The translations under genes were made by a program, and so were the position numbers. Shown piece after piece: positions 1-64,000 of a stretch of 64,000 bases of DNA; the stretch's first letter is position 1; every line of letters begins with the position of its first letter. The DNA comes from Caldisericota bacterium (lineage in GTDB: Bacteria; Caldisericota; Caldisericia; JAAYUI01), in assembly GCA_029548865.1 (NCBI GenBank), contig JAKPMO010000028.1, forward strand, positions 39,629 through 103,628. The letters run 5' to 3'. The notes under the pieces are model-generated. The model did no database searches, was not told where the DNA came from, and saw only the letters and a program-made list of their open reading frames with translations.

Positions 1-122
1 ATTCCACTTTTGAAAGTTATGCATATTATTTTTTGATAAATGTGAAAAATGCAATTTGTAAAGAAAATATAATCAATATTACATATAGTAATAAGAACTA
101 ATATTACTTATGATAATTACAA

Positions 123-1130
123 TCAAATATTTTCACCTGTTATATCAATTGCCTCCGGTGGACGAGATATTCCGATTCTCATACCCTGAATCCTCTGGAG
201 TTCATGGAGTGTTTGCAAAAGCTGACGGTTTAGGTGAGCTTCCAGTTTTACAACACTTTCAGAAATATATTGATCAAAAAGGCATTGTTGGATTTTAACT
301 TCCATTTCTTTACCTACCGATTCCGAAATAAGCTTGTATTCTTCAAAAAGTGATAACACAAGTTTGTGTCCACTCTCATATAACTCTTTTTGTGTTTTAC
401 CAAATTGTTTTGCAATGATCGAGATAATTTCTTTAATCTGCTTTTTTGTTTTGGAGAAATTTTCATTAAAAATATCTGGCCATAACTCTTTGACGTCAAA
501 AAACTCAAGTGATGAGCAAGGGATTTTCTCGTGTTTTTCCCTCCGATTCAAATATTCAAAATCACAAAGAGTATTTATGATTAAAAAGATTTTCTTTCCC
601 TCAAGGGATCCGTCTTCTGGCAAGTCGTCGAATTCAACAAAAGATAACAATCTTTCAGAAATCTCCATCTCTTCATCACCGAATATTTCCAGTCTTGACT
701 TACCTACATCAATTGCAAGATCTTCATTCGTGGAAGTACGCTCTTTCCAAGATACCCAGTCTTTCAAAATATTGTCGACAACCCTAGAAAAATCCCATCT
801 TATATGAGCATTTTCGTAACGCGCCAGTCTCCTGGTTTTCCAGATAATATTTGCAATTTTCTCAACCAGCACAATCTCAAGAGTGCCATGTGGGCAAAGA
901 TCTTTCTTCAATTCTATGACAAGTTTATCATACTCCTTCTGGCTTTCATATATTGGCAAAACTGGGACTGAGGCCAAAATGCCATGTTTCAGGTTTGATG
1001 GGGGTAGAAATTTACTCCTCTGTGTTTTTGGCCCTGTGGATTTTCTGGCATTTTTTCTATTTGCTTCAAAAGCCTTTGGAGTCATTGTCTTTTCAAAGCT
1101 TTTTTTCTTGTTAATTTCCTGTTTCTTCAT
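123..1130 (-). CDS. Hypothetical protein with N-terminal 'ANRKNARKSTGPKT...NLKHG' motif (HGGxSTG-related family)
   Basis: 335-aa AT-rich ORF with GAGG SD upstream; basic STGPKT/NxxKHG motif followed by a predicted helical region. Confidence 0.7.
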   Translation of the reverse strand: MKKQEINKKKSFEKTMTPKAFEANRKNARKSTGPKTQRSKFLPPSNLKHGILASVPVLPIYESQKEYDKLVIELKKDLCPHGTLEIVLVEKIANIIWKTRRLARYENAHIRWDFSRVVDNILKDWVSWKERTSTNEDLAIDVGKSRLEIFGDEEMEISERLLSFVEFDDLPEDGSLEGKKIFLIINTLCDFEYLNRREKHEKIPCSSLEFFDVKELWPDIFNENFSKTKKQIKEIISIIAKQFGKTQKELYESGHKLVLSLFEEYKLISESVGKEMEVKIQQCLFDQYISESVVKLEAHLNRQLLQTLHELQRIQGMRIGISRPPEAIDITGENI

Positions 1131-1409
1131 TTCACACCTCCCAATATTATGTCTTTATAAACCATTTATTGCCATTGACAAAATATTGTATATACAGATG
1201 GGATGTTTTGCAACATTTATCACTTCTAGGGACAAAAAACGCAATTTTGTCAAGGTTTTCAAGTGATTTTGGTAATTCACCTCAATTTCTATAAGTGATA
1301 GGTATTAGAATTATGTTAACATTATTCAAAAAATCTTATATTTCAGCACTATCACAAAGCAAAAACTAATTGCTCCAGATAATGGCCTAGGTTGTATTGT
1401 TCCAAGTAA

Positions 1410-4091
1410 ATGATATCCTCTACCTTAAACAATAGGGGGTATGAGCAATTGAGAGAGAATGAAATCAAATTCGATCCTTTCGATGAAATACCAATAGAAA
1501 AAAGATGGTTTCCAGACCAGGAACAATTGAGCCAGAAAGAATATGATTGTCTTCTGCCTCCCCTTGTTGAGAAAATAAGAAGAGAAATCTACAAATGGAG
1601 GGGCCAAGTTTATAAGGGGGCCTCACAAACAACAAAATCGTTGCTTTGTCACTGGTTTTTGGAAACTGAAGGGCGGGAGCTGAGATACTTTTTTGCTCAA
1701 AGAGAGGCCGTTGAAACAATAATTTATCTCTATGAGATCATAAAGATAAGAGACAAATACGGCCTTGCTGCCTTTGATTCATCTGGAAAGCTCAAAGTAG
1801 AGGAATTTGAAGAAAACTGGACCCGTTATTGCATCAAAATGGCAACCGGCACAGGAAAAACAAAAGTTCTTTCGCTTCTTCTTGCCTGGTCTTATTTCCA
1901 CAAACTTTATGAGCCAGGCTCGATGATGTCAAAAAACTTCCTTGTTGTTGCGCCAAATATAATTGTGCTGGAAAGGCTAAAAAGAGATTTTGACAATTTG
2001 TGCATTTTTAGAAATGACCCTGTGATACCAGAAAATGGCTACGATGGCAGAAACTGGAAAAGGGATTTTTGTCCCGAACTACACATACAGGATGACATTG
2101 GCCAGATTTCTCAAAACGGCAACATTTTTTTGACAAATATTCATCGAGTTTATATGAATGAAACCCTCCCAACGAGAGAAACTTACTGGCTTGGCGAAAA
2201 GCCTGTCCCAAACGCTGACAGGAGTGGAGGGATGGATCTTGGCAAAATAATCAGATCAAAACAAATCCATGATTTGGTGGTTTTCAACGACGAAGCCCAC
2301 CACATACACAGCAAAAATCTTCAATGGTTCGAAGGAATCAGAGATATAAACAGTGGGCTGCTCCAGCGTACAGGAAAGGGTATTTCTGCCCAGATTGATC
2401 TGACTGCCACCCCAAAACACAATAACGGCGAAATATTCGCCCAGACTGTATCAGATTTTCCACTGGTCGAGGCGATCAAATGCAATATTGTTAAAAAACC
2501 TGTTCTGCCAGATAAAGAATCAAGAGACAAGCTGGATGTGAGGCAGTCTGATGATGCTGGTGAGAAATACAGCGATTTCATACATCTGGGCTACATTGAA
2601 TGGAAAAAACATTTCGATAGTCTCAAAGGCAAGAAAACACCGGTCCTGTTTGTGATGGCCGAAGACACAAAAGAAGCTGAACAGATCGCCCTTCACCTAG
2701 AGAAAAATTATCAGGTAATGAAGAACAGGGTATTGGTTATTCACACAAACAAAACCGGCGAAATCGATGAAAAACGCAGCGAAAAAGAACTCCAGGTGTT
2801 GCGAAATGCAGCAAACAGTGTTGACAGTTCGAATTCACCATACCTCGCTGTTGTCTCGGTGATGGTGCTTCGCGAGGGCTGGGATGTCAGAAATGTCACT
2901 GCAATCGTTGGCCTCAGGCCGTTTAAGGCCAAATCCCAGATCCTTCCAGAACAGGCGATTGGCAGGGGTCTCAGAAAAATGTTCGACCTGCAGACTGTTG
3001 AGGAGCTTGTTGTTGTTGGCAACCCTCCCTTTATTGAATTTGTCGAGTCGCTCAAATCCGAAGGGGTCAGGCTTGGCTACAGGACAATGGGCGAGAAAAG
3101 CGATGAGACAGGCGCGCCACTCATCATCGAGCTGGACAGGGCAAACCTCGACAAGGACCTGGAAAAAATGGACATAGTCCTCCCAAAGCTTGGAAGTAAA
3201 TATCGCTGGGACCCTGAGTGCATATTTTCGATCGATGTTGATGCAATTGCATTCAAACCATTAAAACTCGACGTGCTGATGAGAAATGACCCAAAAGAAA
3301 TCCAGTTTATCGATATTTTGGGATCATGGCACCACAAGATTGAATTCAAGCCTGAACTTGTCAACTTTTCAAATATTATTGGGTTTTTCACCTCTGCAAT
3401 CCTGAAAGAGGCAAGGATGCCTTCAGGTTTCAACGAGCTGTATCCCAAAGTGGAGCATTTCGCAAAAAACAGGTTGTTTGGAAAAATAATGGAAATCGAT
3501 GATCCGGTGTTTCTGATGAACTTCACAAGGCCGGAGGTCTCAAAAACAATATTTGACACGTTCAGGGCCGAGATTGAAAGGTTGACACTCAAGCAGGTGG
3601 AAAACCCCAGAGTCGACCATGGAGGGCACTCCCAGCTTGATTTTGAGCCAATTGCCGTCTCAAGCCAGAGGTATGTCAGGAGCAAAAAATGCCTGCAGAA
3701 CATGGTCGTCGGAAACCAGCTTGAGCTTGAATTTGCCGCTTTCCTGGACAGGTGCCAGGACGTGGTTTCCTTTGCCAGAATATATGAAAGACGGAGCCGT
3801 TTCAGACTGGACTATGCCACAGAATCCGGCAAAATCCAGAACTATTATCCGGACTTTGTTGCAAAAACAAAAGACGGGTTTGTCTACATCGCTGAAACAA
3901 AGGGCATTGTTGACGAAGACGCAAAAAGGAAAAGGGCAAGGCTTGAGCAATGGTGCAAGGATGCAAACAAATCTGCAGGCAAGGAATCCTACAGGTCACT
4001 CTTCATCAGGCAGGCTGAATGGGAAAAATTCAGGGAGACACTAAAAAAGATTGAGGAAGCCAACAAAATCTTTGGAAACATGGAGAACTAG
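1410..4091 (+). CDS. res: Type III restriction enzyme Res subunit (SF2 helicase plus C-terminal PD-(D/E)xK nuclease)
   Basis: Walker A MATGTGKT, DEAHH, LTATP, LREGWDV, QAIGRGLR; C-terminal YYPDFV...IAETKG. Confidence 0.9.
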   Translation: MISSTLNNRGYEQLRENEIKFDPFDEIPIEKRWFPDQEQLSQKEYDCLLPPLVEKIRREIYKWRGQVYKGASQTTKSLLCHWFLETEGRELRYFFAQREAVETIIYLYEIIKIRDKYGLAAFDSSGKLKVEEFEENWTRYCIKMATGTGKTKVLSLLLAWSYFHKLYEPGSMMSKNFLVVAPNIIVLERLKRDFDNLCIFRNDPVIPENGYDGRNWKRDFCPELHIQDDIGQISQNGNIFLTNIHRVYMNETLPTRETYWLGEKPVPNADRSGGMDLGKIIRSKQIHDLVVFNDEAHHIHSKNLQWFEGIRDINSGLLQRTGKGISAQIDLTATPKHNNGEIFAQTVSDFPLVEAIKCNIVKKPVLPDKESRDKLDVRQSDDAGEKYSDFIHLGYIEWKKHFDSLKGKKTPVLFVMAEDTKEAEQIALHLEKNYQVMKNRVLVIHTNKTGEIDEKRSEKELQVLRNAANSVDSSNSPYLAVVSVMVLREGWDVRNVTAIVGLRPFKAKSQILPEQAIGRGLRKMFDLQTVEELVVVGNPPFIEFVESLKSEGVRLGYRTMGEKSDETGAPLIIELDRANLDKDLEKMDIVLPKLGSKYRWDPECIFSIDVDAIAFKPLKLDVLMRNDPKEIQFIDILGSWHHKIEFKPELVNFSNIIGFFTSAILKEARMPSGFNELYPKVEHFAKNRLFGKIMEIDDPVFLMNFTRPEVSKTIFDTFRAEIERLTLKQVENPRVDHGGHSQLDFEPIAVSSQRYVRSKKCLQNMVVGNQLELEFAAFLDRCQDVVSFARIYERRSRFRLDYATESGKIQNYYPDFVAKTKDGFVYIAETKGIVDEDAKRKRARLEQWCKDANKSAGKESYRSLFIRQAEWEKFRETLKKIEEANKIFGNMEN

Positions 4092-4140
4092 AAAATGAAC
4101 CTCTCGGAAAAAGAAAAACAGGAAATAATCGAACTGATAA
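4081..4140 (+). repeat. 60-bp direct repeat, copy 1 (res 3' end plus start of mod)
   Basis: tggagaactagaaaatgaacctctcggaaaaagaaaaacaggaaataatcgaactgataa, identical to 5980-6039. Confidence 0.95.
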
Positions 4141-4292
4141 GACCGGGTAAAAACTGTATAAACAGCTATAGTTTGAAAAATCATCATCTTTCTCAATTCA
4201 TAAACCTCTAGCATAGGCCCATAAAAGAACTAATCTCTTCTTTCATTTCGAAATAATTTTGATTAGAATCAATATGGAAAGGAGGCCACTTA

Positions 4293-5438
4293 ATGAGCAA
4301 GGTGCTTGTAAAACAAAATATTTTATCTTGGGCCTTAAATCGCTCTGGAAAATCAAGGGAAGAGTTGAAAAAAGACTTCCCCAAAATCCAGCAATGGTTT
4401 GAAGGCAGTGAACAACCCACCGTAAAGCAACTGGAATCGTTTGCCAATAAGACATCAACACCTTTCGGTTTTTTCTTTCTTGATGAGCCTCCAAACGACA
4501 TTATACCAATCCCTTATTTTAGGTCGCTCAGGAATGGCGTTCCAAAAAGCCCGAGCCCAGAACTTATTGAAACTATTCAAACCATGCAAAGGCGCCAGTC
4601 TTGGTTGCGCGAATATCTGATCGAAGAAGATTTTGAGAAACTTGCATTTGTAAAATCTGTCAGCTTAAATGATGACCCCGTCTTCATTGCAAACAAAATG
4701 AAGGAACAACTTGGGTTGGCAGCCAACTGGACCTCCAAATTGCACAACTGGGAAGAAGCACTTAATTTGCTAAGTGCTTCCATAGAAAATACTGGAACAA
4801 TAGTTGCCGTCAATGGTATTGTTGGCAATAATACACATCGCAAGTTGCAGGTCGATGAATTCAGGGGTTTTGTATTGGTGGACGATTATGCTCCTCTAAT
4901 TTTTGTCAACAATTCCGATAGCAAAGCAGCGCAGATGTTTACTTTGGCCCATGAACTGGCCCATGTTTTTCTTGGCAGCAGTGCAGCATTCGATTTACGC
5001 GAAATGCAGCCAGCGGATGAACCTTCAGAACAAATATGCAATAAGGCTGCTGCAGAATTTCTGGTGCCCCATCAGGAGCTGCACAAAATATGGAACTCAA
5101 TAAAAAAGAGTAATAACCCTCCTTTCCAGGAAATTGCAAAACACTTCAAAGTGAGCGAGCTTGTTGTTGCAAGGAGAACACTAGATTTGGGGTTGACAAC
5201 AAAAAAAGAATTTTTTGATTTTTATAATGATTATATAACCAAAAATAAACAAAAACCAAAACAATCGGGGGGAGACTACTACTCAAGCCAGAGCGGTCGT
5301 ATTGGCCGCAAATTTGCCCAAATTATTGATAGGGCAGTAGGGGAGGGGAAATTGCTCTATTCTGAAGCCTACAGATTAACGGGGGTTTATGGAAGTACTT
5401 ATGAGAAATATATGATGTTGGTCAGAGACTCCCGGTAA
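4293..5438 (+). CDS. XRE-HTH plus ImmA/IrrE-family zinc metallopeptidase
   Basis: N-terminal HTH-like region (WFEGSEQPTVKQLESFA); FTLAHELAH (HExxH); EQICNKAAAEFL; strong GGAGG SD. Confidence 0.9.
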   Translation: MSKVLVKQNILSWALNRSGKSREELKKDFPKIQQWFEGSEQPTVKQLESFANKTSTPFGFFFLDEPPNDIIPIPYFRSLRNGVPKSPSPELIETIQTMQRRQSWLREYLIEEDFEKLAFVKSVSLNDDPVFIANKMKEQLGLAANWTSKLHNWEEALNLLSASIENTGTIVAVNGIVGNNTHRKLQVDEFRGFVLVDDYAPLIFVNNSDSKAAQMFTLAHELAHVFLGSSAAFDLREMQPADEPSEQICNKAAAEFLVPHQELHKIWNSIKKSNNPPFQEIAKHFKVSELVVARRTLDLGLTTKKEFFDFYNDYITKNKQKPKQSGGDYYSSQSGRIGRKFAQIIDRAVGEGKLLYSEAYRLTGVYGSTYEKYMMLVRDSR

Positions 5439-5441
5439 TTA

Positions 5442-5948
5442 ATGGTCACTCAACCTTTTCTTCTTGACTCTTGTGTATTTATCGAGGCTGCAAAACGTTA
5501 TTACGCATTTGATTTGGCCCCCGGGTTTTGGGACAAGTTGATGGCACATGCAAAAAATGGAGACCTTTTCAGTATTGACCGTGTAAAAAAGGAGCTAGAA
5601 AAAGGCCGTGATGAGCTTGCTTCATGGGCAAAAAAAGATTTTTCATTTGCTTTTGCCTCGACTAATAATCAAGAAATCATAAACCAGTACTCATTACTAA
5701 TGAACTGGGCAAATTTAAATAAGCAATATAGGCCTGAAGCCAAAACTGAATTTGCTGATGATGAAAATGCAGATGCCTGGCTTTTGGCTTATGCAAAGGC
5801 AAAAAATATAACAATTGTTACAGAAGAACAACTGAGTTTGGGTGCAAAAAGAAAAATTCCTATCCCAAATGTCTGCAAAGAATTTGGAATCCCATATATA
5901 AATACATTCGGAGTGCTGAGGAAACTTGGCGTGAAATTGGTAGTTTAG
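5442..5948 (+). CDS. PIN-domain protein, DUF4411-like
   Basis: FLLDSCVFI, ADAWLLAYA, IVTEE, KIPIPNVC; starts 3 bp after the ImmA/IrrE gene. Confidence 0.85.
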   Translation: MVTQPFLLDSCVFIEAAKRYYAFDLAPGFWDKLMAHAKNGDLFSIDRVKKELEKGRDELASWAKKDFSFAFASTNNQEIINQYSLLMNWANLNKQYRPEAKTEFADDENADAWLLAYAKAKNITIVTEEQLSLGAKRKIPIPNVCKEFGIPYINTFGVLRKLGVKLVV

Positions 5949-5979
5949 AACAAGAACCCAAAAATTGCATCACTCGAAC

Positions 5980-6039
5980 TGGAGAACTAGAAAATGAACC
6001 TCTCGGAAAAAGAAAAACAGGAAATAATCGAACTGATAA
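5980..6039 (+). repeat. 60-bp direct repeat, copy 2 (includes mod RBS and start)
   Basis: Identical to 4081-4140. Confidence 0.95.
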
Positions 6040-8234
6040 AACAGGGAAAACCGCTCCCGAAAGAATACATCTACAAGCTCACGGAAAACGAGGAGGACGT
6101 TCACCTGTTCTGGAACGGCAAAACCACAGATGTCACAAATGTTGCCCTGCCGTTCCACTCGATAGAGCAGATCGACGAGCCAAGGGGCGATGTCCAGGCC
6201 CCGATGTCGCTCTTTTCGGTTGACCCTTCGTCAAAAAGGCAGTCTGGCGGCTGGTCAAACAAGCTCGTCTGGGGCGACAACAAGCTGGTGCTCAGTTCCC
6301 TGCTCAACGGCCCGATGAGGGAGGAGATAGAAAAGGCGGGCGGGTTGAAGCTCATCTACATTGACCCTCCATTTGCTGTTGGCGCCGATTTTGGTTACGA
6401 CATTTCCGTTGGCGATGACAGCGTGACAAAGAGGCAGTCGGTCATCGAGGAGATCGCCTACCGCGACACCTGGGGAAAAGGCCTGTCAAGCTACCTGACC
6501 ATGATGTACGAGCGCCTCAAACTCATGAGAGACCTGCTCTCGGACGACGGGTCGATTTATGTGCACTGCGACTGGAGGGTCAATAGCGCTTTGAGATTGG
6601 TGCTGGATGAGATTTTTGGAGTTGATAATTTTATCAATGAAATCGCATGGAATAAAATAAAATCTGTAAAAGCACAAACGCTGGGGTTTGGAAATGTTAG
6701 AGACACAATATTTTTTTATAAAAAAGGAAAACCGTTTTTTAATCAAATTAGGATACCACATAAGCAAGAATACTTAGACACAATGTATAGATATAAAGAA
6801 AAAGACGGCAGGATTTATAGATTACATGATTTCACTCAAGAAGGGCAAGGAACACCAAAAAGATTTGGTGATGATACATTAACACCACCAGTTGGAAAAC
6901 ATTGGATCTGGTCGCAGGATAAAATAGATGAAGGTATAAAACTTGGACTTATCGTCTTCTCAAAAAATGGCATTCCGCAAGTCAAAAGATATTTAGATAA
7001 TGTACAAGGGGAAGCTGTATCTGATATTTGGGTTGATATTTCCCCTATAGGGTCAGTTGCTACAGAACGAGTTGATTATCCCACTCAAAAACCCGAAGCC
7101 TTGCTCGAGCGCATCATCAAAGCCAGCTCTAACGAAGGTGACCTTGTTGCCGACTTTTTCTGTGGCTCAGGCACAACGCCTGCAGTTGCAGAAAAACTTG
7201 GCAGGAAATGGATCGCCTGCGATTTGGGACGCTTTGCAATCCACACCACAAGAAAGCGCCTGATCGGTGTCCAGAGGGAACTGAAAAAGCAGGACAAGCC
7301 ATACCGCTCCTTTGAAATACTGAACCTTGGCAAATACGAGCGCCAGCACTTCTTCAACATCCCGCCAGACCTGCCAGAGGAGGAGCAGGACAAGCTGGTG
7401 GAGCGCAACAGGCAGGATTTTGTCTCCCTTATCCTTGAGGCGTACAGCGCCCAGCCAGTTGAGGGCTTCAGGGCGCTCCACGGCAGGAAGGGCAACCGCA
7501 TGGTGCATGTCGGCCCGCTCAGGGTACCGGTCACAAAATCGCTTGCGCAGGAAATTTTCTACGAATGCGTTGAAAACGACATTACAAACGTGGATGTGCT
7601 TGGCTTTGAATTCGAGATGGGCCTTGTTCCGGAGACCGCCCAGGAGTTTTACCAGGACAAAGGTGTACAGATGAATTTCAAATACATCCCGACCGAGGTC
7701 TTTGACGAGAGGGCTGTAAAAAAAGGGCAGGTCAAATTTTATGACGCCGCATACATCGAGGCAAAACCAAAAGTGGAGGGCAAAAAGGTCACCATCACGC
7801 TGGCCAATTTTGCCACCTCATACACACAGGACGACCTTGCCATGGTTGAGGAAGGATTGAGAAAGGGAAAGTCCCAGGTGATAATCGAGAACGGCACAAT
7901 CAAGAGGGTCTCAAAGGACGAGAATGGCATTTGCTCCCCACCGGAGATACTCACAAAATCGTGGAAAGACTGGATTGACTACTGGGCAGTTGATTTTGAC
8001 TATGGCAGCAAAAGAGAAATCATCAGGATCGGCAAAAACGGGGACGCAAAAGAAGTCTGGACCGGCAATTACATTTTTGAGAACGAGTGGCAATCTTTCA
8101 GGACAAAGAATGGCGAGCTGGAATTTTTGTCAGAGCACACCTACAAAGAGCCAGGAAAATACAGGATTATGGTCAAAGTGGTTGATATATTGCATGTTGA
8201 CACCTCGCTTGTGCTTGAGGTGGAGGTGAAATAG
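5994..8234 (+). CDS. mod: Type III R-M Mod subunit, beta-class amino (likely N6-adenine) DNA methyltransferase
   Basis: IYIDPPF (motif IV), YPTQKPEALLERII, DFFCGSGTT (motif I); IV-TRD-I order. Confidence 0.9.
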   Translation: MNLSEKEKQEIIELIKQGKPLPKEYIYKLTENEEDVHLFWNGKTTDVTNVALPFHSIEQIDEPRGDVQAPMSLFSVDPSSKRQSGGWSNKLVWGDNKLVLSSLLNGPMREEIEKAGGLKLIYIDPPFAVGADFGYDISVGDDSVTKRQSVIEEIAYRDTWGKGLSSYLTMMYERLKLMRDLLSDDGSIYVHCDWRVNSALRLVLDEIFGVDNFINEIAWNKIKSVKAQTLGFGNVRDTIFFYKKGKPFFNQIRIPHKQEYLDTMYRYKEKDGRIYRLHDFTQEGQGTPKRFGDDTLTPPVGKHWIWSQDKIDEGIKLGLIVFSKNGIPQVKRYLDNVQGEAVSDIWVDISPIGSVATERVDYPTQKPEALLERIIKASSNEGDLVADFFCGSGTTPAVAEKLGRKWIACDLGRFAIHTTRKRLIGVQRELKKQDKPYRSFEILNLGKYERQHFFNIPPDLPEEEQDKLVERNRQDFVSLILEAYSAQPVEGFRALHGRKGNRMVHVGPLRVPVTKSLAQEIFYECVENDITNVDVLGFEFEMGLVPETAQEFYQDKGVQMNFKYIPTEVFDERAVKKGQVKFYDAAYIEAKPKVEGKKVTITLANFATSYTQDDLAMVEEGLRKGKSQVIIENGTIKRVSKDENGICSPPEILTKSWKDWIDYWAVDFDYGSKREIIRIGKNGDAKEVWTGNYIFENEWQSFRTKNGELEFLSEHTYKEPGKYRIMVKVVDILHVDTSLVLEVEVK

Positions 8235-8251
8235 TTTCTGGAGGAGGTTTC

Positions 8252-8920
8252 ATGAACAGCAAAACTTTTTTGGCCATTCTGGCCACAAACATCATTTTGA
8301 CAGGATTGCTCTTCATTGCCCTGCCCAGGGGTGATTGGGGCGTCTTTGGTGCAAGAGAAGAAACCGGAGCTCTGGAACAACCCAGTCAATTGCAAAATAT
8401 TGAAGTGTTCACAGAGGAGAACTCATTTGCCGAACTGGAGAAATTGATCAAGGGAGCAAAAAAACGAATCTGGATCGAGATGTATGAGCTAACAGACAAC
8501 ATTTATAAAGGCAATATACAAAAACCAAGCATCATCAATCTTCTTCAAAGTACAAAGAAAGACCTGCAAATAAGCATTATTGTTGATCTGCAGCAGGAGA
8601 GGGGGAGCACTGCAATAAGCAAATCCCCAAAAAATCTTACTGTACTAAAAAATTTCGAAAAAGAGTTTGAGAAAAACAAGAAGAAAGAAATAAGGTGGTT
8701 CAAAAGCAACAGGCACTTCCACAGAAAAGTGTGCATCATTGATGACGACAAATTGTGGATTGGATCATCAAACTTCACTTATTCCGGAATAAATCCTGCC
8801 TGCGATAAACCAAATCTTGAAATGAACGTGAGAATCATTGACAAAAACATTGTGGAAAAGGTTGCCAAGAAAATACAGCAGGACTGGAACAACCAGTCGC
8901 TTTTGCAAAAAGAATTTTAA
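8252..8920 (+). CDS. Phospholipase D-like (single HKD) protein with N-terminal membrane anchor
   Basis: HRKVCIIDD (HxKxxxxD), GSSNFT, NLEMNV; hydrophobic N-terminus; GGAGG SD. Confidence 0.85.
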   Translation: MNSKTFLAILATNIILTGLLFIALPRGDWGVFGAREETGALEQPSQLQNIEVFTEENSFAELEKLIKGAKKRIWIEMYELTDNIYKGNIQKPSIINLLQSTKKDLQISIIVDLQQERGSTAISKSPKNLTVLKNFEKEFEKNKKKEIRWFKSNRHFHRKVCIIDDDKLWIGSSNFTYSGINPACDKPNLEMNVRIIDKNIVEKVAKKIQQDWNNQSLLQKEF

Positions 8921-8997
8921 ATGATTGCTCCATCCCATCAGAATGAAAGAGATTAGAGCCTGAGGAACACCATTAACCGGCCTGGTTCACCAACTCT

Positions 8998-11955
8998 CTA
9001 AAATGGCTCCCAGAGAATTGTTATGCCCTTTGTACTCTGGTTCCATTCCACCTTGGCCCCAAAAGCCTCGGAGATAAACCTGAGTGGTACAAGTGTTCTG
9101 CCGGCAATAATGGATGCTGGAACATCAAGAACAAATGGTTGGCCGTTCACCAGCGCTTCTTTCTTGTCCTTCCAGATGACTATTTTAAAATCGTTCCTCG
9201 TTATGGTTATCCTGCCCTCGGAGGGCAACCAGTCAACCTTGCAGCCAAAACACTCCGAAATAAACCTGACAGGGATGAGCGTTCGGCCGCCAACCGGCTG
9301 GGGCGGGACATCCAGCTCAAGCTCGTCATCGTTTAGCAGGGCTTTTTTCTCGCCAAGCACGAGTTTGACGAATATGCTATTTTCTGTTCGCACTTTCAGC
9401 TTTGCCTTTATCTCGGGGCAATCTTCAACCTGGATTGTGATTTCTTCCTCAAAATCGGTGCCTTTTGGAATTGCAGACGCTTTTACCGAGATGGTGCCGC
9501 CAAACCTGTTTCCATTAATCGCAAATGTCGGCGGGTTCACTTCAATCCAGCTGGCGCTGGCCTTTATCGTGCCTTTGTAGGTTCCGCTATGCGGAAAATC
9601 CAGGGAGAAAGGCAAAGACATTGATTTTCCACGCTTGATGTCACCAAAATAGAACTCACTTGGTGACAACTTGGGGCAATTTTTCGGCTTTTCTGCAGTT
9701 TTCAGCACAAATTTGACGCTCGATTCACCTGTTTCCCATGCCACCAAAATGGAACCACTATAGGCGTTTCCAGGTTTCAGTTTTGTACTATCAGCAATTA
9801 TGGCCATCTCCTTTTGAAAACCGGCTTCCAGCAAAAACTCTTTTTGGCCAATGACCAGAAAATCATAGTCTGCCGTAATCTTTATTTGCGCATCTTTGTT
9901 GCCGGCATTTTTCAAAACCAGCTTCAGTGTCTTTGTCTGGCCCGCAGCCAATTCGCCAAAATCAAGCAAATTTGTTGACAGGGTAATATTTGCCCTTCTG
10001 TCGTCCTCGACGGTGTACTCAGCTCTTGCGGTTTTGCCAAGATATTCACAGACGATAGAACCTTTTAATGCGGGCTCGTTTGGGGCGGTAAACAGGCCTG
10101 TTTTTGTGATGTTCCCCTGGCCCTCCGGATCAAGAGACCATTTTAATTCCTTGTTTAATTCGGCCCTTCTGCCAGAAAGGGTCACAACATAGACTTTTAT
10201 CTGGTAAGTCTGCCCTTTTTTGATGTTGATCTTGTCAGGCTCAAGCTCGATCTTTTCAATGTCCTCCACTACCACTGTAGCCACACCGCGAACATCACCC
10301 AGGTTCGCAACCACATTGCAGCTGCCAGGCCCGTTTGCCAAAAACAGACCATTCGAATCGATTGAACCGACGGATGCATTATTAGTGCTCCAGACAAATG
10401 CTATGTTGGGGATTTGCTTGCCATTCTGGTCGTATGCCACAGCCTCAAACACTGCGCTCTCGCCAATAAACATCTCTTTGCGCTCCGGTTTGACCTCAAT
10501 CTTTGAAAGAATCTGCGGTTCAATTACCTCAATTTTGGCCTCACCGCATATATTGCCAACACAGGCTTTTACCGTGCAAGTTCCAGCTTTTGTCCCTGCT
10601 GTGAATGTTCCACTGGACGCTATGGTGCCCATTTCTGGCGGATCCACAGACCATTTTGGATTTATGCCAATTTTTTTGCCCTCCGAATCATAGCCTACGG
10701 CAGAAAGCAAAACCGATTCTTTTATCTTGACGTTTGGTGATTCAGAAGTAACAACAATCTTTTCCAGCGATGTTTTTTGGGTGACGGTGTCACTGGAAAA
10801 ACAATACATGTTTCCATCCATTGACCCCACAAAGACCCTTTTGTCATAAATTGAGACAGCTGACAGGACCGGGCCACCAGTTTTATATGACCAGACCAGA
10901 TCGCCGGTTTCTGCATCCAGAACATAAAAAGTACCTGACATTGAACTGGCATACACCATCGATCCCCCAACAACAGGAGAAGCAGCGGGAATATTGTCTA
11001 TTGCGTATTCCCACTTAGTGCTTCCGTCAGATTTGTTGGCACAATAGATCTTCTTGTCCAGCCCTCCAAAATAAATGCAAGACTTGTCAGATGCTATGCC
11101 AGTTATGCATTTTGGCAATTCCCTTTCCCAGCTCTTTTCCCCACCAGATGTGCTAAACGAGCACAACAGGCTATCTATGGTGCCAAAAAATACTTTACCA
11201 CCATATATGCAGGGCTCGCTGTATCCGACTGTTTTTCCACGGTGCCAGTAAGTCCATTGCTCCTTGCCACTCTTGGCATTCAGGCATTTTAAAAAATATG
11301 AGCTGGCAATATATATTTCATTGTCATAAAAACACGGAGAAGAAATCTCGTTGTTCAACACAACCGTCTTCCAGATTTCTTTTCCGGTTTTTGCATCAAG
11401 GCAATAGACAACCTGTGCGGTTGAAACACAGAAGATTTTTTCATCCGCAATGATGATTGCGCTATTGAAAGATTCTACTTTGTCCCTGTTCACATATTCC
11501 CACAGCTTTTTGCCTGTCTTCTCATCCAGACACAAAACGCTTCCACAGATTGTCCCAAAATAGACTTTCCCGTCAAAAAGCGCAGGTGTCGAAATAGTTC
11601 CGCCAATTGTTGCCTTCTGCTCATTCTTGCAGCTTTCGCCAATAAGGAAGTCCCATTTTTTTGACCCGGTGTTGATGTCGACACAATAAAACATGTTACT
11701 TGCGTTGCCAAAATACATGAGCCCGTCTTTTATCACAGAAGATGAACCAATTCCCCCACCAGTTTTGAATTCCCAGGTTTTTTTAAAATCCTTTGAGGAC
11801 GGTGCGCAATCACTGCTTGCGTTTCCGGAATGCTCCGGCCCATTCATATACATGAGCCAGTCGCATTTCACGGAAAAGGAATTCATTGGGTCAAAAAATT
11901 GGAAGACTGCAGAAATCAAGAATAATATTGCGATTGCAAGGTTGATCTTTCTCAT
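8998..11955 (-). CDS. Secreted PQQ-like beta-propeller plus Ig-like domains plus C-terminal copper-amine-oxidase-like stalk domains
   Basis: Signal peptide MRKINLAIAILF; repeated 'YCLDAKTGKEIW' units; 'VPLRFISEAFGAKVEW'; start moved to ATG 11955 after GGAGG. Confidence 0.85.
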   Translation of the reverse strand: MRKINLAIAILFLISAVFQFFDPMNSFSVKCDWLMYMNGPEHSGNASSDCAPSSKDFKKTWEFKTGGGIGSSSVIKDGLMYFGNASNMFYCVDINTGSKKWDFLIGESCKNEQKATIGGTISTPALFDGKVYFGTICGSVLCLDEKTGKKLWEYVNRDKVESFNSAIIIADEKIFCVSTAQVVYCLDAKTGKEIWKTVVLNNEISSPCFYDNEIYIASSYFLKCLNAKSGKEQWTYWHRGKTVGYSEPCIYGGKVFFGTIDSLLCSFSTSGGEKSWERELPKCITGIASDKSCIYFGGLDKKIYCANKSDGSTKWEYAIDNIPAASPVVGGSMVYASSMSGTFYVLDAETGDLVWSYKTGGPVLSAVSIYDKRVFVGSMDGNMYCFSSDTVTQKTSLEKIVVTSESPNVKIKESVLLSAVGYDSEGKKIGINPKWSVDPPEMGTIASSGTFTAGTKAGTCTVKACVGNICGEAKIEVIEPQILSKIEVKPERKEMFIGESAVFEAVAYDQNGKQIPNIAFVWSTNNASVGSIDSNGLFLANGPGSCNVVANLGDVRGVATVVVEDIEKIELEPDKINIKKGQTYQIKVYVVTLSGRRAELNKELKWSLDPEGQGNITKTGLFTAPNEPALKGSIVCEYLGKTARAEYTVEDDRRANITLSTNLLDFGELAAGQTKTLKLVLKNAGNKDAQIKITADYDFLVIGQKEFLLEAGFQKEMAIIADSTKLKPGNAYSGSILVAWETGESSVKFVLKTAEKPKNCPKLSPSEFYFGDIKRGKSMSLPFSLDFPHSGTYKGTIKASASWIEVNPPTFAINGNRFGGTISVKASAIPKGTDFEEEITIQVEDCPEIKAKLKVRTENSIFVKLVLGEKKALLNDDELELDVPPQPVGGRTLIPVRFISECFGCKVDWLPSEGRITITRNDFKIVIWKDKKEALVNGQPFVLDVPASIIAGRTLVPLRFISEAFGAKVEWNQSTKGITILWEPF

Positions 11956-12216
11956 GGTACCTCCTTTACCAGACCGCATATTATACTTTATTTGTGTCAA
12001 TAATTCTTCACAAATTGTTTACAGGTTTCAAGATCAATGTCAGGTTTATTTTGCAACTTATTTTATTAAAATGACGCTACATCAATAAAATTGGGTCTGA
12101 AAATGCTCAAATTCTTTGATACAGACCCCGCGAAATTCTGAGCTTCAAAAGAGGAGCCTGAAGACTTGGAAAACAATGCATCATTTAGATATGATGACAA
12201 CTATATTATTTATGCC

Positions 12217-12251
12217 AAAAATAGGGCCAGCATAAAATCTACTGCTGGCCC
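12217..12251 (-). terminator. Intrinsic terminator after 12278..16012
   Basis: GGGCCAGCA/TGCTGGCCC stem followed by a T-run on the minus strand. Confidence 0.7.
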
Positions 12252-12277
12252 AGTGAACAGTGAACAACTTTACTCAA

Positions 12278-15200
12278 TTATTTTAAATGTATTATCCTCT
12301 CTACTCTCTTCGTTGTGCCATAGGTATCAGTGCAAGTGACAATAACATTATAGTCTCCTGCCTGGCTAAAGGCATGCTTGAATACAGCTTCGCTGTCGGA
12401 ATTCTTTAGATCGGCACTCTGGTCAGCACTGTTGTCGTCAAACGAGCATGTCAACCTGTAGGGCGAGGAGCCACCTTTTGCCCTGACCCGCAATTCTACT
12501 TCGTTGCCAAGCCTTGCATTGCCTGTCTTCAGGTCAATGCCCTTCCAGTTGACCTCAAACTGGAGAACTTCCACAGATTGTTGTCTTGGAATAAATATAG
12601 AGGCATAGTCTGTTTTTGAGTCCTGTTGTCCGGATGTGTGGTGCTTGCCCTGAACAGTTGCAAGATTCGTCAGCGTTAGGCCATTTTCCGGGACTTCTAT
12701 TTTCTCGGAGAGTTTAAATGTGAGCGTGGCCGTAAATGCCCCTCCAACCCTCAAAGAGCCGACGGAGAATCTTACAGAAGTATTGGAAGCTGTTGCAGAG
12801 GGTCTGGAGGACACAAATTCAAGCTCCCTCGGGAACACATCAGTAAGGATGACGTCCACAGCATCTCCGCTGCCAACATTGTGGACAAAGATGGTATATG
12901 TGAACTTGTCTTTCTCACCATAGACAGATTTTCCGGCGTTCTTTGTTATCTTGAATTCCACCCTGCCATAGAACTCCACCTTAACGCAAGCCTCGGAATA
13001 CTCAGACTTGCACTCGGCACTGGCGCAAACAGTTGCTATCTGCTCAACATTTGAAGACCTGAGAATTACAGTTGCAACGCCACCTATGACATACGCCGAG
13101 GCATTAACACCACTTCCATTCAGAGTGCCAAAATTCGTCTTGAAATTCACCAGTATCTGGTTGTCTGGCAAGAATCCCTGGGCCGAGGTGTCCACATCGT
13201 TGCTGTTTATTCTCATGTCGCCGGTAATGGTTGATTCAGATCCACCAATCAAAATTCTGGCTGGCAAGGCAAACGTTTTGAGCACAAGCCATGGATTGAA
13301 ATCGGCCTGCCCGATCACCTCATCGCCATGACCGTCTTTTTCTGGGCCATCATTTGCACCCCACCAGTTGTTTTCTGCCAACAATGGGTTTGCCCCCGAG
13401 CAACCCGGATCAACAGACAGGCCATACTCCTGATTGCCACAGATGATATTGTGATGGATCGACCCTCCAGGGATTGGCCACGGTCCGCCATAGCTTCCCT
13501 GGGCTTCGCCTCCAAATATCCAGATCCCCTGATAGTTGTTTATGATCGTATTCCTAAAACAATCCAGAATGGCAATGTCCCAGAGCTGGAATGCCTGGCC
13601 CTCTCCCCACATGCCCAAGACAACACCATTCACAAAATTGTTGTCAATCCTGGCATAGCTTGCATGGTTGACCTCCAGAGCTGCCCACTGTTCACCCTGC
13701 AGGCCCTGGTTGCCGCCAATGGTTTCCCATCGATTATTTGATGCAAAAACCTGCGTCGTTTTTTGAATATAATGGCCCCTTAAAGAGACGGACCCATTAC
13801 AATGATGAATGTAGTTGTCAGAGAAGGTAACAACATCCAGCGGGAACCCGTTGCCACCATATGGCGAGTAATCGGATGCAATGTCAATGTCCATCACGGC
13901 TCCCCAATTCAGAATCCTGGTAAATTCCGTTGACAGGATTGTAAAATCACCCGCAAAGCGGTTGCCACCTATACCAGCCCTGTTGATATTGTTCTCACCA
14001 TCAATGGCACAGTTTTCCATGTAAAAATTACTCACGATTCCTGTCGGGGGCTGGTTCATGGCAAATATTGGAACTTGACCGGGGAACGTTCCCATAAAAT
14101 ACACAAAATCAAAGGACACACCATTTATTGGGGCATAATTTACGAATTGAATGCCATTTGTAATAATCAAATCTTCAAACCTGTTGTTGTTTATTTGTGC
14201 GCTGTTGGCAAAAATCAAACTTCCATTAGGGCCGGAGATGTGTGGTCTCGTAACACTTATTGGGAGAAGTCCCGGGTCTGTCCAGCATACACCTTTGATG
14301 GTTATGTCATCTTTTGCCTGATTGATCGCAACTGTCTCCTGATAGTCACCAGGTGCAACATTTATGTTTGCGCCAGGAATGGCTGCCGAGTATGCCTGAT
14401 TTATGGACGGGAAGGCATCCACACCAATGTAATGTATGTTGCCTAGATCACACGGGAAATTGACCTCTGCCATGTACGGCAAACCAACCCAGTCATCATC
14501 AACATAGGATTCAAAGGGATCTATTGCATTGACTGTAGGCGGCGTAAAAATTGTCCACCCATCCGAATCACTGTTTATCTGCAAAGTCAAACGTGCCTGT
14601 GTAAGGTCAAATGCCGTTGGTGTCATCCACGCGCCACCGGGGAAGGGTGTCCAGCCCCCTGAAGGCAATCTATAATAAGGGATTACATTCCACCTGCCAA
14701 TATCTGGCCCGGATTCGATTTGGCCCATCACCAACCTGACATCAAAAGTCCCCGGGACCTGTGAAGGTGTGTTGGCAGATGTCGCGCCAGATCCCATTGT
14801 GCCTGGTGCAAAATCCATTGTCCTTTGAACAGTGTTTGTTTCATCGATACTTTCAAGCCTGGGCGCACTCATCCCAGGACTCCAAAAAATATTTGGCGGG
14901 TTGGGATGGTTTATGTTCCAGTACATTTGGAGAGGAATCTGCTCGTTTCCAGAACCCAGTCCCCAGTCTTCAATCAGCATCCTGAATTTCTTTATTGATG
15001 TTTGCGGGGGCATTGCATTGCCAGACATGGACATGTCTATATCCCTCAGTGTTACCACATAAATCTGGCCATCTGACATGTTTATTGTGCCCCTGTCACT
15101 TCCCTGGTCATAATAATAGTAGCGGTTTCCCGCAGGCTGCGTGCCAGGGCCGCACACAGACTGGTCTGTTATGACCTGGATATTCCTTGCAACACTCTGG

Positions 15201-16012
15201 CCCGAACCTGTTCCTGACCAACATCCGCCAAAAATCTGCATTTGGGTCATGTCTCCGGTGAAGCTCATGCCGATGTTGTAGGAATGATTGGGGCCATTTG
15301 CCGACCAGGCTGTATAAAAACCAACCGGCACACCGTTGACTGTCGCAAAAGCAGTGCCCTGCGTTGGGGTGATTGCATGATATGCAATCTCGACATTGTA
15401 TATGCCGCCAGTATTGTATGTCCACCCATCAAGGCAACCCCACATGTCATCTTGCCAGGGATCGACTGTGTCACGATCAAACCACAATCCATAATTGTTC
15501 CATGCCGTTGGCGTGCCCACTTGCGAGTTTACTGTGATAGGGCTGTACGAATCGTAGTATCTCTCGTCACGGCCACCCTGGTATTGGAGATTGAATTTGT
15601 CCTGGGAGTTTTGGATTCCCGGGGTAGGCACAGTGTCTTTTGCGCCATAAGACATCCAGCACCCCGAACCGATAGGCGGATTAAAATCAGACCCTGCCCC
15701 TGACACACGAATGCCGATTTGCTGCCAATAGCTCCATGAACTTGAAGGAAGGGACAGACTGGCAGTATCAAGCGTATATTTCAGAACAACGTCGCTCTGG
15801 ACCAGGTTATACACATCATTATAATGATACGTTGTAAACGATGCGGCAGGAAAAACCCAGTCAGGATAAGTGATGACAGTCTGTGGGGTGATGATGGGAG
15901 CATCTTCTATAATTCTCCTGTTGTCACTCCCCTGCACAAATGTTGACGGGGCAACAGGATAAAGAGCCAAACCAATTGCCAAAAGAAGGCCCACTGTTGT
16001 TTTCATGAGCAT
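12278..16012 (-). CDS. Large secreted protein: parallel beta-helix (pectin-lyase-like), Ig-like, DUF11 and PKD-like domains
   Basis: Signal peptide; YVDDDW...AFPSINQA...APGDYQE; NNWWGANDGP; DUF11-like FTYTIFVHNVG...DVILTDVFP; C-terminal HAFSQAGDYNV. Confidence 0.7.
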   Translation of the reverse strand: MLMKTTVGLLLAIGLALYPVAPSTFVQGSDNRRIIEDAPIITPQTVITYPDWVFPAASFTTYHYNDVYNLVQSDVVLKYTLDTASLSLPSSSWSYWQQIGIRVSGAGSDFNPPIGSGCWMSYGAKDTVPTPGIQNSQDKFNLQYQGGRDERYYDSYSPITVNSQVGTPTAWNNYGLWFDRDTVDPWQDDMWGCLDGWTYNTGGIYNVEIAYHAITPTQGTAFATVNGVPVGFYTAWSANGPNHSYNIGMSFTGDMTQMQIFGGCWSGTGSGQSVARNIQVITDQSVCGPGTQPAGNRYYYYDQGSDRGTINMSDGQIYVVTLRDIDMSMSGNAMPPQTSIKKFRMLIEDWGLGSGNEQIPLQMYWNINHPNPPNIFWSPGMSAPRLESIDETNTVQRTMDFAPGTMGSGATSANTPSQVPGTFDVRLVMGQIESGPDIGRWNVIPYYRLPSGGWTPFPGGAWMTPTAFDLTQARLTLQINSDSDGWTIFTPPTVNAIDPFESYVDDDWVGLPYMAEVNFPCDLGNIHYIGVDAFPSINQAYSAAIPGANINVAPGDYQETVAINQAKDDITIKGVCWTDPGLLPISVTRPHISGPNGSLIFANSAQINNNRFEDLIITNGIQFVNYAPINGVSFDFVYFMGTFPGQVPIFAMNQPPTGIVSNFYMENCAIDGENNINRAGIGGNRFAGDFTILSTEFTRILNWGAVMDIDIASDYSPYGGNGFPLDVVTFSDNYIHHCNGSVSLRGHYIQKTTQVFASNNRWETIGGNQGLQGEQWAALEVNHASYARIDNNFVNGVVLGMWGEGQAFQLWDIAILDCFRNTIINNYQGIWIFGGEAQGSYGGPWPIPGGSIHHNIICGNQEYGLSVDPGCSGANPLLAENNWWGANDGPEKDGHGDEVIGQADFNPWLVLKTFALPARILIGGSESTITGDMRINSNDVDTSAQGFLPDNQILVNFKTNFGTLNGSGVNASAYVIGGVATVILRSSNVEQIATVCASAECKSEYSEACVKVEFYGRVEFKITKNAGKSVYGEKDKFTYTIFVHNVGSGDAVDVILTDVFPRELEFVSSRPSATASNTSVRFSVGSLRVGGAFTATLTFKLSEKIEVPENGLTLTNLATVQGKHHTSGQQDSKTDYASIFIPRQQSVEVLQFEVNWKGIDLKTGNARLGNEVELRVRAKGGSSPYRLTCSFDDNSADQSADLKNSDSEAVFKHAFSQAGDYNVIVTCTDTYGTTKRVERIIHLK

Positions 16013-16294
16013 AACTCTCCACCTCTTTTTCCAGCTTTTTTACTCACAATAACAGGTCATCATTAATTTATGGGCATGCCTTTGTCAATATGCTAAAAGT
16101 AATTATTACTTAATAAATAACTGTGATATCTCATAAATACAATATCTTTGTCTATATATTTTTATAAATAATAGTTATTAGAAACATATCCTCGTAAATA
16201 TTCATGGCCAGATGTATTTTTCTATAATTAATAATTGATATATTATCTTTTTTGTTATTTCTATGATTATTGGTTTGTTAAGAAATTTTATTAT

Positions 16295-17482
16295 CTAATC
16301 ATAAAAGTAATTGAACGTATCTGTTGAGAAAACTCCTTTGTCGGTGAACACATAAAAGTTGCAATACTCAACAAAAGAATAGTATATTTTGCCAAATTGA
16401 TAGTAACGGGAAGACATCAGGCTTGTCATCCCGTTTTTATTGATCTTGTAAATGGAGAGGCTCGAATTTGTCCCGTCACTGCCTGAAAACAGGCAATAAG
16501 TGTCTTCATAACGCATAAAATATGACACAAACGTGAAGTCTGTTTTCCCGAGCAAATCAACCCCATATCCGTAGGTTGGTCTCAACGAGCCAGTCCTTGG
16601 GTTAATCGTTATTATTCCATGGCTATACGGACACATGTACCTGTTCGTGTAAACACCAGGTTTCAGACCGGCAATCTTTTTGGAGTATAATGAAGTACCA
16701 GCCGACTTGATGTCAAAACCGTATAAATACTCGCCATCATAATATCCAAAAATATCTAGATTAGACGGATCCTGGGCTGGCAGAAAAAACGAATCTTCCA
16801 TGTTGCTTTTCCTCGGGAGCTCTATGTTAATTTCTCCATCCAGGCTGGATATGTGCTCCCCGTCAGAATAAAGAACCTTCTGTTTATTGTCCTCAGTGTA
16901 AATGCTTGTCAGTATGACCGGACCATCAAAAGTTTTTTTGTATTCACAGACCCCATCAATGTTGTATATAATGACATCCTTCATTGACTCGTCCTGGCAA
17001 ATGATGGCTTGCTTTCCAGTGGAGGTGACGATGGTTTTGAGTTTTGGCACCTCTACGCTCCAGTGTTTCTCTATCTGGGCATTAAGAAGAGGGGCATTGA
17101 ACAGCGAAATATAATATTTGCTGTTTTGCTGTGAATACAAAACATAATGATATGTCTGCGGTTTCTCTGGGGATTCTGGGCTGATGTCCGATATTGCGTA
17201 GCTTGATATCGTCTTTCCGGGTATCGAGATTTGACTATTGATTTTATCGTCTGGAGATTTGAAATATTCGAAATAGAGCCTGTAGATGTTCACATTTTGA
17301 TTTCTCAAATCAACTATGCTGCTGTCTGTAAAAGCATAGTCATAAATTACGCATTTTGCATCGATTGAAACAGGGGAAATTCTCCTTGGCGCAAAACCGC
17401 TCGTGAACCGTAAAAAAGCTACAAAATATAATACGATGAGTATAGACAAAAATATGCCACCTATGTATTTGAAGATCCTCAC
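16295..17482 (-). CDS. Hypothetical membrane-anchored beta-rich protein
   Basis: 395-aa ORF with one N-terminal TM; Tyr/Ser-rich. Confidence 0.65.
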   Translation of the reverse strand: MRIFKYIGGIFLSILIVLYFVAFLRFTSGFAPRRISPVSIDAKCVIYDYAFTDSSIVDLRNQNVNIYRLYFEYFKSPDDKINSQISIPGKTISSYAISDISPESPEKPQTYHYVLYSQQNSKYYISLFNAPLLNAQIEKHWSVEVPKLKTIVTSTGKQAIICQDESMKDVIIYNIDGVCEYKKTFDGPVILTSIYTEDNKQKVLYSDGEHISSLDGEINIELPRKSNMEDSFFLPAQDPSNLDIFGYYDGEYLYGFDIKSAGTSLYSKKIAGLKPGVYTNRYMCPYSHGIITINPRTGSLRPTYGYGVDLLGKTDFTFVSYFMRYEDTYCLFSGSDGTNSSLSIYKINKNGMTSLMSSRYYQFGKIYYSFVEYCNFYVFTDKGVFSTDTFNYFYD

Positions 17483-17600
17483 AATTTATATATTGGCATC
17501 TTTTATTTTAAGGTTCAACTGGTGGCTATTCTAGTTCCTCAAAATGGTATTATTCAAAAAAAGGCGTTAGGTAAGTTTCTCACAAAAAGAGAAACACAAC

Positions 17601-17640
17601 AAAAAAACTGGCTTGGGTATCCCCAAGATTACCCAGGCCA
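17601..17640 (-). terminator. Intrinsic terminator ending the head-tail operon
   Basis: Minus strand TGGCCTGGGTA-N10-TACCCAAGCCA (one mismatch) then GTTTTTTT. Confidence 0.65.
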
Positions 17641-17668
17641 GCCGATCACTGAAATTACAGCTCAAAGC

Positions 17669-18304
17669 CTACGCAAACTTCTTCCTCACCTCCACAATCC
17701 CACCGTCCCTGAGAAAAACAACCCTGAACCCAAGCGCCTCGCAAAACCAGCGCAGGGGGACAACGGCATGCCCCATGTCCAGCGCCAGCTTCAACGGCAT
17801 TTTATTCGGCTTGCCCATGACAAGCGCCTGATCAGAGTTTATCGCCACCCTCACAAGCGGGATATCCGCCGCCTGTCTTGCCTCTAAAAGTGGGAAATAT
17901 TTTCCCGGGCAAGCCGTTGGTGCAATCGCGCTGTGTGGCAAAATATTCTCTGGTACAATGCCATGCCGTGCGGCAATGTCCTTTATCAGGGCAAGGAGTC
18001 CTGAGAGCTGTTTTTCCTCCATCGGGCCTTTTTCAAAGTTTCCCATGCAACAAACCCCGATTGAGTTGAAATTGTGAGCCCCACACCTGCTCTGTGACTG
18101 ATTGTCAGCCCCGCAGTGCGCCGCGACCAAACCCTCTTTTTGCCAGCCCTCCCACGAGCCGTCAGAGTAAACCACATAATGATATTCCCTGGGGTTGAGC
18201 TTTTTTGTCGCCGCCACAAGGGCCTTTTCCTTTGCCACACCAATTTTTCCGTTCACAAAATGGTGGAGCACAAGATATTTCGGGTCATCAAGGATGTATT
18301 CCAC
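17669..18304 (-). CDS. N-acetylmuramoyl-L-alanine amidase (Amidase_2/PGRP-like endolysin) with C-terminal stalk-like domain
   Basis: LVLHH, YHYVV, AAHCG, NSIGVCCMGNF, LPHS..TACPG zinc-amidase motifs; C-terminal VVPLRWFCEALGFRV. Confidence 0.85.
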   Translation of the reverse strand: MEYILDDPKYLVLHHFVNGKIGVAKEKALVAATKKLNPREYHYVVYSDGSWEGWQKEGLVAAHCGADNQSQSRCGAHNFNSIGVCCMGNFEKGPMEEKQLSGLLALIKDIAARHGIVPENILPHSAIAPTACPGKYFPLLEARQAADIPLVRVAINSDQALVMGKPNKMPLKLALDMGHAVVPLRWFCEALGFRVVFLRDGGIVEVRKKFA

Positions 18305-18307
18305 TGC

Positions 18308-19018
18308 TCACCTCTCCGGCGCCGTCACCAGCGTCACCCTCAGCCTTGGGGTGGACGCTGTTGCCCAGTACGCCCAGACCGCCAGCCCTGAAGAGGGCAC
18401 CCTGTGCTTGGCTATCGGGATGTTGATGTTGTAGTTTGCGGCCTCAAGCTGGGGTGGTGTGCAGTATGTGTCCGGGTTGATGTCCCAGGGCACCGCCATT
18501 GGCGGGACCGGCTTGTCGCTCCAGCCCTGGCTGACGACTTTTGGAAAATCAAACCTCGGTTTTTTGATGTCTGTCAGGTTCACAAGCCCGGTACCTGGGT
18601 TTTGGGTCGCCGTGAGGATGGCCACCGATCCTTGCAGGACCTCACTGGAATATGGCGGAGACGGCGGAATGATCCAGTCCGGAGCCACGGAGATGCTGAT
18701 GCCATAGACATTTGCAAAACCTGTCAGCGTGATGATTTTCTGCCACTGCATGCTCTGGGTGAGGTAGCCCTCAAGGTTTGGCAATGGTATGTATTCGCCA
18801 TTCTGGTCGCCAGAGCCCGAGAGCAGGAGCATCGATGAGGTGATACCCGATTTCGCGGAACCAAAAAGCTCCTTCAGGCTGTATGACCACAAAACAGTTT
18901 TTGCGCCAGCTTCAAGGAGTGTTTCGCCAACTTTTTCCTTTGTGTAGCCAACCAGGCTGCTGACGGCGCTATTTGCCCTTCTGCATTGCGCCCATGCCAC
19001 TATTTCGTATCCCCTCAC
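18308..19018 (-). CDS. Hypothetical protein, probable tail tip or receptor-binding component
   Basis: GTGA overlap with the upstream gene; position in the operon. Confidence 0.6.
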   Translation of the reverse strand: MRGYEIVAWAQCRRANSAVSSLVGYTKEKVGETLLEAGAKTVLWSYSLKELFGSAKSGITSSMLLLSGSGDQNGEYIPLPNLEGYLTQSMQWQKIITLTGFANVYGISISVAPDWIIPPSPPYSSEVLQGSVAILTATQNPGTGLVNLTDIKKPRFDFPKVVSQGWSDKPVPPMAVPWDINPDTYCTPPQLEAANYNINIPIAKHRVPSSGLAVWAYWATASTPRLRVTLVTAPER

Positions 19019-19740
19019 AGGCCCTCCCCAAAGTATGCGCTGCCATGCTGGTGCTGGGACTCAAATGCAATCCCTGCCGACCAGAAGACGTTTGCCGGTG
19101 TCGCCTCGACCAGAAAATGCGTGTATGTGGTCGAGCTGGCGTAGCCAAACAGCTCGAAATAGGGCAGTGTGCATGAGGCATGCGAGACCATGTGCGGCAT
19201 TTCCGGGGTGTTCATCCAGCAATATGGGGCCCAGAATGGAGAAGGAATAATATGCAAGGACGCAGGTGGTGGTGAACTATTGTGGCAGATTGGAACCTGG
19301 CAGATGGTTTTTTCTCTCGTCTGGTTCATCTCCTCGTCATACTGCCTCATGATCAGCTTCACTGCTTGCGGGACATACGACCCTGCAAGCCCCAGGCAGT
19401 GGATCCTGCCTTTTCCCTTATAGAAACTGGCAATCGGTCCAGAATCAGGCAGTGCCTGTTCCGGATAGCCAGCCGATTTTGCCGGGAGGTGCGCATCAAG
19501 GTGCAGGTACATTGGCAACTGGTTCGGGTTCACCAGATCACTTATCTCCCTTGATGTCGCCTGGAGTGCCTGGGAGAGATCGGCGAGGAGCGCGTCAAGT
19601 GAAAGCGCGAAGTTTTCAAATTTCCTTTCAAGGTCGACGGCAAGACTGTCGTCATCTGTCTCGTCCATCTGGGAAAAGGCATTGTTGTACAGTCTCTGCG
19701 CCTCGGAAATTATCTGGCATATCGCAGGGGGCAGTGCCAT
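19015..19740 (-). CDS. Hypothetical protein (N-terminal helical/coiled region plus beta domain), probable tail-associated
   Basis: Start reassigned to ATG 19740 (MALPPA), coupled by TGATG to a small upstream ORF. Confidence 0.6.
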   Translation of the reverse strand: MALPPAICQIISEAQRLYNNAFSQMDETDDDSLAVDLERKFENFALSLDALLADLSQALQATSREISDLVNPNQLPMYLHLDAHLPAKSAGYPEQALPDSGPIASFYKGKGRIHCLGLAGSYVPQAVKLIMRQYDEEMNQTREKTICQVPICHNSSPPPASLHIIPSPFWAPYCWMNTPEMPHMVSHASCTLPYFELFGYASSTTYTHFLVEATPANVFWSAGIAFESQHQHGSAYFGEGL

Positions 19741-19820
19741 CAGACACCCCCAGGCATGATGAAAATCCCTGACAGACAGAAAATGGCTGACAGGAATACT
19801 GTGACATAAAGCAGGTTCAT
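19740..19820 (-). CDS. 26-aa single-transmembrane peptide MNLLYVTVFLSAIFCLSGIFIMPGGV
   Basis: GGGAGGG SD directly after the upstream stop; TGATG overlap with the next gene; fully hydrophobic; below the ORF-track cutoff. Confidence 0.6.
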   Translation of the reverse strand: MNLLYVTVFLSAIFCLSGIFIMPGGV

Positions 19821-19829
19821 TTTCCCTCC

Positions 19830-21113
19830 CTATTTGACAAGCAGGCAACAACCATCAAAGCTTGCCGTTCCACCATCATTTTGTGCCAGCTGGGCATAAA
19901 GCTTGACTTCAAAGGGGCCCTGCCCCTGAACAGAAACTGAGAGCCTGACCCATTTGTCTTTGAATGCTTCAGCAGCTTGCCCAGCCCTGCAGTCAAGGTA
20001 TGTTGAAACTGCTGGCGCTCCAGATGGCACTATTTCTATCTTTGCCGTCTGGTCGGTGCGCACCCAGCAGGAAAATGTGATGTTTCCGGAATGCGTGCCT
20101 GGATGTGTCTGGTGACAATAGCTCCAGCCAGTGTTTGGGGTCGCTGTCAATCTCAGGGAAAAATCGCCCAGAATCCCCTGGCCCTTCGCTGTCTGCAAGG
20201 CACCGAGGCCACCAGTTGCCCAACCGTCCGGCATGCTTCCGGTCCAGGAGTCAAAGATCGGGTTCTTGAGTCGGAGAATCCCAAGCCCGGTGTCGCCTGT
20301 TTCGCAAAATTCATGGGACATTGCAGGCATCATGGCCTGCGGCCCTGCCGGACTTGGAGGGTTAAATTCATACAATGAAAGGTGCTGCTCGATGTAGCGG
20401 TACGTCGCCCTGACAACCGGCGCCATCTCCTCAACCTGCTTGCCTGTGGCATGTGAAAACGATAGTGCCCCAGAAAGCGTTATCGTGTTCGGCAAAACAA
20501 CTGACTGGACAATGACCGCTTCATCCTGCGAGGTCGTCTCACCCTTAAGGATAGCCATGTCCCCAGGAGAAAACCCGGCAACATCATCGACAATAATTGA
20601 CATTGCACCGGCTTGTGCCTGTGAAACCAGATATGCACTTCCCCTGATCTTTTGCGGAAAGATGATGGAGCCATTGCCAAAATCAACCGAGTACCCGGAT
20701 TCACTGATGATGGCACCATTGACCGTCACAACGGGCACAGGCTCCCGGAGCCAGTCGCCATGCACCGACTTGAGGGTCGTCCAGTCCTCAGTCGAGAGCT
20801 GCTCTTCGTTTACCAGATAGGAATAGAAAGAGTCGCACGAGAGGAGCAGCTCTGAAGCCTGACCCTGTTCCATGACCGACCCTGACGCATGAAAGGAGTT
20901 CGGGCCAAAATCAGAATATGATTTTGCAAAGACGCTCTCAAAAGTCACTTTTCTGCCATCCACCTCAATGGGCCCAACCTCCTGGTAGTCAAAATAGACC
21001 CTCTCCTGTGGCAGGTGGAGTTCCGATAAAATGCCATTCCCCCAGCCTGCACTCACCGGGTCCCTGTTTGCCCCACCCTTTACCGGCTGTATTTTTGGTC
21101 TTGAAGGCAACAT
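19830..21113 (-). CDS. Putative tail tip protein with inserted shared beta domain and C-terminal carbohydrate-binding-like jelly roll
   Basis: YSVDFGNGSIIF...VRATYRY split by the shared insert; NPIFDSWTGSMPDGW...FSCWVRT...FDG resembles a CBM. Confidence 0.6.
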   Translation of the reverse strand: MLPSRPKIQPVKGGANRDPVSAGWGNGILSELHLPQERVYFDYQEVGPIEVDGRKVTFESVFAKSYSDFGPNSFHASGSVMEQGQASELLLSCDSFYSYLVNEEQLSTEDWTTLKSVHGDWLREPVPVVTVNGAIISESGYSVDFGNGSIIFPQKIRGSAYLVSQAQAGAMSIIVDDVAGFSPGDMAILKGETTSQDEAVIVQSVVLPNTITLSGALSFSHATGKQVEEMAPVVRATYRYIEQHLSLYEFNPPSPAGPQAMMPAMSHEFCETGDTGLGILRLKNPIFDSWTGSMPDGWATGGLGALQTAKGQGILGDFSLRLTATPNTGWSYCHQTHPGTHSGNITFSCWVRTDQTAKIEIVPSGAPAVSTYLDCRAGQAAEAFKDKWVRLSVSVQGQGPFEVKLYAQLAQNDGGTASFDGCCLLVK

Positions 21114-21123
21114 TTTTCCTCCC

Positions 21124-21615
21124 TCATGAAAACTCTATTTCCCAGACAACAGTCTTGCTCACCTGGTCGGTCTTTGGCTCATAAACGCCGCAGAGCGCAA
21201 ACACTGTGCTATCAGTAAGGAGCAGTCCGGCCTTGCGCCATGTGAAATTGAACTCCGGCTGGCCAACAAAGTTGGTTACTACGAGCTTTTTTCCCAATGC
21301 GTCCACCTGCTCCACGCTCCTCAACGAAACACTCCCGCCAAGCGTTGTGTCTTTTGGTGTTGGCGGTGTTGCAGAAGTCGAGGCGGCAAACCACTCGATC
21401 CTGAAAACCGGTGAGAGCGTCCTGCCCGATTGCCTGACTGGAGAGCAAAGTGCCCTCGCGATGGCCCTTATTCCTGCGTCTGTTACAGTATTTTCCCTTA
21501 TCTGGTCGCCAATTGTCACTCTCCCGTGGAGCCTCCCCTTCAGTGCAAAATATGCACCTGCCTCATCGGAGACCTCTCCAATGGCCTGCTTAATGTTTTC
21601 CAGCCATTCTTTCAT
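21124..21615 (-). CDS. Putative minor tail protein
   Basis: ENTVTDAG...KAGL...KTDQVSKTVVWEI pattern typical of siphophage tail proteins; ATGA coupling. Confidence 0.6.
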   Translation of the reverse strand: MKEWLENIKQAIGEVSDEAGAYFALKGRLHGRVTIGDQIRENTVTDAGIRAIARALCSPVRQSGRTLSPVFRIEWFAASTSATPPTPKDTTLGGSVSLRSVEQVDALGKKLVVTNFVGQPEFNFTWRKAGLLLTDSTVFALCGVYEPKTDQVSKTVVWEIEFS

Positions 21616-23279
21616 TGTCCCTCCCATTCGCATGCCCCAAAAAGCGACTCACCAAAACCGTAGTCGTTTTTGGGCAGAAAACTCTTTATTGACGGCATAA
21701 AATCCATCACCCCAACCCCAGAAGAAAGCCCCGATGCCGCATTGATGATGTCCCCTTCAGATGCCTCCTGCTCAAGCTGGGCAAGCCTCTTGATGACATC
21801 GGCAAGCAGGCTGGCATAGAGATTGGGGTCGAGGCTGGACTCGCAAACCATCCTCCATTGCATCGGCGTGATTTCGTGTGTGACCCTCGAAATCCTGGCC
21901 CCTTCACATGCCCCAAACCTCTCAAACTCAAAATCGGCAGCAACGCCGGCTCTTATAGGAACTGGATAGACCATTTGCCCGCCCTTGTACCGATACACGG
22001 TGGCCTTGCCCTTCCTCGGCGGGTCTTTGTGGGATGAAAGAAGGTAGTCGGCATATTTGTAAAGTATCGCCCAGTCTTTTATTGCAGGCTTGGTGACTTT
22101 TGGCAGGTCTATCTGGACGCCATACTTTCTGACAGACTCCTCGTCTGCCTCGGAAACATAGCTTATTTTGAGCTTTCTTTTGTATTTGGCCATGAAGCCT
22201 AGGAGCCCCTTGGCTTCCTTGACGCTCCTGCCCAGGTATACCCATCCACCCAGGGCTTCTGCTGTCGCATCTGGACAATATAGGGCATCGAAATTGACTG
22301 TAATCTTGTGGTCCGAGGAGAATGTCCCGGGAAGATTGGTGTCGGCCTCATCATGCAAAATAAGGGACGACAGGGCCGGTTTTGTGTCCAGTGGCTCGTT
22401 GGTCTTTACAACAGAATTCTTCACGGAAAGACCGTCCGTATCACAATCAAGCAGAACAAGGCTGCCCCTTTCAAGCAAGCTGTCACCAGAATCAAAGACG
22501 GCATAGACTGAAAGACTGGAACATTTGTACCATATCGGAAAGGCAAACGGATAAAGCGTGCAGATGTTCGGGTCAGGCGTGTCTGGCAACTCGGAGGAAA
22601 GGATGTACTGCTTTGTAAAATTCTCCGCATCGCCCTCCCCACCCTCGACCCAGACCCTGTTTGCAAGTGTCGAATAATCAGGCTCGAAAGGTGTTGTCTG
22701 CCCTTTTGACATGTCGCAGTGCGGGTCCCTTATCGTGACCTGGAGGTGCTCCAGAAATGCCGGGCCGAAATAATGAATCTTTTGCGGTGAAACGCGAAAC
22801 ACCCATCCTGTAAAATCGCAGAGTGTTTTGAGGCACTGCTCCACGCTCTGCCCGCCAAATTTCACCGAAACGGTGTCATCACAGTCCCTGACCAAGTCTA
22901 CCGAGTGTCCGGGAAGGTGTTTGGCCACAAGAGACTTGTAGATGTCAGATGCCCTCCATTCCATGTAGTGCTCGTTGACCATACGATGTTTGCACTCGGC
23001 GGACCAGTCCCTTGCCTCAAAAACCAGCCTCGTGCCAAGGGGTGTCTCCTCTTTTTTCGGCACCCCGTCACACCTCCCTCCAAAAACCACCTCCCCGCCC
23101 TCGCCAAAAACACTGACCTGGCAAAAAGGCAGGTACTGGGGGATTTGGTCTGCCTGAAGCAGGACAGTTTCAATTGTGCAAGATGATGGTTCGCCGCAAG
23201 CCTCGGTTATTTTTATCGAGGCAACAAGGTCCGTTATGTCCTGATTGCCCGTTTCAACCCTTGATATGCCGCAGAACAT
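21612..23279 (-). CDS. Putative tail hub / Tal-like minor tail protein
   Basis: Follows the tape measure gene; VFGG..., LKTLCDFTGWVFRV, ANRVWVEG, ESVRKYG features. Confidence 0.65.
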   Translation of the reverse strand: MFCGISRVETGNQDITDLVASIKITEACGEPSSCTIETVLLQADQIPQYLPFCQVSVFGEGGEVVFGGRCDGVPKKEETPLGTRLVFEARDWSAECKHRMVNEHYMEWRASDIYKSLVAKHLPGHSVDLVRDCDDTVSVKFGGQSVEQCLKTLCDFTGWVFRVSPQKIHYFGPAFLEHLQVTIRDPHCDMSKGQTTPFEPDYSTLANRVWVEGGEGDAENFTKQYILSSELPDTPDPNICTLYPFAFPIWYKCSSLSVYAVFDSGDSLLERGSLVLLDCDTDGLSVKNSVVKTNEPLDTKPALSSLILHDEADTNLPGTFSSDHKITVNFDALYCPDATAEALGGWVYLGRSVKEAKGLLGFMAKYKRKLKISYVSEADEESVRKYGVQIDLPKVTKPAIKDWAILYKYADYLLSSHKDPPRKGKATVYRYKGGQMVYPVPIRAGVAADFEFERFGACEGARISRVTHEITPMQWRMVCESSLDPNLYASLLADVIKRLAQLEQEASEGDIINAASGLSSGVGVMDFMPSIKSFLPKNDYGFGESLFGACEWEGQ

Positions 23280-23282
23280 CGC

Positions 23283-25562
23283 CTACCCCCTGAAATTGAC
23301 AAGCTCCAGAAGGGCTTTCTGGGCTTCAATGACTGTTTGCTGGGCAATCTCCCTGGCAAGCGAGGATATGTCCCCTTCGTAGCCGCCAAGGTCAAGATTG
23401 AATGTCTGATTGATTTCAATCTTTCCGGCGCCAGTTTGCATGCCTGTCCCATAACCACTGTCTGATTGCCACGGCTTCCCTTCGCCCAGGGTGTTTGTCA
23501 GGTCAATATTTCCCGTCTGGTAAAAGAGCTTTGGCAATACGACATCATCAAGATATTTTGCTGTCAGGGTCGAGGCCTCGGAACTATGGGTCGCAATCCA
23601 TGCCGGATCAACCAGCTTCCAGTAGCCAGTACCTGCCCATCCACCATAAAGCGAAGGATTGGACTTACCCTTGCCAAGCTCCTCCTGCCTGGCCGACACA
23701 GCCTGCCTGAACAACTCGTTTGCGGCCGCCGAAACGGCTTCTTCAAATGACGATCCTGAGCTGACAAGGGAATTGACAAGATTCACCTGCTCAAGGCTGG
23801 CCCCGCCCCAGAGCCCATCGCCTTCCCTTGGTGCCAACTGCGACCAGGTCTTTCCATCCCTTTTTATGCCAAGTGAGTCAAGCAGTTCTTTTAAATAGGC
23901 GTTCTTCCCAGAAACATCATACTGCCATGCGCTTGTTCCTTCGGCGTTTGAGAGCATGCCATACAGCCTCTGACCTATCTCATAGGCCGACTTCAGTCTC
24001 AATGATCCTTCGGAGACAGGGTCAATAGTGGTGTTTGGCGATCCGTTCTGGTCAAACAGGATCTCCTTCAAAAACCCAAGATTGTAATCAAACCCGATCC
24101 CAAGCTCCTTTTGGGCCCTGTCTAGTGCTGAAGTGTTGATTTTTCCTTTGTATTTTTCAAGAAAATCTCGTATGGGAAGGAGTTTGTCTGCCTGCTCCAC
24201 CGGAACTTGCGTCAGCCCCAGTCCGATTGGTGAGCCCCAGTAAAGTTTTTCCAGATCGGCAAGCGTCATCTTTGGCGCCAGGGCCTTGAAAAGATCATTG
24301 CCAACTATGCTCGACGGAAGGCCGGAAACATCCGCAGAAGAACCCTCAAGCAGTTTGCCAAGGCCGGTATTTTTCAGATCATCAGGGACCTGGTATGAAT
24401 CGTTTTCCTTGAAGCCCGACAGATACTTGATGTAGTTGAGCATCGCAAACCACGGCTTTTTGAGTGAAAGGTCCCAGTTTCTTGAGCCGCTTTTGCCCTC
24501 CCAGAGCCAGTCAAGCATGTTTTTTGCCCCAAGCTCCCCGGCACCAAACGGGTCAAGTGGGGGGCCCTGAAGGCCCTCTTTTTGCCTTGCTTTTTCCCAT
24601 TCCTCCCTTGTTTCGGGAAGGATCATTCCCTCACCAAACCAGCCATAATCGCGCCATTTTGAACCAAGCTCGGAAATCTCCGTATCGGTGACCTGCCCCG
24701 ATCTTGAAAGGTATTTGGTCGCCCAGGCAGGGAAAGCGCTTTGCTTACCTCCTCCACCCAGAGACGTTGTCAGCACCGAGAACATGGCATCAAATTCGCT
24801 GGCATTCCTGTATGATGACACCGCCCTGGAAAGGCTTTCTTTAATATCGTCGATGGACGTGTTTAGCCCGTCTGGGAAGAGGCCGCCAAATTTTTCGCCT
24901 TGCGGTGCAGACCTCAGGACAGAAAATGAGCTGGTGATACCCTCTGCAATGCCAGCAAGCCTTGAAGGGAGAGAAGAAAACCCGTCAAAAAGCGCTTGGG
25001 CCACCCTCTCTGATGACCCGCGAAGAAAATCTTCCCCGCTCAAAAGGCCTTGTTCCAGCATCTTTGCAAGGCGCTTTGTCCAGTTGGTCGGGTCCTCTTT
25101 TGAAAGCGGCCCAAGTCTGGCGGGAGAATGCAACTCGAGAAAATCGGAGATCACCGAAGCTATGGAGCTTGCGGCGCTCTCGACCTCTGATAACCCGGAA
25201 AGCAGCCCCTGTGCAAACATCTTTGCAGAGTTTACCCCAAGCCCTGCCATCATTGCCGGAATGGGCGAAGTGGACAGGGCTACAGAATTGCAAAAGTTTC
25301 TTCCAAAATTTGATCCGATCTCCTGCGCTGTCCCAAGGAGCCTGTCGCCCTGTCTTTTCAGGTTCTCATCAAGCTTTCCAAAGGTCTCGGAAAGCTTGTC
25401 CAGTGATTCCCCTGCTTCTTCCCAAGCTTTTTGGGCTTCCCGGGCCTTTTCACTTGCCTCCTCGGCCGAGGAGGCAAGCAGGTCCAGGGATTTTTTTGCC
25501 TTTTCGATCTCGCTGGTTGCGAGGTCTTTTGCCTCAATTGTTATGGTTGCCTTTTCCTGCAT
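23283..25562 (-). CDS. Tape measure protein
   Basis: N-terminal ITIEAKDLAT plus coiled coil; LELHSPARLGPLS motif; C-terminal IEINQTFN; directly after the tail chaperone; start ATG 25562 after a G-rich SD. Confidence 0.75.
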   Translation of the reverse strand: MQEKATITIEAKDLATSEIEKAKKSLDLLASSAEEASEKAREAQKAWEEAGESLDKLSETFGKLDENLKRQGDRLLGTAQEIGSNFGRNFCNSVALSTSPIPAMMAGLGVNSAKMFAQGLLSGLSEVESAASSIASVISDFLELHSPARLGPLSKEDPTNWTKRLAKMLEQGLLSGEDFLRGSSERVAQALFDGFSSLPSRLAGIAEGITSSFSVLRSAPQGEKFGGLFPDGLNTSIDDIKESLSRAVSSYRNASEFDAMFSVLTTSLGGGGKQSAFPAWATKYLSRSGQVTDTEISELGSKWRDYGWFGEGMILPETREEWEKARQKEGLQGPPLDPFGAGELGAKNMLDWLWEGKSGSRNWDLSLKKPWFAMLNYIKYLSGFKENDSYQVPDDLKNTGLGKLLEGSSADVSGLPSSIVGNDLFKALAPKMTLADLEKLYWGSPIGLGLTQVPVEQADKLLPIRDFLEKYKGKINTSALDRAQKELGIGFDYNLGFLKEILFDQNGSPNTTIDPVSEGSLRLKSAYEIGQRLYGMLSNAEGTSAWQYDVSGKNAYLKELLDSLGIKRDGKTWSQLAPREGDGLWGGASLEQVNLVNSLVSSGSSFEEAVSAAANELFRQAVSARQEELGKGKSNPSLYGGWAGTGYWKLVDPAWIATHSSEASTLTAKYLDDVVLPKLFYQTGNIDLTNTLGEGKPWQSDSGYGTGMQTGAGKIEINQTFNLDLGGYEGDISSLAREIAQQTVIEAQKALLELVNFRG

Positions 25563-25791
25563 GTCCCCCCTGCTCCTGTTCCAATCTAGTGCTTCTTTCA
25601 GAAAGCCTGGCCTTTTTGCTCCCGGTTTCCCCAACCAGACAGGCCAGTTCCACAAACAGCCAGTCCTGCTCAAGCATTCCCCCGGATGATGGCCACAAGC
25701 CAAGACCAAGCGTTCTCGACAGGAGAGGCAAAACCTGCCTTATGTGGGGAGGCGCCCCGGTGTCAATCCCAAAGAGCGCCTCCTCGGTCAG
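25534..25791 (-). CDS. Tail assembly chaperone extension (gpT-like), reached by -1 frameshift
   Basis: Open -1 frame right after A AAA AAC; contains WPSSGGMLEQD, similar to the LPxxGGxxDQ motif of gpT-like segments. Confidence 0.6.
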   Translation of the reverse strand: MTEEALFGIDTGAPPHIRQVLPLLSRTLGLGLWPSSGGMLEQDWLFVELACLVGETGSKKARLSERSTRLEQEQGGHAGKGNHNN

Positions 25792-26114
25792 TTTTTTGCC
25801 TGCTCCGAAAAATCGTGGAAAGACAGCACTCTTGAAAGCAGGATCTGATAATAGAGTGCGTCAAGCGCCCCAATATCGTCCTCAGTTGGCTTTAGTGTCT
25901 TGCCACCTATCTGCAATTCGTGGCACGAAAGGGCAACAAGCCTCAGGTTTGCCCTGAATGTATTATCTGACTTGTTTCTTTCTGTATCTGTGAGTAACCT
26001 CTGGACCTCCAGGAACTCTCCGACAGAAACCCCATGGATTTTTGCCCTGTCGCCTTTTCCTGCCCTTACATCAAAATCAGCAAAGCCAAACGACTCTTCC
26101 CTGAGATAACTCAC
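25788..26114 (-). CDS. Tail assembly chaperone (gpG-like)
   Basis: GTG start overlapping the tail tube TGA; ends GCA AAA AAC TGA; lies between tail tube and tape measure. Confidence 0.7.
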   Translation of the reverse strand: MSYLREESFGFADFDVRAGKGDRAKIHGVSVGEFLEVQRLLTDTERNKSDNTFRANLRLVALSCHELQIGGKTLKPTEDDIGALDALYYQILLSRVLSFHDFSEQAKN

Positions 26115-27355
26115 AGGAAGCTGTACTTTCCGCAAACAAGTTCTGCCTTGACGGCAAAACCATCGCTCTGGCTGAATGTCGCGCTGGCCTTCCAGCTCTG
26201 GGCTGTTTTTCTGCCAACCTGGACCGGCACGGAACACGCAGTCATGTAGCATTTTGGCAATGTCACCTTCAATGAGCCTGGGATTGCAGATGATGGGCCA
26301 ATCAGGGCGCCCTGCATCTCAACCACACAGGCGAAAGGCTTTGTCTCATTCTTTGCTGCATAGTCCACCCCATCTCCGCCCAGGAACCTCTGCAATTCGG
26401 CATCGTCCTCAAAGAGGGCCTCCGCATCAAGCTCTGCCGATATGGTGCCTGCGCTGCCCTTTGAGATAAATGCACCGCTGGAAAGCGTCCTTTCCGATGC
26501 CTCCAGCCCGTTTGAAACTGAGAGTTTGAGGCTCTTGACCAGAGACGTTTTGGGCGTTCCCTCAACCGTGATTGATGAGCCGATGGGCTTGAAAGATTCG
26601 CATTCCTGATAGACAGGTGTTGCCCTCGTGTTGTGGGCAGACATCCTTGAGCCAACAAATGAGGCAGAAATAGAGACCGGTTCTGCAGGCAATATCGAGA
26701 TTGAGCAATTTTCTGTCATCATGCCGGAGAACCTGACGGCAGAGTGCCCGTCAGGAGCACCAAGGTCAAGTTCCCATGTCTGGCTGGGCACAGTTCCTGA
26801 CTGGTTGAAAGTGTGTTTGTAGGCAATATCTGAAACATTCTCCACGACTGGCGACCCGAGGTCATGGGCAAAAATCAGCCCACCAGAAACCCCTTTTGCC
26901 TCGATGCCAAGTGTTGTTCCATTCACAGAGACAATTTTTGCAAACTCGCAAACCTGACCGGTGCCGATGGCCACCCAGTCGTTTACTGCCAGGCCATCTG
27001 CCGAAGCAACTTCTATCGTTGTGGCGCCAGCTGGTGCCTGTGAGGACAGCGTTGTTGATGCCTCTCCAGATTTTGCTTCCGGCATGGCCACGACGCTGTC
27101 CTGGCCAAAGAGCCAATACAGGATTTGCCCCACGGCAACAGGGTTTGCATCAAGCGTTATGTCCCCTTTTTGTGTCCAGCCCTTCTGGACCATCTCCGAT
27201 TGCTGGGCCGAGTTGCCTATCAGAAACCTTTTTGACATGTCCCTGCCCCAGCTGACATTGCAGGAGAGCACCTTCCAGAAATTGTCCGGTGCCACAGGCT
27301 CTGCAAACTGCGTCTCCCTCCCAAAACCGAAATAGCTGGATTCGCCTTTTGGCAT
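26111..27355 (-). CDS. Major tail tube protein with inserted ~70-aa domain
   Basis: YFGFGRETQFAEPV N-terminus, YKHTF...PSQTWE, SISASFVG, VTLPKC; no sheath gene nearby. Confidence 0.75.
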   Translation of the reverse strand: MPKGESSYFGFGRETQFAEPVAPDNFWKVLSCNVSWGRDMSKRFLIGNSAQQSEMVQKGWTQKGDITLDANPVAVGQILYWLFGQDSVVAMPEAKSGEASTTLSSQAPAGATTIEVASADGLAVNDWVAIGTGQVCEFAKIVSVNGTTLGIEAKGVSGGLIFAHDLGSPVVENVSDIAYKHTFNQSGTVPSQTWELDLGAPDGHSAVRFSGMMTENCSISILPAEPVSISASFVGSRMSAHNTRATPVYQECESFKPIGSSITVEGTPKTSLVKSLKLSVSNGLEASERTLSSGAFISKGSAGTISAELDAEALFEDDAELQRFLGGDGVDYAAKNETKPFACVVEMQGALIGPSSAIPGSLKVTLPKCYMTACSVPVQVGRKTAQSWKASATFSQSDGFAVKAELVCGKYSFL

Positions 27356-27364
27356 TTTTCCTCC

Positions 27365-27772
27365 CTAGTTTTCAACCTCTACCTGGAGGCCAACAGCACC
27401 CTGAAGGACAAACTGGTTTTCATGGTAAAATGGCTCCAGTGAAAAATTTGTTTCGACATGCCTGACCAGATATGACGGCAGAAATGTCGGCTCGGTTGCT
27501 TCTTCTTCGATCCTCGAAATGATGTCGGCAAGCGCAAGGTATCCCTGTTCCCTGCCCTGATAGTCCCTTGAGAGCACACTTATTGTGAGGCCAATGATGG
27601 ATTCCCTGCCACCGCCTATTGTTGTTGCCCTTCCTTCCGAAGGCGCAATCGACAGGGCAAGGCATGGAAACTGCTTTGCCAACTGTCTTGGCCCCAGAAC
27701 TATCTCGACACCCGGAAACTTCATCTCCAGGGCATCTTTCGCCTGTAGCAGAACCTCCCTGTATGGCGTCAT
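27365..27772 (-). CDS. Tail terminator / completion protein
   Basis: 135 aa, QFPCLAL motif, immediately upstream of the tail tube gene. Confidence 0.6.
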   Translation of the reverse strand: MTPYREVLLQAKDALEMKFPGVEIVLGPRQLAKQFPCLALSIAPSEGRATTIGGGRESIIGLTISVLSRDYQGREQGYLALADIISRIEEEATEPTFLPSYLVRHVETNFSLEPFYHENQFVLQGAVGLQVEVEN

Positions 27773-27906
27773 TTTCGCCCTCCCGATACCTTTTTGCCAT
27801 CTCCATGGCTGGCCAAAGATTCAAGCTTTTCCCTGATGCTTTTTGCAACATCCTGAACCTTATCTGCAAAAACCGCTTTCCCCAGATCATGCTTTATCTG
27901 GATCAC
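27769..27906 (-). CDS. Short 45-aa ORF in the neck region (possibly a reduced neck/morphogenesis gene)
   Basis: GTGA overlap upstream and ATGA overlap downstream, exactly filling the gap. Confidence 0.45.
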   Translation of the reverse strand: MIQIKHDLGKAVFADKVQDVAKSIREKLESLASHGDGKKVSGGRK

Positions 27907-28277
27907 GAAGCCACCCAGAGTCCAGATGGGACACCCGATCGTGGCAAAAGCTCTGCCGAAACCCTGCCATCCCTTATCTCGCGGAGCATGTCCAGTGACC
28001 TCTTGTAAAGGTTTTGTGCCTGCTGGCACCATGAATCGCCCTGCTCCTGGAAAACGTATTCAAGGCAAAACGAGCACGCCAGATCAACCGTTATTTCCCT
28101 GATTGGCAGAGGTACAAGGTCTGGCACCTGGAAGTTGCACGAAACAACAAGGTCAACCATTCTGCTGGCCTTCAAAATCGCCTGTTCGATGGAAAACTTG
28201 TTCTCGGAGGTATCTGGAATGACTTCCTCGCCAATTCCCCTGAGTGCTTTTCTGACATCCTGAATGCCAGCATACAT
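27903..28277 (-). CDS. Head-tail connector/adaptor (Mu gp36 / DUF1320-like)
   Basis: MYAGIQDV, AILKASRMVD, VPLPIREITVDLA, LYKRSLDMLREIRDG. Confidence 0.7.
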   Translation of the reverse strand: MYAGIQDVRKALRGIGEEVIPDTSENKFSIEQAILKASRMVDLVVSCNFQVPDLVPLPIREITVDLACSFCLEYVFQEQGDSWCQQAQNLYKRSLDMLREIRDGRVSAELLPRSGVPSGLWVAS

Positions 28278-29456
28278 CTATTTCACCTTCAGGTTGCTCA
28301 AAACCACTACAGCATCAGGATTTTCAAGGGCACAATCGCACCTGATTGTCACAACAAAGTAAGTCACACCCTCTGTTGCCCTGCGCTCTGTCTCGATGGT
28401 CACGTCCTGCTGGATACCCAGCACAAGATTGCTTGTGTCACAAAGCATGACAAAAGTTCCGTCCAGTGTGCATTCGACAACCTTATCGCCTGACTGGTGC
28501 GGGAACACCAGAGCGCTATCCAGTGTGACATCAGTTGCCACAACAGAGGCCACTTTCCTGATTTCACGGGTCGCCCCTTCGCCAATGGCCAGTGTGTCGC
28601 CCTGCTGGACGTTTGTTGCGGATGCGACTTCTATTGTTGTGTCTCCAGCAACAGAGGCCGATGACAGGGTGGTATTTCCTCCGCCAGAAACAGGCACCGG
28701 AAGATTTGTAGGAACAAGAGCGCATGGCGAGATCGTCACTTTGCCGAAGCTCATGAGAGAATCTCCGGTTATTGCGTCGTCTCCAAGAGGGGTTGTCCTG
28801 CTTCCAAGAGCATCAACATAGTCCTGGTACAGGTCGTCGCTCATTATGAACCTGAGATTTTCTCTTTTTCCCCTGTATTTGCTGGACAGGGTCTTCAGAG
28901 TCCTCGAGAGTTTTTCCGCGCTAATGTCCCTGTCGGTGAAAACGGTCTTGGCATCTATGACATGGCCTTCGGAAATGGCCCTCGGATACCACCCTTCAAC
29001 CATCTCCCAGATGTGATTTTTTGGCAGTGCCCCGGTGTCTTGCCCCATGAGGTAGGCATATTCAAGCTGGTTGCCTATCTGGTTTGCCACCACCCTCATG
29101 AGGTGGTCAGCAAACGATTCGCCTTCAATATTGTCCATGAGCGCATCATCCGCAATCGGCACAACGGCCTTCATGGCCTTCGAGGTGAGCGTGACAGCCG
29201 ATGTCGAGACATCGGAGAAACCGTCTCCTGAAGAACCGTAATTTCCAGGCCTGAGAACCTCCTCGCCGATGCCCAGTCTCACAAGTTTTTTTGTGTTCCC
29301 CCTCATCCTCTCGACCCTTGCATTGTTCTTGAGAAACGAGGCATCAACAATGTAGTCAATAAAACGGTTTACGTCCTCTGTTGCAAGGCCGATCCTCTGG
29401 GCAAAAGACCCGGAAGTTATCGCAGCTTTTGAAAGCAGTTTTTCATTCCCTATCAT
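28278..29456 (-). CDS. Major capsid protein (HK97 fold, PBSX XkdG-like) with inserted domain
   Basis: RFIDYIVD, LMDNIEGESFADHLM, LSSKYR, NLVLGIQQDVTIE, ALENPDAVV; start ATG 29456 after GGGAGG. Confidence 0.85.
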   Translation of the reverse strand: MIGNEKLLSKAAITSGSFAQRIGLATEDVNRFIDYIVDASFLKNNARVERMRGNTKKLVRLGIGEEVLRPGNYGSSGDGFSDVSTSAVTLTSKAMKAVVPIADDALMDNIEGESFADHLMRVVANQIGNQLEYAYLMGQDTGALPKNHIWEMVEGWYPRAISEGHVIDAKTVFTDRDISAEKLSRTLKTLSSKYRGKRENLRFIMSDDLYQDYVDALGSRTTPLGDDAITGDSLMSFGKVTISPCALVPTNLPVPVSGGGNTTLSSASVAGDTTIEVASATNVQQGDTLAIGEGATREIRKVASVVATDVTLDSALVFPHQSGDKVVECTLDGTFVMLCDTSNLVLGIQQDVTIETERRATEGVTYFVVTIRCDCALENPDAVVVLSNLKVK

Positions 29457-29467
29457 GTTCCCTCCCG

Positions 29468-29746
29468 TCATGAAAGGAGCGCCACGACGGACGCCCACAT
29501 TTTTGGCTCGGCTTTGTCGTCGGCCATAATTGTCTTTGTCTTGAGGAGCCCTTTCTCCATCGCCCCAAGCCTGAGCATGGCATCATCAAATTTCTCCTCG
29601 AGCGATGACAAGGCCTCGGAAATCGAATCCATCCTCTCCTCCATCTCCTTTATCCTTGCGGACAGGCTTTCAAGGAGCTGCTCCGGCATGCATTCGAAAT
29701 CGTCCTTTTTTTCTTCCCCTTTTTTAAAAAACCTTCCCAGCATCAC
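29468..29746 (-). CDS. Small coiled-coil protein, probable scaffold
   Basis: Heptad-rich acidic helix between protease and capsid genes. Confidence 0.55.
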   Translation of the reverse strand: MMLGRFFKKGEEKKDDFECMPEQLLESLSARIKEMEERMDSISEALSSLEEKFDDAMLRLGAMEKGLLKTKTIMADDKAEPKMWASVVALLS

Positions 29747-30175
29747 TTACTCCTTTCTTTCGCAAACAAGAATGAACCCGGCTTCCGGGTTTGCCGGCTG
29801 ATCAACAACAGAAATCTCGGCAATTGTCATCCCGGTAATGACATCAACGGTTTTCCCCTCAAAGTTTCTCGGTCTTTTCGATGTGACCACACCCCCAACA
29901 GAAAATCCCTTGTAGATTCCCCTTTTTATCTTGTCCCAGCACTTCTTGTCGTAGATGTCGGCACCAACCAGGAGACCTTTTGGCATGAGCGAGAGGTGCG
30001 ATGCAACACCTATTGCCCTTGGTTCATGCATCTCCCTGACATTTCTCCACCTCGAATAGGCGCCAAGGGCTTCCTTTACAGCCCCCGTGCTTATGATGTC
30101 CCCCTGTGAATCCAGTGCTTCTGTGGAGGCCCAGCCCCATACGGTCCCCAAAGCGTCCCCGTTTTTGCCTGCCAT
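29747..30175 (-). CDS. Prohead protease (HK97/XkdF-like)
   Basis: VWGWASTEALDSQGD, REMH, YKGFSVGG, EISVVDQPANP. Confidence 0.85.
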   Translation of the reverse strand: MAGKNGDALGTVWGWASTEALDSQGDIISTGAVKEALGAYSRWRNVREMHEPRAIGVASHLSLMPKGLLVGADIYDKKCWDKIKRGIYKGFSVGGVVTSKRPRNFEGKTVDVITGMTIAEISVVDQPANPEAGFILVCERKE

Positions 30176-30190
30176 TATCCCCTCCAAATG

Positions 30191-30216
30191 AAAAGGCCCT
30201 CCACTAAAAGAGGGCC
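30191..30216 (-). terminator. Internal stem-loop / terminator-like element just upstream of the protease RBS
   Basis: Minus strand GGCCCTC-TTTTAGTG-GAGGGCC-TTTT. Confidence 0.5.
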
Positions 30217-30245
30217 CAGTGTTTTTTGTCTATACTAAACAGCAA

Positions 30246-30536
30246 TCAGTCTGGTTTCTTTTTGAAGAACCTCGCAAGCCTGAGCGGCGCGAAAGGTGCA
30301 TTGAATATGAGCCAGATCACAACCATTGCTCCCCATGCCGTGTAGACATCCAGTGGTGGTGCCGGCACAAAAAACCTGTATATGGTTATGTTCCATAGCC
30401 ATGAAACGACATAGCCAAGCCCATAAAACCACCCAGCACAAAGCAGAAGACCCGCCGGCACTGCCCAGATGGCGTCTAGTTTTGAGTCAAAGTAGAGCTT
30501 TCTGTCAATTTTTGAGAATCTCAGTGACATGGGCAC
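30246..30536 (-). CDS. Small two-TM membrane protein
   Basis: Two hydrophobic segments and a basic C-terminus (RFFKKK); starts 3 bp after the portal stop. Confidence 0.55.
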   Translation of the reverse strand: MPMSLRFSKIDRKLYFDSKLDAIWAVPAGLLLCAGWFYGLGYVVSWLWNITIYRFFVPAPPLDVYTAWGAMVVIWLIFNAPFAPLRLARFFKKKPD

Positions 30537-30539
30537 ATG

Positions 30540-31730
30540 TTACCGGTTTTCTCCAGCCCCTTCAACCTCCCTGGCCGGGAGGCCCATCCTCGCCCTGGCC
30601 TCATCGGCTGAAATCATCCCGGAATCAATGAGTATTTTGTCTGTCTGAGCCCTGCAAAGCTCGTCTTCGGCATCCATTTCGTTGAAGCGGAACCTCCACC
30701 CAGAAATCCCCAGTCCCTCCCTGATGATTGTCCTGTTGATTCTTTCTTCCAGGAACCTCTGCCTCGGGGCAATGACAAGGTTTTTAAAATTTTGCAGCTG
30801 TGACTGGCCGGTCCCACCGCCAAGATTGCCGCTCTCTATTATGCCAAGCAGGTGCGGTGGCACACCGTGCGCAACAACCATCAGGTCACGGTTCATCTTC
30901 CTGTAGTCAGCAAAAGAGGCCTCCTGCGGTGTTGTCTGGATCGGCTTTATCTCCCCGGTGACACCCTGTGGGAATTGCAAGACCATTGTTTTGTGTGGAT
31001 TGCCCTTAAGATTCGACATGTAATTCTGGAGCTCCTCCTTGTCCTTTGGGGAGAGCGAGCCACCGGATATGACAAGGCAAAACCTCGGCGTGGCATTGTT
31101 CTCAAAAAACTGGATGTTGTAGTCTCTTGCCAGGATATCGCCCATTGTGGAGCCTATTGCGGCCACCGAATCAGGAAGACCGTAGAACTGCGAGGAAGGA
31201 TTGTATTTCCTGAAATGCACGATCTCGGATGGACTGCCAGCATCGCTTTCAAAAGTCTCGCCACCACCAAAGCTGGCAAATTTCCTCTTCTGGGTGCCTA
31301 TCGTTTGCACAAAACCGCCGTCCCTGAGCAGTTTTATGTTCCTGGCAGAAACATGGTACAGCCTCCCAACTTTCCCAAATGAATCCCTTGTGGCCTCAAG
31401 GTATCCATTCCCAAGGCATTCCAGGTCAACCATCACCTGGAACAGAAGCTCATCAAAAGTCTGGTTGGGATTACAATCCTCAAGGAACTGGAACAACCTA
31501 TTTCTGGCTTCTTTTCCACCACCCTCATCCACAAGCCTCCAGCCCTGCCCAACCGTGAACTGGGCTTTTACCTGCACTGCCCTGTAGTAGATTTCATTGC
31601 TCTGGTAAAGCTCAAGCAGCTTCTCAAAGTCCAGGTACGGGGGTGGTTCCACCACCCCAGATACACCTAGCGGTTTTTCTCTGACCTGTCTTGTCTCGCA
31701 TGAAAGAAAATCAAGCTTTGCCTGCTTCAT
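30540..31730 (-). CDS. Phage portal protein (PBSX-type)
   Basis: LECLGNGYLE, EIVHFRKY, FYGLPD, FFENNATP, AHGVPPHLLG, ISADEARARMGL. Confidence 0.9.
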   Translation of the reverse strand: MKQAKLDFLSCETRQVREKPLGVSGVVEPPPYLDFEKLLELYQSNEIYYRAVQVKAQFTVGQGWRLVDEGGGKEARNRLFQFLEDCNPNQTFDELLFQVMVDLECLGNGYLEATRDSFGKVGRLYHVSARNIKLLRDGGFVQTIGTQKRKFASFGGGETFESDAGSPSEIVHFRKYNPSSQFYGLPDSVAAIGSTMGDILARDYNIQFFENNATPRFCLVISGGSLSPKDKEELQNYMSNLKGNPHKTMVLQFPQGVTGEIKPIQTTPQEASFADYRKMNRDLMVVAHGVPPHLLGIIESGNLGGGTGQSQLQNFKNLVIAPRQRFLEERINRTIIREGLGISGWRFRFNEMDAEDELCRAQTDKILIDSGMISADEARARMGLPAREVEGAGENR

Positions 31731-33124
31731 AAAACCTCCAGAATGTCGACCCTCGGCGATGTTCCCTGCCTCGCAAGTGAAACTGCCATTTCAAAAGCAT
31801 CTATCATGTCATCATGCTCCCCTCCCGGAAACTCCAGCAACTCCCTGACAAAAAGCTCGTGACAGGGCGCAACGCGGACTTTCCCTGACTCAAACAGCGG
31901 CTGGAGTGCCCTTATCCTCGACTGTTTAGGCGCAAGCGGGGTAATTGGTCTGACAGGGACTGCCAGATTGCCTGAAAGGTGTTCTATTAATGCTCTCTGG
32001 TATGCTACATCCTCTATCCCCAAAAGAAGCGGTCTGTGGAGCTCACAGGAGTCTCTCACGGCCTCCGCCTGCCTTGAAAAACCGAAATGCCCCCTGATGC
32101 AATCGAGAAGATATATGGTGCCAGCAGAATCAACGCCAACTGTTACCATCGCAAACCAGTCCGAGCCCTCCCTCTCGGATATGGCCAGATCACAGGCCGT
32201 ATAAACCGACAACGATGACCTCTCAGGGAGCAGATCATAGAACAGGAGCCATTCCCTCCTGAAAATCCTGCCAAGATAGAAGCTCACATCGTTCTGCTTT
32301 TCCCTGTCAAACATCGCCTGGCCTGTCATGAGCCTGTCCAGAAGCAATCTGTCTATCCCCCACATTTTGGGCCACAGCACCTGCCACTTGCCCTCCTTCT
32401 TCACGCCAAGCAGCTGGCCCTTGTCGCCAAAACTGAAAAATTCGGATATTGGCATCCCTTTTTCCAGCGCCTCGGTGAAATTTGATGGCCATCTGATGAT
32501 TGCCTTCTCTGAAATAAACTCCCAGGCTGGGTTTTTCCCCAATTTGCCGTAGAGATCTTCCGGATGTTTCCTTGTTCCCACAACAAGAAGCCTCGTCTCT
32601 GGCAGGCAAAGCTGGAGCAGCGACCCGTAAAACCACTCTTCGACTTCCTCTCTTGCCTGCGGCGTCTGCGTATTGCGGTCATCAAGCACATCGTCGCAGA
32701 TTATCAGGTCATAGTGGCCACCGGTGAGCGACCCAAGGATGCCCGAACAGGAAACGTTCGGCTCCTTTGAGTCGCAGCCCTCCAGCCTCATTTCGGTTGC
32801 TGTTGCACTGGATAGTTTCGGTGCGCACTCTGCCTGCCAGAGCCTGATGCAGGCCGATTCAATCTGCCTCAAAAGCCTTGATGCAAGCTGCTCGGTCTTT
32901 GAAACAACCAGTATTCTTGCCCCAGGATTTAACAAGAGGAAGGCTTGTGAAAATATCACCGTCCATATAGTAGATTTACCATGACAACGTGGCGCAAGCT
33001 GGACCCTCCTGCTCCATGGGTCATCAAAACACTTTATCCATTTTTTTTGATGGGCAGGAAGATCAAATTGCAGTTTTTTGCATAAGTCAAATGTTTTCTC
33101 AGAAAGGGTTTGTGGCACTCCCAA
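31727..33124 (-). CDS. terL: Terminase large subunit
   Basis: APRCHGKST Walker A, LIICDD Walker B, ACDLA and HDDMIDA nuclease motifs; probable TTG start at 33124 after GGAGG. Confidence 0.9.
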   Translation of the reverse strand: MGVPQTLSEKTFDLCKKLQFDLPAHQKKWIKCFDDPWSRRVQLAPRCHGKSTIWTVIFSQAFLLLNPGARILVVSKTEQLASRLLRQIESACIRLWQAECAPKLSSATATEMRLEGCDSKEPNVSCSGILGSLTGGHYDLIICDDVLDDRNTQTPQAREEVEEWFYGSLLQLCLPETRLLVVGTRKHPEDLYGKLGKNPAWEFISEKAIIRWPSNFTEALEKGMPISEFFSFGDKGQLLGVKKEGKWQVLWPKMWGIDRLLLDRLMTGQAMFDREKQNDVSFYLGRIFRREWLLFYDLLPERSSLSVYTACDLAISEREGSDWFAMVTVGVDSAGTIYLLDCIRGHFGFSRQAEAVRDSCELHRPLLLGIEDVAYQRALIEHLSGNLAVPVRPITPLAPKQSRIRALQPLFESGKVRVAPCHELFVRELLEFPGGEHDDMIDAFEMAVSLARQGTSPRVDILEVL

Positions 33125-33160
33125 TTGCCCCTCCCTCCCGTGGGTTCCCAACGATAGTGA

Positions 33161-33189
33161 ATTGTAATCTCAGGTGCTCTGGTTGTCAA
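33161..33189 (-). promoter_or_regulatory. Sigma70-type promoter driving the head-tail operon
   Basis: Minus strand TTGACA (33189-33184)-N17-TACAAT (33166-33161), about 36 nt upstream of the terL start. Confidence 0.7.
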
Positions 33190-33288
33190 ATATCGACATT
33201 TAGAGTATAGCTGGCTAATATGATTTTTACTTATATTTATAGTATACTCACAATTATTTTCTGGTGAGACTGTGAATTTTTCCGGGCA

Positions 33289-33316
33289 TTGACGTGTAAC
33301 ATACCAGAAATAGAAT
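33289..33316 (+). promoter_or_regulatory. Probable sigma70 promoter of 33335..35866
   Basis: TTGACG-N16-TAGAAT, then AGGAGG SD. Confidence 0.5.
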
Positions 33317-33334
33317 TTGTGCAGGAGGTAATTA

Positions 33335-35866
33335 ATGAAACGCCTTGCCGCGATTTTTTTGGTCCTTGTAATCTGTTTTCCATTCACATCCATCGCCGTA
33401 GAACAGGTAGTGATCGAGCCGGTTGGCAACGGGCCAACCACAGGTGAGATTGCTGTTCCAGTTGCGATCCTTCCGCTTTCTGGCGGGGACGTGGCAATCC
33501 TCGACGGCAGAACGTCTCGGATCAATTTTTTTGGACCGGACGGCGTGATAAAAAACTACTACCCGATAGACAGGGAAACAATCCCAGTGTTGCCTCCTGA
33601 CATGTCGGACTCCATTCCATTCTCATTTGCACAAATCAAATTGATCTCGGATAGGAAAAGCAGCCTTTACTACATTGGCAAGGACGGTGTCTATCAAATA
33701 AACATCCAGACTGGTGAAACCTCCAAAAGAATTGAGCTTGAAAAACAACTGCTTCCTGTTTCGATAGCGGTAGATGGGCAAGGCAACATTTTCACGCTTG
33801 ACCACGAAAGGTGCATCACAAAGTATGGAAGTGATGGAAAAGAAGCTGCAAAAATAGGTGAGCTGGGAAAAGGCAAAGGGAAGGCTCTTAATCCATACGT
33901 TGTAATGGCGCTTGAAGATGGAAGCATTGCATTGCTGGACACTTGGAATGAGGAAACTTCAGAGCAGGTCTCGTCCGATGAAAAAGGGATAATGATTTTT
34001 TCAGGAGAGGGAAAATTCATTAGAGAATTTGGCCAACTTGGCCTGATGGGTGGCGATGACAGCCAGATACAGGTTGGTTTTGCAGGTTTTTCGAAGGGCC
34101 AGGAGGTTTTTGTCCTTGATGTCGGCTTTTCAAGCAAACCGGCATGGGTGATAAGAAGGTTTAAAACAAACGGGGATTTCGAGGAAAAAATAGAACTCAA
34201 GCAGTCTGATGATCTGGTAAGTGGCTATGTCTCATCATTTTTTGTGGATGGCAATGGCAAAATAGCGCTTGCCATGCCCTTTCTTTCAAAAGCAGTTCTG
34301 GACGCAAACGGTATCTCGCAGGAACTGGGAAAGGTCCTTGAGGACACGCTAAAAAATCCCGTTTCCGCAATGAAATTGCCACAGGGGAAAACAGCTATTC
34401 TCGAGGGGCTCGACAGAAAGCTGCACATTTTTGGTTCTGATGGCACCCCGCAAAAAACAGTTGCTCTTTCTGGCCCAAAATCTGAGGGGCCAGCTGGAGA
34501 TTCACTTGGTGTTCTTTCGGACATGGCAATGACCCAAAACGAGCTTTTGGTGGCCTCTGGATGGGAAATCCGCAGGTACGACAATCTAACATTTGAATTC
34601 AAGGGCTCCTACGACCTCCAGAAAAATGTCGATATACCCGACATCATAATGGCGCTGGCATCATCCGGAAACAAAATAGCGGCACTTGACAGACAGGGCC
34701 AGGTGATATTCATGACAGGCGGATTGCCATCAACATTCAAGGTGGAAGGCAATCCTGTTGACGTGACTTTTGACAGGGACGGCAACATTCTCCTGCTTTT
34801 CCCTGAAGAAAAGAAGATAAAGGCATTCTCCGAGACTGGCACTAAGAAATTTGAGTTTGCACTCGAGGGGGTTGAAATGCCTTCCTCAATCTGCACAAGG
34901 CCATCCGGAGAAATAATGATAACTGACCCGGCAATAGGGCAAATCATCGAGTTTTCAGAAAATGGAAAAAATATTGTAGCATACGGCAGAAAAGGGTGGC
35001 TTTCACAAACTGAGACTGTCCAGGATTACAAAAAAGAACCAGAAGCACTGGCATATCCTTCAAGAATAAGATCAAACCAGGACGGAACCCTGACCGTGCT
35101 TGATGTTGGCAATTCAAGGGCACTGAATGTTTCATTCAAGGAAGTCGAGCCACCGCCACCAGAAAAAAAGCCGGCCAAGCTGTCTGTTGACAAGGCTTTG
35201 CTTGACTTTGGCAAGATGTACTATGGAAAACCGGCCAAAACGCTGGAAATTGCAATCTCAAACCTGGGCGACGAAGAACTTGAAGGTAACGTAACAAGCA
35301 CCTCCAAAATGTTTGTGGTTTCACCGGAAAAAATTGACCCAGAAACAAAGGCGATAAAAGTAACCATTGATCCAGGAAGGGACGATGCCTGGGAGACATT
35401 CAATGGTGAAATAAAGATCCAGACAAATGGCGGGTCAACGAATGTGCCAGTGTCAGCGCAGATAACTGGTAAGAAGATCTCGATATCGCTCCTTTCAACA
35501 TCATTCCTGATACAAACCGATGGCGACGAGGAAAAGTACGATGCAGGAAGGGCGGGGATAATCATAAAGGGCAGGACGCTTGTCCCGCTCAGGGCACTTG
35601 GTGAAACACTGGGCGCTGAAGTAAACTGGAATGCCAGCGAAAGGAAAGTCACATACTCCCTTGATGGCGGAACTGTCGAAATCTGGATAAACAAGCCACA
35701 GGCAAAGGTGAATGGTAATCAGGTAAATATCGATCCACCAGCAGTAATACTCACAAGTGGATCAACCTATGTTCCGGTAAGGTTTGTTGCCGAGGCGCTT
35801 GGTTGCGATGTTGAGTGGGTCGAGCAGAAAAAGACGGCTGTGGTTTACTACCCGAAGAGGCCTTAA
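33335..35866 (+). CDS. Secreted NHL-repeat beta-propeller plus Ig-like plus stalk-domain protein
   Basis: Signal peptide; PVSIAVDGQGNIFTLD-type NHL repeats; LVPLRALGETLGAEVNW and YVPVRFVAEALGCDVEW. Confidence 0.85.
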   Translation: MKRLAAIFLVLVICFPFTSIAVEQVVIEPVGNGPTTGEIAVPVAILPLSGGDVAILDGRTSRINFFGPDGVIKNYYPIDRETIPVLPPDMSDSIPFSFAQIKLISDRKSSLYYIGKDGVYQINIQTGETSKRIELEKQLLPVSIAVDGQGNIFTLDHERCITKYGSDGKEAAKIGELGKGKGKALNPYVVMALEDGSIALLDTWNEETSEQVSSDEKGIMIFSGEGKFIREFGQLGLMGGDDSQIQVGFAGFSKGQEVFVLDVGFSSKPAWVIRRFKTNGDFEEKIELKQSDDLVSGYVSSFFVDGNGKIALAMPFLSKAVLDANGISQELGKVLEDTLKNPVSAMKLPQGKTAILEGLDRKLHIFGSDGTPQKTVALSGPKSEGPAGDSLGVLSDMAMTQNELLVASGWEIRRYDNLTFEFKGSYDLQKNVDIPDIIMALASSGNKIAALDRQGQVIFMTGGLPSTFKVEGNPVDVTFDRDGNILLLFPEEKKIKAFSETGTKKFEFALEGVEMPSSICTRPSGEIMITDPAIGQIIEFSENGKNIVAYGRKGWLSQTETVQDYKKEPEALAYPSRIRSNQDGTLTVLDVGNSRALNVSFKEVEPPPPEKKPAKLSVDKALLDFGKMYYGKPAKTLEIAISNLGDEELEGNVTSTSKMFVVSPEKIDPETKAIKVTIDPGRDDAWETFNGEIKIQTNGGSTNVPVSAQITGKKISISLLSTSFLIQTDGDEEKYDAGRAGIIIKGRTLVPLRALGETLGAEVNWNASERKVTYSLDGGTVEIWINKPQAKVNGNQVNIDPPAVILTSGSTYVPVRFVAEALGCDVEWVEQKKTAVVYYPKRP

Positions 35867-35870
35867 AAAC

Positions 35871-36419
35871 CTATTCGGCCACTATTTTTACAAAACCGAG
35901 TTTTGTGAGCTTCGCCACTATCCTGCGCGCTTCATCGGTGGTTATTTCAAGCTCGCTTGTAATCTGGGCGATGGATACGCCGTCCTGGATGCAGGAAAGG
36001 AAAGACCATTCAATTGGCTCCAGGACTATACCGTCTGGCTGGGAAGTGTCCCTGGCAAGCCTTATCTGGTGGGTACCGGAAATGGATTGCCCAATCTCTG
36101 CAATGTCCTCGTCCTGCCTCAGCGTGTAATCAAGGATGAATTTCTCGACACTGAGAGTGATTGTTGGATCGCCATCCCAGTCGCCAGGTGTGAAGCTGAA
36201 AGTGCCATTTGTCCACGTCATGATGTGGTTTGCTGCCTCATCGCCGAAGATGTTGCCATAAACGGCATGCACAAGCTTGCCCCCCACAAAAATGAGGGTG
36301 CCCTTCACACCGTCCTCGGTGGCCACCTGAAGACTCCCGTTCATTGAGCTCTGGTTTATGAGACTAATGACATCGGGCAGGCTTAAATACTGGAGTTGTC
36401 CTGAAATTGACTGGCCCAT
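35871..36419 (-). CDS. DUF4388 (PATAN-like) domain protein with C-terminal winged helix
   Basis: GQLQYLSLPDVISLI...GSLQV...GKLVHA...WTNGTFSF. Confidence 0.8.
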   Translation of the reverse strand: MGQSISGQLQYLSLPDVISLINQSSMNGSLQVATEDGVKGTLIFVGGKLVHAVYGNIFGDEAANHIMTWTNGTFSFTPGDWDGDPTITLSVEKFILDYTLRQDEDIAEIGQSISGTHQIRLARDTSQPDGIVLEPIEWSFLSCIQDGVSIAQITSELEITTDEARRIVAKLTKLGFVKIVAE

Positions 36420-36429
36420 TTAATTTAGG

Positions 36430-36458
36430 ATTATGTTTGGACAGCGCTGTAAAGTCAA
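36430..36458 (-). promoter_or_regulatory. Sigma70 promoter of the DUF4388 gene with a palindrome in the spacer
   Basis: TTGACT-N17-CATAAT, 10 nt from the ATG; spacer contains ACAGCGCTGT. Confidence 0.5.
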
Positions 36459-36495
36459 GAATACTATGCTTATAATGTAAACCATGGAGGTCAGG

Positions 36496-39400
36496 ATGAA
36501 GAAAATTATAATTTTTGCGGTCTGCCTGTTCTTGTTGGCCCAGGTTTCCCCAGTATTGGAAGTGTCCCATGCAAAAAACCAAATGGTTGTTTCAATACAC
36601 GGCGAAGGACAAGTTTTGGGCAATGAGCTCCTTGGCAGGACAAGATTGGGTTTTCTTGATCCCTATGGATACCCGAAATTCTCCCCGAAGCTTACAAAAT
36701 TGTTATTTGATTCCCTTGGAGTCAAAAGTTATGATGAATACAAGGATGAGCTCACCAAGCACCTTGATGGACTTGCTCCAACCTTCTACAGGCAAGACTT
36801 TTTCATGTGGGCGCCCGGTTTTGAGTGGAAAGATGCTGCAAAGAAAATCGCACTCGAGAGCTCAAAGGGCATCGAGCATATCATTACCCTGAATTTCAGG
36901 AGTTTTTTGCCAAACAATGCCAGGACTGTCGGAGACATTGTCGAATACTATGATGGTGACGGAAAAGACGACAATCCCTTTGGTGCTGTCGTAAAAATCT
37001 GGCAGATTGAGAATGAAATCAACATGAAGGACATTTTCTGGAAGGGAACCCTGCCAGAATACGCAAAGCACCTACTTGATTGTTATAACGAGGCAAAGAA
37101 CTCCGACCCTTCATGTGTTGTTGTAATGGCTGGCGAAGCCTCGGATGCAGAAAATGAGGTGTATGCTGATATTTTGCGTGAACTGGGTGGCCAGCCTGCA
37201 TTTGATGCAGTCGATATACATATTTACGGACAGGCAACGGACTCGCTCATGGTTGAAAGGTGCTCAAAAAGTTTCAAGGAGAGGCTTCTTGATGCAGGAT
37301 ATGATCCGAACACTCCGATGTTTATGACTGAATACGGCACCTACTGCGGTAAAATGCCGAAAATGGACGACTCTAGCGAAACCATGCAAGCGAAAACATT
37401 TGCCGAGAGGACAATACTCGCTCTAGCAAACGGGATAAAGGGCGTATGTTACATAAGCTGTGTTGATGGCGTGATGGACGACAAGGTAGATGGGTATTTC
37501 AGCCAGATGGGGCTAATTCACAACGGCATTACAAAATTTGGCAATGGTCCATGGCACAAAAGAAAGGTTTTCTGGACCTACAAACTCCTTTCGTACTATC
37601 TTTCGCAAGCCACTTTTGACGATGTGCTGGAGGTAACACTTGGCGTCGGCATAAGGGCCTTCAGGTTCAGCAGGCCGGGCCTTCAGCCCGTTTATTTTGT
37701 TTTTCTTTCGGACCAGGAAACGGCAAGAAAAGTACCGCTTCCAGTCACTGATAAAATGAGAGTGACCTCGCTTGTGCCAATTGGCGAAAGTGGTGACGAG
37801 TATGACAGGCTTGAGGACGCCATAGAAACAAAAATCATTGACCCAACCGATTTGAACGGAATCTATACCATGCTTGCCAAAGGACCAATTGCAGTAGAAC
37901 CCCTTCCATCCAGGACACTCTCGGAGAAAATCGGCGTTGCAAAACTCTCAGCATCAACAGATATTGACCTGCCGGTGGGTGAAGTGTACCTGGCAAAAGA
38001 AAACGCCATAAAATGGATGGATGGTGAAAAACCGGACTTTTCAAAAACCGATCTGGTGATTTCAAAACTGGCGAAGGCCGGCAAATCTGTCATACTCGCA
38101 ATAAATGTCGAGGCCGAATGCTTCTCAAAACCAATCGAGTTTGCCAAATTCTCGAAGTTTATTGCTGCGGTCGTGGAAAGATACGATGGGGACGGCATAC
38201 TGGATGCACCCGGCACCCTTTGCACAAAGTTCCACCTTGATGCGAGGATCAGCGACACTTCATACGTTTCCGAGTCTTCAAAATGCTATGCGCAGATGAT
38301 AAAAGTGGCAAGCAGGGCTGTTTCCATGGCAAGCGCAAGTGCAAAACTGATTGTGGGTGGATTCAGCGACAACAAGACACATATCTGGCCGGCAATCCTC
38401 AACGAACTACGAAAATTTCAAGCTGAAGCTGGCTATCCATTCTTTGACATAATGGCCATTTCAAACAACTTTGGCTCCTCAAGGGCCGACTCCGAAAACT
38501 ACAGTTTTATAAACCGCATCTCGAGAAACACCAGAAAATTGCTCGATGAAAATGGTCTCCAGAGGACACCGATAACATGCCTGTCTGCCATGAACTATGT
38601 TGGTGCGGCAAAAGACTACCCGGAACAAACCGAAAGAGACCAGGCAAACGAGCTGGTGAAGCGCATCATGACCATGATTGGAAACGGGTGCCAGACCGCC
38701 TGCTGGGGTATGGAAAAGGATGTTTCAAGCAACATTTTTGGCTCATGCGGACTGCTCGATCTGAACGGAAATCCAAGGCTCTCCTACTATTCAATGCAAA
38801 AGCTCCTGCTTGAAACCTCAAAAGTCCAGGTTCTCCCATACGATCTCCCCGGCGGCAAAACAACAGTTGGAAGATGGATTGCACCAGAATACAACAGTCT
38901 CTGGGGAATGAGGTTTGGGATAAATGACCCATTTGTCATCGCCTGGGTAAACGGCTCAAAACCACCGACTTTCTCCTATGTGGACTTTGATTTTCCGGTC
39001 ACGCAGGCGCTCGAACTCGAGTACCTGGTGCCAGATCAGAAAAGTGGAAAAGAGACCGGCGGCAAGCCCACATTCAAAAAAGTCACCGTATTCAGACAAG
39101 ACGGCGAGTTCAAGATACCGGTGGACAGGCTGGAACCCTTCATAATCAGGCCCTCGAATGCGACTGCACCTAAAATCGAGATAAAGATTGACCCGGCAAT
39201 CATGATGGTCAACCCCGGGCAAAAGGACACGGCAACAATAACCGTGACAGGGTTTGAGGGCGAAGCAATCCTCTCCGCTCCAAGCACAAAAACTCTCGGG
39301 ACAACAATCAGCCCTGAAAAAGTGAAATCCGGCCAGCAGGCGACACTAACAGTCTCCACTCTGGTTGCAAGCGCCGGCCAGCAATACACTGTTGCAATTT

Positions 39401-39885
39401 CCGCAACAACGGGCCAGGGCAATGCCGAGGCCCTCCTCCAGATTGAGGTCTCAAACACCATGCCAGTGGAGATTTCACTGTGGATAGGCAAAAAAGAGGC
39501 GCAGGTGGGCGGGCAGAAAAAACAGCTTGCAGAGCCACCAACAATCATACAGGGCTACACAGTGGTGCCGGTAAGGTTCATTTCCGAGACTTTCGGGGCC
39601 AAGGTGGACTACGACCAGAAAACAAAGGAAATAACCCTAACATTCGGCCTGAAGCCTGACGGAAGCTACACCAAAAAAGTGACGCTCTGGGTCGGGAAAA
39701 AAGAGGCAACATCTGATTTTGGCTCGATGCTCCCGGCATTCCAGACGTTTGAACTGCCTGTTGCGCCAGCCATCATAAATGGAACAACAATGGTGCCCCT
39801 GCGGTTTGTCTCCGAAGTCCTTGGCGCCGATGTGGAGTGGAACTCCAAGGAAAGAAGGGTAGACATCAAGTGGTGGCCAGCCTGA
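36496..39885 (+). CDS. Secreted clan GH-A-like glycoside hydrolase (two tandem barrels) plus stalk domains
   Basis: WQIENE acid/base, FDAVDIHIY, FMTEYG nucleophile; repeated YDGDG; VPVRFISETFGAKV; start ATG 36496 after GGAGG. Confidence 0.75.
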   Translation: MKKIIIFAVCLFLLAQVSPVLEVSHAKNQMVVSIHGEGQVLGNELLGRTRLGFLDPYGYPKFSPKLTKLLFDSLGVKSYDEYKDELTKHLDGLAPTFYRQDFFMWAPGFEWKDAAKKIALESSKGIEHIITLNFRSFLPNNARTVGDIVEYYDGDGKDDNPFGAVVKIWQIENEINMKDIFWKGTLPEYAKHLLDCYNEAKNSDPSCVVVMAGEASDAENEVYADILRELGGQPAFDAVDIHIYGQATDSLMVERCSKSFKERLLDAGYDPNTPMFMTEYGTYCGKMPKMDDSSETMQAKTFAERTILALANGIKGVCYISCVDGVMDDKVDGYFSQMGLIHNGITKFGNGPWHKRKVFWTYKLLSYYLSQATFDDVLEVTLGVGIRAFRFSRPGLQPVYFVFLSDQETARKVPLPVTDKMRVTSLVPIGESGDEYDRLEDAIETKIIDPTDLNGIYTMLAKGPIAVEPLPSRTLSEKIGVAKLSASTDIDLPVGEVYLAKENAIKWMDGEKPDFSKTDLVISKLAKAGKSVILAINVEAECFSKPIEFAKFSKFIAAVVERYDGDGILDAPGTLCTKFHLDARISDTSYVSESSKCYAQMIKVASRAVSMASASAKLIVGGFSDNKTHIWPAILNELRKFQAEAGYPFFDIMAISNNFGSSRADSENYSFINRISRNTRKLLDENGLQRTPITCLSAMNYVGAAKDYPEQTERDQANELVKRIMTMIGNGCQTACWGMEKDVSSNIFGSCGLLDLNGNPRLSYYSMQKLLLETSKVQVLPYDLPGGKTTVGRWIAPEYNSLWGMRFGINDPFVIAWVNGSKPPTFSYVDFDFPVTQALELEYLVPDQKSGKETGGKPTFKKVTVFRQDGEFKIPVDRLEPFIIRPSNATAPKIEIKIDPAIMMVNPGQKDTATITVTGFEGEAILSAPSTKTLGTTISPEKVKSGQQATLTVSTLVASAGQQYTVAISATTGQGNAEALLQIEVSNTMPVEISLWIGKKEAQVGGQKKQLAEPPTIIQGYTVVPVRFISETFGAKVDYDQKTKEITLTFGLKPDGSYTKKVTLWVGKKEATSDFGSMLPAFQTFELPVAPAIINGTTMVPLRFVSEVLGADVEWNSKERRVDIKWWPA

Positions 39886-39910
39886 CAGTCACCAGCCAGT
39901 GGCAAAAAAT

Positions 39911-39942
39911 AAAAAATGCCCCGTCAAAACGGCGGGGCATTT
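39911..39942. terminator. Terminator between convergent genes
   Basis: AAATGCCCCG...CGGGGCATTT stem flanked by A/T runs. Confidence 0.75.
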
Positions 39943-39962
39943 CAATCTGGTAGAATAATCTC

Positions 39963-40259
39963 TTACGGTCTTCCGTTGAATGGTGGATACTCGTCGGTCA
40001 TGTATCCCATGTAACCGTTGACCCTCATTGACCACCTGTAGTAGCCGACCACGAAATCAAACATGCCCTTTGGATACTTGCCGGTGAACAAAATTGCCCA
40101 CCATGCGATGAATTGGACAAACATTGCGGCAATTCCGTAGAAGAAAAGGCAGAAGCCGTGAGGAATCATGACATAAAAAACGCCAAAGAATGTCCTGAGA
40201 AGCAGAATGCCCCTGGACAATTTTTCTGGATAATCAACATCAAGTTTCACTGGATACAT
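39963..40259 (-). CDS. DUF4389-like membrane protein
   Basis: YPEKLSRG...IPH...WAILFTGKYP...RVNGY...TDEYPPF. Confidence 0.85.
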   Translation of the reverse strand: MYPVKLDVDYPEKLSRGILLLRTFFGVFYVMIPHGFCLFFYGIAAMFVQFIAWWAILFTGKYPKGMFDFVVGYYRWSMRVNGYMGYMTDEYPPFNGRP

Positions 40260-40308
40260 AATTAAAATCCTCCTTTTTTGTGATTAATATGATTTTAAAA
40301 GTAAGCTC

Positions 40309-40337
40309 ATTATAGCCAATACCCTCTGCTCTGTCAA
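40309..40337 (-). promoter_or_regulatory. Consensus sigma70 promoter of the DUF4389 gene
   Basis: TTGACA-N17-TATAAT on the minus strand. Confidence 0.75.
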
Positions 40338-40575
40338 CCCCCCTGTTATCTTACTTTTTGGCAACAACTGGGCTGGAATGAGAAATTATGGCACAAATAA
40401 AAGACGATAACGGTTGCCGGTGATTTTTGTCTGAGATTTATAAAAATATTGCCTGAATTATTGCAAACGCTCTCTGTCAACAATGAGCAACGGCGAAACG
40501 TTTGCAACCCAAATTTGTTTTCCCTCTTTCTTTTTAAGATACAAGATGAGAGGAGAGTGGAATGTTGTTTTTGCT

Positions 40576-40981
40576 CCCTCTCCTTCCAGGAGAGGGCAGG
40601 GGTGAGGTGGTTTTGAGTTTCAAAAAGCAGACGTCTTAAACCCCCTCACTTGCCCTTTGGGCATCCTCTCCCAAAGGGAGAGGAAAAATATCAACCTTCC
40701 CAAAGCTGGCCAAAATCGGTGAACCCTCCCCCAGGGAGAAGAAAATATTTCATACTCCCCGCCGTGGGTGGTAAATTTATAATCCGCATTCAAAAGAAAA
40801 GACACACAAAGATGATGTTTTTAAGCAAGGCGCATAATTTATTACAATTCTCGCGTCTTCCCTTTCAGAAATGGCATGAGCAAAAGGTTTCTCCCCCCCC
40901 TCCCAAAATAGGTGAATATAAGCGGCATGCCTTTTTCCCTCTCCTTTCAGGAGAGGGTAAGGGTGAGGTGGTTTTGAATTT
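40576..40981. repeat. Cluster of REP-like palindromic repeats
   Basis: CCCTCTCCT-NNN-AGGAGAGGG-NNN-GGGTGAGGTGGTTTTGA at 40576 and 40937; inverted variant at 40638-40683. Confidence 0.8.
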
Positions 40982-41136
40982 GACACAGAGGGTATAATCC
41001 AAACAAATGATCGATTGCTTCGGTTGGAAAGTATAGATGGTAGGTTTGTTTTTAGGGTATCTTTAGGTCCAGATCACCATATTATTGCTTAATGAAAATA
41101 TTTTAGTTATTATAAAAGTTTGATGGGGGTATATAA

Positions 41137-43404
41137 ATGAGGTTAATAAAACGTGTATCTTATATCAAGAATTTTGGTGTATTTAAAGATTTTGATTGGG
41201 GCAAATCCAAACTTGATGATTTCAAAAAAAACAACTTTTTTTATGGTTGGAATTATTCTGGAAAAACAACTCTATCTAGGGTATTCGCTTCCATAGGAAA
41301 AACTATTGAAAATTCAGGCGAATGGCAAATTGAGCTAGATGACGGGAGCAAAATTAAAGAAAAAGACAGCAGACCAATAAATATTGCTATATTCAATAGG
41401 GATTATGTCTCATCTAACTTAAAAGACTTTATGATCAACAATGAAGGTATAGAAACAATTTTTGTGTTGGGTGAAAAAAATATTCAGCAAGAAACCGCTT
41501 TAAATGAAATTTTATCAGAATTAAATACGATTAAAAGCGGACATAAACATTTAGATATAATAATTAAAGAATCGGTGGCCAAACTCAGTAAATCTAAAAC
41601 TGACAAAGCAAGAAATATAAAAGAATTACTATCAATTCCTGGATTTGATGTAAAAAAACTAGATCCAATTTATGACGAAATAGAATTGTCCTTGAATCAG
41701 TGTTTGCTAGACGAAGAAAATTACACAAAACAAGATAATATTTATAGAACCTACGGTAATTATTCAAAAATAGATTTTTTTATGGAAAAACCTCAGATTA
41801 ATTATGGGATTGATATTGAAAATCTTAAAACAATTTTGTATAAGATACCCTCAATCAACATAAGCATACTAGATGTTGCTGATGGCGAGGATATTGTAGA
41901 ATGGATATATAAAGGCAAGCAACTTCATCAAGGAAAAACAAAATGTCTGTTTTGTGGTAATCTTTTGCCAAGCGATTTGCATGTAAAACTGGAAAATTAC
42001 TTCACAAAAGAATATGAGGAAATGCAATCTACCCTGAGTGATTTTGAAAATCATATTTCAAATCAAATTATCGAGATGGAGAAGATGGCTTTGCCTGATG
42101 AAATGAGATTCTTGCCTGAATTCCAGAAATCATATCTAGATAATAAAAATGACATTATTAATATTCGTGACAAAAATATCGCCTCATTAAAGCAAATAAG
42201 AGACTGCATTATAAAGAAAAAAAATGCAATAATCGAACCATTGACTGCTCCTTTGGAGGATTTATCAAAAGATTATGATTTATTTGCAGAAAATATTACA
42301 TATTTGACCGCTTTATTAAAAAATAATAATACTCAAATTGAACAGTTAGAGCATAGCAAAAAAACAGCAAAAGAATCGATTATAAGACATCAAATAGCAA
42401 CTTGGGCTATCAATAACAACATCCCAGAACTTAAGGAAAAGGCAGAAAGCGCATTAAAAGAAAAAGAAACATTAGATAAAAAACAAATAGATCTTGAGTC
42501 AAAAGAAAAATCTATTAGAGAGGAACTCGGTGGTATCTCAAAAGGAGCTTCAAAGATTAACGAATACCTGGAATTATTTTTTGGTAGCAAAAAATTCAAT
42601 GTAGAAGTTGTTAATAACAGATACGCGATCAAAAGGGACGGAGAGCTTGCAGAAAAGCTAAGCGAAGGCGAAAAAACCATAATTGCTTTTTCGCATTTTC
42701 TGGTTTCATTAGATGACCCCCAGAAAGGGGGCATTAAAGACCTAATTATTTTCATTGATGATCCAATATCAAGTCTGGATTCCAACCATTTATATATGGT
42801 GTACTGTGTTATCTATGAGAAATTTAAGGATTGCAAACAGTTATTTATTACCACACACAACATGGAGTTTTTCTCCCTGCTTAAAGACACAAGAGATTTT
42901 AAAAAAAGAAATTTATATTTTATAGAATTGGACAATTCATTGAGATCATGTATTAAAAAACCACCCTTTGTATTTGACAAATTTCGCTCCGAATATGTTT
43001 ATCTTTACTGGAAGCTAAGAGCTGTAAAAAATAATTGCTCTGATTGGAATAATGAAGATGAACACAGTAAACTATATACAATTCAAAATATCGCAAGGAG
43101 ATTCTTGGATACCTATCTCGGCGCAAAAAGACCAGATGGTGGTCCATGGAAAGATAAACTTTATCTGATAACAAGCGACATATATGAACAAAAATTAATT
43201 GATAAATTCACAAATGAATTATCGCATAACAGTGGTGGTATACAAAATATGATAACTTTCTCCAATATTAGCGAATGCAAGAATGTAATAAATCTAGTTA
43301 TCGATGGAATCAAAAAAAATGATCCAGTTCATTACGAAGCTTTAGAGGAAGCTATTGGAAATTCCTCCACCCAAACAGCTTCCTCACCTCAAGAAGGAGC
43401 ATGA
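41137..43404 (+). CDS. RloC-like SMC/ABC ATPase (AAA_13) with zinc hook and C-terminal HEPN-like domain
   Basis: YGWNYSGKTT, CLFCG hook within coiled coil, LSEGEK, FIDDPISSLD, TTHN, RSEY, RRFLD...NELSH; AT-rich. Confidence 0.75.
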   Translation: MRLIKRVSYIKNFGVFKDFDWGKSKLDDFKKNNFFYGWNYSGKTTLSRVFASIGKTIENSGEWQIELDDGSKIKEKDSRPINIAIFNRDYVSSNLKDFMINNEGIETIFVLGEKNIQQETALNEILSELNTIKSGHKHLDIIIKESVAKLSKSKTDKARNIKELLSIPGFDVKKLDPIYDEIELSLNQCLLDEENYTKQDNIYRTYGNYSKIDFFMEKPQINYGIDIENLKTILYKIPSINISILDVADGEDIVEWIYKGKQLHQGKTKCLFCGNLLPSDLHVKLENYFTKEYEEMQSTLSDFENHISNQIIEMEKMALPDEMRFLPEFQKSYLDNKNDIINIRDKNIASLKQIRDCIIKKKNAIIEPLTAPLEDLSKDYDLFAENITYLTALLKNNNTQIEQLEHSKKTAKESIIRHQIATWAINNNIPELKEKAESALKEKETLDKKQIDLESKEKSIREELGGISKGASKINEYLELFFGSKKFNVEVVNNRYAIKRDGELAEKLSEGEKTIIAFSHFLVSLDDPQKGGIKDLIIFIDDPISSLDSNHLYMVYCVIYEKFKDCKQLFITTHNMEFFSLLKDTRDFKKRNLYFIELDNSLRSCIKKPPFVFDKFRSEYVYLYWKLRAVKNNCSDWNNEDEHSKLYTIQNIARRFLDTYLGAKRPDGGPWKDKLYLITSDIYEQKLIDKFTNELSHNSGGIQNMITFSNISECKNVINLVIDGIKKNDPVHYEALEEAIGNSSTQTASSPQEGA

Positions 43405-45775
43405 CCACAACAGCAATCCCAAGCGGCCACAAGAGGAGCGACGGCGAAATCGGGAACAGGCCTAGCCTCTCATTGAGGTATGGCACATAGGCGCCAAGCA
43501 GCAAAAACGCGATGGCGCCAAGTCCCCACAGGTCCATGACCACGTTGCCAAACGGGTTCATCTGGACAAGCAGTTTTCTGTCCGACCTGGAGGCAAAAGC
43601 CAGGGCCACATGGCCGAACATCCACGCCGCAAAGGCCAGCGTTTTTGCGATACTTGCATCGCCAATGCTCAGCCAGAGAGCAAGGCCATATGTGATCCAG
43701 ACGACAGCAAACAGGGCAAAGCCCTTGATTGCTATGTCTGCAAGCACCTTTGGCCCAAGGACGTTCTCTTTCGGGTTTCTGGGTCTTCTTGTGTAGATAG
43801 AGCTTTCCTTCGGCTCTGCGACAAAAGCGGCGGAGGCGGCGAGGTCCATGAACAGCTCGAGGGCGATTATCTGGATTGGGGCAAACGGCATCGGCACGCC
43901 AAGGATTACAGGCAGGAGGAACGTCAGCACGAGGGCTATTTTGACCGAAAGGTAGTATTTGAGGCCCTTTTGCAGGTTGTCAAAAAACGCCCTGCCCTCA
44001 AAGATTCCGCTTGCAATTGTGTTGTAATTGTCGTCGGAGAGCACGACCTCGGCCGCGTCCCTGGCAACATCGGTTCCCCTTTTGCCCATTGCGATGCCGA
44101 TGTCTGCACCCTTGAGCGCCAGAACATCGTTGATTCCGTCGCCGGTCACGGCCACGACCTCGCTGTTTTCCTGGAGCGCCTTTACAATCCTGTATTTGTG
44201 CTCCGGGACTGTCCTGGCAAAAACAGACATCGTCCTGACGGTTTCTTTCAGCTCTGAATCGCTTATCAGGTCAAGCTTGTCGCCAGTCACAATATTTGCA
44301 GTGTCGATTCCAACCTGGTTTGCTATGAATGCGGCCGTCTTCGGGTGGTCTCCCGTGACCATTATGGTCCTGATTCCGGCACCTTTTGCCCTTATTATCG
44401 TTTCCCTGACGCCGTCCCTTGGCGGGTCTTCAAAAGCGATCAGTGATTCAAATGTCATCTGTTTTTCGAGCTTGTCAAAATCTTCCTTCGCCTCACCCTG
44501 GGTGAGGTTTTTTGTGGCGACAGCAATGACCCTTCTGCCATTCTCTGCCTGCTTTTCAAGCTCCCCGGAGACTTCTTTGGGGACACTGGCGCAGCTTGCA
44601 AGCACGTCCTCCGGCGCCCCACTCTTGTAGAGCGTATAAATCGAGTCATTTTTTCTGATCACAGATTTGGACTTTTTGCCATCACCAACCGACCTCTGTC
44701 TGAAAATTTCCGGCGATGCTGGCGATGCACCGAGTTCCAGCGCCTTCTGCTTTATTGATGTCTCCAGCGGGTTGCTTGAATAATCAGTGGTCGAAAGGAG
44801 CGCAAGAGACAGGGATTCTTTTGCGTCTTTCGGGAAAGTGGCAGCAACAGACATCTTTGCCTGCGTGATTGTTCCCGTCTTGTCGGTGACAATGACTGTT
44901 GTGTTGCCAAGTGTTTCAGCCGCCTTGAGCTTTTTTATCAGGAAGTTCTTTTTGGACAGCCTGTAGGAGCCAATCCCGAGCACCATTGTGATGATGATTG
45001 GCAGTTCCTCTGGTATTGTGGCAAAAGAAAGCGTCAAACCGGTCAGTATCATGGCCTTCCAGTCTCCGCCCCTGAGAAATCCGACAAGCGGTATCATTAT
45101 CGAGAAGAAAAGTGCCACCCACACAAGCTGGCCGGAGAGCGATTTCATCGCGCGCTGGAGGGCGGTCTTTGGTGGCTTTACGGCCTTTGTTTTTGCCGCT
45201 ATCTCGCCAAGCCTTGTGCTTGCGCCAGTTTTTTCGACTATTGCCTCGCCCTCGCCAAAGACAACGGCGGTCCCGGCGAAGATGGACTCGCCAGCGTCCC
45301 TGTCCTGTGGGAACGACTCTCCAGTGAGTGCCGATTCATCCACCTGGAGCCCAACTGACCTGATTATTTTTGCATCGGCAGCGACCTTTGTCCCCTGAGA
45401 GAGGGCAAGAACATCGCCAGGCACCACCTCAAGCGAGTCAACCTCCGCAACATTGCCGTCTCTTATCACCCTGCTTTTTGGGGTAGCAATCTCACCAAGG
45501 CTTGCAACGGCCTTTTTGGCCCTGTATTCGTTGAACACCTCGGCAAGCGTGAGGAGGACTATAATTGAAAATATCGTTATCGAATCGCCAAGTTCACCAA
45601 GAAAACTGTATATGATACCGACAGCGATTAGCAAAAGAATCATTGGTTCTGTAACTTCTTCGATGAAAATGCCAATAAAGTTTACCGTGTAGGGTTTGAA
45701 AATCCTGTTGGGCCCAAATTTTGCAAGAAGCTCCTTTGCTTTTGCAGAAGTCAGTCCAATATCATTCCTCGTCAT
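43352..45775 (-). CDS. Cation-transporting P-type ATPase (P2-type)
   Basis: LTGES, IPEELP, DKTGT, MVTGD, TGDGIND. Confidence 0.92.
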   Translation of the reverse strand: MTRNDIGLTSAKAKELLAKFGPNRIFKPYTVNFIGIFIEEVTEPMILLLIAVGIIYSFLGELGDSITIFSIIVLLTLAEVFNEYRAKKAVASLGEIATPKSRVIRDGNVAEVDSLEVVPGDVLALSQGTKVAADAKIIRSVGLQVDESALTGESFPQDRDAGESIFAGTAVVFGEGEAIVEKTGASTRLGEIAAKTKAVKPPKTALQRAMKSLSGQLVWVALFFSIMIPLVGFLRGGDWKAMILTGLTLSFATIPEELPIIITMVLGIGSYRLSKKNFLIKKLKAAETLGNTTVIVTDKTGTITQAKMSVAATFPKDAKESLSLALLSTTDYSSNPLETSIKQKALELGASPASPEIFRQRSVGDGKKSKSVIRKNDSIYTLYKSGAPEDVLASCASVPKEVSGELEKQAENGRRVIAVATKNLTQGEAKEDFDKLEKQMTFESLIAFEDPPRDGVRETIIRAKGAGIRTIMVTGDHPKTAAFIANQVGIDTANIVTGDKLDLISDSELKETVRTMSVFARTVPEHKYRIVKALQENSEVVAVTGDGINDVLALKGADIGIAMGKRGTDVARDAAEVVLSDDNYNTIASGIFEGRAFFDNLQKGLKYYLSVKIALVLTFLLPVILGVPMPFAPIQIIALELFMDLAASAAFVAEPKESSIYTRRPRNPKENVLGPKVLADIAIKGFALFAVVWITYGLALWLSIGDASIAKTLAFAAWMFGHVALAFASRSDRKLLVQMNPFGNVVMDLWGLGAIAFLLLGAYVPYLNERLGLFPISPSLLLWPLGIAVVVMLLLEVRKLFGWRNFQ

Positions 45776-46097
45776 AGAGAACCTCCTTTATAAGATGCTT
45801 TATCTTGCTCCTTGCCTCTTCAAGAGCTTTCTTGCCATTTTCTGTGGCCTCGTAGTAGACCCTCAGCCTTCCAGCAACCTTTTCCCTGAATGATTCAAGA
45901 TAGCCATTCTTTTCAAGCTGGTGGAGAATGGGGTAAAGCGTACCAGGGCTCATCTTGTAGCCGTGGCGTGAAAGTTCTTCTATAAACCAAAGCCCATATA
46001 CCGGCTCTTTCGTCGAGTGGTGCAATACATGCAGTTTGATAAACCCAAGAAAAAATTCCTTGGTAAATTTTTCCTCAAAACATATATCGCTTTCCAT
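45762..46097 (-). CDS. PadR-family transcriptional regulator
   Basis: YGLWFIEEL...SPGTLYPILHQLE...RVYYEATENG. Confidence 0.9.
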   Translation of the reverse strand: MESDICFEEKFTKEFFLGFIKLHVLHHSTKEPVYGLWFIEELSRHGYKMSPGTLYPILHQLEKNGYLESFREKVAGRLRVYYEATENGKKALEEARSKIKHLIKEVLYDEE

Positions 46098-46214
46098 TAT
46101 CGGATTTCGATATAATATTCAATTTTCCGTTTTCAAGAGAGGCTTTCATTAAAGTGTAAACTTTTTAAATACATGCACCGTATTAGATTTCAGAAAAGAC
46201 CAAGGAGGTTTCAA

Positions 46215-47621
46215 ATGAAGAAACTGTTGGCGGTTTTACTGACCATCCTCATGGCAGTCCCATTGTTTGCTTTCTCGCCTGTTTTGTTTGCAAAAGATGG
46301 CGACAAGGGCGGCGGCAATGGTGGAAAAGAAGAAAAATGCAACTTTACGGCAAGGTTTGAAAAAGAGCCCGCAACGATTGCAATGGAAGCCGGCCAGGAA
46401 GAGACTTTTACTTTGCTGGTCACAAACAATTGCGGCATGGAGCAGCTCAAGATAAAGGCTTCTTCGGAGAACACTGGACTGGAACTCGGCAATGCTGAGT
46501 TCGAGGTCGCACCAAAGGGCACCTTCAGGCTGACAGTCAAGATCAAGCAACCACCAAAATCTGGAACTTCTAATGAAGTCCACTGGATGATAAAGCTTGT
46601 TTCACAATATGGAAAACAGCTGGAATTCAAGTTTATAACAAGATACAAGATCACCCAGGAGTGCAGGTATAGCGTCAAGTGGGAGAAGGACCCAACATCA
46701 GGCAAACTCGATCCAGGGCAAGAGGGTGAATACAATCTTGTGGTCACAAATCTTGGAACTTCCAAAATAACCTTCAAGGTGACCTCGAAAACCGAAGGGC
46801 TTCGCTTCTCGGTAAATGAATTCTCTGCCGAGGCCGGGCAAAAGTTTATCCTGAAAGTGATAATAAAACAGACCGCAAAAGGCCAGGAGAATTTCTCGAA
46901 ATGGGCCTTTGTGATTGCAACTGATTGCGGCGGGCAAAAAGAAATTGTATTCAGAGTATTCTTTAAGGTAACGGAACAACCATCATGCAAGTTCACCTTC
47001 AGATGGCAAAAGTCCCCGGAATCCGTAAAGCTTGACCCTGGCCAGGAGGCCGAATTCCCGCTTGAGATCACAAACAAGGGCACACAAAAAACAACAATCA
47101 AGATTGAATACTCCGGTGAGTTCCTCAAGTTTTCGGCCAAGGAGTTCGAGCTGGAACCGGGTGCAAAGTTTGTGCTGAAAGTGACAGTGAAGCAGCCGCC
47201 GATCGGCAAAGAACCTGCCACAAAGTTCTCGTTTGTGCTTGTTGCCTCATGCGGACAGAAAGCCCAGATTTCCTTCAGGATTTTCTACAAGACACCACCA
47301 GCAAGTAACTGCGAATTTGAAGTAAGATGGGAGAAGAACCCGGCAAATACACCCCTCAAGGCCGGTCAGAGAGAATCATTTAACCTGCTCATCAAGAACA
47401 AAACGGGCAAGAACATGAAATTTGCTGCTTCCTCAGGCTCCTCTGCAATAAAGTTCAGCCCGGACAGGCTGGAAGTCCCAAACGGCCACGAGAAAAAGAT
47501 GAAGGTCACAATAACAATGCCTGGAAAACAGAATGACGAGAAGGAAAGAACATTCGAAATAACAATAAAGGCAGATTGTGGCACGACAAAGGTGGTCAAA
47601 TTTACCGTAAAATACAAATAA
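46215..47621 (+). CDS. Secreted Lys-rich protein with four ~110-aa Ig-like repeats
   Basis: Signal peptide; repeats of C-x-F-x-x-R-W-x-K-x-P...GQE...N...CG; start ATG 46215 after AGGAGG. Confidence 0.75.
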   Translation: MKKLLAVLLTILMAVPLFAFSPVLFAKDGDKGGGNGGKEEKCNFTARFEKEPATIAMEAGQEETFTLLVTNNCGMEQLKIKASSENTGLELGNAEFEVAPKGTFRLTVKIKQPPKSGTSNEVHWMIKLVSQYGKQLEFKFITRYKITQECRYSVKWEKDPTSGKLDPGQEGEYNLVVTNLGTSKITFKVTSKTEGLRFSVNEFSAEAGQKFILKVIIKQTAKGQENFSKWAFVIATDCGGQKEIVFRVFFKVTEQPSCKFTFRWQKSPESVKLDPGQEAEFPLEITNKGTQKTTIKIEYSGEFLKFSAKEFELEPGAKFVLKVTVKQPPIGKEPATKFSFVLVASCGQKAQISFRIFYKTPPASNCEFEVRWEKNPANTPLKAGQRESFNLLIKNKTGKNMKFAASSGSSAIKFSPDRLEVPNGHEKKMKVTITMPGKQNDEKERTFEITIKADCGTTKVVKFTVKYK

Positions 47622-47636
47622 ACGCTCTCTCCATAT

Positions 47637-47668
47637 AAAAAAAGCCCGGGTTTCCTCGGGCTTTTTTT
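47637..47668. terminator. Bidirectional intrinsic terminator
   Basis: AAAAAAAGCCCG...CGGGCTTTTTTT. Confidence 0.8.
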
Positions 47669-47689
47669 ATTTATCAGAAATGAATTTTT

Positions 47690-48646
47690 TTACATCGCCT
47701 CCTGGACGGTTTCATTCATCCACCCACCCCAGCCAGGCACCTCGGTGACATTGCCTTCTGGTGTGACGATCCTTTCGATCCTTCTCTTGTAGACCTGGGT
47801 CAGGCCAAGGCTCTCCAGGATTGCCGGCGTTATTGTCCTGTACTCCCTCTTTGAAATCGGATCGGTCTCCGGCTCCGAGCTGTAGGACACGCTCTGGTTG
47901 TAAACTGAAACCAGCATGCCAATGCTAGCCTCAAGCTGTGGCGAGGCATAGGTTACAGGCAGTTTCAGCTCCTCAAGGCAATCAAACCTTGTAAATGGCA
48001 TGCTGCTGGAGTGCGTGCCGCCAATAAATGCGTCAACTATTCTGTCCATTTCACCCTGCCCCCTCGCTTTGCTGGAAAGGCCGAGGCACTTTGTGGCAAC
48101 CATTTTGGCGAGATTGTACGCTCTCATTGCAGAACCAAGCACAAGTGGATGAAGGTCGATATCACCGAATATCATCTCCGGGTTGGCGCCATTTGTTTTT
48201 GCGTATTCAACATAAGTCATGATGTCATAGGGGCTGACCCATGCCGGGTTCCCATCAGCGCCAATCGGCGCAAGCGGGCTTGCTGTCTGGATGTGTACGG
48301 GGCCTAGCTCGGAGAGTGGCGACATGACAATTTCGTCGGCACCAAGGGCAATGAATGCCGCCGCGCTGAAGGCCTTGAAGCCAACAATAACCGACAGGTG
48401 GTCTGTAAACTCTCTCAAAAGGGTCAGAATTCTCCAGGCGCTCTCTGGTGAACCGCCCCTGGATGCGAGTATCACATCGAGTCTGTCTGTCCTGCCCATC
48501 GTCATGAGCTGGTGGTAGAGCGGAGGGACGACATCATCAGCAATCGAGGCGCCCTCCGGATGGAGAATGTAGGATATGACTTTCGAATTCCTCTCGGCCT
48601 CGATCCTTTCTATCGCCTGGTGGCGTTCGTTCCTTGTAGGGTCCAT
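47690..48646 (-). CDS. SDH-family ClpP-fold serine protease
   Basis: LDVILASRGGS, AFSAAAFIALGADEIVM, SELGPV, THS. Confidence 0.8.
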   Translation of the reverse strand: MDPTRNERHQAIERIEAERNSKVISYILHPEGASIADDVVPPLYHQLMTMGRTDRLDVILASRGGSPESAWRILTLLREFTDHLSVIVGFKAFSAAAFIALGADEIVMSPLSELGPVHIQTASPLAPIGADGNPAWVSPYDIMTYVEYAKTNGANPEMIFGDIDLHPLVLGSAMRAYNLAKMVATKCLGLSSKARGQGEMDRIVDAFIGGTHSSSMPFTRFDCLEELKLPVTYASPQLEASIGMLVSVYNQSVSYSSEPETDPISKREYRTITPAILESLGLTQVYKRRIERIVTPEGNVTEVPGWGGWMNETVQEAM

Positions 48647-48690
48647 TTTTGTGTCCTCCTTTTTGCCCTGTTAAATGTCTCTGGTCGCTG

Positions 48691-49602
48691 TCATTTGTCA
48701 AGAAGCTTTGTATGGACAAAAGAACAAATCCCCTCAAAATCTCTTGCATCAAAAACATTAAAATCCTGCCTTGACCTGATGAAAGTCATCTGCCTCTTTG
48801 CATAGTGCCTGGTCACAAGTTTCATGTCCGAGAGTGCCTTTTCAAGCGTTGTCCTGCCATGAAAGTAATCAATCAGGAAAGGGTACCCATGGGACATCAC
48901 CCTGAGGACATCAGCTTCAAGGCCATTTTCAATCACTGTTTTTATCTCGTCAAGCAGGCCGGCGCTGACCATTTCATCGGTGCGCCTGTTTATTCTCCCG
49001 TAGAGTTCTTCCATTGGCCTTGTGATGGCAATCTTTATAAAATCGTAAAGAAGGGGCTCTCTTTCAGAAAAAAGCTCCGACTGGGTCTTGCCGGAAAGCT
49101 CGTAAATCTCCAGTGCCCTTACAATCCTTTTCAAATCAGTCGGTTTTATCTTTGACGCCGAGACCGGGTCAACTGTCTGGAGTCTGGCGTATATGGCCGC
49201 CAGTCCGTCCTCTTTGGCCTCATTTTCAAGTTTTCTGCGTAAATCTGGATCACCCTCCGGGGTTTTCGAAATACCATCAATCATCATCATTAGCCACATA
49301 TAGGAACCGCCGCAAACTATCGGCAATTTTCCTCTTGAGAGAACCTCGTTTATTGCAATGCTCACATCATCAAGGTATCTGGCAACATTGTACTTTTCCC
49401 TTACGCTGACATGCCCCAGAAGGTGGTGGACAATTCCGTCCATCTCCTTTTCTGTCGGCCTGGCAGTGCCAATGAAAAGCTCGCGGTATATTTGCTGTGA
49501 ATCGCAAGAAACAACTTCTCCTCCAAACTCTTTTGCCAGCTTTATGGCAAGATCGGTCTTCCCGCTTGCAGTAGGGCCAAATATTACAGCAACTTTCTTC
49601 AC
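48691..49602 (-). CDS. miaA: tRNA dimethylallyltransferase
   Basis: GPTASGKT, SCDSQQIY, IGTARP, HHL, RIVRALE, TRHYAKRQMT; GTG start at 49602. Confidence 0.95.
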   Translation of the reverse strand: MKKVAVIFGPTASGKTDLAIKLAKEFGGEVVSCDSQQIYRELFIGTARPTEKEMDGIVHHLLGHVSVREKYNVARYLDDVSIAINEVLSRGKLPIVCGGSYMWLMMMIDGISKTPEGDPDLRRKLENEAKEDGLAAIYARLQTVDPVSASKIKPTDLKRIVRALEIYELSGKTQSELFSEREPLLYDFIKIAITRPMEELYGRINRRTDEMVSAGLLDEIKTVIENGLEADVLRVMSHGYPFLIDYFHGRTTLEKALSDMKLVTRHYAKRQMTFIRSRQDFNVFDARDFEGICSFVHTKLLDK

Positions 49603-49701
49603 ACTTTCCTTATAACAGAATTGCCAAATAAGGCAAAGGGGATTAAATATCATATTGAACAACAGGGGTATCTGGCCTGTTTGGTATTCAAGGAGGCGCA
49701 A

Positions 49702-50202
49702 ATGACAAGAAAACCAGTTCCGGTAGCTATTGTGGTGGCCGCTCTGATGCTAATTGCAGGCATCCTGGTGGCAGTATGGATTTTTGGAGACAAACCGGTG
49801 GGGCCGACACTTGAGGAAGAGAAGCCAAGGATTGAGGCCTGGATTGCGCACAAGGGGCTCAACTATGTTGGCGACCCAAAAGACATGGTGTACCCAGGCG
49901 GCTCCCCTCTGTTTGACGAAGCAAAGGGCGAGGCAAGGGACAGATATGAATACATCCGTTCCAACCACCGCGACAGACCGTGGAATGACATTGATCCAGC
50001 ATGGCTCACGGAATTTGCTCCTGGAGAGGAAACACTCTTCAGGCAATGGGCACAAGAGCAAGGATTAAACCAGTATGGTGACCCTGGGGACATGATGTAC
50101 ATGGGCGCAACGCCACTCTTTGACGAGAAAACCGGAAAAACCATTCCGCTTGCCTCCTATGTACTGGCCAAACATCCATTGAGGCCCTGGAACAGAAAGT
50201 AG
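49702..50202 (+). CDS. Membrane-anchored protein with two tandem 'GLNxYGDP...YxGxxPLFDE...PWN' repeats
   Basis: N-terminal TM; two ~60-aa repeats; AGGAGG SD before ATG 49702. Confidence 0.75.
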   Translation: MTRKPVPVAIVVAALMLIAGILVAVWIFGDKPVGPTLEEEKPRIEAWIAHKGLNYVGDPKDMVYPGGSPLFDEAKGEARDRYEYIRSNHRDRPWNDIDPAWLTEFAPGEETLFRQWAQEQGLNQYGDPGDMMYMGATPLFDEKTGKTIPLASYVLAKHPLRPWNRK

Positions 50203-50207
50203 CTGCT

Positions 50208-50257
50208 AAATCCCCACAGCTGTTTCAGTAAACAAAGAATGGCTGTGGGGATTTTTT
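50208..50257 (+). terminator. Intrinsic terminator
   Basis: AAATCCCCACAGC...GCTGTGGGGATTTTTT. Confidence 0.65.
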
Positions 50258-50406
50258 GTAAACTCATTATCAACAGATCATTACCAATCAAGCACCCAAC
50301 AAAAATTATCTTAAAAACTCAACTGCCATTTCAAACAACAAATAAAGCGTTTTGCATACATCAAACGATTTGACTTACAGACAGCAAAAAATTATCATCT
50401 AGACAG

Positions 50407-50790
50407 ATGGAGCCAAAAAAGAGCATTGCTGTTGTCGAAGATGAAATCGCAATCTCAAAACTTATTACCTATGTGCTCGAAAGCGCCGGTTTCCAAGTAA
50501 GGGCAATCTTTGATGGTGGGGAGGCGCTTGAGAAAATAAAAGAAAACCCTCCAGATCTAGTATTGTTGGACCTCATGCTACCAACGATATCCGGTTTCGA
50601 GTTGCTCTCCAGACTGAAGGGGGAACCTTGCCTTGGCAAGCTCCCTGTTATAGTGCTCACCTGCAGGGGGCAGGATGAGGACAAAGACAGGGCTTTCAGG
50701 CTCGGTGCGCTAGAATATGTTACGAAACCCTTTTCTCCAACGGGGCTTGTGACGATACTTAAAAATATCCTCTCAAGCAGTGTACAATGA
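50407..50790 (+). CDS. Single-domain response regulator
   Basis: VVEDE, DLVLLDLMLP, VLT, KPF. Confidence 0.92.
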   Translation: MEPKKSIAVVEDEIAISKLITYVLESAGFQVRAIFDGGEALEKIKENPPDLVLLDLMLPTISGFELLSRLKGEPCLGKLPVIVLTCRGQDEDKDRAFRLGALEYVTKPFSPTGLVTILKNILSSSVQ

Positions 50791-52295
50791 ACGACGAAGA
50801 AAACATCATCCGGGAGCTTGCCTCGGCCTGGGAACAACTATCAATATTTTATGACTGGAACAGCCAGATTGAGGACACATGCGGCGAAAAACAGTTCCAG
50901 AAAATCCTTACCAGGCTGACAAAATCAACTGGCTCGTCATGCGGAATAGCGGCAAAACTCGGAAGAGGAAGAGGAACAATAATTATTGCATCGCATTCGC
51001 CCAATTTTGAAAACATCAACCCCTTTTTGGAACATTTCAAAAATTCACTGCCAGATATTGAAGAAAAACTGGTACGTGGTCAAAGGGCCGCCGATAAATT
51101 TATGCTTCTTGGAACTGAACACCACATGCTTGTCATCCCATGGAGAAAAGAAAAGAGGCTCAAGGGTGTGTTTATTTTCGTAAGGCCGGACCTGCCCTAC
51201 AACAGGGCTGAATCAATCTTGCTCTCGAATGCCACCTATGAAGTATCACTGTTGATTGATTACGCAAACCTCTCATCGAGGTTCCAGGAAAAGAACAATG
51301 AACTGGGCATTCTCGTCATCAAAAATCTCGAAAACTACAAAGAGATATTCCTTGAGGCGGAAAAAATTGGCTCCCCGGATACTGCCATTTGCAACATGCT
51401 CCTGCCAGAAGACACAAAACTCCTTGGTATTTCCATGAACAGGGTATTTTTCTCATCAAAGCAGGAGGATGGCGGGAAATCCAACGATATTCCATCAAAA
51501 GAGATTCTTGCCAAACTAGAACCTCCCGTGGACAAAGATTTTTCTTCTGCAGATGGGAGGGCGCTATCGGTCAGGCACCATAAAGACAGCAGGGGAACAG
51601 CGTTTGCAACAGTAGTCGAAACTGCCACTGCACCATCACCACAGGAAATTGAAAAATTACATAAAATTGCTGAGCTTGCCACAAAAGAAGCGCTCAGAAA
51701 AGATTTTTTGGGGGCATGCATGCAAGAAGCATACGCTTCGGCCTTATTCTCCATGTCCACTATGATAAAATCATCAAACCCACAGGCGTACTCCACACTG
51801 GAGAACACCGAAAGACTCATCTCCATACTTTCAGGGGCATTATGCCTGGATGAAAATGAAAAAAAGATCCTTGAGAAATCGTTGATGCTTGTTGATATAT
51901 CGCTTATCTACATGGACCATGGGGCACTTGAAGAATACCTTGTGAAAGGGACAACTGTCTCCGGGCCTCAAACAATGAAAACGATAATGGAACATCCAAT
52001 CAAATCAGCAGAGCTTGTCCAGCCGGTAAAATCACTCTCAGAATGTGTTCCTGTGATCCGCACTCACCACGAAAGATGGGACGGCTATGGCTATCCCATG
52101 GGGCTAAAAGGTGAGGAGATACCGAAACTTTCAAGAATACTTGTCTTTGTGCAAGCCCTTTCTTCAAGGATTGCCCAGCATTCAATGGATCTGAAAGATT
52201 TTGTTCTCGTAGAAAGTGAAAGGGTGTGGCTCTCACGCCAGGCAGGGAGGGCTTTTGACCCAGAGATTGTAAAAACGTTTCTGGAATCTTTTTAG
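50787..52295 (+). CDS. GAF-like plus HD-GYP domain protein (degenerate HD)
   Basis: HHERWDGYGYPMGLKGEEIP and AFDPEIV present; HD position reads VD. Confidence 0.8.
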   Translation: MNDEENIIRELASAWEQLSIFYDWNSQIEDTCGEKQFQKILTRLTKSTGSSCGIAAKLGRGRGTIIIASHSPNFENINPFLEHFKNSLPDIEEKLVRGQRAADKFMLLGTEHHMLVIPWRKEKRLKGVFIFVRPDLPYNRAESILLSNATYEVSLLIDYANLSSRFQEKNNELGILVIKNLENYKEIFLEAEKIGSPDTAICNMLLPEDTKLLGISMNRVFFSSKQEDGGKSNDIPSKEILAKLEPPVDKDFSSADGRALSVRHHKDSRGTAFATVVETATAPSPQEIEKLHKIAELATKEALRKDFLGACMQEAYASALFSMSTMIKSSNPQAYSTLENTERLISILSGALCLDENEKKILEKSLMLVDISLIYMDHGALEEYLVKGTTVSGPQTMKTIMEHPIKSAELVQPVKSLSECVPVIRTHHERWDGYGYPMGLKGEEIPKLSRILVFVQALSSRIAQHSMDLKDFVLVESERVWLSRQAGRAFDPEIVKTFLESF

Positions 52296-52360
52296 GATGC
52301 GACCAATTCCTTTCAGATGGCGTATTATATCCTAAATAACCAAATGAAAGGGGCGCTTCA

Positions 52361-55300
52361 ATGAACAAATTTGTGACCCTTATTTTGTGTCTTGCAATGG
52401 TGCTCCAGTTTTCCCATGGCACAGCCAGGAATGTCGAACCAAAAAAAGACCCAATTTTTTATGAGTGGGCGGCATCAACCCAGAAAGAGCTGTCACTGAA
52501 AAATGTCCCCAAAACAGGATTCAAGCCATTTTTCTTCCCACACACCACAAACACTGCCATAGCATCCTATTACAGGGGAAAATTCGACTGGGACGGCACA
52601 GGAACAATTAGAATAAAATTTGGTGCAGTAAACTTCTTTTGCAAGCTGTGGGTGAACTCAAAAGAGGCCGGATCACATCTTGGCGGGTATCTGCCGTTTG
52701 AGTTTGACATCACCGGTCTACTGAAAAAAGGGAAAAACGAGCTTGTGCTCGGAGCACAGGGAATTCTTGGTGTCGTGCCAGAAATTGGCGCCAAAGACCC
52801 AAGGGCAATCAAGGAAAACTCGGTCATGCTCCCGATTGGGTCATCCTTCATGATCGGAGGAATGTGGCTCCCTTCATCAATCAAAAAACTGCCATCCAGC
52901 TTTATCGAAAAAGTATTGATTGACACGTCGGTAAGGCAAAAAACCCTGAAGGCCAGAGTCGGGCTTGGCGGTGCAGCAGAAGGCAAAAAAGGTCTTTCCC
53001 TCTCATTGTGGGTGGAAGACATCCAGGGTGCGAAACTATTTGCACTTGGCAGCAAAAATGTTGACACAGGCAAAGAAATCCCGCTTCAGGAATTCAAAGC
53101 AAGCTGGAACAATCCGAAGCTTTGGAGCCCGGAAAACCCAAACCTGTATTTCCTCGTTTCTGTCCTTTCGCAAAATGGCAAGGAGATCCACAAAGACAAA
53201 ACACGCTTTGGTTTCAGGGAGTTCTGGGTCCAGGGTGGGAATTTTTTTCTGAATGGCAAGAAGATCCACTTGAGGGCGACCTCAAGGCACCTATTCAGCC
53301 AGCGATGGGCCGATATTGACATTGAAGAAACTGCAAAGCAGGTCATCCAGAAAGCCAAGGCATTCAATTCCAACATCCTAAGATTGCATGCCAATCCTTA
53401 TCCGGAAGCCTTCCTTGAAGAGGCTGATGCCCAGGGAATCATGATAGTTGACGAATCAGCCGCATGGACCTTTGGCGGTGCTTATGCGCTTGAAAACGAC
53501 GTGTTCTGGAAAAACCTCTACAGGCAGTGGGACGACCACATCAAAAGAGACTACAACCATCCTTCATTTGTGCTTGCCTCTGCAGAAAACGAGCTGATGC
53601 TGACGGGCGGCGCAAAGAGGAAAAATATACAGGAAAACCTGCAAAAACTTGGCAAATACATCAGGGAATCCTCAGGCAGGCCGGTCATGTTCGAGGGTGA
53701 TTATGACCCAAATGGCAGTGCAGACGCAATTAACTTGCATTACCCCTGGGAACCTTCCTCACATTTTACCTATCCGAATGACGCCTATTTCCTGGATGGG
53801 TCATTCTTCACTGACATCTATCCAGCCAAAGAAATCAAATGGGACAGATCAAAACCGATGTATATCGGAGAATGTCTGTGGATGCCCGGCCCGTTCCATG
53901 AGTATGCGGTGACGGGCGGTGACTACACATACCAGGACCTGAAAAAAGGCTATTACGAATCAAAAAAGGAGCTCTTCGCCGACTACATCCAGGCATTCAG
54001 GGAGCTTGAGGTGTCAGCGTTTTGCCCCTGGAACCCTTTTGAGGACGAGAATGAAAAAACGATTTCTGCAAGCCAGCTGACCGAACTGCAAAGTGTTGTC
54101 AGCAACTGCTACAAGCCAGTGAGGTTTTTCATAAGGCAAAAGGACGACTGGCACTACGCAGGATCAAAAATCTTCAGGACCGTGACCATCCAAAACTGGT
54201 CAGAACAGCCAAAAGACCTCAAGCTGGCCTGGAGCTTCGGGAAAGGGGTTGACTCCTCAAAATCAGGCGAACTCTCATTCAGGCTTGGCCCTGATGAAAC
54301 AAAGACAATCACAATAACACTCGAACTGCCAGGCGGGCTGGTTTTTGGGAAACAGGGCTCATGGGAGGACATTCCCTTAAAAATGGCGCTTTTCGACGGA
54401 AACGTCCCTGTGCATGAGGAAGAACACCAGATACACTCATATTCGATGCCATCAAAACAGCCAGCAAAATTTACCCTTCTCGGCGGGAGCGACCAGCTCT
54501 CGAAGGACCTGTCAAATGCCAGGCTGTTCCACAAGAGGGCGCAAACTGTGGAAGAGATCACAGACAGCATCGCCATCATTGCCCCAGATTTCCTGAAACA
54601 GCAAACATTTGATGGAAGCAACAACATACTTCAGGCCCTTGAGAAAAAGGGCATCAAATATATTGTCCTCGGCCCACAGACAGAGGGCTCCATCCCCTAT
54701 TGCTCAATTGTTCCTGCAGAGCATGAAATTGAAAGGAGCAAAACCCAGTCTTTCAGGTTCACACATGTTTCATTCTCAAAAGACATTGGCCCTTTCAAAA
54801 AAGACTCGCTAATAAAATATTTTGCAGGTGACAACATAATTGCATCAGGCGCATTAAGGCCGTACAGCGATGCGCCATGCGTTCCATTTGCCAGCGCAGG
54901 GGCAGGAAACGGCCTTGTATGTGTCGGGTTTGAAGTGGAGCAAAAAGGCTTTGTGACGTGCATCGAACTAGCATCAAAAATATCGACCGAGCCAAGGTGC
55001 CACGAAATTCTCTGTTCCATGCTCAGCTACCTTTCAGAAGATAGGCAGTCCCTGCAGGCACAGCTTGTCGCCCTTTCGGACAAATCATCATCTTATCTGT
55101 CTTCACTTGGGTTCACAACCACAAAAAACAGCGCTACAAATGGTGTTCTGTATGTTGGCGAAGCCGATACGATCACGCTGAAAGACATTGAAAAACTCGG
55201 CGCCATTAAAACCATCCTGTTTGACAGGAAAGGGTTTGCTTTCCTGCCGAAACAGGACGGAGTTGACATAAAGGTGTCCCAGGCAAAACCGGAGCCGGCA

Positions 55301-55981
55301 GTCGACCTTCAGGACATGAAGGAGCTTGATGGCATGACGAGGTTTTCATTCATCGAGGCAACGGGTTTTGTTTACGACAAATGGAGAAAAAACTTTGCCC
55401 CACTTGGGAAAACCACGATAGAAAAATTCACACTCCCCAAAGACGCAAAGCTGACATGGGGCATAAAGGGCTATTTCTGCAAGGTTGAGGACTTGTACCC
55501 ACAAACAGCCTTCGTCAACATGACCGACTGGGACAAAGGCCCCTCCAACATGCCGCTGTCGCTCCTGCTCCAAAATCTTGGATGCAAAAAAACCTTCAAC
55601 ACTGATCGTGTCGAAATACCACTGTCATCATTAAAGCTCGAGGGTGGCGCCAGACACAGCCAGGAAAAAGTTGCCTTTCTGACCAATGGCAAGGCAAAAT
55701 TCCAGGCAAAACTGGAGCCTGGGGCAAAATACCAGCTCAATCTTGCGCTTTACCAGCAAAAAGCAGGCAACGAGAACGCAAAGCTTTCGATTTTACTTTC
55801 TGGGGTTAAAATTGGGTCAATAGAGGTGAAATCCACTACAGAACAGCTTTACAGACTGGAAATGGTCGCACCCTCCGGCGACTGTGAGGTGGCGCTCGTT
55901 TTTGAAAATGATTATTACAAGCCACCCCAAGACCGCAACCTTTTCCTTGGCAGACTGTTCTTAACTAGATTGACACCCTGA
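52361..55981 (+). CDS. Secreted glycoside hydrolase family 2 (beta-galactosidase-like) with C-terminal CBM-like domain
   Basis: [38 protein letters not shown]-terminal FENDYY...DRNL. Confidence 0.85.
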
Positions 55982-55997
55982 CCGTTTATGATATAAA
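55970..55997 (+). promoter_or_regulatory. Probable metK promoter
   Basis: TTGACA-N16-TATAAA with TGn extended -10. Confidence 0.5.
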
Positions 55998-56028
55998 TTG
56001 CAGTCAATTTGTAATAAAGGGGGATGAG

Positions 56029-57195
56029 ATGGAAAAAAGATTTGTTGCATCAGAATCTGTTTGCGAGGGGCACCCGGATAAGGTCGCCGACCAAATCAGC
56101 GACGCTGTTTTGGATTCAATTCTTAAAGATGACCCAATGGGTCGCGTTGCCTGCGAGACCTTCGTTACACTGGGGATGGTCATTGTTGGCGGCGAAATCA
56201 CAACAAAAACCTACGTGGATCTTTCACACCTGGTCAGGGATGTTGTAAAGGACATTGGCTACACCGAGGATTGGACAGGTTTCACATACAATACGGTTGG
56301 TGTCCTCAACGCAATCGGAAAGCAGTCCCCCGATATAGCACAGGGCGTTGACACTGGCGGGGCCGGTGACCAGGGCATGATGTACGGATACGCCTGCAAC
56401 GAAACGCTGGAGCTGATGCCAATGCCAATCCACTATGCCCACCTGCTTGCAAAGCGCCTCGCCCAGGTGCGCAAGGAAAAAGTGCTCCCCTGGCTTGGCC
56501 CGGACGGCAAAACGCAGGTCGTTGTGGAATACATCGATGGCGTCGCAAAAAGGATTGATTCCATCGTTGTCGGTGCACAGCACTCGACAGAAATCCTTGA
56601 TGCTGCCGACCCAAGCACAATAACCGAGGTTGCACGCAAGCAGATAATCGAAACTGTTGTCGTTCCAACCGTCCCTTCCAGACTAATTGACGAGAAGACA
56701 AAGTTCTACATCAACCAGACAGGAAAATTTGTCGTCGGTGGCCCAGTTTCCGATACTGGCATAACCGGCCGCAAGATAATAGTAGACACCTATGGTGGCG
56801 CTTGTCCTCATGGTGGCGGTGCATTCTCCGGCAAAGACCCGACAAAGGTTGACCGCTCCGCCTCCTATATGGTCCGCTTTGTTGCAAAAAATATTGTTGC
56901 TGCAGGGCTAGCCAATGTTTGCCAAGCCGAGATCTCATACGTCATCGGCAAGGCAGAGCCAACCCACTTTGCGATCCGCACCTTCGGCACTGGCAAAGTC
57001 AGCGATGAAACAATAGCTAAAACTGTGACCGACCTTGTCGACCTTCGCCCGAAAGCCATCATCGAGAGGCTAAACCTGAGGCGCCCGATTTACAGGCTCA
57101 CGACAAACTATGGCCATTTCGGCAAAGAGCTTCCAGAAATCACCTGGGAGAACACAAACGAGCTGGCGCCAAAGCTTGCAGAAAAGCTGCTATAA
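56029..57195 (+). CDS. metK: S-adenosylmethionine synthetase
   Basis: [43 protein letters not shown]. Confidence 0.97.
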
Positions 57196-57199
57196 TAAA

Positions 57200-58081
57200 A
57201 TGAAAAAAATACTTGTTCTTGTTTCTGTTGCCATCGTCCTGGCTGGTTGTGGAAGCGCCACACCTAAAAAAGGCGAGTGGTCAAAACCGGCGGAAAAACC
57301 GGTAACCGACACGTCGCCAGCAACAAGGGACGACAGCTTCGCTCCTGGAAAGGGCATGCCGGAAATCCAGTCAGAATTGACAATAGAGGTACTTCCTGTA
57401 AAAGGGAACCCCGTCCTGATAAAAGACAGCACCTTTACTGTATTGTATGGCGCAGGGCCGGAGCAGGAGGGCAAAAACCTCGCAAAAGCCCTCAAAGACA
57501 AAGGCATCAAATACATTGACTACCTCATCCAGCCGTCTTCCGACCCGGCGAGCTACATGGGCGCAATGGGCCTCGTTGGCGAAATACAGATCGGCAACCT
57601 GGAACGACTAATCGGCGATGAAAATTTTATGCGGCTCGAAAGGGCCTTCATGGGCAAATCCATGGTCGAGCTCCTGGCCGCAGGATCAATCTGGTATCTG
57701 AACGGTGTTTCTTTTGATGTTCTCTATCCAATGCAAGACGATTTTGCAAGCGGAAGGGTGCAGGACAGGACATCGGTCGTGCTCGTCACAAAGGGCAATA
57801 TTTCGTTTCTTTTGACCGGCCAGATTGATGGTACGGCAGAGAACAAGCTCATTCAGAGGGGAAAACTCAAAAAAGTCTCGGCAGTCATCGTAACCAATGG
57901 CGCGCCAGAAGGTAGCATGACCGAGGGTTTCATGCAGGCTCTGTCTCCGGAAAAAGTGTTTATTGTTGCAAGCAAGGACGCAAAACCCGCAACCCAGGGA
58001 ACACTGCTTGCGCCGGGCATAGTCTTGCGCACCGACGGCGAGGCACTTACAGAAACTTCAGCTTTAGGGAAGGGAAAGTAG
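57200..58081 (+). CDS. Lipoprotein with degenerate ComEC-like metallo-beta-lactamase fold
   Basis: Lipobox LAGC; LKDKGIKYIDYLI, SFLLTGQID, LRTDG; HxHxDH absent. Confidence 0.7.
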   Translation: MKKILVLVSVAIVLAGCGSATPKKGEWSKPAEKPVTDTSPATRDDSFAPGKGMPEIQSELTIEVLPVKGNPVLIKDSTFTVLYGAGPEQEGKNLAKALKDKGIKYIDYLIQPSSDPASYMGAMGLVGEIQIGNLERLIGDENFMRLERAFMGKSMVELLAAGSIWYLNGVSFDVLYPMQDDFASGRVQDRTSVVLVTKGNISFLLTGQIDGTAENKLIQRGKLKKVSAVIVTNGAPEGSMTEGFMQALSPEKVFIVASKDAKPATQGTLLAPGIVLRTDGEALTETSALGKGK

Positions 58082-58099
58082 CCCTTCCCTGTATTTTTT
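58066..58099 (+). terminator. Intrinsic terminator overlapping the stop codon
   Basis: AGGGAAGGG...CCCTTCCCT then GTATTTTTT. Confidence 0.6.
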
Positions 58100-58189
58100 G
58101 GATTTATAGAACTAATAATCCACCTTTCTACTCAACATGAAATGATTTTTTAATAACCTTGGTAGAACCAAACAAATATTCTCTGACAA

Positions 58190-58606
58190 TTACCTCCAGG
58201 CCATGAGGATGGCCGCGAGGACAAGCATCGTGATAAGTCTGTAGGTGCCCTGGATGAGGAAAAGCGAAAACTTGGCATTCGAGAAGAGATAATCACCAAG
58301 CATGTTTGCCGCCACGATGAAAACCCCGATGACCGCAGAAATCACAAGCCCGTCGGCGATCGTTTGCGTCCCCATGGAGATAAACATCAGGTCAAGCGCG
58401 ATTGCCGTTATGATCGTGAGCAAAAAGCTCAGGAGCATGGAGAGCATTGGGCTGTTGGTGAATTCATGAGGGTCTTTGCCAAGCGCTTTTACCCATAGGT
58501 TGCCCATGACTCCTGGCATGTAATAAATAAAGCCCACAACAAAAGCGGCAACCGAGGCCATAAGAACGGCCAGATAATTTATCTGCGAAAAATCAAATTT
58601 TAGCAT
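58190..58606 (-). CDS. DUF1761-like membrane protein
   Basis: INYLAVLMASVAAFVVGFIYY..GNLW; four TM helices. Confidence 0.8.
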   Translation of the reverse strand: MLKFDFSQINYLAVLMASVAAFVVGFIYYMPGVMGNLWVKALGKDPHEFTNSPMLSMLLSFLLTIITAIALDLMFISMGTQTIADGLVISAVIGVFIVAANMLGDYLFSNAKFSLFLIQGTYRLITMLVLAAILMAWR

Positions 58607-58821
58607 TTTTTATGCCTCCTTTGGCAGGCATTATACAATATTTGCAGGATTTTTGAAAAGCAGGACAGAATCAATCACAAGTTTTTTTGAAAACCATAAA
58701 CACAAGAACGGTTGCCTTTATGTAAACCAGAAAAAAGCCCGAAGGGTATTAATGATGGAAGCAATATTTATGGGCCAATTGAACAATTGGCTTTGGTTAC
58801 TGGTTTGGTTGAGGAGGCGAT

Positions 58822-61428
58822 ATGAGATTCAGAAAGTTTGTTGTTCTTGCCACACTTTTGATGATTATTTGCTCGCAGATGGCGCTGGGGACAAGAGGAC
58901 AAACAGAACTGCAATTTCCAGCTTTACCCGAAGACGCTGTTGTTCTTGGAGGGGAAATAAATATCACCGGCTTTGATCCAAAAATCAGACAGGGAATCAT
59001 CCTCGACGAGAATGTTCAACAGGTTATTGGAAATGCGTATGGGCAACTTGATACAAGATACTGCAATGGGAAACTATATCTGACATTGCCGCTTGATGAG
59101 AAGAGCATCGAGAATGAAAACAAGAATTCTTTTTTACTTGAACAGTCAATATCTGGCACAAAACCTGTTGCCCTTCTCTCTGACAAAGCCGGTTTTTTAC
59201 CATTAAACAATCTGATATTTTATCGCAAAAATGATGACAAAATAAACACCGGTTCCAGTCTTATATTTTATAATATTGATGAAAATAGGACTGTTTTCAA
59301 AATTGATAATGTCAAACTCCCAACAGATGCTATTTCTGTTTCAAAACAACTGATTCTCATAAAAGATGGCGTTAGTAGCAAACTTTTCAAAACCAGCACG
59401 TGGACAAAAATTGTGGAATTCTCTGGGCCATTCAATTTTGATAGTGATGTTTTTGTCACAAACTCTATAATTTTAGATATCAACACATTGGAAGTAATTG
59501 CAGACATTTCAGAATACAATCTTGAAACTAGGCCAAGATTTGGTGGGTCCCAAATCTGGTTCAATTCGAAATATGACCAAAAAGATCCTTATCTTAACAT
59601 CGTAACAAGATTTTCAAGAGTTGGTCAGTTCTTAGGCAAAGAGGAGATTCGTTTGCCTGGTGTTATAAAGGAGAAAGAATCTTTCCAGCTTGTTGATTTA
59701 CATGAAAACCTTGCCCTTGGGCTTATCTTAAGACCATATTCCAGAAGCTACAGGGTTTTTGAAACCAGGAACGGAAAGATTTTATGGGAAGTCAATTTCG
59801 AAAGGGATTCTGAGGACTACTGTTATTTTTACAAATCAAACCTGCTTATGGAAACTATCCATGGAATAAAATTAATAGATCTTAAGACATTCAAGATAAC
59901 GCGCTGCATAGATTTTTCGAAATATCCACAAATCTTGTCCAGTGGGAATACTAAAGTTCTCGTTTCCAGTGGTTTTGACGGCAATTGCCCATTAAAAATA
60001 GCCTATATGCTTGATGCAAACCTTCAACCCATACTTTACACAAAAACAGTTCTCCCTTTTGATCTGGATTTCTTTTTTCTCCATGAAGATAAAATTATTT
60101 CTGTCAGTTCATCTCCTTGTGTGGAATCCAATAACATAAACAATTGCAAGAGGATAACTATCAGCCATTCAGAATTTGGATCACTGGGGCCTTTCAAGAA
60201 GATTGTATTGGAAAATATCAATTCAGAGGATGCCAAAGAAGACGCTTTCATCGGGAACTATTTTCTGGCATACAGCAATTACGGAATAACCGCCTACAAT
60301 ATTGATGATGGCAGTCCTGACTATTTTTTAAAATTTCCAGAGCCAGAACAAAAGGGGATGGTTCCAGAAATCCATCTCGAAAGTCATTTTCTCGTAGTTC
60401 ACGCAAGATCAAACCAATACGCAAATGGCAAGTGGAACCATTTGTATTGCTTTGATCTTGAACCCCAGAAAATGCTTTTTGATATGGAGTTTGAAGATAA
60501 AAACACAAAAATAATGGCCATTGACGATGAAGCTATATGGGTTTCTGGTGAAAAAAACCAATATAATGTTCTACGCTTCGCTGGAGAGCCATTAAAATTC
60601 GACAATGTTTTTGCATATCATAAAAACATTGTCTATATGACGAAAATTGTGTATTTAAATGGATCAGAAAAATATTTCCTTGTTTCCCATAATATAAAAA
60701 ATGGGGCAGAAAAAGAAATTCAGTCTGAAAATCTTCCACCATCGCCAATTTTTTATTTAAATGATCTTTATTACTCAAATAAAGGTTTTTATTCCCTTGA
60801 TCCCTATCAACACATCCAACAGAATCTTGGAGAATGGCTAAACCTTCAAGATAATGATGATAAGGTTCTTCTCCAAGGGATAAACTTCTCTTTTGATGGA
60901 AAAAGAGGCAATGGAGTATTAACAAAGCTCTCCCCATGCCCGTCATTCTCAGTCAAGAGAACAGGGAAGGGTGGGGTAAAGAGTGGAGGTGGTGACAGAA
61001 TCACAGGGGACAAGGATAAAGTGGATGGGGTAGGTGAAGTAAACGAGGTTAGCTTTGAGTTCAAGAATACAAGGGAGGATGGAAGAGATCTTGTGTTGAA
61101 AGGGGAGGTATATCTGGTTTCTTGGGGAGATGATGGGAAGGCACCTGTGTTTGCTAAATTGAATGAACCTAGACATAAGTTAGGTCCCCTTCTTCCAGGG
61201 ATGTCACAGGAGATTACATTCAAGCTTCCTGAGCCACCTTTATTGGAACATAATCAGAAAGGCGAGGGGAAGTATTTTGCTCTTATTGTTGAGTCTAATG
61301 GGTTAATGGATAGGGAGAAGTCTGTTCTTTCTGAGTATGATAAAGATCCCAGGCCTCTTTTTGATGGGACTCCTGTTGCTCTTGACCAGCAGAAGGCCAT
61401 TGCCGTGACTGTGTGGGGAAGACAATGA
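58822..61428 (+). CDS. Secreted beta-propeller-like protein with conserved C-terminal domain
   Basis: Signal peptide, GAGGAGG SD; C-terminus shared with the downstream paralogue. Confidence 0.8.
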   Translation: MRFRKFVVLATLLMIICSQMALGTRGQTELQFPALPEDAVVLGGEINITGFDPKIRQGIILDENVQQVIGNAYGQLDTRYCNGKLYLTLPLDEKSIENENKNSFLLEQSISGTKPVALLSDKAGFLPLNNLIFYRKNDDKINTGSSLIFYNIDENRTVFKIDNVKLPTDAISVSKQLILIKDGVSSKLFKTSTWTKIVEFSGPFNFDSDVFVTNSIILDINTLEVIADISEYNLETRPRFGGSQIWFNSKYDQKDPYLNIVTRFSRVGQFLGKEEIRLPGVIKEKESFQLVDLHENLALGLILRPYSRSYRVFETRNGKILWEVNFERDSEDYCYFYKSNLLMETIHGIKLIDLKTFKITRCIDFSKYPQILSSGNTKVLVSSGFDGNCPLKIAYMLDANLQPILYTKTVLPFDLDFFFLHEDKIISVSSSPCVESNNINNCKRITISHSEFGSLGPFKKIVLENINSEDAKEDAFIGNYFLAYSNYGITAYNIDDGSPDYFLKFPEPEQKGMVPEIHLESHFLVVHARSNQYANGKWNHLYCFDLEPQKMLFDMEFEDKNTKIMAIDDEAIWVSGEKNQYNVLRFAGEPLKFDNVFAYHKNIVYMTKIVYLNGSEKYFLVSHNIKNGAEKEIQSENLPPSPIFYLNDLYYSNKGFYSLDPYQHIQQNLGEWLNLQDNDDKVLLQGINFSFDGKRGNGVLTKLSPCPSFSVKRTGKGGVKSGGGDRITGDKDKVDGVGEVNEVSFEFKNTREDGRDLVLKGEVYLVSWGDDGKAPVFAKLNEPRHKLGPLLPGMSQEITFKLPEPPLLEHNQKGEGKYFALIVESNGLMDREKSVLSEYDKDPRPLFDGTPVALDQQKAIAVTVWGRQ

Positions 61429-64000
61429 TAATAACTTTGTATGCTGTTTTTTTGAAAACAATTCTCAGTCGGCAAAAAAAAGGAAATGAAAAACATCAAT
61501 TACAAAACAAATCTATTGTTAGCAATGCTTATCTTCGTATCAAATTTAGCTGGAGTGGCTCCCTTGGACACACTCTCTATTCAAGGCGTGGATTCATGGG
61601 AAAACCCTTATTTTGATTCTGCAAACACAGCATATCAGGACGAATTGCTGAATTATCCTGTATTACCTTCTGGGATGTTTCTCAATGGAGGAAAAATAGG
61701 CTTGCCAAATCTTGGGCAAACAAATTACGATTATTTTGAATACGCACGGCCAATACTATACACGCAGGACAAAACCAGCTTCAAAAAATACGCACTCCCA
61801 TACAGGTATACTATTTTCAAGGACGGTCATTTGTTCATGTCTCTTGAAAATGATGGTTATTCCATAATCATCGATGGAGACAGCGAAAATTACTCGCCTT
61901 CTTACATCACATCAGCAAAACCAATACCAGGAACAGATATCGTATACGATTTCAAAATAGGCAAGCTCTCCTTTTATGATGAGCGTGGCCTTCTCTGGGA
62001 AAAACAACCATCCTATGGCAATGTATCAAGAATCTGGGGTGATCTGGCATATTGCGACGGAGAAATAAGAAACATAAGAACGGGCGAACTGTATAAACAG
62101 CAATCATGGGGGATTTCTGATGGCGATGTTTGTTGTGTCGATGTCTTTGAGCGTGACGTCAAAGGAGCAAGCCAATTCAAACACACGCTGGTATTCAGAT
62201 GCCAGGATGGCTCTGCAATCGGTTTGATCCCATATCATATTGATAAAATAAAAAGCGACTGCCTTGAGGCGTATGAAGATGACACAAAAACAATTCACAA
62301 GCTAACTTCTGTTGTGCGTTTTTCCAAAAAAGACTGCAGTTTTATCGAAAAACTGGAGGTTAGCGAGGAACAGGCCAACAATGGATGGATACTTATCGAT
62401 TCATATCGGAACATGGGACTGCTGAAATCTGGATCAAATTGGTCCATTGTGAATCTGGTCACTGGAAAAGAATGCCTCGGCTTTAAAGACAACCAGCCAC
62501 CTGAGTCGGTGTATTTTGGAAATGATGGATTGATGGTGTGTGTTTTTAAATTTGGCGTGCAGCTTTATGACCTAGACGCGATAGAACCAACTGGCAAACC
62601 GCAAATCATACAAACAGATGGCAAACGCAATAATAAAATATATTGGCCAGAATCGTGCGATTTCAAGTTCTCAAGGGACAACCTTCTCTATCTAAAAACA
62701 ATCGAGGATGGATCACAAGTTGTTTCTTGTGATCCTGATACTCTTCAGGTAAAGGCGTCAAATGGGATGAAATTGCCAGGTGTTTTTATCAATACAGAAA
62801 CAGCCAGGTCACTCATCTCAAGAATCAGTTATGACAACAACAAATACACCAAAATATACGAAGATAAAGGAGCGGTGTCGATAGATCTGTGGTCTGTTGG
62901 AAAATCCAAACCTCTGGTGCATTTGAGCTCAGATCTGAACGGATTAAAACATATTGGCCCTGTCACTTGGAAAGATGGGAGTTTCTTTCTAACATTTCTC
63001 TCAGAAAAAGACAAATATGAAACTTTCAGTATTTTACAAATAGATTCCAGAAATGGACAAATAATAAAAGAATATAAAATAAATGACAGAGCATTCAAAT
63101 CATACGATCACGACAACGAACGCTTGCTTGCAGTGGACGAAAAGCGCGTTGTGGTTCTTAACTCCCACAACATTTGGTGCATAAACCGGCAAACCGAAGA
63201 AATAGAAAAAATAGAAATTCCGGATCTCCTGGAAAATTTTGTACCAATACTTGTTGGTAATTATTTGCTTGTTGACGACAATGCAATGGGGATCGTTCGG
63301 GTTGTCAATCTGGCCATTGGCGAGGTCTGGAAAAATTATTATCTGATAGGCATCCAAAACAGTTGTGCGTATCTGTTGCCAGACAAATCAAGCATTCCAA
63401 GAAAAATAAAAATAATAGATTCAAAAAACAACACTACAACAGACATTGTGGCACCACAAATTCTTCAAAATAAACAATACGCGGCAGTCTCAACCTGTAA
63501 AAATGCTTTTCTCATGAATGGCGCAATTTTGAGCAACAAATTTGATCTTGTCCAAAAGATTCCTGAGCATTCAAAATCTGAGTCTATATTCAAAATTTTT
63601 GGCGGATCAGCATATGCTAACAAAGATGGTTCATTATTCAAGCTCTCCCCATGCCCGTCATTCTCGGTCAAAAGGACAGGGAAGGGTGGAGTAAGGGATA
63701 GAGGTAATGACAAGATCATGGGTGACAAGGATGGAGCAGGTGAGGTTAGCTTTGAGTTTAAGAACACAAGGGAAGATGGAAGGGACCTTGTGTTGAAAGG
63801 GGAGGTGTATCTGGTTTCTTGGGGGGATGATGGGAAGGCACCTGTGTTTGCTAAATTGAATGAACCTAGACATAAGTTAGGTCCCCTTCTTCCAGGATGT
63901 CACAGGAGATTACATTCAAGCTTCCTGAGCCACCTTTATTGGAACATAATCAGAAAGGCGAGGGGAAGTATTTTGCTCTTGTTGTTGAGTCTAATGGGTT
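60925..64000 (+). repeat. Long direct repeat: 60925-61304 versus 63640-64000 (truncated by the window end)
   Basis: Near-identical nucleotide sequence apart from an 18-bp linker indel, scattered substitutions and a 1-bp deletion. Confidence 0.9.
61486..64000 (+). CDS. Tandem paralogue of 58822..61428; runs off the window; 1-bp frameshift near 63896
   Basis: ATG 61486 MKNINYKTNLLLAML...YPVLPSGMFLNGG; frame stays open to the window end (hence absent from the ORF track); 63640-64000 nearly identical to 60925-61304. Confidence 0.75.
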   Translation, partial: MKNINYKTNLLLAMLIFVSNLAGVAPLDTLSIQGVDSWENPYFDSANTAYQDELLNYPVLPSGMFLNGGKIGLPNLGQTNYDYFEYARPILYTQDKTSFKKYALPYRYTIFKDGHLFMSLENDGYSIIIDGDSENYSPSYITSAKPIPGTDIVYDFKIGKLSFYDERGLLWEKQPSYGNVSRIWGDLAYCDGEIRNIRTGELYKQQSWGISDGDVCCVDVFERDVKGASQFKHTLVFRCQDGSAIGLIPYHIDKIKSDCLEAYEDDTKTIHKLTSVVRFSKKDCSFIEKLEVSEEQANNGWILIDSYRNMGLLKSGSNWSIVNLVTGKECLGFKDNQPPESVYFGNDGLMVCVFKFGVQLYDLDAIEPTGKPQIIQTDGKRNNKIYWPESCDFKFSRDNLLYLKTIEDGSQVVSCDPDTLQVKASNGMKLPGVFINTETARSLISRISYDNNKYTKIYEDKGAVSIDLWSVGKSKPLVHLSSDLNGLKHIGPVTWKDGSFFLTFLSEKDKYETFSILQIDSRNGQIIKEYKINDRAFKSYDHDNERLLAVDEKRVVVLNSHNIWCINRQTEEIEKIEIPDLLENFVPILVGNYLLVDDNAMGIVRVVNLAIGEVWKNYYLIGIQNSCAYLLPDKSSIPRKIKIIDSKNNTTTDIVAPQILQNKQYAAVSTCKNAFLMNGAILSNKFDLVQKIPEHSKSESIFKIFGGSAYANKDGSLFKLSPCPSFSVKRTGKGGVRDRGNDKIMGDKDGAGEVSFEFKNTREDGRDLVLKGEVYLVSWGDDGKAPVFAKLNEPRHKLGPLLPGCHRRLHSSFLSHLYWNIIRKARGSILLLLLSLMG

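Follow-up and report, generated by a model that had tools for sequence, protein, structure and literature searches.

A vertically inherited phage-type particle cluster in Caldisericia, most likely a gene transfer agent

Introduction

Does a chromosomal run of head, tail and lysis genes mark a prophage in decay or a particle system that its host maintains? The question is raised by a 15.5-kb minus-strand run of phage-type genes (hereafter the cluster) in G000, a Caldisericia MAG. The cluster lies within a stretch of 64,000 nucleotides (the window), and a first-pass annotation had read it as a candidate gene transfer agent (GTA). PMC9662315 describes a GTA as an endogenized tailed particle derived from caudoviricetes, often encoded at several loci and mostly inherited vertically, which carries mostly random host DNA in a head with too little room for the GTA genes and delivers it. 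Few lineages are represented among functional GTAs, and it is difficult to distinguish a new one from a dead prophage (PMC11841831). A literature search found no publication on the Caldisericia cluster. We compared 11 genomes of the family (three genera, including g2 and g3) and 82 other genomes of the phylum; two one-contig genomes were among those used for synteny. The family consists of uncultured bacteria from sludge, bioreactors and biofilm.

Gene content of the cluster

A single run leads from TerL, portal, protease, scaffold, HK97 capsid, adaptor and tail terminator genes into a tail half with tube, frameshifting chaperone, tape measure, hub, tip and amidase genes. Family and fold matches, position and the frameshift bore out the genes first annotated, in their order on the minus strand. 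The promoter and the terminator of the run were also confirmed. The features, in window coordinates, are:

33335..35866 (+), divergent host surface-protein gene, the locus marker; flank, outside the system
33239..33254, 16-bp palindrome AT[AT]GT[AG]-N4-[TC]AC[AT]AT, putative operator
33161..33189 (-), housekeeping-sigma-type promoter TTGACA-17-TACAAT, at the place taken by terS in related phages
31727..33124 (-), large terminase TerL, psiM2_ORF9/TIGR01630 type (phrog_38, E 2e-84)
30540..31730 (-), portal (PF04860, E 5e-40; PBSX-type TIGR01540 at 129 bits, under the cut-off of 166)
30246..30530 (-), genus-specific 94-aa membrane protein with two hydrophobic segments
30194..30217 (-), terminator-like hairpin inside the run, ahead of the protease gene
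29747..30175 (-), prohead protease, XkdF/S78-like (PF14550, just above cut-off, and PF04586)
29468..29743 (-), coiled-coil scaffold, labelled from position
28278..29456 (-), major capsid protein, HK97 fold (phrog_1623, E 3e-61)
27903..28277 (-), head-tail adaptor (PF07030, phrog_195)
27769..27906 (-), 45-aa micro-ORF where the other genera have a tail-completion gene of 125-134 aa
27365..27772 (-), probable tail terminator, from position and conservation, without a family match
26111..27355 (-), non-contractile tail tube (PF18906, E 9e-11)
25788..26114 (-), tail assembly chaperone, ending in the slippery heptamer AAAAAAC (25791-25797)
25534..25791 (-), -1 frame that prolongs the chaperone by frameshifting (85 aa), hairpin downstream
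23283..25562 (-), tape measure protein, 759 aa, weak PHROG matches
21612..23279 (-), baseplate hub, predicted gp27/gp44/Tal-like fold in the N-terminal third
21124..21624 (-), tail tip or fibre-attachment protein, weak PHROG tail-fibre matches
19830..21113 (-), probably a fibre or receptor-binding protein, carrying the shared beta domain (see below) and a C-terminal carbohydrate-binding-like domain (weak NF048003 match, E 0.005, under cut-off)
19740..19820 (-), hydrophobic micro-ORF of 26 aa with an RBS of its own; the other genera have a 93-100-aa gene here
19015..19740 (-), conserved tail-region protein without family assignment
18308..19018 (-), second conserved tail-region protein without family assignment
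17669..18304 (-), Amidase_2 endolysin (PF01510, E 3e-18), the sole Amidase_2 in G000, with a C-terminal host-type Cu_amine_oxidN1 domain
17601..17643 (-), intrinsic terminator, hairpin at ~17608-17643 and U-tract

A TerL start at 33151 was rejected in favour of 33124. Walker A, Walker B, coupling and nuclease motifs of TerL are intact in 9/9 orthologues. The capsid is the most conserved gene (~70% across genera); an 80-aa beta domain inserted at residues ~255-335 recurs in the tube, in orf427 and in host surface proteins. Labels of scaffold, tail terminator and chaperone come from position, size and frameshift and are not family matches. The heptamer precedes the chaperone stop in 10/10 loci, followed by a conserved -1 frame of 67-85 aa, and the frameshift hairpin (z -3.75) folds better than 200/200 shuffles. 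The hub model has a mean pLDDT of 53 and is confident only at about residues 4-175; Foldseek matched it to Mu gp44-type hubs (E 1e-7). Domain searches left the C-terminal region of the tape measure without a known domain and revealed neither toxin nor nuclease domains in the tape measure, the hub or the tip proteins.

The run had been called uninterrupted. Its order held, but the 94-aa gene and the hairpin intervene between portal and protease, and two neck/tail genes are shortened to micro-ORFs in the genus of G000, both micro-ORFs being kept in 4/4 congeners. Longer counterparts of the 45-aa ORF in relatives match phrog_26. The 94-aa gene was found in 4/11 family genomes, all of this genus (dN/dS ~0.09), and is covered by short RNA-run contigs; contigs of two RNA runs end at 30236 and 30238, near the internal hairpin, which is a weak hint. 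In the other two genera a single longer protease ORF (231-243 aa) replaces protease and scaffold.

As first annotated, family searches revealed no integrase, replication or TerS gene in the run, and no convincing att-like repeats were seen at its ends; G000 has one tyrosine integrase, on a different contig. Linked Xre repressor and Xpf sigma genes were likewise missing from the cluster in family searches. The sheath family PF04984, detected in B. subtilis as a control, was found in 0/5 genomes. With the proposed PBSX-like head and non-contractile tail, the profile matches of portal, protease and capsid and the missing sheath agree, but TerL belongs to the psiM2_ORF9 (TIGR01630) type.

No ORF occupies the terS slot, and a search with 48 upstream ORFs of related phages gave no match. 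TerS family PF03592 was found in 0/5 genomes, in a search that would miss a short divergent TerS elsewhere. All known GTAs retain a truncated TerS without its DNA-binding domain (PMC11841831). Either a TerS lies concealed in another part of the genome or packaging works in another way.

Promoter, operator and unlinked genes

A promoter of the form TTGAC[AT]-N16/17-TAC[AT]AT stands ahead of TerL in 9/9 loci. The palindrome is exact at 8/9 cluster promoters and has at most one mismatch at 9/9, against a background of 2/1194 upstream regions; the cluster site is one of only two exact matches in G000. Across the family it marks the promoters of the cluster, the lysis genes and the regulator. No significant site is present at the holin and regulator promoters of G000 itself, and in g3 the palindrome is also found upstream of a metabolic operon. 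Promoter, operator and frameshift are conserved across genera, other intergenic DNA being dissimilar.

The cluster did not prove self-contained, as had been supposed, since holin, XhlA-like and RinA-like genes lie on other contigs and the palindrome lies beyond the interval first annotated. In G000 the lysis genes, holin (PF09682, E 2e-16) and XhlA-like, are at C23:5271-5954, and the regulator gene is at C27:13734-14090, adjoining purD. The RinA-like protein has 116-119 aa, is basic (pI 9.2) and ends in a sigma4-like HTH (phrog_36, E 5e-6; TIGR01636, 18 bits against a cut-off of 31.9). Its gene was not found in 3/3 g3 genomes, although g3 has the palindrome. This unlinked arrangement makes the system more GTA-like. 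In G004, from which the entire cluster is missing, in-frame stops have turned the unlinked amidase and regulator into pseudogenes, while rpoB, DprA, LexA and the flank gene have none.

ComEC is present in G000 and DprA in 5/5 genomes. Short near-identical tracts are shared between species, as expected under GTA transfer or transformation alike.

Distribution, descent and selection

The cluster has been at one locus since the family's common ancestor and descends vertically. It is single-copy, with a full-length capsid in 9/11 and TerL in 8/11 family genomes, and was found in 0/82 other genomes of the phylum; no family genome has another Terminase_6C gene. Gene order and 5′ neighbour are identical in three genera, including the two one-contig genomes. 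Of the host genes first noted on both sides, the surface-protein gene is conserved, adjoining TerL in 7/7 fetched relatives and 4/4 metagenome loci, but the 3′ neighbour (16295-17482) is only a variable slot. In g2, the host menA gene lies within the cluster.

All three genera come out as in the rpoB tree for five of six cluster genes; the portal tree leaves g2 unresolved. Within the genus, the hub and orf427 trees conflict with rpoB by joining G000 to G002. Cluster TerLs form one clade (stem 1.28 substitutions) that includes none of 23 other viral contigs.

Purifying selection on the cluster is of the same strength as that on adjacent host genes. Between G000 and G001, dN/dS was 0.044 (0.032-0.058) for head genes, 0.079 for tip genes and 0.069 for flanking host genes, at dS values of 0.42, 0.38 and 0.41, respectively. 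For G007 and G009 head dS was 1.62, compared to 1.59 for rpoB. Over the cluster, dN/dS stayed within 0.04-0.13 while synonymous distance ranged from 0.25 to more than 1.6; for TerL it was 0.04-0.06 within the genus. Tip and fibre genes are not hypervariable: within the genus their dN/dS of 0.076-0.079 resembles that of host genes. Head and terminase genes are the most conserved part of the cluster, which suggests that DNA-filled heads matter.

DNA depth is flat over cluster and flanks, and contigs of two DNA runs bridge both ends and contain no excision joints. Locus, trees, dN/dS of 0.04-0.10 with host-like dS, the lack of excision signs and the distance of the nearest phages (only 30-44% identical) together strongly support the proposal of a host-maintained system that is not a decaying prophage. 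Each refuting condition set out in the first annotation that genome data could address came out in favour of that proposal.

Some lineages are losing the system. In addition to the loss in G004, tape measure to orf236 is replaced by an IS3 in G008, where the lysis genes are still kept; orf169 of G006 has a stop, also present in L152, and the tape measure of G009 has another.

With a GC content of 52% (genome median, 45%), the cluster is the highest 15.5-kb window in G000. Its GC3 is raised there (0.58 vs 0.47) and tracks host GC3 across genomes from 0.36 to 0.58. In carbon cost the capsid is cheaper than 44/44 phage homologues, the portal than 33/34 and TerL than 59/64. Cheap amino acids with raised GC1 and GC2 are the signature reported for RcGTA in PMC7360931; if the Caldisericia system is a GTA of separate origin, the recurrence of cheap amino acids would bear on why hosts keep costly lethal systems.

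Discussion

We conclude that the cluster and its unlinked partners very probably form a host-owned, multi-locus particle system derived from a phage. Judged from sequence, an independently evolved GTA is its most likely identity, with a probability of roughly 0.6: the fixed locus since the common ancestor, together with the relocation of lysis and control genes, points to a GTA that is probably new and independently tamed. Caudoviricete-derived proteins predicted to build a tailed particle, full endogenization over several loci and mostly vertical inheritance agree with the definition of PMC9662315. Life-cycle genes have been lost, and the place of terS is taken by a promoter of host type. Only tentatively do we propose the fuller version, a new Caldisericota GTA family, domesticated separately from the known ones, that packages host DNA without TerS and whose head-tail cluster, lysis cassette and phage-derived late regulator were scattered over three loci under one host operator.

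On the main reading, the GTA would descend from a siphovirus late module captured once by the ancestor of the Caldisericia family. In most cells a regulator bound to the palindrome would silence the near-consensus promoter; the RinA-like protein would probably help induction, as would read-through of the internal hairpin in the genus of G000. The few induced cells would assemble HK97-type heads with a non-contractile tail. TerL acting without a sequence-specific TerS may fill the heads with host chromosome fragments by headful cutting, holin and amidase would release the particles, and the conserved tip may bind close kin, in which ComEC/DprA-dependent uptake and recombination would bring the DNA in.

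Several other readings were weighed. That the particle is host-owned and does another job, such as DNA reservoir or repair template, lysis with eDNA release (in sludge granules), adhesion (through beta domains on head and tail) or phage decoy, appears unlikely. The beta domain on capsid, tube and tip recurs in host surface proteins, the habitats are sludge, bioreactor and biofilm, and G008 retains lysis genes beside a half-deleted tail; however, an intact motor, frameshift and hub exceed the needs of lysis or adhesion, and the nearest true phages carry the domain in their capsids, so it was inherited. We consider improbable a domesticated particle that may package host DNA but is kept for killing competitors, either PBSX-like or an F-type tailocin with a retained head. 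The absent sheath, the strong conservation of head and terminase, the lack of toxin or nuclease domains in tape measure, hub and tip, and tip and fibre genes that follow the host tree across genera all count against killing, even with PBSX-type family matches for portal, protease and capsid and a tape measure whose C-terminal part has no assigned domain. PBSX itself is also conserved; according to PMC8347963, it packages 13-kb random host DNA, yet is bactericidal.

A slowly decaying cryptic prophage, or a satellite-like module for a helper phage, is very unlikely and largely refuted. The losses and stops in G004, G008, G006 and G009 would suit it, as would the listing of one copy as a virus in IMG/VR, but that record begins at the promoter and ends within the following unrelated gene. 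Low dN/dS over such synonymous distances, regulatory elements conserved amid dissimilar intergenic DNA, menA inside the g2 cluster and the lack of a second Terminase_6C gene all contradict it. The high GC content could indicate an active temperate phage integrating repeatedly at one site; given no integrase, att repeat or replication gene in the run, flat depth with bridged ends and no joints, dS equal to host dS and GC3 that follows the host, this is exceedingly improbable.

If the system is a true GTA, the range of GTAs extends to a deep-branching anaerobic phylum of sludge and digesters, and a TerS-less motor, if real, would bear on whether TerS is needed for random packaging. Sharing of an operator among unlinked genes, and their decay when the cluster is lost, provide a proof of domestication from sequence data beyond synteny and dN/dS.

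Comparison with known systems

The cluster resembles RcGTA and CcGTA (Rhodogtaviriformidae) in its ~15-kb head-tail content without life-cycle genes, siphovirus-type tail and vertical descent, and in genes spread over several loci, as described in PMC9662315. Cheap amino acids are shared with RcGTA, but in G000 GC3 is raised too. It also differs from RcGTA in phylum and TerL type, in having no terS before terL, and in its RinA-like regulator and Amidase_2/LL-H holin lysis. The capsid matches no RcGTA chain in the PDB at E<=1 and shows 9% identity in a fold match. Membership in Rhodogtaviriformidae was rejected, there being no homology to RcGTA structural proteins and no alphaproteobacterial host.

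By profile matches, portal, protease and capsid probably belong to families that PBSX also has (TIGR01540 is under cut-off, PF14550 just above it, and phrog_1623 matches B. subtilis but also E. coli). With PBSX the cluster shares an XhlA-like, holin and amidase lysis logic and a fixed, conserved locus. Unlike PBSX, it is half the size, has a TIGR01630-type TerL and lacks sheath, Terminase_2 TerS and Xre/Xpf cassette; nor are its tip genes hypervariable, in contrast to the fibre region of PBSX-like elements described in PMC8347963. An F-type tailocin, which has tail genes without head or terminase, was rejected since both are present and most conserved, as was the temperate prophage class, whose integrase, att sites, replication and immunity genes were not found in the run or at its ends. 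Faecalibacterium FpGTA, as described in PMC12946183, is similar in its anaerobic host, two unlinked operons, lysis apart from the head and patchy loss; by the same description it is podovirus-like, 10.5 kb long and has a TerS candidate, whereas the Caldisericia tail is long and no TerS was found. RinA/Ltr late activators of Gram-positive phages (PMC3753634) resemble the basic 116-119-aa protein with its C-terminal sigma4-like HTH, but are described directly upstream of terS, while the Caldisericia gene is beside purD, far from the cluster.

Nearest are uncultured 30-80-kb tailed phages of IMG/VR (among them L166, L170, L174 and L181) and phages with a psiM2-type TerL (such as L070 and L073). 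Their capsids are 38-44% identical and contain the same inserted domain, with 29-36% identity for the portal and 33-38% for TerL. The phages differ in adding head-morphogenesis and metabolic genes, in their tails and in a TerS-like ORF before terL, and the nearest TerL and the nearest capsid belong to different phages.

Organization of the gene cluster

The first-pass annotation had described one tightly coupled run of head, tail and lysis genes. This was borne out: 17 larger genes lie in a single run on the minus strand, from that of the terminase TerL (33124) to that of an amidase (17669), and the promoter, 3′ terminator and slippery site match the earlier description. Terminase, portal, protease, capsid, adaptor, tube, tape measure and amidase are each backed by family matches. 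In predicted models, the capsid has an HK97 fold (pLDDT 81) and the hub a gp27/gp44-type fold in its N-terminal third only, the hub model being unreliable past residue 175. Atlas searches with orf278 and the tape-measure C-terminus found no family. Gene junctions are mostly −7 to +10 bp; the wider gaps contain a terminator-like hairpin, a frameshift extension and two conserved micro-ORFs.

As the annotation had also stated, no integrase, replication or repressor families were found among the scanned window ORFs. The only tyrosine integrase gene of the source genome, G000, is on a different contig from the cluster, and a search for att sites at the cluster ends yielded repeats at chance level only.

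Capsid, tube and orf427 each contain the same inserted 80-aa beta domain (window 28450–28700, 26840–27090 and ~20400–20650), and the domain also occurs (E ~1e-5) in giant surface proteins of the hosts in this family. The slot directly 3′ of the cluster (window 16295–17482) is variable: it holds a low-GC membrane protein gene in the window, a gene for a 608–616-aa AAA_15 ATPase, possibly defensive, in congeners G001–G003, and other genes in g2 and g3, the two other genera of the family. Elsewhere in the window, positions 1410–8920 carry a type III restriction-modification-like island (ResIII helicase, IrrE-like M78 peptidase, DUF4411, N6/N4 methylase and a PLD-domain gene), and positions 41137–43404 a low-GC AAA_13 ATPase gene, possibly for defence, that is 78% identical in G003 and absent from that site in G001.

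Distribution and genomic position

Close capsid homologues were found in seven genome records, six of them from Caldisericales or Caldisericia. TerL is present in 8/11 family genomes versus 0/30 genomes from other families, and full-length capsid in nine of the 11; a capsid profile search of 82 other genomes of the phylum gave no matches. Terminase_6C occurs as one copy per positive genome. Conservation of the locus in relatives had been proposed as a check on host maintenance. Gene order proved identical in all seven fetched relatives, with TerL head-to-head with the same host surface-protein gene (33335..35866, plus strand), and the same arrangement was seen in 4/4 metagenome loci, one of which is perhaps the source of G000. 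Between genera, cluster proteins are 30–71% identical, with head proteins above the flanking host genes (32–49%).

Three relatives depart from this arrangement. The G005 cluster is probably unassembled, since the flank gene begins 123 bp from a contig end. G008 retains the stretch from protease to chaperone as well as the lysis genes, IS3 replaces tape measure to orf236, and TerL and portal fall off contig ends. In G004 the cluster is lost, and menA, an in-cluster gene in g2, survives near the flank gene. An apparent stop in TerL of G001 was rejected, its position being upstream of the true start.

The g2 menA-type host prenyltransferase gene occupies the interval between chaperone and tape measure (L056:6115-7062; L021:7448-8422; L024:7778-8749), and in G006 and G010 a terminator-like hairpin comes after it. 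TerL of g3 (L018:2724-4265; L033) has a ~45-aa N-terminal extension with no recognisable domain. In G008 and G010, REP-like palindromic repeats have spread into intergenic regions of the cluster (ends of L056 and L057; G010 gaps), where they coincide with contig breaks.

Selection and descent

We determined dN/dS and dS by Nei–Gojobori counts, with G000 and G001 as the main pair. The claim that the genes are not decaying held: dN/dS was 0.044 for the head, 0.073 for neck, tube and tape measure, 0.079 for the tip and 0.092 for amidase with orf96, while seven host genes gave 0.069. The dS of this pair was 0.38–0.45 across cluster and host sets, and G000/G003 gave a similar picture overall; for G007/G009, head dS was 1.62 versus 1.59 for rpoB.

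The predicted agreement with the host tree was also obtained. All three genera emerge with starred support in the TerL, capsid, tube, hub and orf427 trees, in agreement with rpoB; with only three genera, this is a modest test. The portal tree does not resolve g2; the grouping (G006,(G008,G010)) is reproduced by capsid and tube. Counter to strict verticality, hub and orf427 trees pair G000 with G002, and cluster dS for this pair is 0.25, far under the rpoB dS of 0.87. Since the patchy identity reaches another contig, it reflects recombination or a mixed bin rather than cluster mobility.

G002 (L244–L256 against G000 contigs C16 and C28) is a patchwork 71–99% identical to G000 with short near-identical tracts. 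Tracts of 0.35–1.6 kb at 98–100% numbered 16 in 223 kb aligned, compared with three in 174 kb for G001 and none in 38 kb for G003. Their reading as a footprint of gene transfer agent (GTA) activity was rejected, as transformation or a mixed bin fits equally well.

Contigs of two DNA runs, which drop rare forms, gave no sign of excision: depth was flat over the cluster and flanks, both ends were bridged and no joint was listed.

Base and carbon composition

No other 15.5-kb window of G000 is as GC-rich as the cluster (0.52 versus a median of 0.455), and the cluster's GC1, GC2 and GC3 are all above those of 1204 host ORFs. Cluster GC2 lies 4–7 points over small host gene sets in 6/6 genomes, and GC3 tracks the host, from 0.36 to 0.58 across genomes. 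At aligned sites, the proteins contain fewer carbons than phage homologues, which are not independent of each other, in 44/44 comparisons for capsid, 33/34 for portal and 59/64 for TerL. The copies of low-GC G010 behave likewise (37/37, 33/33 and 48/53, respectively), and GC-matched subsets of eight and nine phage loci give the same result.

Phage relatives and the small terminase subunit

The best-ranked GenBank phage matches are distant (TerL 30%, capsid 29% and portal 33% identity). TerL has 17 homologues at 48–97% identity, the remainder being at or below 36%. In a 58-row tree, the TerLs of the cluster group with 15 unlabelled proteins in a single clade, whose stem measures 1.28 substitutions per site (SH-aLRT 100). 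The clade's sole IMG/VR record corresponds to the cluster, running from the promoter to the next unrelated gene; none of 23 other IMG/VR contigs falls inside. The nearest phages (capsid 38–44%) have the portal, protease and inserted beta domain in common with the cluster, but not the tail.

A co-oriented 70–300-aa ORF precedes terL in 48 of 51 viral loci with enough upstream DNA, and 4/6 such ORFs tested matched a TerS PHROG. In the cluster this slot is taken by a host-type promoter in 9/9 loci. When 48 ORFs from upstream of terL in related phages served as phmmer queries for TerS in G000, nothing matched, and TerS family PF03592 was found in none of five genomes. phrog_6299 (TerS) had no match in the 11 genomes, nor did any control give one.

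Unlinked lysis genes and a common promoter motif

The system is multi-locus, a feature that this analysis adds. The in-cluster amidase is lost or eroded in g2 and g3, except in G008, which has one; Amidase_2 is found elsewhere in these genera. In g3 an unlinked cassette contains an XhlA-like gene, an amidase and an LL-H holin. The corresponding locus and a putative regulator locus in G000 are:

C23:5271-5954 (L283:5271-5954), XhlA-like gene and LL-H holin (PF09682), between two UbiA-family genes and a surface-protein gene
C27:13734-14090 (L300:3235-3591), RinA-like sigma4-HTH gene, adjoining a PLD gene and purD

PF09682 is present in 6/11 genomes and in none of g2, where the cluster includes a three-helix holin candidate. 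The label 'XhlA-like' is based in part on a weak hemolysin PHROG match of the g2 in-cluster gene and in part on the lysis genes of PBSX.

Comparison of cluster and lysis promoters revealed a palindrome, AT[AT]GT[AG]-N4-[TC]AC[AT]AT. Exact copies occur in 8/9 cluster and 5/8 lysis promoters versus 2/1194 upstream regions of G000, counts that are partly circular because the motif was derived from the same promoters and because, in g2 and g3, the −10 box forms the right half of the palindrome. As a less circular test, a genome scan with the palindrome led to the basic 116–119-aa sigma4-HTH gene beside purD. This gene is present in 7/11 family genomes, with one weak match among 82 outside genomes. 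Five of its seven promoters carry a site within one mismatch of the motif, and in all four g2 genomes the sites are in tandem. In G004, the regulator gene and the unlinked amidase gene are both broken by stops, and four control genes have none. Though one loss event, this co-decay links the three loci to one function.

The G000 holin and regulator promoters have no significant site, and no regulator gene was detected in g3, where the syntenic check landed on a PLD paralogue rather than the orthologous site. Further exact matches in G006, G007, G009 and G010 revealed no phage-like gene besides the regulator; in G010, control matches numbered five versus four real ones. The palindrome also precedes an operon in all three g3 genomes (L286, L290, L298), presumably hydrogenase/sulfite-reductase-like, a hint of a host regulator linked to redox or to hydrogen. 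Given the gaps in G000, the absence in g3 and this metabolic operon, the palindrome binder, as repressor or activator alike, may be a host regulator.

SOS control was rejected, as no dyad is common to lexA and cluster promoters. Established SOS boxes did not match; lexA itself is present in 9/11 family genomes and was not found in G000 and G001. The lexA promoters of the family (L264–L272) have in common TTTTCGGT surrounding the −10 box, with TGAAC downstream, possibly an undescribed SOS box.

Proposed function and alternatives

The cluster is domesticated, its motor and tail assembly signal are intact, and its multi-locus layout is accompanied by a common motif. It is very probably a host-maintained system. 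A decaying or active phage is the least probable reading: the losses in G004 and G008 are set beside dN/dS values close to those of host genes, one locus in the relatives fetched and flat depth over cluster and flanks.

We favour GTA function, with a probability of about 0.6. Expression would be regulated and confined to few cells; TerL without a specific TerS would fill heads with host DNA by a headful mechanism; lysis would then be followed by delivery directed to kin and uptake by ComEC/DprA, both of whose genes are present. TerS confers specificity, and known GTA TerS lacks a DNA-binding domain, according to PMC11841831 and PMC7947584. The same conserved head, tail and lysis genes could instead form a killer particle, which appears improbable, or serve another host role, which is unlikely too.

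RNA runs X19 and X20 contributed only five and nine short contigs. The capsid gene is covered by none of them, which has no bearing on silence; DNA carry-over is possible. Contigs of two RNA runs end 19–21 bases ahead of the internal hairpin, a weak hint of attenuation there. Antitermination in CcGTA is reportedly the topic of one paper.

Comparison with known systems

Of the six points in the GTA definition of PMC9662315, three apply to the cluster and the other three lie beyond what genes alone show. The cluster falls outside the RcGTA family. The composition pattern reported for RcGTA in PMC7360931 is the same except for GC3. It differs from PBSX in sheath, TerS and linked regulators. No description of the cluster was found among the listed matches in the open literature; tables of GTA or prophage surveys could hold one. 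What stands out is the missing TerS together with a three-locus regulon that shows co-decay.
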